DNA from: Auanema rhodensis
Lineage: Eukaryota; Animalia; Nematoda
Length of the DNA stretch: 64,000 nucleotides
NCBI GenBank assembly: GCA_964057225.1
Contig: OZ059895.1
Location: forward strand, 9,548,001 to 9,612,000
Direction: 5' to 3'
Shown here: positions 1 to 64,000 of the stretch, piece by piece
Position numbering within the stretch: position 1 is the stretch's first letter
How the letters are laid out: every line of letters begins with the position of its first letter
The notes under the pieces: generated by a model
The model's input: the letters and a program-made list of their open reading frames with translations, nothing else
Told to the model about the DNA's origin: nothing
Databases searched by the model: none
Made by a program: the position numbers and the translations under genes

Positions 1-3000
1 AAAATATGGAATTGAATAAAATAGATGAAGTGAACTTGCTTGGAAAATATGAATCAGTTTCATGTTTTAGTTTTTGAGCATCACAATATTGAAATTTAAA
101 TGTTTTTTAATGATTAAAAATTTAAAAAATGAAATTATGAAATAGTGGTAGAAATATAAAATTGTTTAAAATATGGAATTGAATAAAATAGATGAAGTGA
201 AATTGCTTGGAAAATATAAATCAGTTTCATGTTTCAGTTTTTGAGCATCACAATATTGAAATTTGAATGTTTTTTAATGATTAAAAATTTAAAAAATGAA
301 TTTATGAAATAATGGTAGAAATATAAAATTGTTTAAAATATGGAATTGAATAAAATAGATGAAGTGAACTTGCTTGGAAAATATAAATCAGTTTCATGTT
401 TCAGTTTTTGAGCATCACAATATTGAAATTTAAATGTTTTTTAATGATTAAAAATTTAAAAAATGAAATTATGAAATAGTGGTAGAAATATAAAATTGTT
501 TAAAATATGGAATTGAATAAAATAGATGAAGTGAAATTGCTTGGAAAATATAAATCAGTTTCATGTTTCAGTTTTTGAGCATCACAATATTGAAATTTGA
601 ATGTTTTTTAATGATTAAAAATTTAAAAAATGAATTTATGAAATAATGGTAGAAATATAAAATTGTTTAAAATATGGAATTGAATAAAATAGATGAAGTG
701 AACTTGCTTGGAAAATATAAATCAGTTTCATGTTTTAGTTTTTGAGCATCACAATATTGAAATTTAAATGTTTTTTAATGATTAAAAATTTAAAAAATGA
801 AATTATGAAATAGTGGTAGAAATATAAAATTGTTTAAAATATGGAATTGAATAAAATAGATGAAGTGAAATTGCTTGGAAAATATAAATCAGTTTCATGT
901 TTCAGTTTTTGAGCATCACAATATTGAAATTTGAATGTTTTTTAATGATTAAAAATTTAAAAAATGAATTTATGAAATAATGGTAGAAATATAAAATTGT
1001 TTAAAATATGGAATTGAATAAAATAGATGAAGTGAACTTGCTTGGAAAATATAAATCAGTTTCATGTTTCAGTTTTTGAGCATCACAATATTGAAATTTA
1101 AATGTTTTTTAATGATTAAAAATTTAAAAAATGAAATTATGAAATAATGGTAGAAATATAAAATTGTTTAAAATATGGAATTAAATGAAATAGATGGAGT
1201 GAAATTGCTTGGAAAATATTAATCAGTTTCATGTTTCAGTTTTTGAGCATCACAATATTGAAATTTAAATGTTTTTTAATGATTAAAAATTTAAAAAATG
1301 AAATTATGAAATAGTGGTAGAAATATAAAATTGTTTAAAATATGGAATTAAATAAAATAGATGGAGTGAAATTGCTTGGAAAATATAAATCAGTTTCATG
1401 TTTCAGTTTTTAAGCATCACAATATTGAAATTTGAATGTTTTTTTAATGATTAAAAATTTAAAAAATGAAATTATGAAATAGTGGTAGAAATATAAAATT
1501 GTTTAAAATATGGAATTAAATAAAATAGATGAAGTGAACTTGCTTGGAAAATATGAATCAGTTTCATGTTTCAGTTTTTGAGCATCACAATATTGAAATT
1601 TAAATGTTTTTTAATGATTAAAAATTTAAAAAATGAAATTATGAAATAATGGTAGAAATATAAAATTGTTTAAAATATGGAATTAAATAAAATAGATGGA
1701 GTGAAATTGCTTGCAAAATATAAATCAGTTTCATGTTTCAGTTTTTGAGCATCACAATATTGAAATTTGAATGTTTTTTTAATGATTAAAAATTTAAAAA
1801 ATGAAATTATGAAATAGTGGTAGAAATATAAAATTGTTTAAAATATGGAATTAAATAAAATAGATGGAGTGAAATTGCTTGGAAAATATAAATCAGTTTC
1901 ATGTTTTAGTTTTTGAGCATCACAATATTGAAATTTAAATGTTTTTTAATGATTAAAAATTTAAAAAATGAAATTATGAAATAGTGGTAGAAATATAAAA
2001 TTGTTTAAAATATGGAATTGAATAAAATAGATGAAGTGAAATTGCTTGGAAAATATAAATCAGTTTCATGTTTCAGTTTTTGAGCATCACAATATTGAAA
2101 TTTGAATGTTTTTTAATGATTAAAAATTTAAAAAATGAATTTATGAAATAATGGTAGAAATATAAAATTGTTTAAAATATGGAATTGAATAAAATAGATG
2201 AAGTGAACTTGCTTGGAAAATATAAATCAGTTTCATGTTTCAGTTTTTGAGCATCACAATATTGAAATTTAAATGTTTTTTAATGATTAAAAATTTAAAA
2301 AATGAAATTATGAAATAATGGTAGAAATATAAAATTGTTTAAAATATGGAATTAAATAAAATAGATGGAGTGAAATTGCTTGGAAAATATAAATCAGTTT
2401 CATGTTTCAGTTTTTAAGCATCACAATATTGAAATTTGAATGTTTTTTTAATGATTAAAAATTTAAAAAATGAAATTATGAAATAATGGTAGAAATATAA
2501 AATTGTTTAAAATATGGAATTAAATAAAATAGATGGAGTGAAATTGCTTGGAAAATATAAATCAGTTTCATGTTTCAGTTTTTAAGCATCACAATATTGA
2601 AATTTGAATGTTTTTTTAATGATTAAAAATTTAAAAAATGAAATTATGAAATAGTGGTAGAAATATAAAATTGTTTAAAATATGGAATTAAATAAAATAG
2701 ATGGAGTGAAATTGCTTGGAAAATATAAATCAGTTTCATGTTTCAGTTTTTGAGCATCACAATATTGAAATTTAAATGTTTTTTAATGATTAAAAATTTA
2801 AAAAATGAAATTATGAAATAGTGGTAGAAATATAAAATTGTTTAAAATATGGAATTGAATAAAATAGATGAAGTGAAATTGCTTGGAAAATATAAATCAG
2901 TTTCATGTTTCAGTTTTTGAGCATCACAATATTGAAATTTGAATGTTTTTTAATGATTAAAAATTTAAAAAATGAATTTATGAAATAATGGTAGAAATAT

Positions 3001-6000
3001 AAAATTGTTTAAAATATGGAATTGAATAAAATAGATGAAGTGAACTTGCTTGGAAAATATAAATCAGTTTCATGTTTCAGTTTTTGAGCATCACAATATT
3101 GAAATTTAAATGTTTTTTAATGATTAAAAATTTAAAAAATGAAATTATGAAATAATGGTAGAAATATAAAATTGTTTAAAATATGGAATTAAATAAAATA
3201 GATGGAGTGAAATTGCTTGGAAAATATAAATCAGTTTCATGTTTCAGTTTTTAAGCATCACAATATTGAAATTTGAATGTTTTTTTAATGATTAAAAATT
3301 TAAAAAATGAAATTATGAAATAGTGGTAGAAATATAAAATTGTTTTAAATATGGAATTAAATAAAATAGATGGAGTGAAATTGCTTGGAAAATATAAATC
3401 AGTTTCATGTTTCAGTTCTTGAGCATCACAATATTGAAATTTAAATGTTTTTTAATGATTAAAAATTTAAAAAATGAAATTATGAAATAGTGGTAGAAAT
3501 ATAAAACTGTTTAAAATATGGAATTAAATAAAATAGATGGAGTGAAATTGCTTGGAAAATATGAATCAGTTTCATGTTTCAGTTTTTGAGCATCACAATA
3601 TTGAAATTTAAATGTTTTTTAATGATTAAAAATTTAAAAAATGAAATTATGAAATAATGGTAGAAATATAAAATTGTTTAAAATATGGAATTAAATAAAA
3701 TAGATGGAGTGAAATTGCTTGGAAAATATAAATCAGTTTCATGTTTCAGTTTTTAAGCATCACAATATTGAAATTTAAATGTTTTTTAATGATTAAAAAT
3801 TTAAAAAATGAAATTATGAAATAGTGGTAGAAATATAAAATTGTTTAAAATATGGAATTAAATAAAATAGATGGAGTGAAATTGCTTGGAAAATATAAAT
3901 CAGTTTCATGTTTCAGTTTTTAAGCATCACAATATTGAAATTTGAATGTTTTTTTAATGATTAAAAATTTAAAAAATGAAATTATGAAATAGTGGTAGAA
4001 ATATAAAATTGTTTAAAATATGGAATTAAATAAAATAGATGGAGTGAAATTGCTTGGAAAATATAAATCAGTTTCATGTTTCAGTTTTTAAGCATCACAA
4101 TATTGAAATTTGAATGTTTTTTAATGATTAAAAATTTAAAAAATGAATTTATGAAATAATGGTAGAAATATAAAATTGTTTAAAATATGGAATTGAATAA
4201 AATAGATGAAGTGAACTTGCTTGGAAAATATAAATCAGTTTCATGTTTCAGTTTTTGAGCATCACAATATTGAAATTTAAATGTTTTTTAATGATTAAAA
4301 ATTTAAAAAATGAAATTATGAAATAGTGGTAGAAATATAAAATTGTTTAAAATATGGAATTGAATAAAATAGATGAAGTGAACTTGCTTGGAAAATATAA
4401 ATCAGTTTCATGTTTCAGTTTTTGAGCATCACAATATTGAAATTTAAATGTTTTTTAATGATTAAAAATTTAAAAAATGAAATTATGAAATAATGGTAGA
4501 AATATAAAATTGTTTAAAATATGGAATTAAATAAAATAGATGGAGTGAAATTGCTTGGAAAATATAAATCAGTTTCATGTTTCAGTTTTTGAGCATCAGA
4601 ATATTGAAATTTAAATGTTTTTTAATGATTAAAAATTTAAAAAATGAAATTATGAAATAGTGGTAGAAATATAAAACTGTTTAAAATATGGAATTAAATA
4701 AAATAGATGGAGTGAAATTGCTTGGAAAATATGAATCAGTTTCATGTTTCAGTTTTTGAGCATCACAATATTGAAATTTAAATGTTTTTTAATGATTAAA
4801 AATTTAAAAAATGAAATTATGAAATAATGGTAGAAATATAAAATTGTTTAAAATATGGAATTAAATAAAATAGATGGAGTGAAATTGCTTGGAAAATATA
4901 AATCAGTTTCATGTTTCAGTTTTTAAGCATCACAATATTGAAATTTGAATGTTTTTTTAATGATTAAAAATTTAAAAAATGAAATTATGAAATAGTGGTA
5001 GAAATATAAAATTGTTTAAAATATGGAATTAAATAAAATAGATGGAGTGAAATTGCTTGGAAAATATAAATCAGTTTCATGTTTCAGTTTTTAAGCATCA
5101 CAATATTGAAATTTAAATGTTTTTTAATGATTAAAAATTTAAAAAATGAAATTATGAAATAATGGTAGAAATATAAAATTGTTTAAAATATGGAATTAAA
5201 TAAAATAGATGGAGTGAAATTGCTTGGAAAATATAAATCAGTTTCATGTTTCAGTTTTTAAGCATCACAATATTGAAATTTGAATGTTTTTTTAATGATT
5301 AAAAATTTAAAAAATGAAATTATGAAATAATGGTAGAAATATAAAATTGTTTAAAATATGGAATTAAATAAAATAGATGGAGTGAAATTGCTTGGAAAAT
5401 ATAAATCAGTTTCATGTTTCAGTTTTTAAGCATCACAATATTGAAATTTGAATGTTTTTTTAATGATTAAAAATTTAAAAAATGAAATTATGAAATAGTG
5501 GTAGAAATATAAAATTGTTTTAAATATGGAATTAAATAAAATAGATGGAGTGAAATTGCTTGGAAAATATAAATCAGTTTCATGTTTCAGTTCTTGAGCA
5601 TCACAATATTGAAATTTAAATGTTTTTTAATGATTAAAAATTTAAAAAATGAAATTATGAAATAGTGGTAGAAATATAAAACTGTTTAAAATATGGAATT
5701 AAATAAAATAGATGGAGTGAAATTGCTTGGAAAATATGAATCAGTTTCATGTTTCAGTTTTTGAGCATCACAATATTGAAATTTAAATGTTTTTTAATGA
5801 TTAAAAATTTAGAAAATGAAATTATGAAATAATGGTAGAAATATAAAATTGTTTAAAATATGGAATTAAATAAAATAGATGGAGTGAAATTGCTTGGAAA
5901 ATATAAATCAGTTTCATGTTTCAGTTTTTAAGCATCACAATATTGAAATTTAAATGTTTTTTAATGATTAAAAATTTAAAAAATGAAATTATGAAATAGT

Positions 6001-9000
6001 GGTAGAAATATAAAATTGTTTAAAATATGGAATTAAATAAAATAGATGGAGTGAAATTGCTTGGAAAATATAAATCAGTTTCATGTTTCAGTTTTTAAGC
6101 ATCACAAAATTGAAATTTGAATGTTTTTTAATGATTAAAAATTTAAAAAATGAATTTATGAAATAATGGTAGAAATATAAAATTGTTTAAAATATGGAAT
6201 TGAATAAAATAGATGAAGTGAACTTGCTTGGAAAATATAAATCAGTTTCATGTTTCAGTTTTTGAGCATCACAATATTGAAATTTAAATGTTTTTTAATG
6301 ATTAAAAATTTAAAAAATGAAATTATGAAATAGTGGTAGAAATATAAAATTGTTTAAAATATGGAATTGAATAAAATAGATGAAGTGAACTTGCTTGGAA
6401 AATATAAATCAGTTTCATGTTTCAGTTTTTGAGCATCACAATATTGAAATTTAAATGTTTTTTAATGATTAAAAATTTAAAAAATGAAATTATGAAATAA
6501 TGGTAGAAATATAAAATTGTTTAAAATATGGAATTAAATAAAATAGATGGAGTGAAATTGCTTGGAAAATATAAATCAGTTTCATGTTTCAGTTTTTGAG
6601 CATCAGAATATTGAAATTTAAATGTTTTTTAATGATTAAAAATTTAAAAAATGAAATTATGAAATAGTGGTAGAAATATAAAACTGTTTAAAATATGGAA
6701 TTAAATAAAATAGATGGAGTGAAATTGCTTGGAAAATATGAATCAGTTTCATGTTTCAGTTTTTGAGCATCACAATATTGAAATTTAAATGTTTTTTAAT
6801 GATTAAAAATTTAAAAAATGAAATTATGAAATAATGGTAGAAATATAAAATTGTTTAAAATATGGAATTAAATAAAATAGATGGAGTGAAATTGCTTGGA
6901 AAATATAAATCAGTTTCATGTTTCAGTTTTTAAGCATCACAATATTGAAATTTGAATGTTTTTTTAATGATTAAAAATTTAAAAAATGAAATTATGAAAT
7001 AGTGGTAGAAATATAAAATTGTTTAAAATATGGAATTAAATAAAATAGATGGAGTGAAATTGCTTGGAAAATATAAATCAGTTTCATGTTTCAGTTTTTA
7101 AGCATCACAATATTGAAATTTAAATGTTTTTTAATGATTAAAAATTTAAAAAATGAAATTATGAAATAATGGTAGAAATATAAAATTGTTTAAAATATGG
7201 AATTAAATAAAATAGATGGAGTGAAATTGCTTGGAAAATATAAATCAGTTTCATGTTTCAGTTTTTAAGCATCACAATATTGAAATTTGAATGTTTTTTT
7301 AATGATTAAAAATTTAAAAAATGAAATTATGAAATAATGGTAGAAATAGAAAATTGTTTAAAATATGGAATTAAATAAAATAGATGGAGTGAAATTGCTT
7401 GGAAAATATAAATCAGTTTCATGTTTCAGTTTTTAAGCATCACAATATTGAAATTTAAATGTTTTTTAATGATTAAAAATTTAAAAAATGAAATTATGAA
7501 ATAGTGGTAGAAATATAAAATTGTTTAAAATATGGAATTAAATAAAATAGATGGAGTGAAATTGCTTGGAAAATATAAATCAGTTTCATGTTTCAGTTTT
7601 TAAGCATCACAATATTGAAATTTGAATGTTTTTTTAATGATTAAAAATTTAAAAAATGAAATTATGAAATAGTGGTAGAAATATAAAATTGTTTAAAATA
7701 TGGAATTAAATAAAATAGATGGAGTGAAATTGCTTGGAAAATATAAATCAGTTTCATGTTTCAGTTTTTAAGCATCACAATATTGAAATTTGAATGTTTT
7801 TTAATGATTAAAAATTTAAAAAATGAATTTATGAAATAATGGTAGAAATATAAAATTGTTTAAAATATGGAATTGAATAAAATAGATGAAGTGAACTTGC
7901 TTGGAAAATATAAATCAGTTTCATGTTTCAGTTTTTGAGCATCACAATATTGAAATTTAAATGTTTTTTAATGATTAAAAATTTAAAAAATGAAATTATG
8001 AAATAGTGGTAGAAATATAAAATTGTTTAAAATATGGAATTGAATAAAATAGATGAAGTGAACTTGCTTGGAAAATATAAATCAGTTTCATGTTTCAGTT
8101 TTTGAGCATCACAATATTGAAATTTAAATGTTTTTTAATGATTAAAAATTTAAAAAATGAAATTATGAAATAATGGTAGAAATATAAAATTGTTTAAAAT
8201 ATGGAATTAAATAAAATAGATGGAGTGAAATTGCTTGGAAAATATAAATCAGTTTCATGTTTCAGTTTTTGAGCATCAGAATATTGAAATTTAAATGTTT
8301 TTTAATGATTAAAAATTTAAAAAATGAAATTATGAAATAGTGGTAGAAATATAAAACTGTTTAAAATATGGAATTAAATAAAATAGATGGAGTGAAATTG
8401 CTTGGAAAATATGAATCAGTTTCATGTTTCAGTTTTTGAGCATCACAATATTGAAATTTAAATGTTTTTTAATGATTAAAAATTTAAAAAATGAAATTAT
8501 GAAATAATGGTAGAAATATAAAATTGTTTAAAATATGGAATTAAATAAAATAGATGGAGTGAAATTGCTTGGAAAATATGAATCAGTTTCATGTTTCAGT
8601 TTTTGAGCATCACAATATTGAAATTTGAATGTTTTTTAATGATTAAAAATTTAAAAAATGAATTTATGAAATAATGGTAGAAATATAAAATTGTTTAAAA
8701 TATGGAATTGAATAAAATAGATGAAGTGAACTTGCTTGGAAAATATAAATCAGTTTCATGTTTCAGTTTTTGAGCATCACAATATTGAAATTTAAATGTT
8801 TTTTAATGATTAAAAATTTAAAAAATGAAATTATGAAATAATGGTAGAAATATAAAATTGTTTAAAATATGGAATTAAATAAAATAGATGGAGTGAAATT
8901 GCTTGGAAAATATAAATCAGTTTCATGTTTCAGTTTTTGAGCATCACAATATTGAAATTTAAATGTTTTTTAATGATTAAAAATTTAAAAAATGAAATTA

Positions 9001-12000
9001 TGAAATAATGGTAGAAATATAAAATTGTTTAAAATATGGAATTAAATAAAATAGATGGAGTGAAATTGCTTGGAAAATATAAATCAGTTTCATGTTTCAG
9101 TTTTTGAGCATCAGAATATTGAAATTTAAATGTTTTTTAATGATTAAAAATTTAAAAAATGAAATTATGAAATAGTGGTAGAAATATAAAACTGTTTAAA
9201 ATATGGAATTAAATAAAATAGATGGAGTGAAATTGCTTGGAAAATATGAATCAGTTTCATGTTTCAGTTTTTGAGCATCACAATATTGAAATTTAAATGT
9301 TTTTTAATGATTAAAAATTTAAAAAATGAAATTATGAAATAGTGGTAGAAATATAAAATTGTTTAAAATATGGAATTAAATAAAATAGATGGAGTGAAAT
9401 TGCTTGGAAAATATGAATCAGTTTCATGTTTCAGTTTTTGAGCATCACAATATTGAAATTTGAATGTTTTTAATGATTAAAAATTTAAAAAATGAATTTA
9501 TGAAATAATGGTAGAAATATAAAATTGTTTAAAATATGGAATTGAATAAAATAGATGAAGTGAACTTGCTTGGAAAATATAAATCAGTTTCATGTTTCAG
9601 TTTTTGAGCATCACAATATTGAAATTTAAATGTTTTTTAATGATTAAAAATTTAAAAAATGAAATTATGAAATAATGGTAGAAATATAAAATTGTTTAAA
9701 ATATGGAATTAAATAAAATAGATGGAGTGAAATTGCTTGGAAAATATAAATCAGTTTCATGTTTCAGTTTTTGAGCATCAGAATATTGAAATTTAAATGT
9801 TTTTTAATGATTAAAAATTTAAAAAATGAAATTATGAAATAGTGGTAGAAATATAAAATTGTTTAAAATATGGAATTAAATAAAATAGATGGAGTGAAAT
9901 TGCTTGGAAAATATAAATCAGTTTCATGTTTCAGTTTTTAAGCATCACAATATTGAAATTTGAATGTTTTTTTAATGATTAAAAATTTAAAAAATGAAAT
10001 TATGAAATAGTGGTAGAAATATAAAATTGTTTAAAATATGGAATTAAATAAAATAGATGGAGTGAAATTGCTTGGAAAATATGAATCAGTTTCATGTTTC
10101 AATTTTTGAGCATCACAATATTGAAATTTAAATGTTTTTTAATGATTAAAAATTTAAAAAATGAAATTATGAAATAGTGGTAGAAATATAAAATTGTTTA
10201 AAATATGGAATTAAATAAAATAGATGGAGTGAAATTGCTTGGAAAATATAAATCAGTTTCATGTTTCAATTTTTGAGCATCACAATATTGAAATTTAAAT
10301 GTTTTTTTAATGATTAAAAATTTAAAAAATGAAATTATGAAATAGTGGTAGAAATATAAAATTGTTTAAAATATGGAATTAAATAAAATAGATGGAGTGA
10401 AATTGCTTGGAAAATATAAATCAGTTTCATGTTTCAATTTTTGAGCATCACAATATTGAAATTTGAATGTTTTTTTAATGATTAAAAATTTAAAAAATGA
10501 AATTATGAAATAGTGGTAGAAATATAAAATTGTTTAAAATATGGAATTAAATAAAATAGATGGAGTGAAATTGCTTGGAAAATATAAATCAGTTTCATGT
10601 TTCAGTTTTTGAGCATCACAATATTGAAATTTGAATGTTTTTTAATGATTAAAAATTTAAAAAATGAAATTATGAAATAATGGTAGAAATATAAAATTGT
10701 TTAAAATATGGAATTGAATAAAATAGATGAAGTGAACTTGCTTGGAAAATATGAATCAGTTTCATGTTTTAGTTTTTGAGCATCACAATAATGAAATTTA
10801 AATGTTTTTTAATGATTAAAAATTTAAAAAATGAAATTATGAAATAGTGGTAGAAATATAAAATTGTTTAAAATATGGAATTGAATAAAATAGATGAAGT
10901 GAACTTGCTTGGAAAATATAAATCAGTTTCATGTTTCAATTTTTGAGCATCACAATATTGAAATTTAAATGTTTTTTTAATGATTAAAAATTTAAAAAAT
11001 GAAATTATGAAATAGTGGTAGAAATATAAAATTGTTTAAAATATGGAATTAAATAAAATAGATGGAGTGAAATTGCTTGGAAAATATAAATCAGTTTCAT
11101 GTTTCAATTTTTGAGCATCACAATATTGAAATTTGAATGTTTTTTTAATGATTAAAAATTTAAAAAATGAAATTATGAAATAGTGGTAGAAATATAAAAT
11201 TGTTTAAAATATGGAATTAAATAAAATAGATGGAGTGAAATTGCTTGGAAAATATAAATCAGTTTCATGTTTCAGTTTTTGAGCATCAGAATATTGAAAT
11301 TTAAATGTTTTTTAATGATTAAAAATTTAAAAAATGAAATTATGAAATAGTGGTAGAAATATAAAATTGTTTAAAATATGGAATTAAATAAAATAGATGG
11401 AGTGAAATTGCTTGGAAAATATAAATCAGTTTCATGTTTCAGTTTTTAAGCATCACAATATTGAAATTTGAATGTTTTTTTAATGATTAAAAATTTAAAA
11501 AATGAAATTATGAAATAGTGGTAGAAATATAAAATTGTTTAAAATATGGAATTAAATAAAATAGATGGAGTGAAATTGCTTGGAAAATATGAATCAGTTT
11601 CATGTTTCAATTTTTGAGCATCACAATATTGAAATTTAAATGTTTTTTAATGATTAAAAATTTAAAAAATGAAATTATGAAATAGTGGTAGAAATATAAA
11701 ATTGTTTAAAATATGGAATTAAATAAAATAGATGGAGTGAAATTGCTTGGAAAATATAAATCAGTTTCATGTTTCAATTTTTGAGCATCACAATATTGAA
11801 ATTTAAATGTTTTTTTAATGATTAAAAATTTAAAAAATGAAATTATGAAATAGTGGTAGAAATATAAAATTGTTTAAAATATGGAATTAAATAAAATAGA
11901 TGGAGTGAAATTGCTTGGAAAATATAAATCAGTTTCATGTTTCAATTTTTGAGCATCACAATATTGAAATTTGAATGTTTTTTTAATGATTAAAAATTTA

Positions 12001-15000
12001 AAAAATGAAATTATGAAATAGTGGTAGAAATATAAAATTGTTTAAAATATGGAATTAAATAAAATAGATGGAGTGAAATTGCTTGGAAAATATAAATCAG
12101 TTTCATGTTTCAGTTTTTGAGCATCACAATATTGAAATTTGAATGTTTTTTAATGATTAAAAATTTAAAAAATGAAATTATGAAATAATGGTAGAAATAT
12201 AAAATTGTTTAAAATATGGAATTGAATAAAATAGATGAAGTGAACTTGCTTGGAAAATATGAATCAGTTTCATGTTTTAGTTTTTGAGCATCACAATAAT
12301 GAAATTTAAATGTTTTTTAATGATTAAAAATTTAAAAAATGAAATTATGAAATAGTGGTAGAAATATAAAATTGTTTAAAATATGGAATTGAATAAAATA
12401 GATGAAGTGAACTTGCTTGGAAAATATAAATCAGTTTCATGTTTCAGTTTTTGAGCATCACAATATTGAAATTTAAATGTTTTTTAATGATTAAAAATTT
12501 AAAAAATGAATTTATGAAATAATGGTAGAAATATAAAATTGTTTAAAATATGGAATTGAATAAAATAGATGAAGTGAACTTGCTTGGAAAATATAAATCA
12601 GTTTCATGTTTCAGTTTTTGAGCATCACAATATTGAAATTTAAATGTTTTTTAATGATTAAAAATTTAAAAAATGAAATTATGAAATAATGGTAGAAATA
12701 TAAAATTGTTTAAAATATGGAATTAAATAAAATAGATGGAGTGAAATTGCTTGGAAGATATAAATCAGTTTCATGTTTCAATTTTTGAGCATCACAATAT
12801 TGAAATTTAAATGTTTTTTAATGATTAAAAATTTAAAAAATGAAATTATGAAATAGTGGTAGAAATATAAAATTGTTTAAAATATGGAATTAAATAAAAT
12901 AGATGGAGTGAAATTGCTTGGAAAATATAAATCAGTTTCATGTTTCAGTTTTTGAGCATCACAATATTGAAATTTAAATGTTTTTTAATGATTAAAAATT
13001 TAAAAAATGAAATTATGAAATAGTGGTAGAAATATAAAATTGTTTAAAATATGGAATTGAATAAAATAGATGAAGTGAAATTGCTTGGAAAATATAAATC
13101 AGTTTCATGTTTCAGTTTTTGAGCATCACAATATTGAAATTTGAATGTTTTTTAATGATTAAAAATTTAAAAAATGAATTTATGAAATAATGGTAGAAAT
13201 ATAAAATTGTTTAAAATATGGAATTGAATAAAATAGATGAAGTGAACTTGCTTGGAAAATATAAATCAGTTTCATGTTTCAGTTTTTGAGCATCACAATA
13301 TTGAAATTTAAATGTTTTTTAATGATTAAAAATTTAAAAAATGAAATTATGAAATAATGGTAGAAATATAAAATTGTTTAAAATATGGAATTAAATAAAA
13401 TAGATGGAGTGAAATTGCTTGGAAAATATAAATCAGTTTCATGTTTCAGTTTTTGAGCATCAGAATATTGAAATTTAAATGTTTTTTAATGATTAAAAAT
13501 TTAAAAAATGAAATTATGAAATAGTGGTAGAAATATAAAATTGTTTAAAATATGGAGTTAAATAAAATAGATGGAGTGAAATTGCTTGGAAAATATAAAT
13601 CAGTTTCATGTTTCAGTTTTTAAGCATCACAATATTGAAATTTGAATGTTTTTTTAATGATTAAAAATTTAAAAAATGAAATTATGAAATAGTGGTAGAA
13701 ATATAAAATTGTTTAAAATATGGAATTAAATAAAATAGATGGAGTGAAATTGCTTGGAAAATATGAATCAGTTTCATGTTTCAATTTTTGAGCATCACAA
13801 TATTGAAATTTAAATGTTTTTTAATGATTAAAAATTTAAAAAATGAAATTATGAAATAGTGGTAGAAATATAAAATTGTTTAAAATATGGAATTAAATAA
13901 AATAGATGGAGTGAAATTGCTTGGGAAATATAAATCAGTTCCATGTTTCAATTTTTGAGCATCACAATATTGAAATTTAAATGTTTTTTAATGATTAAAA
14001 ATTTAAAAAATGAAATTATGAAATAGTGGTAGAAATATAAAATTGTTTAAAATATGGAATTAAATAAAATAGATGGAGTGAAATTGCTTGTAAAATATAA
14101 ATCATTTTCATGTTTCAGTTTTTAAGCATCACAATATTGAAATTTGAATGTTTTTTTAATGATTAAAAATTTAAAAAATGAAATTATGAAATAGTGGTAG
14201 AAATATAAAATTGTTTAAAATATGGAATTAAATAAAATAGATGGAGTGAAATTGCTTGGGAAATATAAATCAGTTCCATGTTTCAATTTTTGAGCATCAC
14301 AATATTGAAATTTAAATGTTTTTTAATGATTAAAAATTTAAAAAATGAAATTATGAAATAGTGGTAGAAATATAAAATTGTTTAAAATATGGAATTAAAT
14401 AAAATAGATGGAGTGAAATTGCTTGGAAAATATGAATCAGTTTCATGTTTCAGTTTTTGAGCATCACAATATTGAAATTTGAATGTTTTTTTAATGATTA
14501 AAAATTTAAAAAATGAAATTATGAAATAGTGGTAGAAATATAAAATTGTTTAAAATATGGAATTAAATAAAATAGATGTAGTGAAATTGCTTGGGAAATA
14601 TAAATCAGTTCCATGTTTCAATTTTTGAGCATCACAATATTGAAATTTAAATGTTTTTTAATGATTAAAAATTTAAAAAATGAAATTATGAAATAGTGGT
14701 AGAAAAATAAAATTGTTTAAAAAATATGGAATTAAATAAAATAGATGGAGTGAAATTGCTTGCAAAATATAAATCATTTTCATGTTTCAGTTTTTAAGCA
14801 TCACAATATTGAAATTTGAATGTTTTTTTAATGATTAAAAATTTAAAAAATGAAATTATGAAATAGTGGTAGAAATATAAAATTGTTTAAAATATGGAAT
14901 TAAATAAAATAGATGGAGTGAAATTGCTTGGGAAATATAAATCAGTTCCATGTTTCAATTTTTGAGCATCACAATATTGAAATTTAAATGTTTTTTAATG

Positions 15001-18000
15001 ATTAAAAATTTAAAAAATGAAATTATGAAATAGTGGTAGAAATATAAAATTGTTTAAAAAATATGGAATTAAATAAAATAGATGGAGTGAAATTGCTTGT
15101 AAAATATAAATCATTTTCGAATAAAATAGATGAAGTGAACTTGCTTGGAAAATATAAATCAGTTTCATGTTTCAGTTTTCGAGCATCACAATATTGAAAT
15201 TTAAATGTTTTTTAATGATTAAAAATTTAAAAAATGAAATTATGAAATAGTGGTAGAAATATAAAATTGTTTAAAATATGGAATTAAATAAAATAGATGT
15301 AGTGAACTTGCTTGGAAAATATAAATCAGTTTCATGTTTCAGTTTTTGAGCATCACAATATTGAAATTTAAATGTTTTTTAATGATTAAAAATTTAAAAA
15401 ATGAAATTATGAAATAGTGGTAGAAATATAAAATTGTTTAAAATATGGAATTAAATAAAATAGATGGAGTGAAATTGCTTGGAAAATATAAATCAGTTTC
15501 ATGTTTCAGTTTTTAAGCATCACAATATTGAAATTTGAATGTTTTTTTAATGATTAAAAATTTAAAAAATGAAATTATGAAATAGTGGTAGAAATATAAA
15601 ATTGTTTAAAATATGGAATTAAATAAAATAGATGGAGTGAAATTGCTTGGAAAATATGAATCAGTTTCATGTTTCAATTTTTGAGCATCACAATATTGAA
15701 ATTTAAATGTTTTTTAATGATTAAAAATTTAAAAAATGAAATTATGAAATAGTGGTAGAAATATAAAATTGTTTAAAATATGGAATTAAATAAAATAGAT
15801 GGAGTGAAATTGCTTGGAAAATATAAATCAGTTTCATGTTTCAATTTTTGAGCATCACAATATTGAAATTTAAATGTTTTTTTAATGATTAAAAATTTAA
15901 AAAATGAAATTATGAAATAGTGGTAGAAATATAAAATTGTTTAAAATATGGAATTAAATAAAATAGATGAAGTTAACTTGCTTGGAAAATATAAATCAGT
16001 TTCATGTTTCAGTTTTTGAGCATCACAATATTGAAATTTAAATGTTTTTTAATGATTAAAAATTTAAAAAATGAAATTATGAAATAGTGGTAGAAAAATA
16101 AAATTGTTTAAAAAATATGGAATTAAATAAAATAGATGGAGTGAAATTGCTTGTAAAATATGAATCAGTTTCATGTTTCAATTTTTGAGCATCACAATAT
16201 TGAAATTTAAATGTTTTTTAATGATTAAAAATTTAAAAAATGAAATTATGAAATAGTGGTAGAAATATAAAATTGTTTAAAATATGGAATTAAATGAATT
16301 AGATGGAGTGAAATTGCTTGGAAAATATAAATCAGTTTCATGTTTCAGTTCTTGAGCATCACAATATTGAAATTTAAATGTTTTTTAATGATTAAAAATT
16401 TAAAAAAAATGAAATTATGAAATAGTGGTAGAAATATAAAATTGTTTAAAATATGGAATTAAATAAAATAGATGGAGTGAAATTGCTTGGAAAATATGAA
16501 TCAGTTTCATGTTTCAGTTTTTGAGCATCACAATATTGAAATTTGAATGTTTTTTTAATGATTAAAAATTTAAAAAATGAAATTATGAAATAGTGGTAGA
16601 AATATAAAATTGTTTAAAATATGGAATTAAATAAAATAGATGGAGTGAAATTGCTTGGGAAATATAAATCAGTTCCATGTTTCAATTTTTGAGCATCACA
16701 ATATTGAAATTTAAATGTTTTTTAATGATTAAAAATTTAAAAAATGAAATTATGAAATAGTGGTAGAAAAATAAAATTGTTTAAAAAATATGGAATTAAA
16801 TAAAATAGATGGAGTGAAATTGCTTGTAAAATATAAATCATTTTCATGTTTCAGTTTTTAAGCATCACAATATTGAAATTTGAATGTTTTTTTAATGATT
16901 AAAAATTTAAAAAATGAAATTATGAAATAGTGGTAGAAATATAAAATTGTTTAAAATATGGAATTAAATAAACTAGATGAAGTGAACTTGCTTGGAAAAT
17001 ATAAATCAGTTTCATGTTTCAGTTTTTGAGCATCACAATATTGAAATTTAAATGTTTTTTAATGATTAAAAATTTAAAAAATGAAATTATGAAATAGTGG
17101 TAGAAATATAAAATTGTTTAAAAAATATGGAATTAAATAAAATAGATGGAGTGAAATTGCTTGTAAAATATAAATCATTTTCGAATAAAATAGATGAAGT
17201 GAACTTGCTTGGAAAATATAAATCAGTTTCATGTTTCAGTTTTTGAGCATCACAATATTGAAATTTAAATGTTTTTTAATGATTAAAAATTTAAAAAATG
17301 AAATTATGAAATAGTGGTAGAAATATAAAATTGTTTAAAATATGGAATTAAATAAAATAGATGTAGTGAACTTGCTTGGAAAATATAAATCAGTTTCATG
17401 TTTCAGTTTTTGAGCATCACAATATTGAAATTTAAATGTTTTTTAATGATTAAAAATTTAAAAAATGAAATTATGAAATAGTGGTAGAAATATAAAATTG
17501 TTTAAAATATGGAATTAAATAAAATAGATGGAGTGAAATTGCTTGGAAAATATAAATCAGTTTCATGTTTCAGTTTTTAAGCATCACAATATTGAAATTT
17601 GAATGTTTTTTTAATGATTAAAAATTTAAAAAATGAAATTATGAAATAGTGGTAGAAATATAAAATTGTTTAAAATATGGAATTAAATAAAATAGATGGA
17701 GTGAAATTGCTTGGAAAATATGAATCAGTTTCATGTTTCAATTTTTGAGCATCACAATATTGAAATTTAAATGTTTTTTAATGATTAAAAATTTAAAAAA
17801 TGAAATTATGAAATAGTGGTAGAAATATAAAATTGTTTAAAATATGGAATTAAATAAAATAGATGGAGTGAAATTGCTTGGAAAATATAAATCAGTTTCA
17901 TGTTTCAATTTTTGAGCATCACAATATTGAAATTTAAATGTTTTTTTAATGATTAAAAATTTAAAAAATGAAATTATGAAATAGTGGTAGAAATATAAAA

Positions 18001-21000
18001 TTGTTTAAAATATGGAATTAAATAAAATAGATGGAGTGAAATTGCTTGGAAAATATAAATCAGTTTCATGTTTCAATTTTTGAGCATCACAATATTGAAA
18101 TTTAAATGTTTTTTAATGATTAAAAATTTAAAAAATGAAATTATGAAATAGTGGTAGAAATATAAAATTGTTTAAAATATGGAATTAAATGAATTAGATG
18201 GAGTGAAATTGCTTGGAAAATATAAATCAGTTTCATGTTTCAGTTCTTGAGCATCACAATATTGAAATTTAAATGTTTTTTAATGATTAAAAATTTAAAA
18301 AAAATGAAATTATGAAATAGTGGTAGAAATATAAAATTGTTTAAAATATGGAATTAAATAAAATAGATGGAGTGAAATTGCTTGGAAAATATGAATCAGT
18401 TTCATGTTTCAGTTTTTGAGCATCACAATATTGAAATTTGAATGTTTTTTTAATGATTAAAAATTTAAAAAATGAAATTATGAAATAGTGGTAGAAATAT
18501 AAAATTGTTTAAAATATGGAATTAAATAAAATAGATGGAGTGAAATTGCTTGGGAAATATAAATCAGTTCCATGTTTCAATTTTTGAGCATCACAATATT
18601 GAAATTTAAATGTTTTTTAATGATTAAAAATTTAAAAAATGAAATTATGAAATAGTGGTAGAAAAATAAAATTGTTTAAAAAATATGGAATTAAATAAAA
18701 TAGATGGAGTGAAATTGCTTGTAAAATATAAATCATTTTCATGTTTCAGTTTTTAAGCATCACAATATTGAAATTTGAATGTTTTTTTAATGATTAAAAA
18801 TTTAAAAAATGAAATTATGAAATAGTGGTAGAAATATAAAATTGTTTAAAATATGGAATTAAATAAACTAGATGAAGTGAACTTGCTTGGAAAATATAAA
18901 TCAGTTTCATGTTTCAGTTTTTGAGCATCACAATATTGAAATTTAAATGTTTTTTAATGATTAAAAATTTAAAAAATGAAATTATGAAATAGTGGTAGAA
19001 ATATAAAATTGTTTAAAAAATATGGAATTAAATAAAATAGATGGAGTGAAATTGCTTGTAAAATATAAATCATTTTTGAATAAAATAGATGAAGTGAACT
19101 TGCTTGGAAAATATAAATCAGTTTCATGTTTCAGTTTTTGAGCATCACAATATTGAAATTTAAATGTTTTTTAATGATTAAAAATTTAAAAAATGAAATT
19201 ATGAAATAGTGGTAGAAATATAAAATTGTTTAAAATATGGAATTAAATAAAATAGATGTAGTGAACTTGCTTGGAAAATATAAATCAGTTTCATGTTTCA
19301 GTTTTTGAGCATCACAATATTGAAATTTAAATGTTTTTTAATGATTAAAAATTTAAAAAATGAAATTATGAAATAGTGGTAGAAATATAAAAATGTTTAA
19401 AATATGGAATTAAATAAAATAGATGGAGTGAAATTGCTTGGGAAATATAAATCAGTTCCATGTTTCAATTTTTGAGCATCACAATATTGAAATTTAAATG
19501 TTTTTTAATGATTAAAAATTTAAAAAATGAAATTATGAAATAGTGGTAGAAAAATAAAATTGTTTAAAAAATATGGAATTAAATAAAATAGATGGAGTGA
19601 AATTGCTTGTAAAATATAAATCATTTTCATGTTTCAGTTTTTAAGCATCACAATATTGAAATTTGAATGTTTTTTTAATGATTAAAAATTTAAAAAATGA
19701 AATTATGAAATAGTGGTAGAAATATAAAATTGTTTAAAATATGGAATTAAATAAAATAGATGGAGTGAAATTGCTTGGGAAATATAAATCAGTTCCATGT
19801 TTCAATTTTTGAGCATCACAATATTGAAATTTAAATGTTTTTTAATGATTAAAAATTTAAGAAATGAAATTATGAAATAGTGGTAGAAATATAAAATTGT
19901 TTAAAAAATATGGAATTAAATAAAATAGATGGAGTGAAATTGCTTGTAAAATATAAATCATTTTCGAATAAAATAGATGAAGTGAACTTGCTTGGAAAAT
20001 ATAAATCAGTTTCATGTTTCAGTTTTTGAGCATCACAATATTGAAATTTAAATGTTTTTTAATGATTAAAAATTTAAAAAATGAAATTATGAAATAGTGG
20101 TAGAAATATAAAATTGTTTAAAAAATATGGAATTAAATAAAATAGATGGAGTGAAATTGCTTGTAAAATATAAATCATTTTCGAATAAAATAGATGAAGT
20201 GAACTTGCTTGGAAAATATAAATCAGTTTCATGTTTCAGTTTTTGAGCATCACAATATTGAAATTTAAATGTTTTTTAATGATTAAAAATTTAAAAAATG
20301 AAATTATGAAATAGTGGTAGAAATATAAAATTGTTTAAAATATGGAATTAAATAAAATAGATGTAGTGAACTTGCTTGGAAAATATAAATCAGTTTCATG
20401 TTTCAGTTTTTGAGCATCACAATATTGAAATTTAAATGTTTTTTAATGATTAAAAATTTAAAAAATGAAATTATGAAATAGTGGTAGAAAAATAAAATTG
20501 TTTAAAAAATATGGAATTAAATAAAATAGATGGAGTGAAATTGCTTGTAAAATATAAATCATTTTCATGTTTCAGTTTTTAAGCATCACAATATTGAAAT
20601 TTGAATGTTTTTTTAATGATTAAAAATTTAAAAAATGAAATTATGAAATAGTGGTAGAAATATAAAATTGTTTAAAATATGGAATTAAATAAAATAGATG
20701 GAGTGAAATTGCTTGGGAAATATAAATCAGTTCCATGTTTCAATTTTTGAGCATCACAATATTGAAATTTAAATGTTTTTTAATGATTAAAAATTTAAGA
20801 AATGAAATTATGAAATAGTGGTAGAAATATAAAATTGTTTAAAAAATATGGAATTAAATAAAATAGATGGAGTGAAATTGCTTGTAAAATATAAATCAGT
20901 TCCATGTTTCAATTTTTGAGCATCACAATATTGAAATTTAAATGTTTTTTAATGATTAAAAATTTAAAAAATGGAATTATGAAATAGTGGTAGAAAAATA

Positions 21001-24000
21001 AAATTGTTTAAAAAATATGGAATTAAATAAAATAGATGGAGTGAAATTGCTTGGAAAATATAAATCAGTTTCATGTTTCAATTTTTGAGCATCACAATAT
21101 TGAAATTTAAATGTTTTTTTAATGATTAAAAACTTAAAAAATGAATTTATGAAATAGTGGTAGAAATATAAAATTGTTTAAAATATGGAATTAAATAAAA
21201 TAGATGGAGTGAAATTGCTTGGAAAATATAAATCAGTTTCATGTTTCAATTTTTGAGCATCACAATATTGAAATTTAAATGTTTTTTAATGATTAAAAAT
21301 TTAAAAAATGAAATTATGAAATAGTGGTAGAAATATAAAATTGTTTGAAATATGGAATTAAATGAATTAGATGGAGTGAAATTGCTTGGAAAATATAAAT
21401 CAGTTTCATGTTTCAGTTCTTGAGCATCACAATATTGAAATTTAAATGTTTTTTAATGATTAAAAATTTAAAAAATGAAATTATGAAATAGTGGTAGAAA
21501 TATAAAACTGTTTAAAATATGGAATTAAATAAAATAGATGGAGTGAAATTGCTTGGAAAATATGAATCAGTTTCATGTTTCAGTTTTTGAGCATCACAAT
21601 ATTGAAATTTGAATGTTTTTTTAATGATTAAAAATTTAAAAAATGAAATTATGAAATAGTGGTAGAAATATAAAATTGTTTAAAATATGGAATTAAATAA
21701 AATAGATGGAGTGAAATTGCTTGGGAAATATAAATCAGTTCCATGTTTCAATTTTTGAGCATCACAATATTGAAATTTAAATGTTTTTTAATGATTAAAA
21801 ATTTAAAAAATGAAATTATGAAATAGTGGTAGAAAAATAAAATTGTTTAAAAAATATGGAATTAAATAAAATAGATGGAGTGAAATTGCTTGTAAAATAT
21901 AAATCATTTTCATGTTTCAGTTTTTAAGCATCACAATATTGAAATTTGAATGTTTTTTTAATGATTAAAAATTTAAAAAATGAAATTATGAAATAGTGGT
22001 AGAAATATAAAATTGTTTAAAATATGGAATTGAATAAAATAGATGAAGTGAACTTGCTTGGAAAATATAAATCAGTTTCATGTTTCAGTTTTTGAGCATC
22101 ACAATATTGAAATTTGAATGTTTTTTTAATGATTAAAAATTTAAAAAATGAAATTATGAAAAAATGGTAGAAATATAAAATTGTTTAAAATATGGAATTA
22201 AATAAAATAGATGGAGTGAAATTGCTTGGAAAATATAAATCAGTTTCATGTTTCAGTTTTTGAGCATCACAATATTGAAATTTAAATGTTTTTTAATGAT
22301 TAAAAATTTAAAAAATGAAATTATGAAATAGTGGTAGAAATATAAAATTGTTTAAAATATGGAATTAAATAAAATAGATGAAGTGAAATTGCTTGGAAAA
22401 TATAAATCAGTTTCATGTTTCAGTTTTTAAGCATCACAATATTGAAATTTGAATGTTTTTTTAATGATTAAAAATTTAAAAAATGAAATTATGAAATAGT
22501 GGTAGAAATATAAAATTGTTTAAAATATGGAATTAAATAAAATAGATGGAGTGAAATTGCTTGGAAAATATGAATCAGTTTCATGTTTCAATTTTTGAGC
22601 ATCACAATATTGAAATTTAAATGTTCTTTAATGATTAAAAATTTAAAAAATGAAATTATGAAATAGTGGTAGAAATATAAAATTGTTTAAAATATGGAAT
22701 TAAATAAAATAGATGGAGTGAAATTGCTTGGAAAATATAAATCAGTTTCATGTTTCAATTTTTGAGCATCACAATATTGAAATTTAAATGTTTTTTTAAT
22801 GATTAAAAATTTAAAAAATGAAATTATGAAATAGTGGTAGAAATATAAAATTGTTTAAAATATGGAATTAAATAAAATAGATGGAGTGAAATTGCTTGGA
22901 AAATATAAATCAGTTTCATGTTTCAATTTTTGAGCATCACAATATTGAAATTTAAATGTTTTTTAATGATTAAAAATTTAAAAAATGAAATTATGAAATA
23001 GTGGTAGAAATATAAAATTGTTTAAAATATGGAATTAAATGAATTAGATCGAGTGAAATTGCTTGGAAAATATAAATCAGTTTCATGTTTCAGTTCTTGA
23101 GCATCACAATATTGAAATTTAAATGTTTTTTAATGATTAAAAATTTAAAAAATGAAATTATGAAATAGTGGTAGAAATATAAAATTGTTTAAAATATGGA
23201 ATTAAATAAAATAGATGGAGTGAAATTGCTTGGAAAATATGAATCAGTTTCATGTTTCAGTTTTTGAGCATCACAATATTGAAATTTGAATGTTTTTTTA
23301 ATGATTAAAAATTTAAAAAATGAAATTATGAAATAGTGGTAGAAATATAAAATTGTTTAAAATATGGAATTAAATAAAATAGATGGAGTGAAATTGCTTG
23401 GGAAATATAAATCAGTTCCATGTTTCAATTTTTGAGCATCACAATATTGAAATTTAAATGTTTTTTAATGATTAAAAATTTAAAAAATGAAATTATGAAA
23501 TAGTGGTAGAAAAATAAAATTGTTTAAAAAATATGGAATTAAATAAAATAGATGGAGTGAAATTGCTTGTAAAATATAAATCATTTTCATGTTTCAGTTT
23601 TTAAGCATCACAATATTGAAATTTGAATGTTTTTTTAATGATTAGAAATTTAAAAAATGAAATTATGAAATAGTGGTAGAAATATAAAATTGTTTAAAAT
23701 ATGGAATTAAATAAAATAGATGGAGTGAAATTGCTTGGGAAATATAAATCAGTTCCATGTTTCAATTTTTGAGCATCACAATATTGAATATTAAATGTTT
23801 TTTAATGATTAAAAATTTAAAAAATGAAATTATGAAATAGTGGTAGAAAAATAAAATTGTTTAAAAAATATGGAATTAAATAAAATAGATGGAGTGAAAT
23901 TGCTTGTAAAATATAAATCATTTTCATGTTTCAGTTTTTAAGCATAACAATATTGAAATTTGAATGTTTTTTTAATGATTAAAAATTTAAAAAATGAAAT

Positions 24001-27000
24001 TATGAAATAGTGGTAGAAATATAAAATTGTTTAAAATATGGAATTAAATAAAATAGATGGAGTGAAATTGCTTGGGAAATATAAATCAGTTCCATGTTTC
24101 AATTTTTGAGCATCACAATATTGATATTTAAATGTTTTTTAATGATTAAAAATTTAAAAAATGAAATTATGAAATAGTGGTAGAAATATAAAATTGTTTA
24201 AAAAATATGGAATTAAATAAAATAGATGGAGTGAAATTGCTTGTAAAATATAAATCATTTTCGAATAAAATAGATGAAGTGAACTTGCTTGGAAAATATA
24301 AATCAGTTTCATGTTTCAGTTTTTGAGCATCACAATATTGAAATTTAAATGTTTTTTAATGATTAAAAATTTAAAAAATGAAATTATGAAATAGTGGTAG
24401 AAATATAAAATTGTTTAAAATATGGAATTAAATAAAATAGATGTAGTGAACTTGCTTGGAAAATATAAATCAGTTTCATGTTTCAGTTTTTGAGCATCAC
24501 AATATTGAAATTTAAATGTTTTTTAATGATTAAAAATTTAAAAAATGAAATTATGAAATAGTGGTAGAAATATAAAATTGTTTAAAATATGGAATTAAAT
24601 AAAATAGATGGAGTGAAATTGCTTGGAAAATATAAATCAGTTTCATGTTTCAGTTTTTAAGCATCACAATATTGAAATTTGAATGTTTTTTTAATGATTA
24701 AAAATTTAAAAAATGAAATTATGAAATAGTGGTAGAAATATAAAATTGTTTAAAATATGGAATTAAATAAAATAGATGGAGTGAAATTGCTTGGAAAATA
24801 TAAATCAGTTTCATGTTTCAATTTTTGAGCATCACAATATTGAAATTTAAATGTTTTTTAATGATTAAAAATTTAAAAAATGAAATTATGAAATAGTGGT
24901 AGAAATATAAAATTGTTTAAAATATGGAATTAAATGAATTAGATGGAGTGAAATTGCTTGGAAAATATAAATCAGTTTCATGTTTCAATTTTTGAGCATC
25001 ACAATATTGAAATTTAAATGTTTTTTAATGATTAAAAATTTAAAAAATGAAATTATGAAATAGTGGTAGAAATATAAAATTGTTTAAAATATGGAATTAA
25101 ATAAAATAGATGGAGTGAAATTGCTTGGAAAATATAAATCAGTTTCATGTTTCAATTTTTGAGCATCACAATATTGAAATTTAAATGTTTTTTAATGATT
25201 AAAAATTTAAAAAATGAAATTATGAAATAGTGGTAGAAATATAAAATTGTTTAAAATATGGAATTAAATGAATTAGATGGAGTGAAATTGCTTGGAAAAT
25301 ATAAATCAGTTTCATGTTTCAATTTTTGAGCATCACAATATTGAAATTTAAATGTTTTTTAATGATTAAAAATTTAAAAAATGAAATTATGAAATAGTGG
25401 TAGAAATATAAAATTGTTTAAAATATGGAATTAAATAAAATAGATGGAGTGAAATTGCTTGGGAAATATAAATCAGTTCCATGTTTCAATTTTTGAGCAT
25501 CACAATATTGAAATTTAAATGTTTTTTAATGATTAAAAATTTAAAAAATGAAATTATGAAATAGTGGTAGAAATATAAAATTGTTTAAAAAATATGGAAT
25601 TAAATAAAATAGATGGAGTGAAATTGCTTGTAAAATATAAATCATTTTCGAATAAAATAGATGAAGTGAACTTGCTTGGAAAATATAAATCAGTTTCATG
25701 TTTCAGTTTTTGAGCATCACAATATTGAAATTTAAATGTTTTTTAATGATTAAAAATTTAAAAAATGAAATTATGAAATAGTGGTAGAAATATAAAATTG
25801 TTTAAAATATGGAATTAAATAAAATAGATGTAGTGAACTTGCTTGGAAAATATAAATCAGTTTCATGTTTCAGTTTTTGAGCATCACAATATTGAAATTT
25901 AAATGTTTTTTAATGATTAAAAATTTAAAAAATGAAATTATGAAATAGTGGTAGAAATATAAAAATGTTTAAAATATGGAATTAAATAAAATAGATGGAG
26001 TGAAATTGCTTGGAAAATATAAATCAGTTTCATGTTTTAGTTTTTGAGCATCACAATATTGAAATTTAAATGTTTTTTAATGATTAAAAATTTAAAAAAT
26101 GAAATTATGAAATAATGGTAGAAATATAAAATTGTTTAAAATATGGAATTAAATAAAATAGATGGAGTGAAATTGCTTGGAAAATATAAATCAGTTTCAT
26201 GTTTCAGTTTTTGAGCATCACATTATTGAAATTTCAATGTTTTTTAATGATTAAAAATTTAAAAAATGAAATTATGAAATAGTGGTAGAAATATAAAATT
26301 GTTTAAAATATGGAATTAAATAAAATAGATGGAGTGAAATTGCTTGGAAAATATAAATCAGTTTCATGTTTCAGTTTTTAAGCATCACAATATTGAAATT
26401 TGAATGTTTTTTTAATGATTAAAAATTTAAAAAAAGAAATTATGAAATAGTGGTAGAAATATAAAATTGTTTAAAATATGGAATTAAATAAAATAGATGG
26501 AGTGAAATTGCTTGGAAAATATAAATCAGTTTCATGTTTCAATTTTTGAGCATCACAATATTGAAATTTGAATGTTTTTTAATGATTAAAAATTTAAAAA
26601 AAGAAATTATGAAATAGTGGTAGAAATATAAAATTGTTTAAAATATGGAATTAAATTAAATAGATGGAGTGAAATTGCTTGGAAAATATAAATCAGTTTC
26701 ATGTTTCAATTTTTGAGCATCACAATATTGAAATTTGAATGTTTTTTAATGATTAAAAATTTAAAAAATGAAATTATGAAATAGTGGTAGAAATATAAAA
26801 TTGTTTAAAATATGGAATTAAATAAAATAAATGAAGTGAAATTGCTTGGAAAATATAAATCAGTTTCATGTTTCAATTTTTGAGCATCACAATATTGAAA
26901 TTTGAATGTTTTTTTAATGATTAAAAATTTAAAAAATGAAATTATGAAATAATGGTAGAAATATAAAATTGTTTAAAATATGGAATTGAATAAAATAGAT

Positions 27001-30000
27001 GAAGTGAACTTGCTTGGAAAATATAAATCAGTTTCATGTTTCAGTTTTTGGGCATCACAATATTGAAATTTGAATGTTTTTTAATGATTAAAAATTTAAA
27101 AAATGAAATTATGAAATAGTGGTAGAAATATAAAATTGTTTAAAATATGGAATTAAATAAAATAAATGGAGTGAAATTGCTTGGAAAATATAAATCAGTT
27201 TCATGTTTCAATTTTTGAGCATCACAATATTGAAATTTGAATGTTTTTTTAATGATTAAAAATTTAAAAAATGAAATTATGAAATAGTGGTAAAAATATA
27301 AAATTGTTTAAAATATGGAATTAAATAAAATAGATGAAGTGAACTTGCTTGGAAAATATAAATCAGTTTCATGTTTCAGTTTTTGAGCATCACAATATTG
27401 AAATTTGAATGTTTTTTTAATGATTAAAAATTTAAAAAATGAAATTATGAAATAGTGGTAGAAATATAAAATTTTTTAGAATATGGAATTAAATAAAATA
27501 GATGGAGTGAAATTGCTTGGAAACTATAAATCAGTTTAATGTTTCAGTTTTTGAGCATCACAATATTGAAATTTAAATGTTTTTTAATGATTAAAAATTT
27601 AAAAAATGAAATTATGAAATAATGGTAGAAATATAAAATTGTTTAAAATATGGAATTAAATAAAATAGATGGAGTGAAATTGCTTGGAAAATATAAATCA
27701 GTTTCATGTTTCAGTTTTTGAGCATCACATTATTGAAATTTCAATGTTTTTTAATGATTAAAAATTTAAAAAATGAAATTATGAAATAGTGGTAGAAATA
27801 TAAAATTGTTTAAAATATGGAATTAAATAAAATAGATGGAGTGAAATTGCTTGGAAAATATAAATCAGTTTCATGTTTCAGTTTTTAAGCATCACAATAT
27901 TGAAATTTGAATGTTTTTTTAATGATTAAAAATTTAAAAAAAGAAATTATGAAATAGTGGTAGAAATATAAAATTGTTTAAAATATGGAATTAAATAAAA
28001 TAGATGGAGTGAAATTGCTTGGAAAATATAAATCAGTTTCATGTTTCAATTTTTGAGCATCACAATATTGAAATTTGAATGTTTTTTAATGATTAAAAAT
28101 TTAAAAAAAGAAATTATGAAATAGTGGTAGAAATATAAAATTGTTTAAAATATGGAATTAAATTAAATAGATGGAGTGAAAATGCTTGGAAAATATAAAT
28201 CAGTTTCATGTTTCAATTTTTGAGCATCACAATATTGAAATTTGAATGTTTTTTAATGATTAAAAATTTAAAAAATGAAATTATGAAATAGTGGTAGAAA
28301 TATAAAATTGTTTAAAATATGGAATTAAATAAAATAAATGAAGTGAAATTGCTTGGAAAATATAAATCAGTTTCATGTTTCAATTTTTGAGCATCACAAT
28401 ATTGAAATTTGAATGTTTTTTTAATGATTAAAAATTTAAAAAATGAAATTATGAAATAGTGGTAGAAATATAAAATTGTTTAGAATATGGAATTAAATAA
28501 AATAGATGGAGTGAAATTGCTTGGAAAATATAAATCAGTTTAATGTTTCAGTTTTTGAGCATCACAATTTTGAAATTTGAATGTTTTTTTAATGATTAAA
28601 AATTTAAAAAATGAAATTATGAAATAGTGGTAGAAATATAAAATTGTTCAAAATATGGAATTAAATAAAATAGATGGAGTGAAATTGCTTGGAAAATATA
28701 AATCAGTTTCATGTTTCAATTTTTGAGCATCACAATATTGAAATTTGAATGTTTTTTAATGATTAAAAATTTAAAAAATGAAATTATGAAATAATGGTAG
28801 AAATATAAAATTGTTTAAAATATGGAATTGAATAAAATAGATGAAGTGAACTTGCTTGGAAAATATAAATCAGTTTCATGTTTCAGTTTTTGGGCATCAC
28901 AATATTGAAATTTGAATGTTTTTTAATGATTAAAAATTTAAAAAATGAAATTATGAAATAGTGGTAGAAATATAAAATTGTTTAAAATATGGAATTAAAT
29001 AAAATAAATGGAGTGAAATTGCTTGGAAAATATAAATCAGTTTCATGTTTCAATTTTTGAGCATCACAATATTGAAATTTGAATGTTTTTTTAATGATTA
29101 AAAATTTAAAAAATGAAATTATGAAATAGTGGTAGAAATATAAAATTGTTTAGAATATGGAATTAAATAAAATAGATGGAGTGAAATTGCTTGGAAAATA
29201 TAAATCAGTTTCATGTTTCAATTTTTGAGCATCACAATATTGAAATTTAAATGTTTTTTAATGATTAAAAATTTAAAAAAGGAAATTATGAAATAGTGGT
29301 AGAAATATAAAATTGTTTAAAATATGGAATTAAATAAAATAGATGAAGTGAACTTGCTTGGAAAATATAAATCAGTTTCATGTTTCAGTTTTTGAGCATC
29401 ACAATATTGAAATTTGAATGTTTTTTTAATGATTAAAAATTTAAAAAATGAAATTATGAAATAGTGGTAGAAATATAAAATTGTTTAGAATATGGAATTA
29501 AATAAAATAGATGGAGTGAAATTGCTTGGAAAATATAAATCAGTTTCATGTTTCAATTTTTGAGCATCACAATATTGAAATTTAAATGTTTTTTAATGAT
29601 TAAAAATTTAAAAAAGGAAATTATGAAATAGTGGTAGAAATATAAAATTGTTTAAAATATGGAATTAAATAAAATAGATGAAGTGAACTTGCTTGGAAAA
29701 TATAAATCAGTTTCATGTTTCAATTTTTGAGCATCACAATATTGAAATTTAAATGTTTTTTAATGATTAAAAATTTAAAAAAAGAAATTATGAAATAGTG
29801 GTAGAAATATAAAATTGTTTAAAATATGGAATTAAATAAAATAGATGGAGTGAAATTGCTTGGAAAATATAAATCAGTTTCATGTTTCAATTTTTGAGCA
29901 TCACAATATTGAAATTTGAATGTTTTTTAATGATTAAAAATTTAAAAAATGAAATTATGAAATAGTGGTAGAAATATAAAATTGTTTAAAATATGGAATT

Positions 30001-33000
30001 AAATAAAATAGATGGAGTGAAATTGCTTGGAAAATATAAATCAGTTTCATGTTTCAGTTTTTGAGCATCACAATATTGAAATTTGAATGTTTTTTAATGA
30101 TTAAAAATTTAAAAAATGAAATTATGAAATAATGGTAGAAATATAAAATTGTTTAAAATATGGAATTGAATAAAATAGATGAAGTGAACTTGCTTGGAAA
30201 ATATAAATCAGTTTCATGTTTCAGTTTTTGGGCATCACAATATTGAAATTTGAATGTTTTTTAATGATTAAAAATTTAAAAAATGAAATTATGAAATAGT
30301 GGTAGAAATATAAAATTGTTTAAAATATGGAATTAAATAAAATAAATGGAGTGAAATTGCTTGGAAAATATAAATCAGTTTCATGTTTCAATTTTTGAGC
30401 ATCACAATATTGAAATTTGAATGTTTTTTTAATGATTAAAAATTTAAAAAATGAAATTATGAAATAGTGGTAAAAATATAAAATTGTTTAAAATATGGAA
30501 TTAAATAAAATAGATGAAGTGAACTTGCTTGGAAAATATAAATCAGTTTCATGTTTCAGTTTTTGAGCATCACAATATTGAAATTTGAATGTTTTTTTAA
30601 TGATTAAAAATTTAAAAAATGAAATTATGAAATAGTGGTAGAAATATAAAATTTTTTAGAATATGGAATTAAATAAAATAGATGGAGTGAAATTGCTTGG
30701 AAACTATAAATCAGTTTAATGTTTCAGTTTTTGAGCATCACAATATTGAAATTTGAATGTTTTTTTAATGATTAAAAATTTAAAAAAAGAAATTATGAAA
30801 TAGTGGTAGAAATATAAAATTGTTTAAAATATGGAATTAAATAAAATAGATGGAGTGAAATTGCTTGGAAAATATAAATCAGTTTCATGTTTCAATTTTT
30901 GAGCATCACAATATTGAAATTTGAATGTTTTTTAATGATTAAAAATTTAAAAAAAGAAATTATGAAATAGTGGTAGAAATATAAAATTGTTTAAAATATG
31001 GAATTAAATTAAATAGATGGAGTGAAATTGCTTGGAAAATATAAATCAGTTTCATGTTTCAATTTTTGAGCATCACAATATTGAAATTTGAATGTTTTTT
31101 AATGATTAAAAATTTAAAAAATGAAATTATGAAATAGTGGTAGAAATATAAAATTGTTTAAAATATGGAATTAAATAAAATAAATGAAGTGAAATTGCTT
31201 GGAAAATATAAATCAGTTTCATGTTTCAATTTTTGAGCATCACAATATTGAAATTTGAATGTTTTTTTAATGATTAAAAATTTAAAAAATGAAATTATGA
31301 AATAGTGGTAGAAATATAAAATTGTTTAGAATATGGAATTAAATAAAATAGATGGAGTGAAATTGCTTGGAAAATATAAATCAGTTTAATGTTTCAGTTT
31401 TTGAGCATCACAATTTTGAAATTTGAATGTTTTTTTAATGATTAAAAATTTAAAAAATGAAATTATGAAATAGTGGTAGAAATATAAAATTGTTCAAAAT
31501 ATGGAATTAAATAAAATAGATGGAGTGAAATTGCTTGGAAAATATAAATCAGTTTCATGTTTCAATTTTTGAGCATCACAATATTGAAATTTGAATGTTT
31601 TTTAATGATTAAAAATTTAAAAAATGAAATTATGAAATAATGGTAGAAATATAAAATTGTTTAAAATATGGAATTGAATAAAATAGATGAAGTGAACTTG
31701 CTTGGAAAATATAAATCAGTTTCATGTTTCAGTTTTTGGGCATCACAATATTGAAATTTGAATGTTTTTTAATGATTAAAAATTTAAAAAATGAAATTAT
31801 GAAATAGTGGTAGAAATATAAAATTGTTTAAAATATGGAATTAAATAAAATAAATGGAGTGAAATTGCTTGGAAAATATAAATCAGTTTCATGTTTCAAT
31901 TTTTGAGCATCACAATATTGAAATTTGAATGTTTTTTTAATGATTAAAAATTTAAAAAATGAAATTATGAAATAGTGGTAGAAATATAAAATTGTTTAGA
32001 ATATGGAATTAAATAAAATAGATGGAGTGAAATTGCTTGGAAAATATAAATCAGTTTCATGTTTCAATTTTTGAGCATCACAATATTGAAATTTAAATGT
32101 TTTTTAATGATTAAAAATTTAAAAAAGGAAATTATGAAATAGTGGTAGAAATATAAAATTGTTTAAAATATGGAATTAAATAAAATAGATGAAGTGAACT
32201 TGCTTGGAAAATATAAATCAGTTTCATGTTTCAGTTTTTGAGCATCACAATATTGAAATTTGAATGTTTTTTTAATGATTAAAAATTTAAAAAATGAAAT
32301 TATGAAATAGTGGTAGAAATATAAAATTGTTTAGAATATGGAATTAAATAAAATAGATGGAGTGAAATTGCTTGGAAAATATAAATCAGTTTCATGTTTC
32401 AATTTTTGAGCATCACAATATTGAAATTTAAATGTTTTTTAATGATTAAAAATTTAAAAAAGGAAATTATGAAATAGTGGTAGAAATATAAAATTGTTTA
32501 AAATATGGAATTAAATAAAATAGATGAAGTGAACTTGCTTGGAAAATATAAATCAGTTTCATGTTTCAATTTTTGAGCATCACAATATTGAAATTTAAAT
32601 GTTTTTTAATGATTAAAAATTTAAAAAATGAAATTATGAAATAGTGGTAGAAATATAAAATTGTTTAAAATATGGAATTAAATAAAATAAATGGAGTGAA
32701 ATTGCTTGGAAAATATAAATCAGTTTCATGTTTCAATTTTTGAGCATCACAATATTGAAATTTAAATGTTTTTTAATGATTAAAAATTTAAAAAAGGAAA
32801 TTATGAAATAGTGGTAGAAATATAAAATTGTTTAAAATATGGAATTAAATAAAATAGATGAAGTGAACTTGCTTGGAAAATATAAATCAGTTTCATGTTT
32901 CAATTTTTGAGCATCACAATATTGAAATTTAAATGTTTTTTAATGATTAAAAATTTAAAAAATGAAATTATGAAATAGTGGTAGAAATATAAAATTGTTT

Positions 33001-36000
33001 AGAATATGGAATTAAATAAAATAGATGGAGTGAAATTGCTTGGAAAATATAAATCAGTTTCATGTTTCAATTTTTGAGCATCACAATATTGAAATTTAAA
33101 TGTTTTTTAATGATTAAAAATTTAAAAAAGGAAATTATGAAATAGTGGTAGAAATATAAAATTGTTTAAAATATGGAATTAAATAAAATAGATGAAGTGA
33201 ACTTGCTTGGAAAATATAAATCAGTTTCATGTTTCAATTTTTGAGCATCACAATATTGAAATTTAAATGTTTTTTAATGATTAAAAATTTAAAAAAAGAA
33301 ATTATGAAATAGTGGTAGAAATATAAAATTGTTTAAAATATGGAATTAAATAAAATAGATGGAGTGAAATTGCTTGGAAAATATAAATCAGTTTCATGTT
33401 TCAATTTTTGAGCATCACAATATTGAAATTTGAATGTTTTTTAATGATTAAAAATTTAAAAAATGAAATTATGAAATAGTGGTAGAAATATAAAATTGTT
33501 TAAAATATGGAATTAAATAAAATAGATGGAGTGAAATTGCTTGGAAAATATAAATCAGTTTCATGTTTCAGTTTTTGAGCATCACAATATTGAAATTTGA
33601 ATGTTTTTTAATGATTAAAAATTTAAAAAATGAAATTATGAAATAATGGTAGAAATATAAAATTGTTTAAAATATGGAATTGAATAAAATAGATGAAGTG
33701 AACTTGCTTGGAAAATATAAATCAGTTTCATGTTTCAGTTTTTGGGCATCACAATATTGAAATTTGAATGTTTTTTAATGATTAAAAATTTAAAAAATGA
33801 AATTATGAAATAGTGGTAGAAATATAAAATTGTTTAAAATATGGAATTAAATAAAATAAATGGAGTGAAATTGCTTGGAAAATATAAATCAGTTTCATGT
33901 TTCAATTTTTGAGCATCACAATATTGAAATTTGAATGTTTTTTTAATGATTAAAAATTTAAAAAATGAAATTATGAAATAGTGGTAAAAATATAAAATTG
34001 TTTAAAATATGGAATTAAATAAAATAGATGAAGTGAACTTGCTTGGAAAATATAAATCAGTTTCATGTTTCAGTTTTTGAGCATCACAATATTGAAATTT
34101 GAATGTTTTTTTAATGATTAAAAATTTAAAAAATGAAATTATGAAATAGTGGTAGAAATATAAAATTTTTTAGAATATGGAATTAAATAAAATAGATGGA
34201 GTGAAATTGCTTGGAAACTATAAATCAGTTTAATGTTTCAGTTTTTGAGCATCACAATATTGAAATTTGAATGTTTTTTTAATGATTAAAAATTAAAAAA
34301 ATGAAATTATGAAATAGTGGTAAAAATATAAAATTGTTTGAAATATGGAATTAAATAAAATAGATGAAGTGAACTTGCTTGGAAAATATAAATCAGTTTC
34401 ATGTTTCAGTTTTTGAGCATCACAATATTGAAATTTGAATGTTTTTTAATGATTAAAAATTTAAAAAATGAAATTATGAAATAGTGGAAGAAATATAAAA
34501 TTGTTTAAAATATGGAATTAAATAAAATAGATGAAGTGAAATTGCTTGGAAAATATAAATCAGTTTCATGTTTCAGTTTTTGAGCATCACAATATTGAAA
34601 TTTGAATGTTTTTTAATGATTAAAAATTTAAAAAATGAAATTATGAAATAATGGTAGAAATATAAAATTGTTTAAAATATGGAATTGAATAAAATAGATG
34701 AAGTGAACTTGCTTGGAAAATATAAATCAGTTTCATGTTTTAGTTTTTGAGCATCACAATATTGAAATTTAAATGTTTTTTAATGATTAAAAATTTAAAA
34801 AATGAAATTATGAAATAGTGGTAGAAATATAAAATTGTTTAAAATATGGAATTGAATAAAATAGATGAAGTGAACTTGCTTGGAAAATATAAATCAGTTT
34901 CATGTTTTAGTTTTTGAGCATCACAATATTGAAATTTAAATGTTTTTTAATGATTAAAAATTTAAAAAATGAAATTATGAAATAGTGGTAGAAATATAAA
35001 ATTGTTTAAAATATGGAATTAAATAAAATAGATGAAGTAAACTAGCTTGGAAAATATAAATCAGTTTCATGTTTTAGTTTTTGAGCATCATAATATTGAA
35101 ATTTGAATGTTTTTTAATGATTAAAAATTTAAAAAATGAAATTATGAAATAGTGGTAGGAATATAAAATTGTTTAAAATATGGAATTGAATAAAATAGAT
35201 GAAGTGAACTTGCTTGGAAAATATAAATCAGTTTCATGTTTTAGTTTTTGAGCATCACAATATTGAAATTTAAATGTTTTTTAATGATTAAAAATTTAAA
35301 AAATGAAATTATGAAATAGTGGTAGAAATATAAAATTGTTTAAAATATGGAATTAAATAAAATAGATGAAGTGAACTTGCTTGGAAAATATAAATCAGTT
35401 TCATGTTTTAGTTTTTGAGCATCACAATATTGAAATTTAAATGTTTTTTAATGATTAAAAATTTAAAAAATGAAATTATGAAATAGTGGTAGGAATATAA
35501 AATTGTTTAAAATATGGAATTGAATAAAATAGATGAAGTGAACTTGCTTGGAAAATATAAATCAGTTTCATGTTTTAGTTTTTGAGCATCATAATATTGA
35601 AATTTGAATGTTTTTTAATGATTAAAAATTTAAAAAATGAAATTATGAAATAGTGGTAGAAATATAAAATTGTTTAAAATATGGAATTAAATAAAATAGA
35701 TGAAGTGAACTTGCTTGGAAAATATAAATCAGTTTCATGTTTCAGTTTTTGAGCATCACAATATTGAAATTTGAATGTTTTTTAATGATTAAAAATTTAA
35801 AAAATGAAATTATGAAATAGTGGAAGAAATATAAAATTGTTTAAAATATGGAATTAAATAAAATAGATGAAGTGAAATTGCTTGGAAAATATAAATCAGT
35901 TTCATGTTTTAGTTTTTGAGCATCATAATATTGAAATTTGAATGTTTTTTAATGATTAAAAATTTAAAAAATGAAATTATGAAATAGTGGTAGAAATATA

Positions 36001-39000
36001 AAATTGTTTAAAATATGGAATTAAATAAAATAGATGAAGTGAACTTGCTTGGAAAATATAAATCAGTTTCATGTTTCAGTTTTTGAGCATCACAATATTG
36101 AAATTTGAATGTTTTTTAATGATTAAAAATTTAAAAAATGAAATTATGAAATAGTGGAAGAAATATAAAATTGTTTAAAATATGGAATTAAATAAAATAG
36201 ATGAAGTGAAATTGCTTGGAAAATATAAATCAGTTTCATGTTTCAGTTTTTGAGCATCACAATATTGAAATTTGAATGTTTTTTAATGATTAAAAATTTA
36301 AAAAATGAAATTATGAAATAATGGTAGAAATATAAAATTGTTTAAAATATGGAATTGAATAAAATAGATGAAGTGAACTTGCTTGGAAAATATAAATCAG
36401 TTTCATGTTTTAGTTTTTGAGCATCACAATATTGAAATTTAAATGTTTTTTAATGATTAAAAATTTAAAAAATGAAATTATGAAATAGTGGTAGAAATAT
36501 AAAATTGTTTAAAATATGGAATTGAATAAAATAGATGAAGTGAACTTGCTTGGAAAATATAAATCAGTTTCATGTTTTAGTTTTTGAGCATCACAATATT
36601 GAAATTTAAATGTTTTTTAATGATTAAAAATTTAAAAAATGAAATTATGAAATAGTGGTAGAAATATAAAATTGTTTAAAATATGGAATTAAATAAAATA
36701 GATGAAGTAAACTAGCTTGGAAAATATAAATCAGTTTCATGTTTTAGTTTTTGAGCATCATAATATTGAAATTTGAATGTTTTTTAATGATTAAAAATTT
36801 AAAAAATGAAATTATGAAATAGTGGTAGGAATATAAAATTGTTTAAAATATGGAATTGAATAAAATAGATGAAGTGAACTTGCTTGGAAAATATAAATCA
36901 GTTTCATGTTTTAGTTTTTGAGCATCACAATATTGAAATTTAAATGTTTTTTAATGATTAAAAATTTAAAAAATGAAATTATGAAATAGTGGTAGAAATA
37001 TAAAATTGTTTAAAATATGGAATTAAATAAAATAGATGAAGTGAACTTGCTTGGAAAATATAAATCAGTTTCATGTTTTAGTTTTTGAGCATCACAATAT
37101 TGAAATTTAAATGTTTTTTAATGATTAAAAATTTAAAAAATGAAATTATGAAATAGTGGTAGGAATATAAAATTGTTTAAAATATGGAATTGAATAAAAT
37201 AGATGAAGTGAACTTGCTTGGAAAATATAAATCAGTTTCATGTTTTAGTTTTTGAGCATCATAATATTGAAATTTGAATGTTTTTTAATGATTAAAAATT
37301 TAAAAAATGAAATTATGAAATAGTGGTAGAAATATAAAATTGTTTAAAATATGGAATTAAATAAAATAGATGAAGTGAACTTGCTTGGAAAATATAAATC
37401 AGTTTCATGTTTTAGTTTTTGAGCATCACAATATTGAAATTTAAATGTTTTTTAATGATTAAAAATTTAAAAAATGAAATTATGAAATAATGGTAGAAAT
37501 ATAAAATTGTTTAAAATATGGAATTGAATAAAATAGATGAAGTGAACTTGCTTGGAAAATATAAATCAGTTTCATGTTTTAGTTTTTGAGCATCACAATA
37601 TTGAAATTTAAATGTTTTTTAATGATTAAAAATTTAAAAAATGAAATTATGAAATAGTGGTAGAAATATAAAATTGTTTAAAATATGGAATTGAAAAAAA
37701 TAGATGAAGTGAACTTGCTTGGAAAATATAAATCAGTTTCATGTTTTAGTTTTTGAGCATCACAATATTGAAATTTGAATGTTTTTTAATGATTAAAAAT
37801 TTAAAAAATGAAATTATGAAATAGTGGTAGAAATATAAAATTGTTTAAAATATGGAATTGAATAAAATAGATGAAGTGAACTTGCTTGGAAAATATAAAT
37901 CAGTTTCATGTTTTAGTTTTTGAGCATCACAATATTGAAATTTAAATGTTTTTTAATGATTAAAAATTTAAAAAATGAAATTATGAAATAGTGGTAGAAA
38001 TATAAAATTGTTTAAAATATGGAATTAAATAAAATAGATGAAGTAAACTTGCTTGGAAAATATAAATCAGTTTCATGTTTTAGTTTTTGAGCATCATAAT
38101 ATTGAAATTTGAATGTTTTTTAATGATTAAAAATTTAAAAAATGAAATTATGAAATAGTGGTAGGAATATAAAATTGTTTAAAATATGGAATTGAATAAA
38201 ATAGATGAAGTGAACTTGCTTGGAAAATATAAATCAGTTTCATGTTTTAGTTTTTGAGCATCACAATTTTGAAATTTAAATGTTTTTTAATGATTAAAAA
38301 TTTAAAAAATGAAATTATGAAATAGTGGTAGAAATATAAAATTGTTTAAAATATGGAATTAAATAAAATAGATGAAGTGAACTTGCTTGGAAAATATAAA
38401 TCAGGTTCATGTTTCAGTTTTTGAGCATCACAATATTGAAATTTGAATGTTTTTTGATGATTAAAAATTTAAAAAATGAAATTATGAAATAGTGGTAGAA
38501 ATATAAAATTGTTCAAAATATGGAATTAAATAAAATAGATGGAGTAAACTTGCTTGGAAAATATAAATCAGTTTCATGTTTTAGTTTTTGAGCATCATAA
38601 TATTGAAATTTGAATGTTTTTTAATGATTAAAAATTTAAAAAATGAAATTATGAAATAGTGGTAGAAATATAAAATTGTTTAAAATATGGAATTAAATAA
38701 AATAGATGGAGTGAAATTGCTTGGAAAATATAAATCAGTTTCATGTTTCAGTTTTTGAGCATCACAATATTGAAATTTGAATGTTTTTTAATGATTAAAA
38801 ATTTAAAAAATGAAATTATGAAATAGTGGTAGAAATATAAAATTGTTTAAAATATGGAATTAAATAAAATAGATGAAGTAAACTTGCTTGGAAAATATAA
38901 ATCAGTTTCATGTTTTAGTTTTTGAGCATCATAATATTGAAATTTGAATGTTTTTTAATGATTAAAAATTTAAAAAATGAAATTATGAAATAGTGGTAGG

Positions 39001-42000
39001 AATATAAAATTGTTTAAAATATGGAATTGAATAAAATAGATGAAGTGAACTTGCTTGGAAAATATAAATCAGTTTCATGTTTTAGTTTTTGAGCATCACA
39101 ATATTGAAATTTAAATGTTTTTTAATGATTAAAAATTTAAAAAATGAAATTATGAAATAGTGGTAGAAATATAAAATTGTTTAAATTATGGAATTAAATA
39201 AAATAGATGAAGTGAACTTGCTTGGAAAATATAAATCAGTTTCATGTTTCAGTTTTTGAGCATCACAATATTGAAATTTGAATGTTTTTTAATGATTAAA
39301 AATTTAAAAAATGAAATTATGAAATAGTGGTAGAAATATAAAATTGTTCAAAATATGGAATTAAATAAAATAGATGGAGTAAACTTGCTTGGAAAATATA
39401 AATCAGTTTCATGTTTTAGTTTTTGAGCATCATAATATTGAAATTTGAATGTTTTTTAATGATTAAAAATTTAAAAAATGAAATTATGAAATAGTGGTAG
39501 GAATATAAAATTGTTTAAAATATGGAATTGAATAAAATAGATGAAGTGAACTTGCTTGGAAAATATAAATCAGTTTCATGTTTTAGTTTTTGAGCATCAC
39601 AATATTGAAATTTAAATGTTTTTTAATGATTAAAAATTTAAAAAATGAAATTATGAAATAGTGGTAGAAATATAAAATTGTTTAAAATATGGAATTAAAT
39701 AAAATAGATGAAGTGAACTTGCTTGGAAAACATAAATCAGTTTCATGTTTCAGTTTTTGAGCATCACAATATTGAAATTTGAATGTTTTTTAATGATTAA
39801 AAATTTAAAAAATGAAATTATGAAATAATGGTAGAAATATAAAATTGTTTAAAATATGGAATTGAATAAAATAGATGAAGTGAACTTGCTTGGAAAATAT
39901 AAATCAGTTTCATGTTTTAGTTTTTGAGCATCACAATATTGAAATTTAAATGTTTTTTAATGATTAAAAATTTAAAAAATGAAATTATGAAATAGTGGTA
40001 GAAATATAAAATTGTTTAAAATATGGAATTGAATAAAATAGATGAAGTGAACTTGCTTGGAAAATATAAATCAGTTTCATGTTTTAGTTTTTGAGCATCA
40101 CAATATTGAAATTTAAATGTTTTTTAATGATTAAAAATTTAAAAAATGAAATTATGAAATAGTGGTAGAACTATAAAATTGTTTAAAATATGGAATTAAA
40201 TAAAATAGATAAAGTGAACTTGCTTGGAAAATATAAATCAGTTTCATGTTTCAGTTTTTGAGCATCACAATATTGAAATTTGAATGTTTTTTTAATGATT
40301 AAAAATTTAAAAAATGAAATTATGAAATAGTGGTAGAAAAATAAAATTGTTTAAAATATGGAATTAAATAAAATAAATGGAGTGAAATTGCTTGGAAAAT
40401 ATAAATCAGTTTAATGTTTCAGTTTTTGAGCATCACAATATTGAAATTTAAATGTTTTTTTAATGATTAAAAATTTAAAAAATGAAATTATGAAATAGTG
40501 GTAGAAATATAAAATTGTTCAAAATATGGAATTAAATAAAATAGATGGAGTGAAATTGCTTGAAAAATATGAATCAGTTTCATGTTTCAATTTTTGAGCA
40601 TCACAATATTGAAATTTAAATGTTTTTTAATGATTAAAAATTTAAAAAAGGAAATTATGAAATAGTGGTAGAAATATAAAATTGTTTAAAATATGGAATT
40701 AAATAAAATAGATGAAGTGAACTTGCTTGGAAAATATAAATCAGTTTCATGTTTCAATTTTTGAGCATCACAATATTGAAATTTAAATGTTTTTTAATGA
40801 TTAAAAATTTAAAAAAGGAAATTATGAAATAGTGGTAGAAATATAAAATTGTTTAAAATATGGAATTAAATAAAATAGATGAAGTGAACTTGCTTGGAAA
40901 ATATAAATCAGTTTCATGTTTCAATTTTTGAGCATCACAATATTGAAATTTAAATGTTTTTTAATGATTAAAAATTTAAAAAATGAAATTATGAAATAGT
41001 GGTAGAAATATAAAATTGTTTAAAATATGGAATTAAATAAAATAGATGGAGTGAAATTGCTTGGAAAATATAAATCAGTTTCATGTTTCAGTTTTTGAGC
41101 ATCACAATATTGAAATTTGAATGTTTTTTAATGATTAAAAATTTAAAAAATGAAATTATGAAATAGTGGTAGAAATATAAAATTGTTTAAAATATGGAAT
41201 TAAATAAAATAGATGGAGTGAAATTGCTTGGAAAATATAAATCAGTTTCATGTTTCAGTTTTTGAGCATCACAATATTGAAATTTGAATGTTTTTTAATG
41301 ATTAAAAATTTAAAAAATGAAATTATGAAATAGTGGTAGAAATATAAAATTGTTTAAAATATGGAATAAAAAAAAATAGATGAAGTGAACTTGCTTGGAG
41401 AATATAAATCAGTTTCATGTTTCAGTTTTTGAGCATCACAATATTGAAATTTAAATGTTTTTTAATGATTAAAAATTTAAAAAATGAAATTATGAAATAG
41501 TGGTAGAAATATAAAATTGTTTAAAATATGGAATTAAATAAAATAGATGGAGTGAAATTGCTTGGAAAATATAAATCAGTTTCATGTTTCAATTTTTGAG
41601 CATCACAATATTAAAATTTAAATGATTTTTAATGATTAAAAATTCAAAGAATGAAATTATGAAATAATGGTAGAAATATGAAATTGTTTAAAATATGGAA
41701 TTAAATAAAATAGATGGAGTGAAATTGCTTGGAAAATATAAATCAGTTTCATGTTTCAGTTTTTGAGCATCACAATATTGCAATTTGAATGTTTTTTAAT
41801 GATTAAAAATTTAAAAAATGAAATTATGAAATAGTGGTAGAAATATAAAATTGTTTAAAATATGGAATTAAATAAAATAGATGGAGTGAAATTGCTTGGA
41901 AAATATAAATCAGTTTCATGTTTCAGTTTTTGAGCATCACAATATTGAAATTTAAATGCTTTTTAATGATTAAAAATTTAATGAACGAAATTATGAAAAA

Positions 42001-45000
42001 GTGATAGAAATTTAAATTTGTCTAAGATATGTGATTAAATAAAATAGATGGGGTGAAATTGCTTGGAAAATATAAATCAGTTTCATGTTTCAGTTTTTGA
42101 GCATCACAATATTGAAATTTAAATGTTTTTTAATGATTAAAAATTTAAAAAATGAAATTATGAAATAGTGGTAGAAATATAAAATTGTTTAAATTATGGA
42201 ATTAAATAAAATAGATGAAGTGAACTTGCTTGGAGAATATAAATCAGTTTCATGTTTCAGTTTTTGAGCATCACAATATTGAAATTTAAATGTTTTTTAA
42301 TGATTAAAAATTTAAAAAATGAAATTATGAAATAGTGGTAGAAATATAAAATTGTTTAAAATATGGAATTAAATAAAATAGATGGAGTGAAATTGCTTGG
42401 AAAATATAAATCAGTTTCATGTTTCAGTTTTTGAGCATCACAATATTGAAATTTGAATGTTTTTTAATGATTAAAAATTTAAAAAATGAAATTATGAAAT
42501 AGTGGTAGAAATATAAAATTGTTTAAAATATGGAATTAAATAAAATAGATGGAGTGAAATTGCTTGGAAAATATAAATCAGTTTCATGTTTCAGTTTTTG
42601 AGCATCACAATATTGAAATTTGAATGTTTTTTAATGATTAAAAATTTAAAAAATGAAATTATGAAATAGTGGTAGAAATATAAAATTGTTTAAAATATGG
42701 AATTAAATAAAATAGATGAAGTGAACTTGCTTGGAGAATATAAATCAGTTTCATGTTTCAGTTTTTGAGCATCACAATATTGAAATTTGAATGTTTTTTA
42801 ATGATTAAAAATTTAAAAAATGAAATTATGAAATAGTGGTAGAAATATAAAATTGTTTAAAATATGGAATTAAATAAAATAGATGAAGTGAAATTGCTTG
42901 GAAAATATAAATCAGATTCATGTTTCAGTTTTTGAGCATCACAATATTGAAATTTAAATGTTTTTTAATGATTAAAAATTTAAAAAATGAAATTATGAAA
43001 TAGTGGTAGAAATATAAAATTGTTTAAAATATGGAATTAAATAAAATAGATGAAGTGAAATTGCTTGGAGAATATAAATCAGTTTCATGTTTCAGTTTTT
43101 GAGAATCACAATATTGAAATTTAAATGTTTTTTAATGATTAAAAATTTAAAAAATGAAATTATGAAATAGTGGTAGAAATATAAAATTGTTTAAAATATG
43201 GAATTAAATAAAATAGATGGAGTGAAATTGCTTGGAAAATATAAATCAGTTTCATGTTTCAGTTTTTGAGCATCACAATATTGAAATTTGAATGTTTTTT
43301 AATGATTAAAAATTTAAAAAATGAAATTATGAAATAGTGGTAGAAATATAAAATTGTTTAAAATATGGAATTAAATAAAATAGATGGAGTGAAATTGCTT
43401 GGAAAATATAAATCAGTTTCATGTTTCAGTTTTTGAGCATCACAATATTGAAATTTGAATGTTTTTTAATGATTAAAAATTTAAAAAATGAAATTATGAA
43501 ATAGTGGTAGAAATATAAAATTGTTTAAAATATGGAATTAAATAAAATAGATGAAGTGAACTTGCTTGGAGAATATAAATCAGTTTCATGTTTCAGTTTT
43601 TGAGCATCACAATATTGAAATTTGAATGTTTTTTAATGATTAAAAATTTAAAAAATGAAATTATGAAATAGTGGTAGAAATATAAAATTGTTTAAAATAT
43701 GGAATTAAATAAAATAGATGAAGTGAAATTGCTTGGAAAATATAAATCAGATTCATGTTTCAGTTTTTGAGCATCACAATATTGAAATTTGAATGTTTTT
43801 TAATGATTAAAAATTTAAAAAATGAAATTATGAAATAGTGGTAGAAATATAAAATTGTTTAAAATATGGAATTAAATAAAATATATGAAGTGAACTTGCT
43901 TGGAAAATATAAATCAGTTTCATGTTTCAATTTTTGAGCATCACAATATTGAAATTTAAATGTTTTTTAATGATTAAAAATTTAAAAAATGAAATTATGA
44001 AATAGTGGTAGAAATATAAAATTGTTTAAAATATGGAATTAAATAAAATAGATGGAGTGAAATTGCTTGGAAAATATAAATCAGTTTCATGTTTCAGTTT
44101 TTGAGCATCACAATATTGAAATTTGAATGTTTTTTAATGATTAAAAATTTAAAAAATGAAATTATGAAATAGTGGTAGGAATATAAAATTGTTTAAAATA
44201 TGGAATTGAATAAAATAGATGGAGTGAACTTGCTTGGAAAATATAAATCAGTTTCATGTTTTAGTTTTTGAGCATCACAATATTGAAATTTAAATGTTTT
44301 TTAATGATTAAAAATTTAAAAAATGAAATTATGAAATAGTGGTAGAAATATAAAATTGTTTAAAATATGGAATAAAAAAAAATAGATGAAGTGAACTTGC
44401 TTGGAGAATATAAATCAGTTTCATGTTTCAGTTTTTGAGCATCACAATATTGAAATTTAAATGTTTTTTAATGATTAAAAATTTAAAAAATGAAATTATG
44501 AAATAGTGGTAGAAATATAAAATTGTTTAAAATATGGAATTAAATAAAATAGATGGAGTGAAATTGCTTGGAAAATATAAATCAGTTTCATGTTTCAATT
44601 TTTGAGCATCACAATATTAAAATTTAAATGATTTTTAATGATTAAAAATTTAAAGAATGAAATTATGAAATAATGGTAGAAATATGAAATTGTTTAAAAT
44701 ATGGAATCAAATAAAATAGATGGAGTGAAATTGCTTGGAAAATATAAATCAGTTTCATGTTTCAGTTTTTGAGCATCACAATATTGAAATTTGAATGTTT
44801 TTTAATGATTAAAAATTTAAAAAATGAAATTATGAAATAGTGGTAGAAATATAAAATTGTTTAAAATATGGAATTAAATAAAATAGATGGAGTGAAATTG
44901 CTTGGAAAATATAAATCAGTTTCATGTTTCAGTTTTTGAGCATCACAATATTGAAATTTGAATGTTTTTTAATGATTAAAAATTTAAAAAATGAAATTAT

Positions 45001-47736
45001 GAAATAGTGGTAGAAATATAAAATTGTTTAAAATATGGAATAAAAAAAAATAGATGAAGTGAACTTGCTTGGAGAATATAAATCAGTTTCATGTTTCAGT
45101 TTTTGAGCATCACAATATTGAAATTTAAATGTTTTTTAATGATTAAAAATTTAAAAAATGAAATTATGAAATAGTGGTAGAAATATAAAATTGTTTAAAA
45201 TATGGAATTAAATAAAATAGATGGAGTGAAATTGCTTGGAAAATATAAATCAGTTTCATGTTTCAATTTTTGAGCATCACAATATTAAAATTTAAATGAT
45301 TTTTAATGATTAAAAATTTAAAGAATGAAATTATGAAATAATGGTAGAAATATGAAATTGTTTAAAATATGGAATTAAATAAAATAGATGGAGTGAAATT
45401 GCTTGGAAAATATAAATCAGTTTCATGTTTCAGTTTTTGAGCATCACAATATTGAAATTTAAATGTTTTTTAATGATTAAAAATTTAAAAAATGAAATTA
45501 TGAAATAGTGGTAGAAATATAAAATTGTTTAAAATATGGAATTAAATAAAATAGATGGAGTGAAATTGCTTGGAAAATATAAATCAGTTTCATGTTTCAG
45601 TTTTTGAGCATCACAATATTGAAATTTGAATGTTTTTTAATGATTAAAAATTTAAAAAATGAAATTATGAAATAGTGGTAGAAATATAAAATTGTTTAAA
45701 ATATGGAATTAAATAAAATAGATGAAGTGAACTTGCTTGGAGAATATAAATCAGTTTCATGTTTCAGTTTTTGAGCATCACAATATTGAAATTTAAATGT
45801 TTTTTAATGATTAAAAATTTAAAAAATGAAATTATGAAATAGTGGTAGAAATATAAAATTGTTTAAAATATGGAATAAAAAAAAATAGATGAAGTGAACT
45901 TGCTTGGAGAATATAAATCAGTTTCATGTTTCAGTTTTTGAGCATCACAATATTGAAATTTAAATGTTTTTTAATGATTAAAAATTTAAAAAATGAAATT
46001 ATGAAATAGTGGTAGAAATATAAAATTGTTTAAAATATGGAATTAAATAAAATAGATGGAGTGAAATTGCTTGGAAAATATAAATCAGTTTCATGTTTCA
46101 ATTTTTGAGCATCACAATATTAAAATTTAAATGATTTTTAATGATTAAAAATTTAAAGAATGAAATTATGAAATAATGGTAGAAATATGAAATTGTTTAA
46201 AATATGGAATTAAATAAAATAGATGGAGTGAAATTGCTTGGAAAATATAAATCAGTTTCATGTTTCAGTTTTTGAGCATCACAATATTGAAATTTAAATG
46301 TTTTTTAATGATTAAAAATTTAAAAAATGAAATTATGAAATAGTGGTAGAAATATAAAATTGTTTAAAATATGGAATTAAATAAAATAGATGGAGTGAAA
46401 TTGCTTGGAAAATATAAATCAGTTTCATGTTTCAGTTTTTGAGCATCACAATATTGAAATTTGAATGTTTTTTAATGATTAAAAATTTAAAAAATGAAAT
46501 TATGAAATAGTGGTAGAAATATAAAATTGTTTAAAATATGGAATTAAATAAAATAGATGAAGTGAACTTGCTTGGAGAATATAAATCAGTTTCATGTTTC
46601 AGTTTTTGAGCATCACAATATTGAAATTTAAATGTTTTTTAATGATTAAAAATTTAAAAAATGAAATTATGAAATAGTGGTAGAAATATAAAATTGTTTA
46701 AAATATGGAATTAAATAAAATAGATGGAGTGAAATTGCTTGGAAAATATAAATCAGTTTCATGTTTCAGTTTTTGAGCATCACAATATTGAAATTTGAAT
46801 GTTTTTTAATGATTAAAAATTTAAAAAATGAAATTATGAAATAGTGGTAGAAATATAAAATTGTTTAAAATATGGAATTAAATAAAATAGATGGAGTGAA
46901 ATTGCTTGGAAAAAATAAATCAGTTTCATGTTTCAGTTTTTGAGCATCACAATATTGAAATTTAAATGTTTTTTAATGATTAAAAATTTAAAAAATGAAA
47001 TTATGAAATAGTGGTAGAAATTTAAATTTGTCTAAGATATGTGATTAAATAAAATAGATGGAGTGAAATTGCTTGGAAAATATAAATCAGTTTCATGTTT
47101 CAGTTTTTGAGCATCACAATATTGAAATTTAAATGTTTTTTAATGATTAAAAATTTAAAAAATGAAATTATGAAATAGTGGTAGAAATATAAAATTGTTT
47201 AAAATATGGAATTAAATAAAATAGATGGAGTGAAATTGCTTGGAAAATATAAATCAGTTTCATGTTTCAGTTTTTGAGCATCACAATATTGAAATTTGAA
47301 TGTTTTTTAATGATTAAAAATTTAAAAAATGAAATTATGAAATAGTGGTAGAAATATAAAATTGTTTAAAATATGGAATTAAATAAAATAGATGAAGTGA
47401 ACTTGCTTGGAGAATATAAATCAGTTTCATGTTTCAGTTTTTGAGCATCACAATATTGAAATTTAAATGTTTTTTAATGATTAAAAATTTAAAAAATGAA
47501 ATTATGAAATAGTGGTAGAAATATAAAATTGTTTAAAATATGGAATTAAATAAAATAGATGGAGTGAAATTGCTTGGAAAATATAAATCAGTTTTATGTT
47601 TCAGTTTTTGAGCATCACAATATTGAAATTTGAATGTTTTTTAATGATTAAAAATTTAAAAAATGAAATTATGAAATAGTGGTAGAAATATAAAATTGTT
47701 TAAAATATGGAATTAAATAAAATAGATGGAGTGAAA
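1..47736 (+). repeat. AT-rich tandem satellite array, 167-168 bp monomer, ~285 copies; continues beyond the left window edge
   Basis: AAAATATGGAATT recurs at 1, 168, 335 (period 167; 168 when the T-run is 7). No ORFs in the track. Monomers differ only by recurrent point variants. Confidence 0.99.
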
Positions 47737-48010
47737 TGGAATGAAATGGTTTAGAAAATACAAAATATTTAAATGTTTCAGTTTTTGCGCATCAAAATAT
47801 TTAAATTTAAGTGTATTTTAATGATTAAAAATTTAATAAAAAAAAGTTATAAAGTAGCGTTAGAAATTTAAAATTGTTTAAAATATGGAATTAAATAAAA
47901 GAGATGGAGTGAAATGATTTAGAAAATACAAAATATTTAAATGTGTCAGTTTTTGAGCATCAAAATATTCAAATTTAAGTTTATTTCAATGATTAAAAAT
48001 TTAATAAATG
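47737..48010 (+). repeat. Two diverged edge monomers of the satellite
   Basis: Same layout but with AAAATACAAAATATTTAAATG and CATCAAAATATT variants; these match (reverse complement) the first two monomers in copy B intron 4 at ~50940-51280. Confidence 0.9.
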
Positions 48011-48189
48011 ATTTTATGGCATGGATTTGGGATAAGATTTAATTTTATTTTTCAAAAAGCCTCCAAATGTATGATGATTTGTTTAAAAATAGCTGGCAGA
48101 ATTCAAAATTGTTCAAGATATGTAATCAAATAAAAAATATAGAAAGAAAAAAATTGTAACATGAAAAAAAAAAAGTTAAAAGCTCGTAT

Positions 48190-48605
48190 CTTTATTTGAC
48201 AAATATCGTTGAAGGATGAACCGCCTCCTAATTGTTCTCCACTAGTTGATGGCATTTCAGGATTCCATTCTCTGAAAAAAAAATTTCATGCTTTTTCATT
48301 ATACGATAGCTTACTCATTATTGCTGTCATCCAAGGTGATAACTTCAATAACCCTTGATGACGAGGGACCACTATTGGAAGTGGTTATTGCGGGGTCACA
48401 GAGCTCAAATCCACCACTCTCGGTAAGCTTTATGCGCTTACTAAAAAAAAACAAAGATGTATATTTTAAAAATATTGTTAAATTACCTGAGTTGATAAAT
48501 TTCCTCATAATCGAAACCCAACTCTTCACATACACGCTTATAACTGAAAATAAATATTTTAATTAAAAAAAAAGATAGGAAAAAACACAACCTGTTAGCA
48601 GCCAT
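48190..48605 (-). pseudogene. Maverick copy A: exons 1-4 of pPolB; intron-4 donor mutated GT>AT
   Basis: Reverse complement of 50328-50743 (coordinates sum to 98933). After exon 4 it reads AAG|atacgag versus GAG|gtacgag in copy B. Confidence 0.85.
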
Positions 48606-48835
48606 TGTATCTTGTTAGAATAAAATTATGCAAACTCTGAGAGGTAGTTATCGATATTTCCTTTTACACATTTATATTACGCTTCATTGCAAGAACAGTC
48701 AGTTGTTTTATTGTCACGTAACAATGTTGCCAACACTCAAAATTGTATCATATTACAGCTGTCAACAGTGGCAGTTGCCAATCCGTTGTTAATAAATACG
48801 CATGTATTGTTGTGGTCAGCGCACCTGTTTCAACA

Positions 48836-49807
48836 ATCTTATCGAATTAACCTTTGATATCTGTTCCATTGGAATCAACACAACTGTTTCAACAATCTTA
48901 TCGAATTAACTTTCGATATGTGTTCCATTAAGTTAGTGTATTAAAATTTTAGTAATATACACACTAAAACTATTTCTATATACACTTCTTTCCATGTAAT
49001 TTGAGAATATTAGAAGTCTTGATTCATATGGTATACAGTTATTTATTATGTTTCAATGAACAAGTGTTTTGCCATTTGGTTCAATGTAGGTCAACGTAAT
49101 TGTTTCACCAATCTTACCGAATTAATATTCGATATGTGTTCCATTAACATCTTTGATACTAAAAAGTTTGAAAATATTCGTATATACCCATGACCCCTTG
49201 GCATAGTAAGTATTCTTTAGCGTTATGGGTACTTGTTCTGTACAACTATTTATCATATTTTTATGGACACAACTTTTGCCATGTGGTACATGTGTGGATC
49301 AGCGCACCTGTTTTAACGATCTTATCGAATTAATCTTCGATATGTGTTATATTGGAAACAACACAATTGTTTGTGAATCCTATCGAATTAACCTTCGATA
49401 TGTGTTTTATTGAGTTAGTATATTAGAATATACTAATATAAAATTTAAAACAATTTCTTTAAACTATTCTTTCATGTAATTTGAAAATATTAGGCAACTT
49501 GGTACATGTGGTGTACAGCTATTTATCATATTTTAATGAACAAAACGTTTGCCATGTGGTTCTTGTGTGGGTCAGCGCAACTGTTTTAACGATCTTATCG
49601 AATTAACCTTCGATATGTGTTCCATTAACTTTTGTATTTCACATCGTTCTTATCAAATTAACCTTCGATATGTGTTTCATTAACTTTTGTATTTCATATC
49701 GTTCTTATCGAAATAAACACAAACTATAAACAATGTAAACAAATAAAATTAAAAAATAAATATATAAAATATATCTTATCGAATTAACCTTCGATATGAG
49801 TTCCATT
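48836..49807 (+). repeat. Cluster of ~8 copies (plus 1 partial) of a ~34 bp motif ATCTTATCGAATTAACCTTCGATATGTGTTCCATT with internal palindrome TATCGAA-N6-TTCGATA
   Basis: Copies start near 48836, 48895, 49111, 49319, 49377, 49592, 49647 and 49773 (partial at 49703). They lie in a diverged duplication with ~480 bp offset. Confidence 0.9.
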
Positions 49808-49844
49808 GATTAACCCATAAGAGGTACGGTGAACATAATAATTA

Positions 49845-50165
49845 GCTTTTATATATATATTCAATTTTTATAAATTAAAACAAAAACAATATATATTAAA
49901 AAGTTTATTCAAATGTATAATATTGAAAATACATAAAAAAAAATTAATTTTAATAATATTTTAAAAATATATAAAATACATTCAAAAAGTAATAATTAAA
50001 TTATAATATTTAAAACATATATAAATATTAAAATACATTTAAAAAGAAATAATTTTAAAAATATTTACAAATACAATTAACAAATATATAAATAATAAAA
50101 ATTCATTTTGAAAATATTAAAAAAAATAATTTTAAAAATGATTTAAAAAAAAATATTATGCATTT
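49845..50165. repeat. Extremely AT-rich low-complexity tract with degenerate AAAATACATT units
   Basis: Almost no G/C; recurring AAATACATT/AATAATTTTAAAA segments. Confidence 0.7.
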
Positions 50166-50939
50166 TGATCCATGCTGTAATATGATACAATTTTGAGTGT
50201 TGGCAACATTGTTACGTGACAATAAAACAACTGACTGTTCTTGCAATGAAGCGTAATATAAATGTGTAAAAGGAAATATCGATAACTACCTCTCAGAGTT
50301 TGCATAATTTTATTCTAACAAGATACAATGGCTGCTAACAGGTTGTGTTTTTTCCTATCTTTTTTTTTAATTAAAATATTTATTTTCAGTTATAAGCGTG
50401 TATGTGAAGAGTTGGGTTTCGATTATGAGGAAATTTATCAACTCAGGTAATTTAACAATATTTTTAAAATATACATCTTTGTTTTTTTTTAGTAAGCGCA
50501 TAAAGCTTACCGAGAGTGGTGGATTTGAGCTCTGTGACCCCGCAATAACCACTTCCAATAGTGGTCCCTCGTCATCAAGGGTTATTGAAGTTATCACCTT
50601 GGATGACAGCAATAATGAGTAAGCTATCGTATAATGAAAAAGCATGAAATTTTTTTTTCAGAGAATGGAATCCTGAAATGCCATCAACTAGTGGAGAACA
50701 ATTAGGAGGCGGTTCATCCTTCAACGATATTTGTCAAATAGAGGTACGAGCTTTTCCTTTTTTTTTCATGTTACAATTCTTCTCACTCTATATCTTTTAT
50801 TTGAATACATGTCTTGAACAGTTTTGAATTTTACCAGTTATTTTTAAACAAAACATCATACATTTGGAGGCTTTTTGAAAAATAAATGTTAAAGTAATGA
50901 ATAAAATTGAATCTTATCACAAATCCATAGCATAATATC

Positions 50940-51610
50940 ATTTATTGAATTTTTAATCATTGAAATACATTCAAATTTAAATATTTTGATGTTTAAAAAC
51001 TGAAACATTTAAATGTTTTATATTTTCTAAACCATTTCACTCCATCTCTTTTATTTAATCCCTATGTTTAAACAATTTTAAATTTCTATCACTACTTTAT
51101 AATTTTCATTTATTGAATATTTAATCATTAAAATACATTTAAATTTAAATATTTTGATGTTCAAAAACTGAAACATTTAAATGTTTTATATTTTCTAGCC
51201 CATTTCACTCCATCTCTTTTATTTAATCCCATATCTTGAACAATTTTTAATTTCTACCACGATTTCATAAATTTCGTTTATTAAATTTTTAATCATTAAA
51301 AAAAAACATTTAAATTTCAATATTGTGATGCTCAAAAACTGAAACATGACATTGATTTATATTTTCTGAGCCATTTCACTTCATCTCTTTTATTTAATCA
51401 CATATCTTGAACAATTTTTAATTTCTATCACTTTTTTATAATTTCGTTTATTAAATTTTTAATCATTAAAAAAAAACATTTAAATTTCAATATTGTGATG
51501 CTCAAAAACAGAAACATTTCACTCCAGCTCTTTTATTTAATCCCATATTTTAAACAATTTTATATTTCCACCATTATTTAATTTTTATTTATTAAATTTT
51601 TGAACATTAA
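50940..51610 (-). repeat. ~4 diverged satellite monomers (reverse orientation) inside pPolB intron 4 (50744-51693)
   Basis: TTAATCATT at 50953, 51121, 51289 and 51459 (spacing 168-170). AATATTGTGATGCTCAAAAACTGAAACATG is the reverse complement of the array monomer. Confidence 0.93.
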
Positions 51611-53663
51611 AAAAAAACTAAAACTATTTTCATTTAAACTTTAAAAAAAAATAAAAAAAGCATGTAAACTGTTATAAATGTTGTTTATTATAGTGGTCAC
51701 ACCGGCGCATAAAACGCTCCGGTCGTTTTCCCAACGTGGTCGTTCGATCGCTCACGTTCCCACACTTGGAAACTATTGATGAACCATTGCATGTTATCAT
51801 ACCGCGGTTATTCAACGAATTCCTTGATCGTTGTCTTGCTGAAAGCGGTGTGCCTGATAAGCAAAAAGCCATATCTTGTTTATCAATTGAGCACCCTTCA
51901 TTTGAAAATGGCTCCATATTTATGGACTTTCGTAAAGGGGAGCATCTGGATATCGTAGCCATTATGAATGCCATCAGCAAGGTGCAGCAATCAAAACGAG
52001 AGGCTGTAATCAGCCAGGCAATGAATATTGAGATGTATAAGTTTGATGAAAGGCCAGCGCAACCAAATCTGCTGCCTGGTGAAGGTAGAGTCGGGTTTTA
52101 TTTTGACCCCGAACACAAAATACCTGGAACCATTGCCAACACTGACTCACATTGTCTGGCTAGATCCGCAGTTGTGGGAATGTGGAAAGCTGACGAACTG
52201 GCCACTGAAGATGGCGATGAGAAACGAAGGCTGCAAAACCTTCGTCGCAATTACATCTTATTGCCAAACCAGCCACACCATATCAATTTATTAACTAGGT
52301 GTGGCATTTCCGAAAAATTGCCAAATTATAATTTGATTCATTTAAACATTATTGCCAGCTGTAGTATAAACTATAAGTTTGTAGTATATGCTAGTCCGCC
52401 TGGACAACGTATGTACACTATCCAGAAAATATTTAATGAAGCGGCTAGCAAATTGGTAACACTAGGTTACCGTAATAACCACTATGATTGTATTACAGAT
52501 GGTAGTCGTTCAAAAATTTTTGACGGTATTATATGTCAACACTGTAAGTTATCTTACAATACAGTGTTGCATAGATGTAAAGCCAAATGTAAAAAATGCC
52601 ACACCTATAATTGTAATGCGATGAAGAATGTGGTTGAGAGTAGCGTGAGGTGTGCAAGGTGATAATGAATGGTCTGTAACAGATCGTTTTCTTGATTGGT
52701 TGCTCAACTTTTCTGAGAATGATAATGCAATTTTGATTGCGCATAATGGCCCCCGCTTTGACATACATTTTTTGGTGTCTAGGCTTATACATCGTGCAAT
52801 ATATCCTGACCCCATTTTAAATGGGACCTAGATTATTAGCATGCTTGTTAAGCCTTTAAGAGGTCAAAATATTAATCATTTATATTTTGAAGATAGTTAT
52901 TTATTAGTGCCTTTACCCTTATCAGCGTTATTCAAAGCATTTGGTGTACCTGATATGATTAAAGGACAGTTTACCTCTTTAACCATCCAATAAATTATGG
53001 CAAAGTGCTACCATTCCTGCCACCAAAACATTACTATTGTACTGCTAGAATGAAAGCCGAAGACCTTGCTTCATTCAATGTTTGGTATGAGGAGCGTAAT
53101 CAAAGCGCATTTTATTTTGATGAGGAGCTACTGGAATATTGTTGGACAGTTCGTATTTTAACCAACTGTATGAAAGTATACATGAAGTTGGCTACCGCCA
53201 CCACTGGCTGGAATCCTGTCATACAATGCATGACATTTGCCAGTTTTTCTTTATTCCAGGCAAGTTTTCAAAAATGCAAGCATTGTTTAAAACAAATGTG
53301 TTTTAGTTGAAGATGAACCACTTTAAAAAAAATCAAGTGAGTATTCTGCCTGAGACTGGTTATTATGCCGGCCAGAAGCAGAGTATAATTGCCATAAAAT
53401 ACATAAAATGGCTAGAACAAGGATTAGGCCGCCCATTAATGCATAAGCTTAATGATGGTGAATTTGTTGTGAGAGTAGATGGCCAACGCTATCTACTTGA
53501 TGCTTATGACAGTGTGGCTATTCACGGCTATGAGGTGAGTAATTTGTAAAAAATGTAAAAAATGAAAATTTTTGTAGTTTAATGGCTGTATTTATCATGG
53601 TTGCCCCAAGTGCACCAACACTGCTATTGCACCAGGCAGAAATGGTGAAACAATGAAAGATGT

Positions 53664-53860
53664 AACCAATAAAATATCAAAAGAATATTGAAAAAATTTA
53701 AAAAATATATAAAAATACATTTAAAAAGAAATAATTTTTCCGAAAACGCGGAAAAAATGATTTTGACAGCTGACGCCCCCAAAAGTATGATTTTAGCAGC
53801 TGACGCCTTCAAAAGTATGTTTTTAGCAACTGTTTGGGGGCGTGGTTAGTAAATTTGGCA
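53664..53860. other. Non-coding filler replacing the middle of pPolB; contains ~2.5 copies of a 30-bp repeat and a GC box
   Basis: ATGATTTTGACAGCTGACGCCCCCAAAAGT-like units from 53757. TTTGGGGGCGT is the inverse of ACGCCCCCAAA. 53712-53738 is identical to 50030-50056. Confidence 0.7.
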
Positions 53861-54857
53861 CTCACTTTATCCATATGTAACGGCATTTGATGCCTATTAC
53901 CCTGTAGGTAATCCTAAAGTGATTACTGAGAGCTTTGAGAGTTTTGAGGCATGCTGCCCATACAAGGGCCTTGTGAATCGTGATGTGCTTGCACCCACAA
54001 ATTTGTTGTATCCTGTATTAGGAACGCGCATAAGCGGTAAATTAATTTTTACAAACTGCCGCACATGTGCAAACAGAGGTAAAAATGTAACATGCCCGCA
54101 CCAAGATGATGAAGTTGCTCGAAAGCTGCATTTGACTGTAACGCATGTAGAGCTCGAATGTGCCATACAGCGTGGCTACAAAGTGCTTCATGTTTATGAG
54201 GTGTGGCACTGGGATGAATGGCAAGAAGGCCTATTCAAGGATTTTGTACAAAAGTACAAAAAAATTAAGCAAGAGGCATCGGGCTGGCCTAAGCCAAATA
54301 TGACAGAGGCTGAAAAGGTATGTTTCATGAAAAGTATGGCATTAAATAACATTTTACAGCTAAAATATCTCCAAGAGCACGAGGAGAACACTGGTGTTGC
54401 TCTGGAGAGCAACAAAATTGAAAAGAATGCGGCCATGCGTAGCATTGCCAAACTACAGCTGAATAGGTATGTAAACTTTTAAAAATAAAAATTTACAAAT
54501 TTGCTTATAGTGTATGGGGTAAAATAGGTCAAAGACCAGATAAAGCCCAAAACAAGATTATTTGTGTTGAGGATCCTGAAATTGGTAAGATCATAAGTGC
54601 AAGGGAACAAAATGTAACAAACAAAACAAATGTAGCCATAGCGGCCTTTATAACCGCTCATGCAAGGCTACTATTGTATAAGGCAATGGAAAAAATTGGA
54701 AAGAACTTGGTGTATACAGGTAATTTTATACTTTGTATACAATTTAGACGCACATCATTTAGACACCGATTCTCTAACTTATGTAAAACGTCTGGATCAG
54801 CCTGATCCAATTGAGGATATGAAGGGTAAATGGTTAGGTAAACTAAGCTCAATACTA

Positions 54858-55365
54858 ATTAACAATAGCATATAAACCTTGTTGACCAAATTCCAATTTC
54901 AGGGCCACATCACCTTGTCGTATAACATCAAATAACTCTGACGAATGCACAGTAGGAGAAAAATCAAATACAAAAAATGTGAAACCAGCTTTATACATTG
55001 CTGGTGTAATACCATTGGATGAATCTGTACAACCAAGTCCCAAACCTTCCAACATGTCAATATATGCTGTGGCATAGGAAGAACGCCATTCTAAATTATG
55101 AGGGCGGGTAGGTATTACTCGATTGTTGAGCGTCAAGTATATATTTTCCAATTCAAACGGTTTAAAGTTGGATGGCGAATGTTTAAAAATACCATTATAA
55201 GCGTGTGCGCCCACAAGACCTACCACAACACGTTTCGGTGTATGCGACGTGAATAATATGTTATTGGGTGAATCCAAACGGCCTCCTTCTATAAAATAAG
55301 AGCGCATTTTCACTGATGTCATGGGATAGTGTATTCGTTCCTTTACAAGTTTATCTTCTATAGCC
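54858..55365 (-). pseudogene. Major capsid protein (PY-type double jelly-roll), C-terminal fragment
   Basis: Translation nearly identical to 62214-62735 (PKRVVVGLV..AYNG..PxNFKPF..GFTFFVFD); truncated at both ends. Confidence 0.9.
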
Positions 55366-55632
55366 TATCTTTTCTGTAGCTTGGGTTATAAAATGAACAA
55401 GTACATTCGTCATTATCTTGCCAAATATAAAAATGTAAAAGTTAATACTTGCAAACCACAACGCATAATTGAATACACTTGTGGTGGTTATGCAATATTG
55501 GTAATACTAATGTTGTCAGCTGGTAATACATTTGAAAGCATTTCTTCATTTTTTAAACTATTACAAAACGATGATGTCTTTATTAAAGCGTTTATGCATA
55601 AAGTATTCGACTATATATTATCAAGCATATGA
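55364..55632 (+). pseudogene. Adenain-family cysteine protease, 5'-truncated
   Basis: YLFCSLG..KPQRIIEYTCGGY..NDD matches the C-terminal half of 60549-61004; the catalytic His region is deleted. Confidence 0.88.
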
Positions 55633-55678
55633 TCAACTTCGCCATTAAAACGTCACCTGCTACATTAGGTGGTCAGTT

Positions 55679-55849
55679 ATGAATATTCCCTGTCACTGTG
55701 AATTATGTATAAGATACACGTTGGAACAAGCTGTACCAACACCCCTGTACAAAAAGATTTTGAAACGTATTTCAGTGCCATTCATTAAAGGAATATCTCT
55801 GGGACTAGGCTTTTGTACAACACTAGTCATTATTCCACTCATTATATAA
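55679..55849 (+). CDS. 56-aa microprotein: N-terminal CxCxxC, C-terminal hydrophobic helix
   Basis: MNIPCHCELC...FIKGISLGLGFCTTLVIIPLII*; same start, length and stop as 60511-60341. Confidence 0.7.
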   Translation: MNIPCHCELCIRYTLEQAVPTPLYKKILKRISVPFIKGISLGLGFCTTLVIIPLII

Positions 55850-55890
55850 AAGTGAGTTGACTGTGTGTGGTTGTTTTTTATTTTCCTTTA

Positions 55891-56355
55891 ATGGAACTTT
55901 TATGTAACAAGTATTGTGTTACGTGCAAGGAAATATTTTCATCAACCAAGCATTTTAGTGATCACGTATTGAAAAGACATGACGGGATTCAGCCCGTATG
56001 TAACAGTTATATCAGAAATGCTGACTTTATTCAAAAATATGGACATTTGGATGGTGTTCGTAGACGTTTGTGCCCTTATTGTAGTGAAACTTTTGGAACA
56101 AGATTCAATTGTCAGCGTCATATTCGGCGTCTTCATAATAGTAATGGAACGAATGGTAAAGATGGTGATGGAAATGATACCAGCGAACCCTCTGAAAAAA
56201 CTGAGGAGTTTGTACAGTCAACCGAACCAAAACGATGCCGCTGCAATAGTAACCGAGAATATTCACAACACGAGCCGCGCATCGAACAAAACGGCGCTGA
56301 ACTACCTTTTAAACCTTCGAAAATCGTAATGTGGTCTTGTATAACTGTTGAATAA
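55891..56355 (+). CDS. Two-finger C2H2 zinc-finger protein
   Basis: YCVTCKEIFSSTKHFSDHVLKRH and LCPYCSETFGTRFNCQRHIRRLH. The tail after finger 2 is not conserved with copy C. Confidence 0.8.
   Translation: MELLCNKYCVTCKEIFSSTKHFSDHVLKRHDGIQPVCNSYIRNADFIQKYGHLDGVRRRLCPYCSETFGTRFNCQRHIRRLHNSNGTNGKDGDGNDTSEPSEKTEEFVQSTEPKRCRCNSNREYSQHEPRIEQNGAELPFKPSKIVMWSCITVE
55979..56329 (+). CDS. Overlapping +1-frame ORF, putative two-helix membrane protein (start uncertain: 55979, 56039 or 56144)
   Basis: Open in both copies; B-versus-C substitutions fall mostly at third positions of this frame. Confidence 0.65.
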   Translation: MTGFSPYVTVISEMLTLFKNMDIWMVFVDVCALIVVKLLEQDSIVSVIFGVFIIVMERMVKMVMEMIPANPLKKLRSLYSQPNQNDAAAIVTENIHNTSRASNKTALNYLLNLRKS

Positions 56356-56360
56356 AACAT

Positions 56361-57188
56361 TTATTTCACATTTTTAACATGTAATGTAACAACTGTAGAA
56401 CCATAATTAAATCGCATAGAGCGACCAAATTTATCTAAAATTTCAATACTTATAGTATCGAGTGTTTGCTTAGTGATTGGTACATAACGAATAGGATTAA
56501 ATGTTTTGGCAATCATTTTACCAAATTGTGGGAAGTGGTACAGGTATACATGCAAGTAAATTAGCTTTCACATTACCGAGAATGGAATATTCTACAATAT
56601 CACAATATATATACATTGTATTAATGTTATAATGTTGTCGTTGATAATTTTATTCTCAAAGCCAAGAAAATATGCGAGAGCATCACCGAGTGTTGCATTC
56701 AATAATAGCCGCTTACTTGTTACAAACTCTATGCGTTGTAGTGTTTTGTTAAACCGAAACGTGGCGTCTGCCAGCATTTCCTTGACAAGTTTAGCCTCAG
56801 CTTGTCGATTATTATACTTTTTTTTCACATCTTCATCTTTATCTATCAAACCCTTCATATGTGCTTCTTCCTCAGCTCCAAGAGGTTTAGTGCTGCTAGC
56901 AATAAATTGTTCTTTTCCAGCATTGATTCCGCGTATTATTTCATCACCATTAGCATATTTACCTTTGGGTAAGTGCAGAATAAACTTTCTGTTGGAAAAA
57001 CGTAGTGTATAAGAAAGATTTTCTTGTACATTTAATATCGAGCACGAAAAAATTATGTCTGTCAGCCCAATGCAATATCTGTTATTGCGTAGCTTTAATG
57101 TTTCAGGTAACCTGGTAAGAAACACTGATGAGGTATTACTTTTTTCAGAGTCAACTGATGACGGCAAAGTAATGTAAAAATCATCCAT
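56361..57188 (-). pseudogene. Minor capsid (penton-like, PX) protein, frameshifted
   Basis: MDDFYITLPSS..NTSSVFLTRLP N-terminus and TLH C-terminus; small deletions near 56625 and 56530 relative to 58985-59839. Confidence 0.88.
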
Positions 57189-57191
57189 CAC

Positions 57192-57267
57192 AGACCACCA
57201 CCTGATGCGTGCACACTGGTATAAATGAAATCATTTGCATTATAGGTACATTTACGAGTGGTTGATT
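57192..57267. promoter_or_regulatory. Compact divergent mCP/ATPase intergenic region with GTGGTY-N4-ATG on both strands
   Basis: GTGGTTGATT-ATG (ATPase) and GTGGTCTGTG-ATG (mCP, minus strand); both retained in copy C (58906-58984). Confidence 0.5.
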
Positions 57268-57915
57268 ATGGTTTTCAGCTTCAAACTACCCAGTCAGACA
57301 ACTGTAATAGGGGCAACGCAGTGCGGTTAAACTACCCTTATAAAACGTATATGTGAAAATACTGTAAAGTTTTTCAACGTCCCCATTGATAGAATATTCT
57401 GGTTCAGTCAATGTGGAGCATCGTCAGGTGTTCCATTAAATGATGAGCGCTTAATAGTTATTCAAGGACCACCTAATCCCGATATAATAAAAGAGCAAAA
57501 GGGAGTAAACACCATACTAGTGCTGGATGATTTGATGAATTTTTTCTCTTCCAATAAAGCGGCTAAAGAATTACTCAACAACATTTTTACAGTGTGGGCA
57601 CATCACTGGAATTTGGCAGTGTTTAATCTTGTGCAAGCTGCATTTCAGCTAGACAGGACCAGTCGAATTAATAGTACATATATAATACTAATGAAAAGTC
57701 ATTCGGATATATTACAAATACGTAATTGTCTGCAACAATTATTTGGCCCCCGCTTTAAAAATGCTCTAGAAGCATATGATGATGCAATGTCTACACCCTA
57801 TAGTCATTTACTGATTGACAACCATCCTTTAACAAATGAGAAACAGCGTATACTATCAGATATAACAGCGGAGCACCCTATTGTTTATGTAGCCAGAAAT
57901 ATATTCAGTGTTTAA
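57268..57915 (+). pseudogene. A32/FtsK-like genome packaging ATPase with a stop at the Walker A Lys
   Basis: GATQCG*TT (TAA 57328-57330), Walker B LVLDDLM, FTVWAHHWNLAVFNLVQ, YSHLLID; otherwise open for 216 codons. Confidence 0.92.
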
Positions 57916-57927
57916 TGTGCATGTTCA

Positions 57928-58093
57928 ATGAGTGGTCGTATTTTGTCAAATTACAACTTTTTATCTTCTTGTGCCAAAACCCCTTGTTCTGTTTTCTCAT
58001 TTTCTTTTTCACAAATTGAAATTATTGTTGAAATTGTATTTAATATTGTGAAAAATAATAATTTTCTCTTAACTAACAAGGAATATAAAACCC
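57928..58093 (+). pseudogene. Small Maverick ORF downstream of ATPase, truncated at the B/C junction
   Basis: First 56 codons match 58464-58297, then homology breaks off. Confidence 0.75.
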
Positions 58094-58160
58094 AAAACTT
58101 GTCTATATTAATTGTTTCCTCGTTGACAGGAATTAATCGATATTCATGGTTGAGCTTCAT
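58094..58160 (-). pseudogene. First ~22 codons of the next Maverick gene (MKLNHEYRLIPV..), cut at the junction
   Basis: ATG overlaps the end of the 106-aa ORF; the sequence switches to antisense copy B at 58093. Confidence 0.45.
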
Positions 58161-58464
58161 GATTTAAAACCAGAATAAGCAATTTACATGAAACTATTGT
58201 TTTCAATTGTTTGTGTGAAATCGTTGCCAATAAAGTTTCAGCCTTTTCGGGTGTGCGTATCAAAGCTATTTGACGTAATAATGAGAATATGGGCAAAAGG
58301 GTTTTATATTCCTTGTTAGTTAAGAGAAAATTATTATTTTTCACAATATTAAATACAATTTCTACAATAAATTCAATTTGTGAAAAAGAAAATGAGGAAA
58401 CAGAACAAGGGGTTTTGGCACAAGAAGATAAAAAGTTGTAATTTGACAAAATACGACCACTCAT
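58144..58464 (-). CDS. Small Maverick ORF (106 aa), function unknown
   Basis: Intact ORF with EIVFNIVKNNNFLLT..LLRQIA, resembling a small gene commonly following the ATPase in Mavericks (from memory, not searched). Confidence 0.65.
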   Translation of the reverse strand: MSGRILSNYNFLSSCAKTPCSVSSFSFSQIEFIVEIVFNIVKNNNFLLTNKEYKTLLPIFSLLRQIALIRTPEKAETLLATISHKQLKTIVSCKLLILVLNHEAQP

Positions 58465-58476
58465 TGAACGTGCACA

Positions 58477-58905
58477 TTAAACACTGAATATATTTCTGGC
58501 TACATAAACAATAGGGTGCTCCGCTGTTATATCTGATAGTATACGCTGTTTTTCATTTGTTAAAAGATGGTTGTCAATCAGTAAATGACTATAGGGTGTA
58601 GACATTGCATCATCATATGCTTCTAGAGCATTTTTAAAGCGGGGGCCAAATAATTGTTGCAGACAATTACGTATTTGTAATATATCCGAATGACTTTTCA
58701 TCAGTATTATATATGTACTTAAACGCTCATCATTTATTGGTACACCTGACGATGACCCACATTGACTGAACCAGAATATTCTATCAATGGGGACGTTGAA
58801 AAACTTTTCAGTATTTTCACATATGTGCTTTATGAGGGTTGTTTAACCGCATTGGGTAGCACCTATTACAGTTGTCTGACTGGGTAATTTGAAGCTGAAA
58901 ACCAT
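58477..58905 (-). pseudogene. Packaging ATPase, copy C: Walker A stop plus ~220 bp internal deletion
   Basis: ATG 58905, TAA 58845-58843. The junction at ~58720 joins DER to STYIILMK and removes Walker B. Confidence 0.9.
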
Positions 58906-58984
58906 AATCAACCACTCGTAAATGTACCTAAAATGCAAATGATTTCATTTGCAATAGTGTACACGTATCAAGTGGTGGTTTGTC

Positions 58985-59839
58985 ATGGATGATTTTTACA
59001 TTACTCTTCCATCATCAGTTGACTCTGAAAAAAGTAATACATCATCAGTGTTTCTTACCAGATTACCTGAAACACTAAGGCTACGCAATAATAGATATTA
59101 CATTGGGCTGACAGACATAATTTTTCCGTGTTCTATATTAAATGTTCAAAAAGATTTATCTTATACACTACGTTTTAACAGAAAGTTTATTCTGCACTTG
59201 CCCAAAGGTAACTATGCAAATGGTGATGAAATAATACGCGGAATCAATGCTGGAAGAGAATCATTTATCGCCAACAATACAAAGCCTCTTGGAGCTGAGG
59301 AAGAAGCACGTATAAAGGGTTTAAAAGATAAAGATGAAGATGTAAAAAAGTGGTATAAAAATTGCCAGGCTGAAGCTAAGCTAGTGGAGGAAATGCTCGC
59401 AGACGCCACATTTCAGTTTAACAAAAAATTGCAGCGCATAGAGTTTGTAACAAGCAAGCGACAATTAATGAATGCAACACTTGGTGATGATTTTGCATAT
59501 TTTCTTGGTTTTGAAAATAAAAACATTAACGATACAATAATAGCCAGGCGTCCCATTGATTTTTCAAATAACATTAATACAATGTATATATATTGTGATA
59601 TTGTAGAATATTCCATTCTTGGTAATGTGAAAGCTAATTTACTTGCATGTATACCTGTACCACTTCCCACTGAATTTGGTAAAATGATTGCCAAAACATT
59701 TAATCCTATTCGTTATGTACCAATCACTAAGCAAGCACTCGATACTATAAGTATTGAAATTTTAGATAAATTTGGTCGCTCTATGCAATTTAATTATGGT
59801 TCTACAATTGTTACATTACATGTTAAAAATATGAAATAA
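58985..59839 (+). CDS. Minor capsid (penton-like, PX) protein, intact 284 aa
   Basis: FYITLPS..N..F.TRLP..IGL.DI N-terminus; MYIYCDIVEYSILG..LL..P.YVP..ISIEILD..G..TLH C-terminus typical of Polinton PX. Confidence 0.9.
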   Translation: MDDFYITLPSSVDSEKSNTSSVFLTRLPETLRLRNNRYYIGLTDIIFPCSILNVQKDLSYTLRFNRKFILHLPKGNYANGDEIIRGINAGRESFIANNTKPLGAEEEARIKGLKDKDEDVKKWYKNCQAEAKLVEEMLADATFQFNKKLQRIEFVTSKRQLMNATLGDDFAYFLGFENKNINDTIIARRPIDFSNNINTMYIYCDIVEYSILGNVKANLLACIPVPLPTEFGKMIAKTFNPIRYVPITKQALDTISIEILDKFGRSMQFNYGSTIVTLHVKNMK

Positions 59840-59849
59840 ACGTTTTATT
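59835..59849. terminator. Candidate bidirectional poly(A) signal between convergent genes
   Basis: AATAAACGTTTTATT gives AATAAA on both strands; the same arrangement is at 56351-56365. Confidence 0.45.
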
Positions 59850-59873
59850 CAACAGTTATACAATACCACATTT

Positions 59874-60212
59874 TTATTTTCGAAGATAGTTTAGGGCAGT
59901 TTTGTTTGTCGCTCGGCTCGTGTTGTAAATGTTCTCCGTCACTATTGCTGCGGCATCTTTTTGATTGGGTTTAATGTACAAACTCCTCAGCTTTTTCAAA
60001 GGGTTTGCTGGTATCATTTCTATCACCATCTTCACCATTCGTTCCATTATTATTATGAATACGCCGAATATGACGCTCACAATTGAATCTTGTTTCAAAA
60101 GTTTCACTACAATGAGGGCACAAACGTCTACGAACACCATCCAAATGTCCATATTTTTCAATAAAGTCAGCATTGCTGATATAATTGTTACATACGGGTT
60201 GAATCCCTGCAT
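59874..60212 (-). CDS. Overlapping +1-frame putative membrane protein, copy C
   Basis: 112-aa ORF homologous to 55979-56329. Confidence 0.65.
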   Translation of the reverse strand: MQGFNPYVTIISAMLTLLKNMDIWMVFVDVCALIVVKLLKQDSIVSVIFGVFIIIMERMVKMVIEMIPANPLKKLRSLYIKPNQKDAAAIVTENIYNTSRATNKTALNYLRK

Positions 60213-60300
60213 GCCTTTTCAAAACGTGATCACTAAAATGCTTGGTTGAAGAAAATATTTCCTTGCGTGTACCACAATATTTGTTACATAAAAGTTTCAT
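59971..60300 (-). CDS. C2H2 zinc-finger protein, copy C (finger 1 Cys>Arg)
   Basis: YCGTRKEIF..H..RH and CPHC..F..RHIRRIH. Confidence 0.7.
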   Translation of the reverse strand: MKLLCNKYCGTRKEIFSSTKHFSDHVLKRHAGIQPVCNNYISNADFIEKYGHLDGVRRRLCPHCSETFETRFNCERHIRRIHNNNGTNGEDGDRNDTSKPFEKAEEFVH

Positions 60301-60340
60301 TAGAGAAAATGAAAAACGACCACACGCAATCAACCCACTT

Positions 60341-60511
60341 TTATATAATGAGCAATAATATGACTAGTGTTGTACAAAAGCCCAATCCCAATGCTATACC
60401 TTTAATAAATGGCACTGAAATACATTTCAACATTCTCCTGTATAAAAGCGCTGGTTTAGATTGCTCCAACGTGTATTTGACACATAATTCACAGTGACAA
60501 GGAATATTCAT
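60341..60511 (-). CDS. 56-aa CxCxxC/hydrophobic-tail microprotein, copy C
   Basis: MNIPCHCELC...FIKGIALGLGFCTTLVILLLII*. Confidence 0.7.
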   Translation of the reverse strand: MNIPCHCELCVKYTLEQSKPALLYRRMLKCISVPFIKGIALGLGFCTTLVILLLII

Positions 60512-60548
60512 AACTGACCACGTTAGCAGGTTATTAATGACAAATTTC

Positions 60549-61004
60549 TTATATAGTAGCCAATTTATAGTCGAATACTTTATGCATAAACGCTTTAATA
60601 AAGACGTCATCATTTTTGAATAGTTTAAAAAATGAACAAATGCTTACAAATGAATTACCAGCCGACAACATTAGTATTACAAATACTACATAGCCACCAC
60701 AAGTGTATTCAATTATACTTTGTGGTTTGCAAGTATTAATTTTTACCTTTTTATATTTGGCCAGATAATTTTGAATGTACTTGTTCATTTTATATCCCAA
60801 GCTACAGAAAAAATAGGTTTGCTTGTTACGGACAAAGATGACCTGCCAATGTGTGCCTGGCTTGTCATGTGTGTCAGTATTTACGACAAGTGCAAAGTTT
60901 TTACGACGCGTTTTGGGTAGAGTATCAGCGCTATATACACCGAGGAATAGTTTCCAAGTGCTGGGGACAGATCGCAATAGTGACGCTATGTCAGAGGAAT
61001 ACAT
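60549..61004 (-). CDS. Adenain-family (clan CE) maturation protease, intact 151 aa
   Basis: FLGVYSAD, VVNTD..PGTHW, PQS..TCGGY, ND motifs. Confidence 0.92.
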   Translation of the reverse strand: MYSSDIASLLRSVPSTWKLFLGVYSADTLPKTRRKNFALVVNTDTHDKPGTHWQVIFVRNKQTYFFCSLGYKMNKYIQNYLAKYKKVKINTCKPQSIIEYTCGGYVVFVILMLSAGNSFVSICSFFKLFKNDDVFIKAFMHKVFDYKLATI

Positions 61005-61054
61005 TTAGTAAAATGATCTAGTGTAACTTTTGTATTGCGCGCGTGCGGTTCAAT

Positions 61055-61507
61055 ATGCCACACCTCCTTCTAGACTTGAACTCAATTCAATGGACAACAC
61101 TTTTGAATCAACAAATGGGTGGCGCCCCATTTAGCGGAATGAGGTTTCAATGTGGAATGCAGAGGGGTCATTGTTTGGGTGGTATTTTGGCAACTTTGGC
61201 ATCATTTCTACCACGCATCATTCAATCACCTATAGCCCAAAATCTCATCAATGCCGAAAAAAACGCCTTATCCAGTGTTGTAAGCAATAGTCCAGTTGTA
61301 AATTCACCTCTTGGCGGACAATTGCTGAAAACTGGTAATAAAATTGTAGATGGGGTGCTGAAAGGCGATAATATCAAGGGAACTCTTAAAACAGCCAGCC
61401 GGCAAGCTATACGAGATCTTAGCGGCTTGAGCAAACGGCGACGACGCAAAACCACAAAACCTCATAAGCGGTTGTGTATCACTCGTGAGCGGTCGTTTCA
61501 CATTTAA
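61055..61507 (+). CDS. Basic core-like virion protein with protease-site-like Gly motifs and an amphipathic segment
   Basis: QQMGGA, FSGMRFQ, QRGHCLGGILATLASFLPRII and an Arg/Lys-rich C-terminus (KRRRRKTTKPHKR). Its stop abuts the MCP start (TAAATG). Confidence 0.7.
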   Translation: MPHLLLDLNSIQWTTLLNQQMGGAPFSGMRFQCGMQRGHCLGGILATLASFLPRIIQSPIAQNLINAEKNALSSVVSNSPVVNSPLGGQLLKTGNKIVDGVLKGDNIKGTLKTASRQAIRDLSGLSKRRRRKTTKPHKRLCITRERSFHI

Positions 61508-62802
61508 ATGGCTAAATTGATAGATTCAAAATCAGCACAAGCCCTTTTACCTAATATTAACTATGGTGATATACCAGCGTCGGCATTAGGTGTAGAGTCT
61601 ACTCGTACTGTAGATGTTCCTTTGAAAAATACTTTTCTTTCTCAAGGACCATGGGAATTTGTTATAGCTCAAAATTCCAAATCATTCCTCAATCTGAGAA
61701 GATGTTGGTTCAATGTAAAATTTTAAATTTTAACCACAAACGGTGATCCAGTACCAGACAACCTTGTTTTTGCACCATGTCAACAATTTGCTGCCAGTTT
61801 AATACATTCGTATCATTTGAAAATTGGTGATGTTAGTGTGTATGACTCTACCGTGAATCATGCCTATAAAACATATATCGAGAATATTTTAATGTATAGC
61901 AACGATGTTAAAGAGAGCAAACTTGCCATATCAGGCTATTATGCGGATAGATATATAGATAATGCATCCAGTCCTGGATTTAAAACGCGTCAAGCGCTTA
62001 TAAAAAATGGCGTATGTTTGTGTTGTTGTTTGTGAACTATTCAAAAATGGAGCTAACTGCATATCCAAACCGTGATAACTTTTTAATTGACACTCTAGGC
62101 TGGAATAATGAAAACAAGGATACTACATTAAAGGAGGAGTTTCCAAATTTGAAAGTAGATATCAGCGATGTACATTTGCTCATTCAAGAGTTTGATCTAT
62201 ACGCTGGATTAGCTATGGCTATAGAAGATAAACTCGCAAAGGATCGAATACACTACCCCATGACATCAGTGAAAATGCGCTCTTATTTTATAGAAGGAGG
62301 CCGTTTGGATTCACCCAATAATATATTATTCACGTCGCATACACCGAAGCGTGTTGTAGTAGGTCTTGTCGGCGCACACGCTTATAATGGTACTTTTAAA
62401 CATTCGCCATTCAACTTTAAACCGTTTGATTTGAAAAATATATACTTGACGCTCAACAATAGGGTAATACCTACGCGCCCTTATAATTTAGAATGGCGAT
62501 CTTCCTATGCCACAGCATATATTGACATGTTGGAAGGTTTGGGACTTGGTCGTACAGATTCATCCAATGGTATCACACCAGCAATGTATAAAGCTGGTTT
62601 CACATTTTTTGTATTTGATTTTTCTCCTACTGTGCATTCGTCAGAGTTATTTGATGTTATACGACAAGGTAATGTAGCCTTGAAATTGGAATTTGGTCAA
62701 CAAACGCCGCAAGAGGGCTTATATGCAATTGTTTATGCAGAGTTTGACTCTATTCTTTCCATTGACAACAATCGTGCTCCATATATTGATACCAGTTTGT
62801 GA
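61508..62802 (+). pseudogene. Major capsid protein (PY-type), near full length, disrupted
   Basis: GPWEF, HAYKTYIENIL, PKRVVVGLV, PFNFKPF, IVYAEFD motifs; TAA at 61724-61726 and a frameshifting deletion near 62020. Confidence 0.92.
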
Positions 62803-62931
62803 TGTATGTAATAAAATTCTTTAAAAGATGAGAAGAATAAAATTTAATAATACAACTATTTTTAAAAATAAATACATAAATACAAATATATACACTATAA
62901 TAAAAATATATAAATTCAAATATATTAAAAC

Positions 62932-64000
62932 TTATTCACAATAACCGTAGGGTAAAGTACTATAATCTTGTAGATAACAAAGTTTATCCATTACAACTTT
63001 AGTACTTTTTGTCATATCCATTGTGGATATTTCACCGAGTTGCTTCTTTAACAAGGTTGTATTGGTTTTTAAAACCAATTTCTCTCCATCCATAAGTCCA
63101 CGAACCAGTCGCTCCAAATTTTCAAAGTTTACTACTGATGCTGCCGTGTGGTCCAACGTCTGAAAATTATAAAATTATTTGAAAAGTCAAAGCTCGTACT
63201 TACCACTCCCTCTGCCTTTGTTACATACTTTACATCACCAGCTGCATTTACAAGTTTATACCTATAAACCTTTGCCGCTGGTGACACAAACTTGGTCATT
63301 GACTTTTTTTTGACCTTTTGAACCCGGTGAGTTCCCTTGCAGGATCAGTAATGATCCTACCAATTTATGGGTCCTCAACACCAATAATCTTGGTTTGGGC
63401 TTTATCTGGTCTTTGACCCATTTTACCCCAGGCACAATACGCAAATTTGTAATGTATTGTTTTAAAAAAGTTACAAACCTATTTAGCTGCAGTTTGGCAA
63501 TGTTACGCATGGCAGCATTCTTTTCAATTTTATTGCTCTCCAGAGCAACACCAGTGTTCTCCTCGTGTTCTTGGAGATATATCACCTGTAAAATTCTATT
63601 TAATGTGATACTTTTATTAAAACATACCTCTTCTTCCTCTGTCATGTTTGGCTTTGGCCAGCCCGATGCCTCTTGTTTAATTTTTATGTACTTTTGTACA
63701 AATTCTTTAAACAGGCCGCCTTGTTGCCATTCTTCCCAGTGCCACACCTCATGTACATGAAGCACTTTATAGCCACGTTGTATGGCACACTCAAGCTCAA
63801 CATGTGTCACAGTTAGATGCAGCTTTCTAGCATTTACATCATTTTGATGCTCACATGTTATATTTTTACGTTTGACTGCACAAGTGCGGCAGCTTATAAA
63901 AATTGATTTACCGCCGATACGTGCGCCTAATACAGGGTACAGCAAATTTGTGGGTGCAAGCACGTCACATTTCACTAGGCCCTTATATAGGCAGCATGTC
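62932..64000 (-). pseudogene. pPolB C-terminal part, copy C
   Basis: KQEASGWP, KLQLN|SAWGK, KVY, intron 63203-63160, TLPYGY C-terminus. The YxDTDS region is deleted (~63315), one acceptor is AG>TG, and there is an internal TAA. Confidence 0.92.

What the first reader, a model, noticed from the sequence alone, without database searches (positions are those of the whole stretch)
1..51693. A >47 kb satellite array appears to have grown out of an intron of a Maverick DNA polymerase gene
Seen: copy B pPolB intron 4 (GT 50744, AG 51693, phase 0, joining ..CQIE|WSHR.. in frame) holds ~190 bp of unique sequence followed by ~4 monomers of the 167-bp unit. Inverted copy A has the same exons 1-4, the same ~180 bp unique intron start and the same two diverged monomers, then ~285 homogenised monomers. 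Inference: the unexpanded source and the expanded product lie side by side, so a satellite was born from a minisatellite in a virus-like transposon intron. TE-derived satellites are known in general; I do not know of a case from a Maverick pPolB intron.
Basis: partly seen in the sequence, partly recalled or inferred. Interest (0 to 1): 0.92.

Follow-up and report, generated by a model that had tools for sequence, protein, structure and literature searches.

The report
Satellite grown from Maverick intron repeat
A 48-kb block of 167-base tandem repeats is joined to a broken copy of a virus-like nematode transposon, and it likely grew from a four-unit repeat that a sister copy still carries inside a predicted intron of its DNA polymerase gene, which would add this transposon class to the known sources of satellite DNA.

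Summary
The anatomy is largely confirmed. A 167-bp array (1-48018, open at the left) runs into minus-strand copy A of a nematode Maverick polymerase gene. Inverted copy B has the same 5' exons and a 950-bp predicted intron 4 holding four units. Both copies show the same unit order: two type-I 5' halves, then type II. Only type II is amplified, and array units group with B3/B4 (support 96-100).

Corrections: B is a paralogue about 12% diverged in the intron, not the source. The copies lie side by side through an inverted junction with a 567-bp identical arm. A lacks the intron-4 donor, its second unit is a type-I/array chimera, and the 'unique' intron start holds a degenerate unit piece.

Descent of the satellite from the intron repeat is the best reading (about 0.7); growth in place in copy A is about 0.55. 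Capture of an older host satellite remains (about 0.23), because the array's far end, the genome and RNA could not be examined. Satellites from transposon-internal repeats are known; eight literature searches listed no Maverick case.

The parts
1..47735 (-). Homogenised satellite array of type-II 167-bp units, open at the window's left end; strand given as the sense of copy A's intron; right boundary approximate, inside unit A2
15009..25756 (-). Zone holding the 7 units of 217 bp (internal duplication of about 48 bp) and most 170-bp units
41977..42143 (-). Array unit A36, with B3's letter at 8 of the 14 3'-half sites where B3 differs from the array majority
46987..47153 (-). Array unit A6, with B3's letter at 4 of those 14 sites
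47655..47831 (-). Unit A2: type-I 5' half, 10-bp duplication, then a 3' half identical to the array neighbour (the junction)
47832..47999 (-). Unit A1, type I
48000..48189 (-). Start of intron 4 in copy A; no canonical donor; 22 of 190 bases differ from B
48190..48605 (-). Copy A, predicted polymerase exons 1-4 (48592-48605, 48487-48543, 48315-48440, 48190-48271)
48193..48759 (-). Left arm of the 567-bp perfect inverted repeat
48760..50173 (.). 1414-bp spacer between the arms, with 8 direct copies of a short motif that holds a small inverted repeat; no inverted symmetry overall
50174..50740 (+). Right arm of the 567-bp perfect inverted repeat
50328..50743 (+). Copy B, predicted polymerase exons 1-4 with introns of 48, 46 and 43 bp; exon 4 encodes a QLGGG motif
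50744..51693 (+). Copy B, predicted intron 4 (950 bp, phase 0)
50783..50847 (+). Degenerate piece of the unit's 3' half inside the 'unique' intron start
50950..51285 (+). Intron units B1 and B2, type I
51286..51597 (+). Intron units B3 and B4, type II; B4 is the closest relative of the array (mean 8.1% apart)
51694..54863 (+). Copy B, exon 5 and the rest of the protein-primed family B polymerase, with further short introns; broken by stops and frame changes (open frames end at 52662 and 52831)
54861..58093 (.). Rest of copy B: major capsid fragment (54861-55364, -), zinc-finger-like frame (55861-56355, +), packaging-ATPase-like frame (57331-57915, +)
58094..64000 (.). Copy C, inverted to B and 85-87% alike in its outer arm: ATPase with deletion (-), protease-like frame (60549-61004, -), major capsid (61508-62802, +), polymerase 3' part (-) running off the window

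Best explanation
The array is made of the same 167-bp unit that sits as four copies in the predicted intron 4 of a nematode Maverick polymerase gene, and it likely grew from that intron repeat, likely in place in the broken copy A, by repeated unequal exchange or slippage. Shown: unit order, relatedness, the junction, and loss of the donor in A. Inferred steps: (1) a family ancestor had a short, already diverged repeat in this intron (degenerate piece, type I, type I, type II). (2) In the A lineage the type-II unit was multiplied hundreds of times; units nearest the unique flank escaped homogenisation. (3) The copy was probably already dead, so intron size was unconstrained. (4) A separate inverted rearrangement or gene conversion made the 567-bp identical arm and set A head-to-head with the paralogue B.
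For: Five type-I/type-II diagnostic columns are shared by B3 and 259-275 of 275 array units; the other 3 of 8 columns tested are private to B3 or differ again in the array. The order I, I, II is the same in A and B, and 0 of 275 array units has a type-I 5' half. In trees of 39 array units plus B1-B4, A1 and A2, the array joins B3+B4 with support 96 (whole unit) and 100 (5' half). Array-to-B4 distance (mean 8.1%; unit A3 10 of 138) is no larger than the A/B distance at matching places (51 of 440, Fisher P 0.20). It is smaller than the 11-16% among B's own units, whereas capture of four units from one homogeneous host array predicts the reverse unless later conversion intervened. A degenerate unit piece at the intron start points to long residence there. 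Two of 275 array units near the junction keep B3-type 3' letters (8 and 4 of 14 sites; the other 273 have 0 or 1). In 4 of 4 public DNA runs laid, contigs bridge the intron's 3' end to exon 5, and type-I-like loose ends join the unit's 3' half (12, 5, 4 and 2 contigs). The intron end is thus a feature of a multi-copy family, and type-I units are multi-copy too.
Against: The array's left end is outside the window and no genome is held, so exon 5 on the far side is not shown. None of the 32 pieces listed of about 900 laid runs from a unit through to exon 5. The junction unit A2 is a chimera, which recombination with an existing array would also make. The B3-type tracts in the array may be conversions from other copies; such exchange would blur dating by distance. 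The 3'-half tree puts B3 with B2, not with the array. Distance to B4 does not rise away from the junction; it falls slightly (rho -0.37). Single contigs in X1 and X2 join unit pieces to sequence unlike the stretch laid, so units may also lie at other kinds of junction. Exons 1-4 have no homologue support beyond frame, intron shape and a motif seen in 2 of 8 homologues.
Confidence: 0.55

Rival explanations
1. Host satellite first. An older host satellite was captured into the intron of a Maverick ancestor. Copy A's 5' part was later joined to a free-standing host array by ectopic recombination inside unit 2.
For: The junction unit is a chimera with a 10-bp duplication. Array-type letters appear in 4 of 4 runs laid, under three organism labels. 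Summed depth over the unit exceeds every exon-5 bin in 4 of 4 runs, although the tool warns this is no copy number. A few contigs join unit pieces to unlike sequence. One contig about 85% like B continues upstream of the acceptor with 255 letters that do not lay on the stretch. One-sided 'intermediate' arrays are ascribed to such recombination for oyster Helitrons (PMC12628747, section 3).
Against: The array is closer to B4 and B3 than the intron units are to each other, and no further from B4 than A is from B. Capture would need a long type-I branch to arise after capture while type II stayed within 4-7% (5' half) of a drifting host array. A degenerate unit lies inside the intron start.
Confidence: 0.23
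2. Intron-born but not in place. The satellite arose from intron 4 of another family copy, and copy A's 5' part was joined to it afterwards by recombination between units.
For: It explains the nesting among intron units and the chimeric junction equally well. The window shows two inverted junctions in which near-identical inner arms switch abruptly to diverged outer arms (0 of 567 then about 12%; 7 of 421 then 214 of 2067), so exchange between family copies is frequent here.
Against: It needs one more event than growth in place. B3-type tracts lie only in units 6 and 36 from the junction, as relics displaced from it would.
Confidence: 0.17
3. Assembly artefact. The array-to-copy-A junction or the 567-bp perfect inverted arm is a mis-join or a chimeric long read.
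For: A perfect inverted arm beside a long satellite is a place where assemblies fail. No read support for this exact locus was obtained.
Against: A's intron start and units differ from B's by about 12% in an orderly way. The array holds 122 distinct unit sequences among 284, with local duplication structure. Type-I-like ends of A's kind occur in 4 of 4 public runs.
Confidence: 0.05

Closest known systems
Satellites expanded from tandem arrays inside LTR retrotransposons of Lathyrus sativus (PMC7004042; abstract read)
   Same: Short arrays inside a dispersed element that occasionally expand into long satellite arrays (9 of 11 satellites there).
   Different: Here the element is a Maverick in a nematode, and the seed lies in a predicted spliceosomal intron of the polymerase gene. 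Only one expanded locus, with one end, was seen.
Tetris foldback transposon of Drosophila virilis (PMC4079207; search listing and start of abstract) and Helitron/Helentron central arrays, 154TR, Cg170/HindIII (PMC12628747; passages and section 3)
   Same: Element-borne short arrays and long arrays of one unit coexist; 'intermediate' arrays have element sequence on one side only, as seen here.
   Different: Different element class. The review's main text has no occurrence of 'Maverick' or 'Polinton'. Rolling-circle replication, proposed for Helitrons, is not the expected route here (own knowledge).
CapA satellite of New World monkeys (10.1101/213868; search listing only)
   Same: By its title, a major satellite that arose from an intronic sequence.
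   Different: There the unit is about 1,500 bp (start of abstract) and, from recall, the intron is of a host gene; here it is a 167-bp unit already tandem in a mobile element's intron.
Nematode Mavericks/Polintons (10.1101/2022.07.12.499685 and PMC10748475; passages)
   Same: Protein-primed polymerase, packaging ATPase, adenovirus-like protease and double jelly-roll capsid. The ATPase is 79% like a protein named from Auanema sp. JU1783 and 46% like one from Caenorhabditis remanei.
   Different: Core genes of the C. plicata element are described as intronless; this polymerase is split by short introns. [quoted passage not shown] No integrase or element ends were found in the window.

Membership tests
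Maverick/Polinton | [quoted passage not shown] | tested here: met
   PF03175 above cut-off on 53853-54479 (E 2e-10) and 63265-63999. Exon 5 has no Pfam hit itself, but 3 of its 14 homologues scanned carry PF03175 above cut-off and align collinearly.
Maverick/Polinton | Double jelly-roll major capsid protein | tested here: met
   A natural homologue 71-73% like 61508-62799 folds like Sputnik, PBCV-1 and mavirus capsids (best E 3.5e-13; model pLDDT 54.5). The window's own frame was not folded.
Maverick/Polinton | A32-like packaging ATPase | tested here: inconclusive
   PF04665 at E 0.006, below cut-off; 1 of 12 homologues carries PF04665.
Maverick/Polinton | Adenovirus-like cysteine protease | tested here: inconclusive
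   PF00770 at E 0.0012, below cut-off, on 60552-61004.
Maverick/Polinton | Minor capsid protein | not tested
   The 293-aa frame 58958-59839 has no Pfam hit; calling it the minor capsid is from recall of Maverick gene sets.
Maverick/Polinton | Retroviral-like integrase | tested here: inconclusive
   None among the 18 of 76 listed frames scanned. All three copies are cut by junctions or by the window edge.
Maverick/Polinton | Terminal inverted repeats and target-site duplication | not testable with these tools
   No complete element in the window and no genome held. The 567-bp arms face outward from a spacer and contain exons, so they are not shown to be element ends.
Satellite DNA | Long head-to-tail array of a homogenised unit | tested here: met
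   At least 48 kb, 284 complete units, 96.9% mean identity.
Transposon-derived satellite (expansion of an internal array) | Same unit present as a short array inside the element | tested here: met
   Four units in intron 4 of copy B, 83-92% like the array.
Transposon-derived satellite (expansion of an internal array) | Element-borne units older than, and ancestral to, the long array | tested here: inconclusive
   Nesting and distances favour it, but the tree has no outside root and conversion is possible.
Transposon-derived satellite (expansion of an internal array) | Long array flanked by element sequence on both sides | not testable with these tools
   Left end outside the window; no genome.
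Spliceosomal intron (intron 4) | Removed from the RNA | not testable with these tools
   Canonical ends and frame in B; no RNA holder listed.

The most novel reading that the evidence does not exclude
An intron-bearing nematode Maverick family carries a satellite seed in its polymerase intron. Dead copies inflate that seed into arrays of tens of kilobases, independently in several species. Mavericks are reported to move between nematode species (10.1101/2022.07.12.499685), so the same satellite could be delivered horizontally and amplified more than once, which would mimic an ancestral satellite library.
Probability: 0.15. Interest if true: 0.8.

Novelty: new variant of a known kind. Interest (0 to 1): 0.5.

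Why it matters
The origin of a satellite can rarely be traced. Here the short precursor repeat, its unit order, the junction and the amplified class can all be read in one window. If the far end confirms it, this is a clean case of which unit of a small repeat gets amplified (the last class, not those next to the unique flank) and under what condition (a dead element). It would add Mavericks, and introns of a mobile element's core gene, to the known satellite sources. The general process is already well documented, so the gain is a new source and a testable case rather than a new mechanism.

Tried and rejected
No whole genome is held, so the array's left end, copy C's intron 4 and a genome-wide unit search were out of reach.

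Sequencing runs: no RNA holder was listed among 14 rows; this is no evidence either way. No public contigs were laid on the exon-4 side of the intron, so that side is open.

Collection scans found nothing. Exon 5 in metagenome contigs: 58 pattern hits, 0 confirmed. A 30-base unit pattern: 0 in metagenome contigs and 0 in viral contigs. The capsid alignment in viral contigs: 26 hits, 0 confirmed. A word-based protein search with exon 5 among longer proteins gave 0 of 1493 candidates; the HMMER search found 26. The Atlas gave only unnamed clusters. Rfam on 47000-52000 gave 0; Pfam on 4 spacer frames gave nothing above cut-off. Three look-ups of earlier findings returned nothing.

Likeness of the intron's 3' end to the unit is inconclusive (1-16% of 500 shuffles reach the score). 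No dominant higher-order period appears at lags 1-40. The exon coordinates were off by one and were redone.

Match to a published satellite: no unit of 167 bp among the 83 Meloidogyne satellites listed in PMC9673304 (supplement part 1 of 3). The motif search of that supplement says little, because the part read holds no sequences as text. The host genus is not established.

Rejected: B as the direct source of the array (about 12% apart from A in the intron), and the 567-bp arms as element ends (they contain exons).
Full report
OBSERVATION. The window's first 48 kb is one array of a 167-bp unit (62-48018, 285.4 copies), 19% G+C with a constant skew. An anchor scan gives 284 complete units with 122 distinct sequences; 7 units are 217 bp long through an internal duplication. 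Random array pairs are 96.9% alike (600 pairs). Self-comparison of 47000-64000 shows an inverted match of 47303-48759 to 50174-51614 and further inverted matches around 58200.

THE ELEMENT. In copy B, five predicted exons are each free of stops in one running frame. They are separated by introns of 48, 46, 43 and 950 bp with canonical ends; intron 4 is 50744-51693, phase 0. Exon 5 (322 aa) has no Pfam hit but finds 26 homologues. Of 14 scanned, 3 carry PF03175 above cut-off, and tblastn lays them collinearly over 51.7-54.9 kb, with breaks at short AT-rich introns and at frame changes. The window also holds an ATPase-like and a protease-like frame (weak Pfam hits) and a capsid gene whose 73% homologue folds as a double jelly roll. 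The two named ATPase relatives among 12 are from nematodes (79% Auanema sp., 46% C. remanei), so this is a nematode Maverick; the host genus is not established. No integrase or element end was found. Exons 1-4 rest on frame, intron shape and a QLGGG motif; a like motif stands in 2 of 8 homologues with an N-terminal extension. No RNA holder was listed, so intron 4 is predicted. B is broken further down: open frames end at 52662 and 52831.

A AGAINST B. The copies are identical over 567 of 567 bases (exons 1-4 and upstream). They then differ at 22 of 190 bases in the intron start and at 21 of 168 in unit 1. A has no canonical donor where intron 4 begins. The second inverted junction, near 58200, has the same make-up: 7 of 421 differences in the inner arm and 214 of 2067 outside. 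I infer that the inner arms were copied recently by fold-back or conversion and that the outer parts come from diverged family members. B is therefore a paralogue of the array-bearing copy, not its source.

UNIT CLASSES. The alignment of B1-B4 with 277 units of A (the 7 long units left out) shows two classes of 5' half. Type I occurs in B1, B2, A1 and A2; type II in B3, B4 and all later units of A. Of 8 columns where all four type-I units agree and B3 differs, 5 have B3's letter in 259-275 of 275 array units; at 2 the array has the type-I letter, and at 1 it mostly has a third letter. No array unit of 275 has a type-I 5' half. Mean distances to the array are B4 8.1%, B3 12.1%, B2 14.9% and B1 16.6%; B's own units differ by 11-16%. 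Trees of 39 array units (every third of 116 distinct ones) plus the six edge units join the array to B3+B4 with support 96, and 100 for the 5' half. The 3'-half tree instead groups B2 with B3, and A2 with the array. A2 is a chimera: 15 differences from its neighbour in columns 20-97, none beyond, and a 10-bp duplication at the switch. Units A36 and A6 carry B3's letter at 8 and 4 of 14 3'-half sites, against 0 or 1 in the other 273; they are relics or conversions. The intron start holds a 66-bp degenerate unit piece (borderline in A). Distance to B4 does not grow away from the junction.

OTHER GENOMES. Eleven of 14 listed runs hold part of 50174-57450: 3 studies, 3 organism labels, shares 0.22-0.34. 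Four of them were laid as contigs on 51490-52640. Exon 5 is covered by many variant contigs in all four, mostly 90-99% like B. Listed pieces bridge the intron's 3' end to exon 5 in 4 of 4 runs. Type-I-like loose ends on the unit's 3' half occur in 4 of 4, and the array's letters at two sites in B4 also occur in 4 of 4 (loose ends judged by eye). Summed depth over the unit exceeds the highest exon-5 bin in all four (X1 362,567 against 53,316; X2 24,409 against 13,483; X6 57,711 against 2,806; X7 15,726 against 966). The tool warns that this is no copy number, so it is a hint of amplification only. Against my reading: none of the 32 listed pieces, of about 900, runs from a unit to exon 5; single contigs in X1 and X2 join unit pieces to unlike sequence; one X2 contig 96% like B has other sequence upstream of 51619; and one X6 contig 85% like B has 255 unlike letters upstream of the acceptor region.

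MECHANISM. The most likely history starts with a family ancestor whose intron 4 held a short, already diverged repeat. In the lineage of copy A, probably after it had died, the last class of unit was multiplied and homogenised by unequal exchange or slippage, while the units beside the unique flank were left behind (0.55). The same descent with amplification in another copy and later joining to A is 0.17. Capture of an older host satellite with later recombination is 0.23. It fits the chimeric junction, but must explain why the array is nearer to B4 than B's units are to each other, and no further from B4 than A is from B (10 of 138 against 51 of 440, P 0.20). Conversion between element-borne and array units could do that. 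A mis-join is 0.05.

WHAT IS KNOWN. Expansion of short arrays inside transposons into satellites is documented for LTR elements (PMC7004042, abstract), Tetris (PMC4079207, listing) and Helitrons. One-sided intermediate arrays are included (PMC12628747, passages and section 3). An intronic origin is reported for CapA (10.1101/213868, listing). Eight searches listed no title or abstract start describing a satellite from a Maverick or Polinton. I read passages of only four of the listed papers plus one abstract; most subscription papers are not in the library, and preprint supplements are closed. Two nematode Maverick papers have no occurrence of 'satellite', and one describes intronless core genes (passages). 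The Meloidogyne satellitome (PMC9673304; passages and supplement part 1 of 3) lists no 167-bp unit, and its sequences were not readable as text.

VERDICT. The feature is real and its anatomy mostly as reported. The origin is probable but unproven. It is a new variant of a known process; interest 0.5.

Noticed in passing
window 50328-54863: The polymerase gene of this Maverick is split by many short AT-rich introns, some at matching places in the 85%-alike copy C, whereas core genes of a Caenorhabditis element are described as intronless. Intron gain in a virus-like element's core gene may deserve its own look.
   Followed up: partly
window 48193-50740 and 57673-58719: Two inverted junctions between Maverick copies (head-to-head, then tail-to-tail) have near-identical inner arms that switch abruptly to 85-89% identity. 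At the second, the spacer continues a reading frame on one strand only, and the switch coincides with a deletion of about 219 bp in the ATPase.
   Followed up: partly
window 48760-50173: The spacer holds 8 direct copies of a 24-base motif with a small inverted repeat, within larger 81%-alike duplications; several copies translate to similar cysteine-bearing peptides. No Pfam hit above cut-off and no Rfam hit.
   Followed up: partly
window 53757-53832: A second small tandem repeat (30 bp, 2.5 copies) lies in another predicted intron of the same polymerase gene, so introns of this family may breed repeats generally.
   Followed up: no
window 53669-53738 and the spacer's right part: An AT-rich piece in that intron is 81-85% like a piece of the spacer; it may be chance in low-complexity DNA.
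   Followed up: no
window 15009-25756: All 7 units of 217 bp and most 170-bp units cluster in the middle of the array, with local duplications of 0.8-3.7 kb: a sub-domain that spread by block duplication.
   Followed up: partly
window 54861-55364: A capsid fragment of copy B is 95.5% like copy C's capsid gene, while the neighbouring arms are 85-87% alike: another sign of patchy exchange between copies.
   Followed up: no
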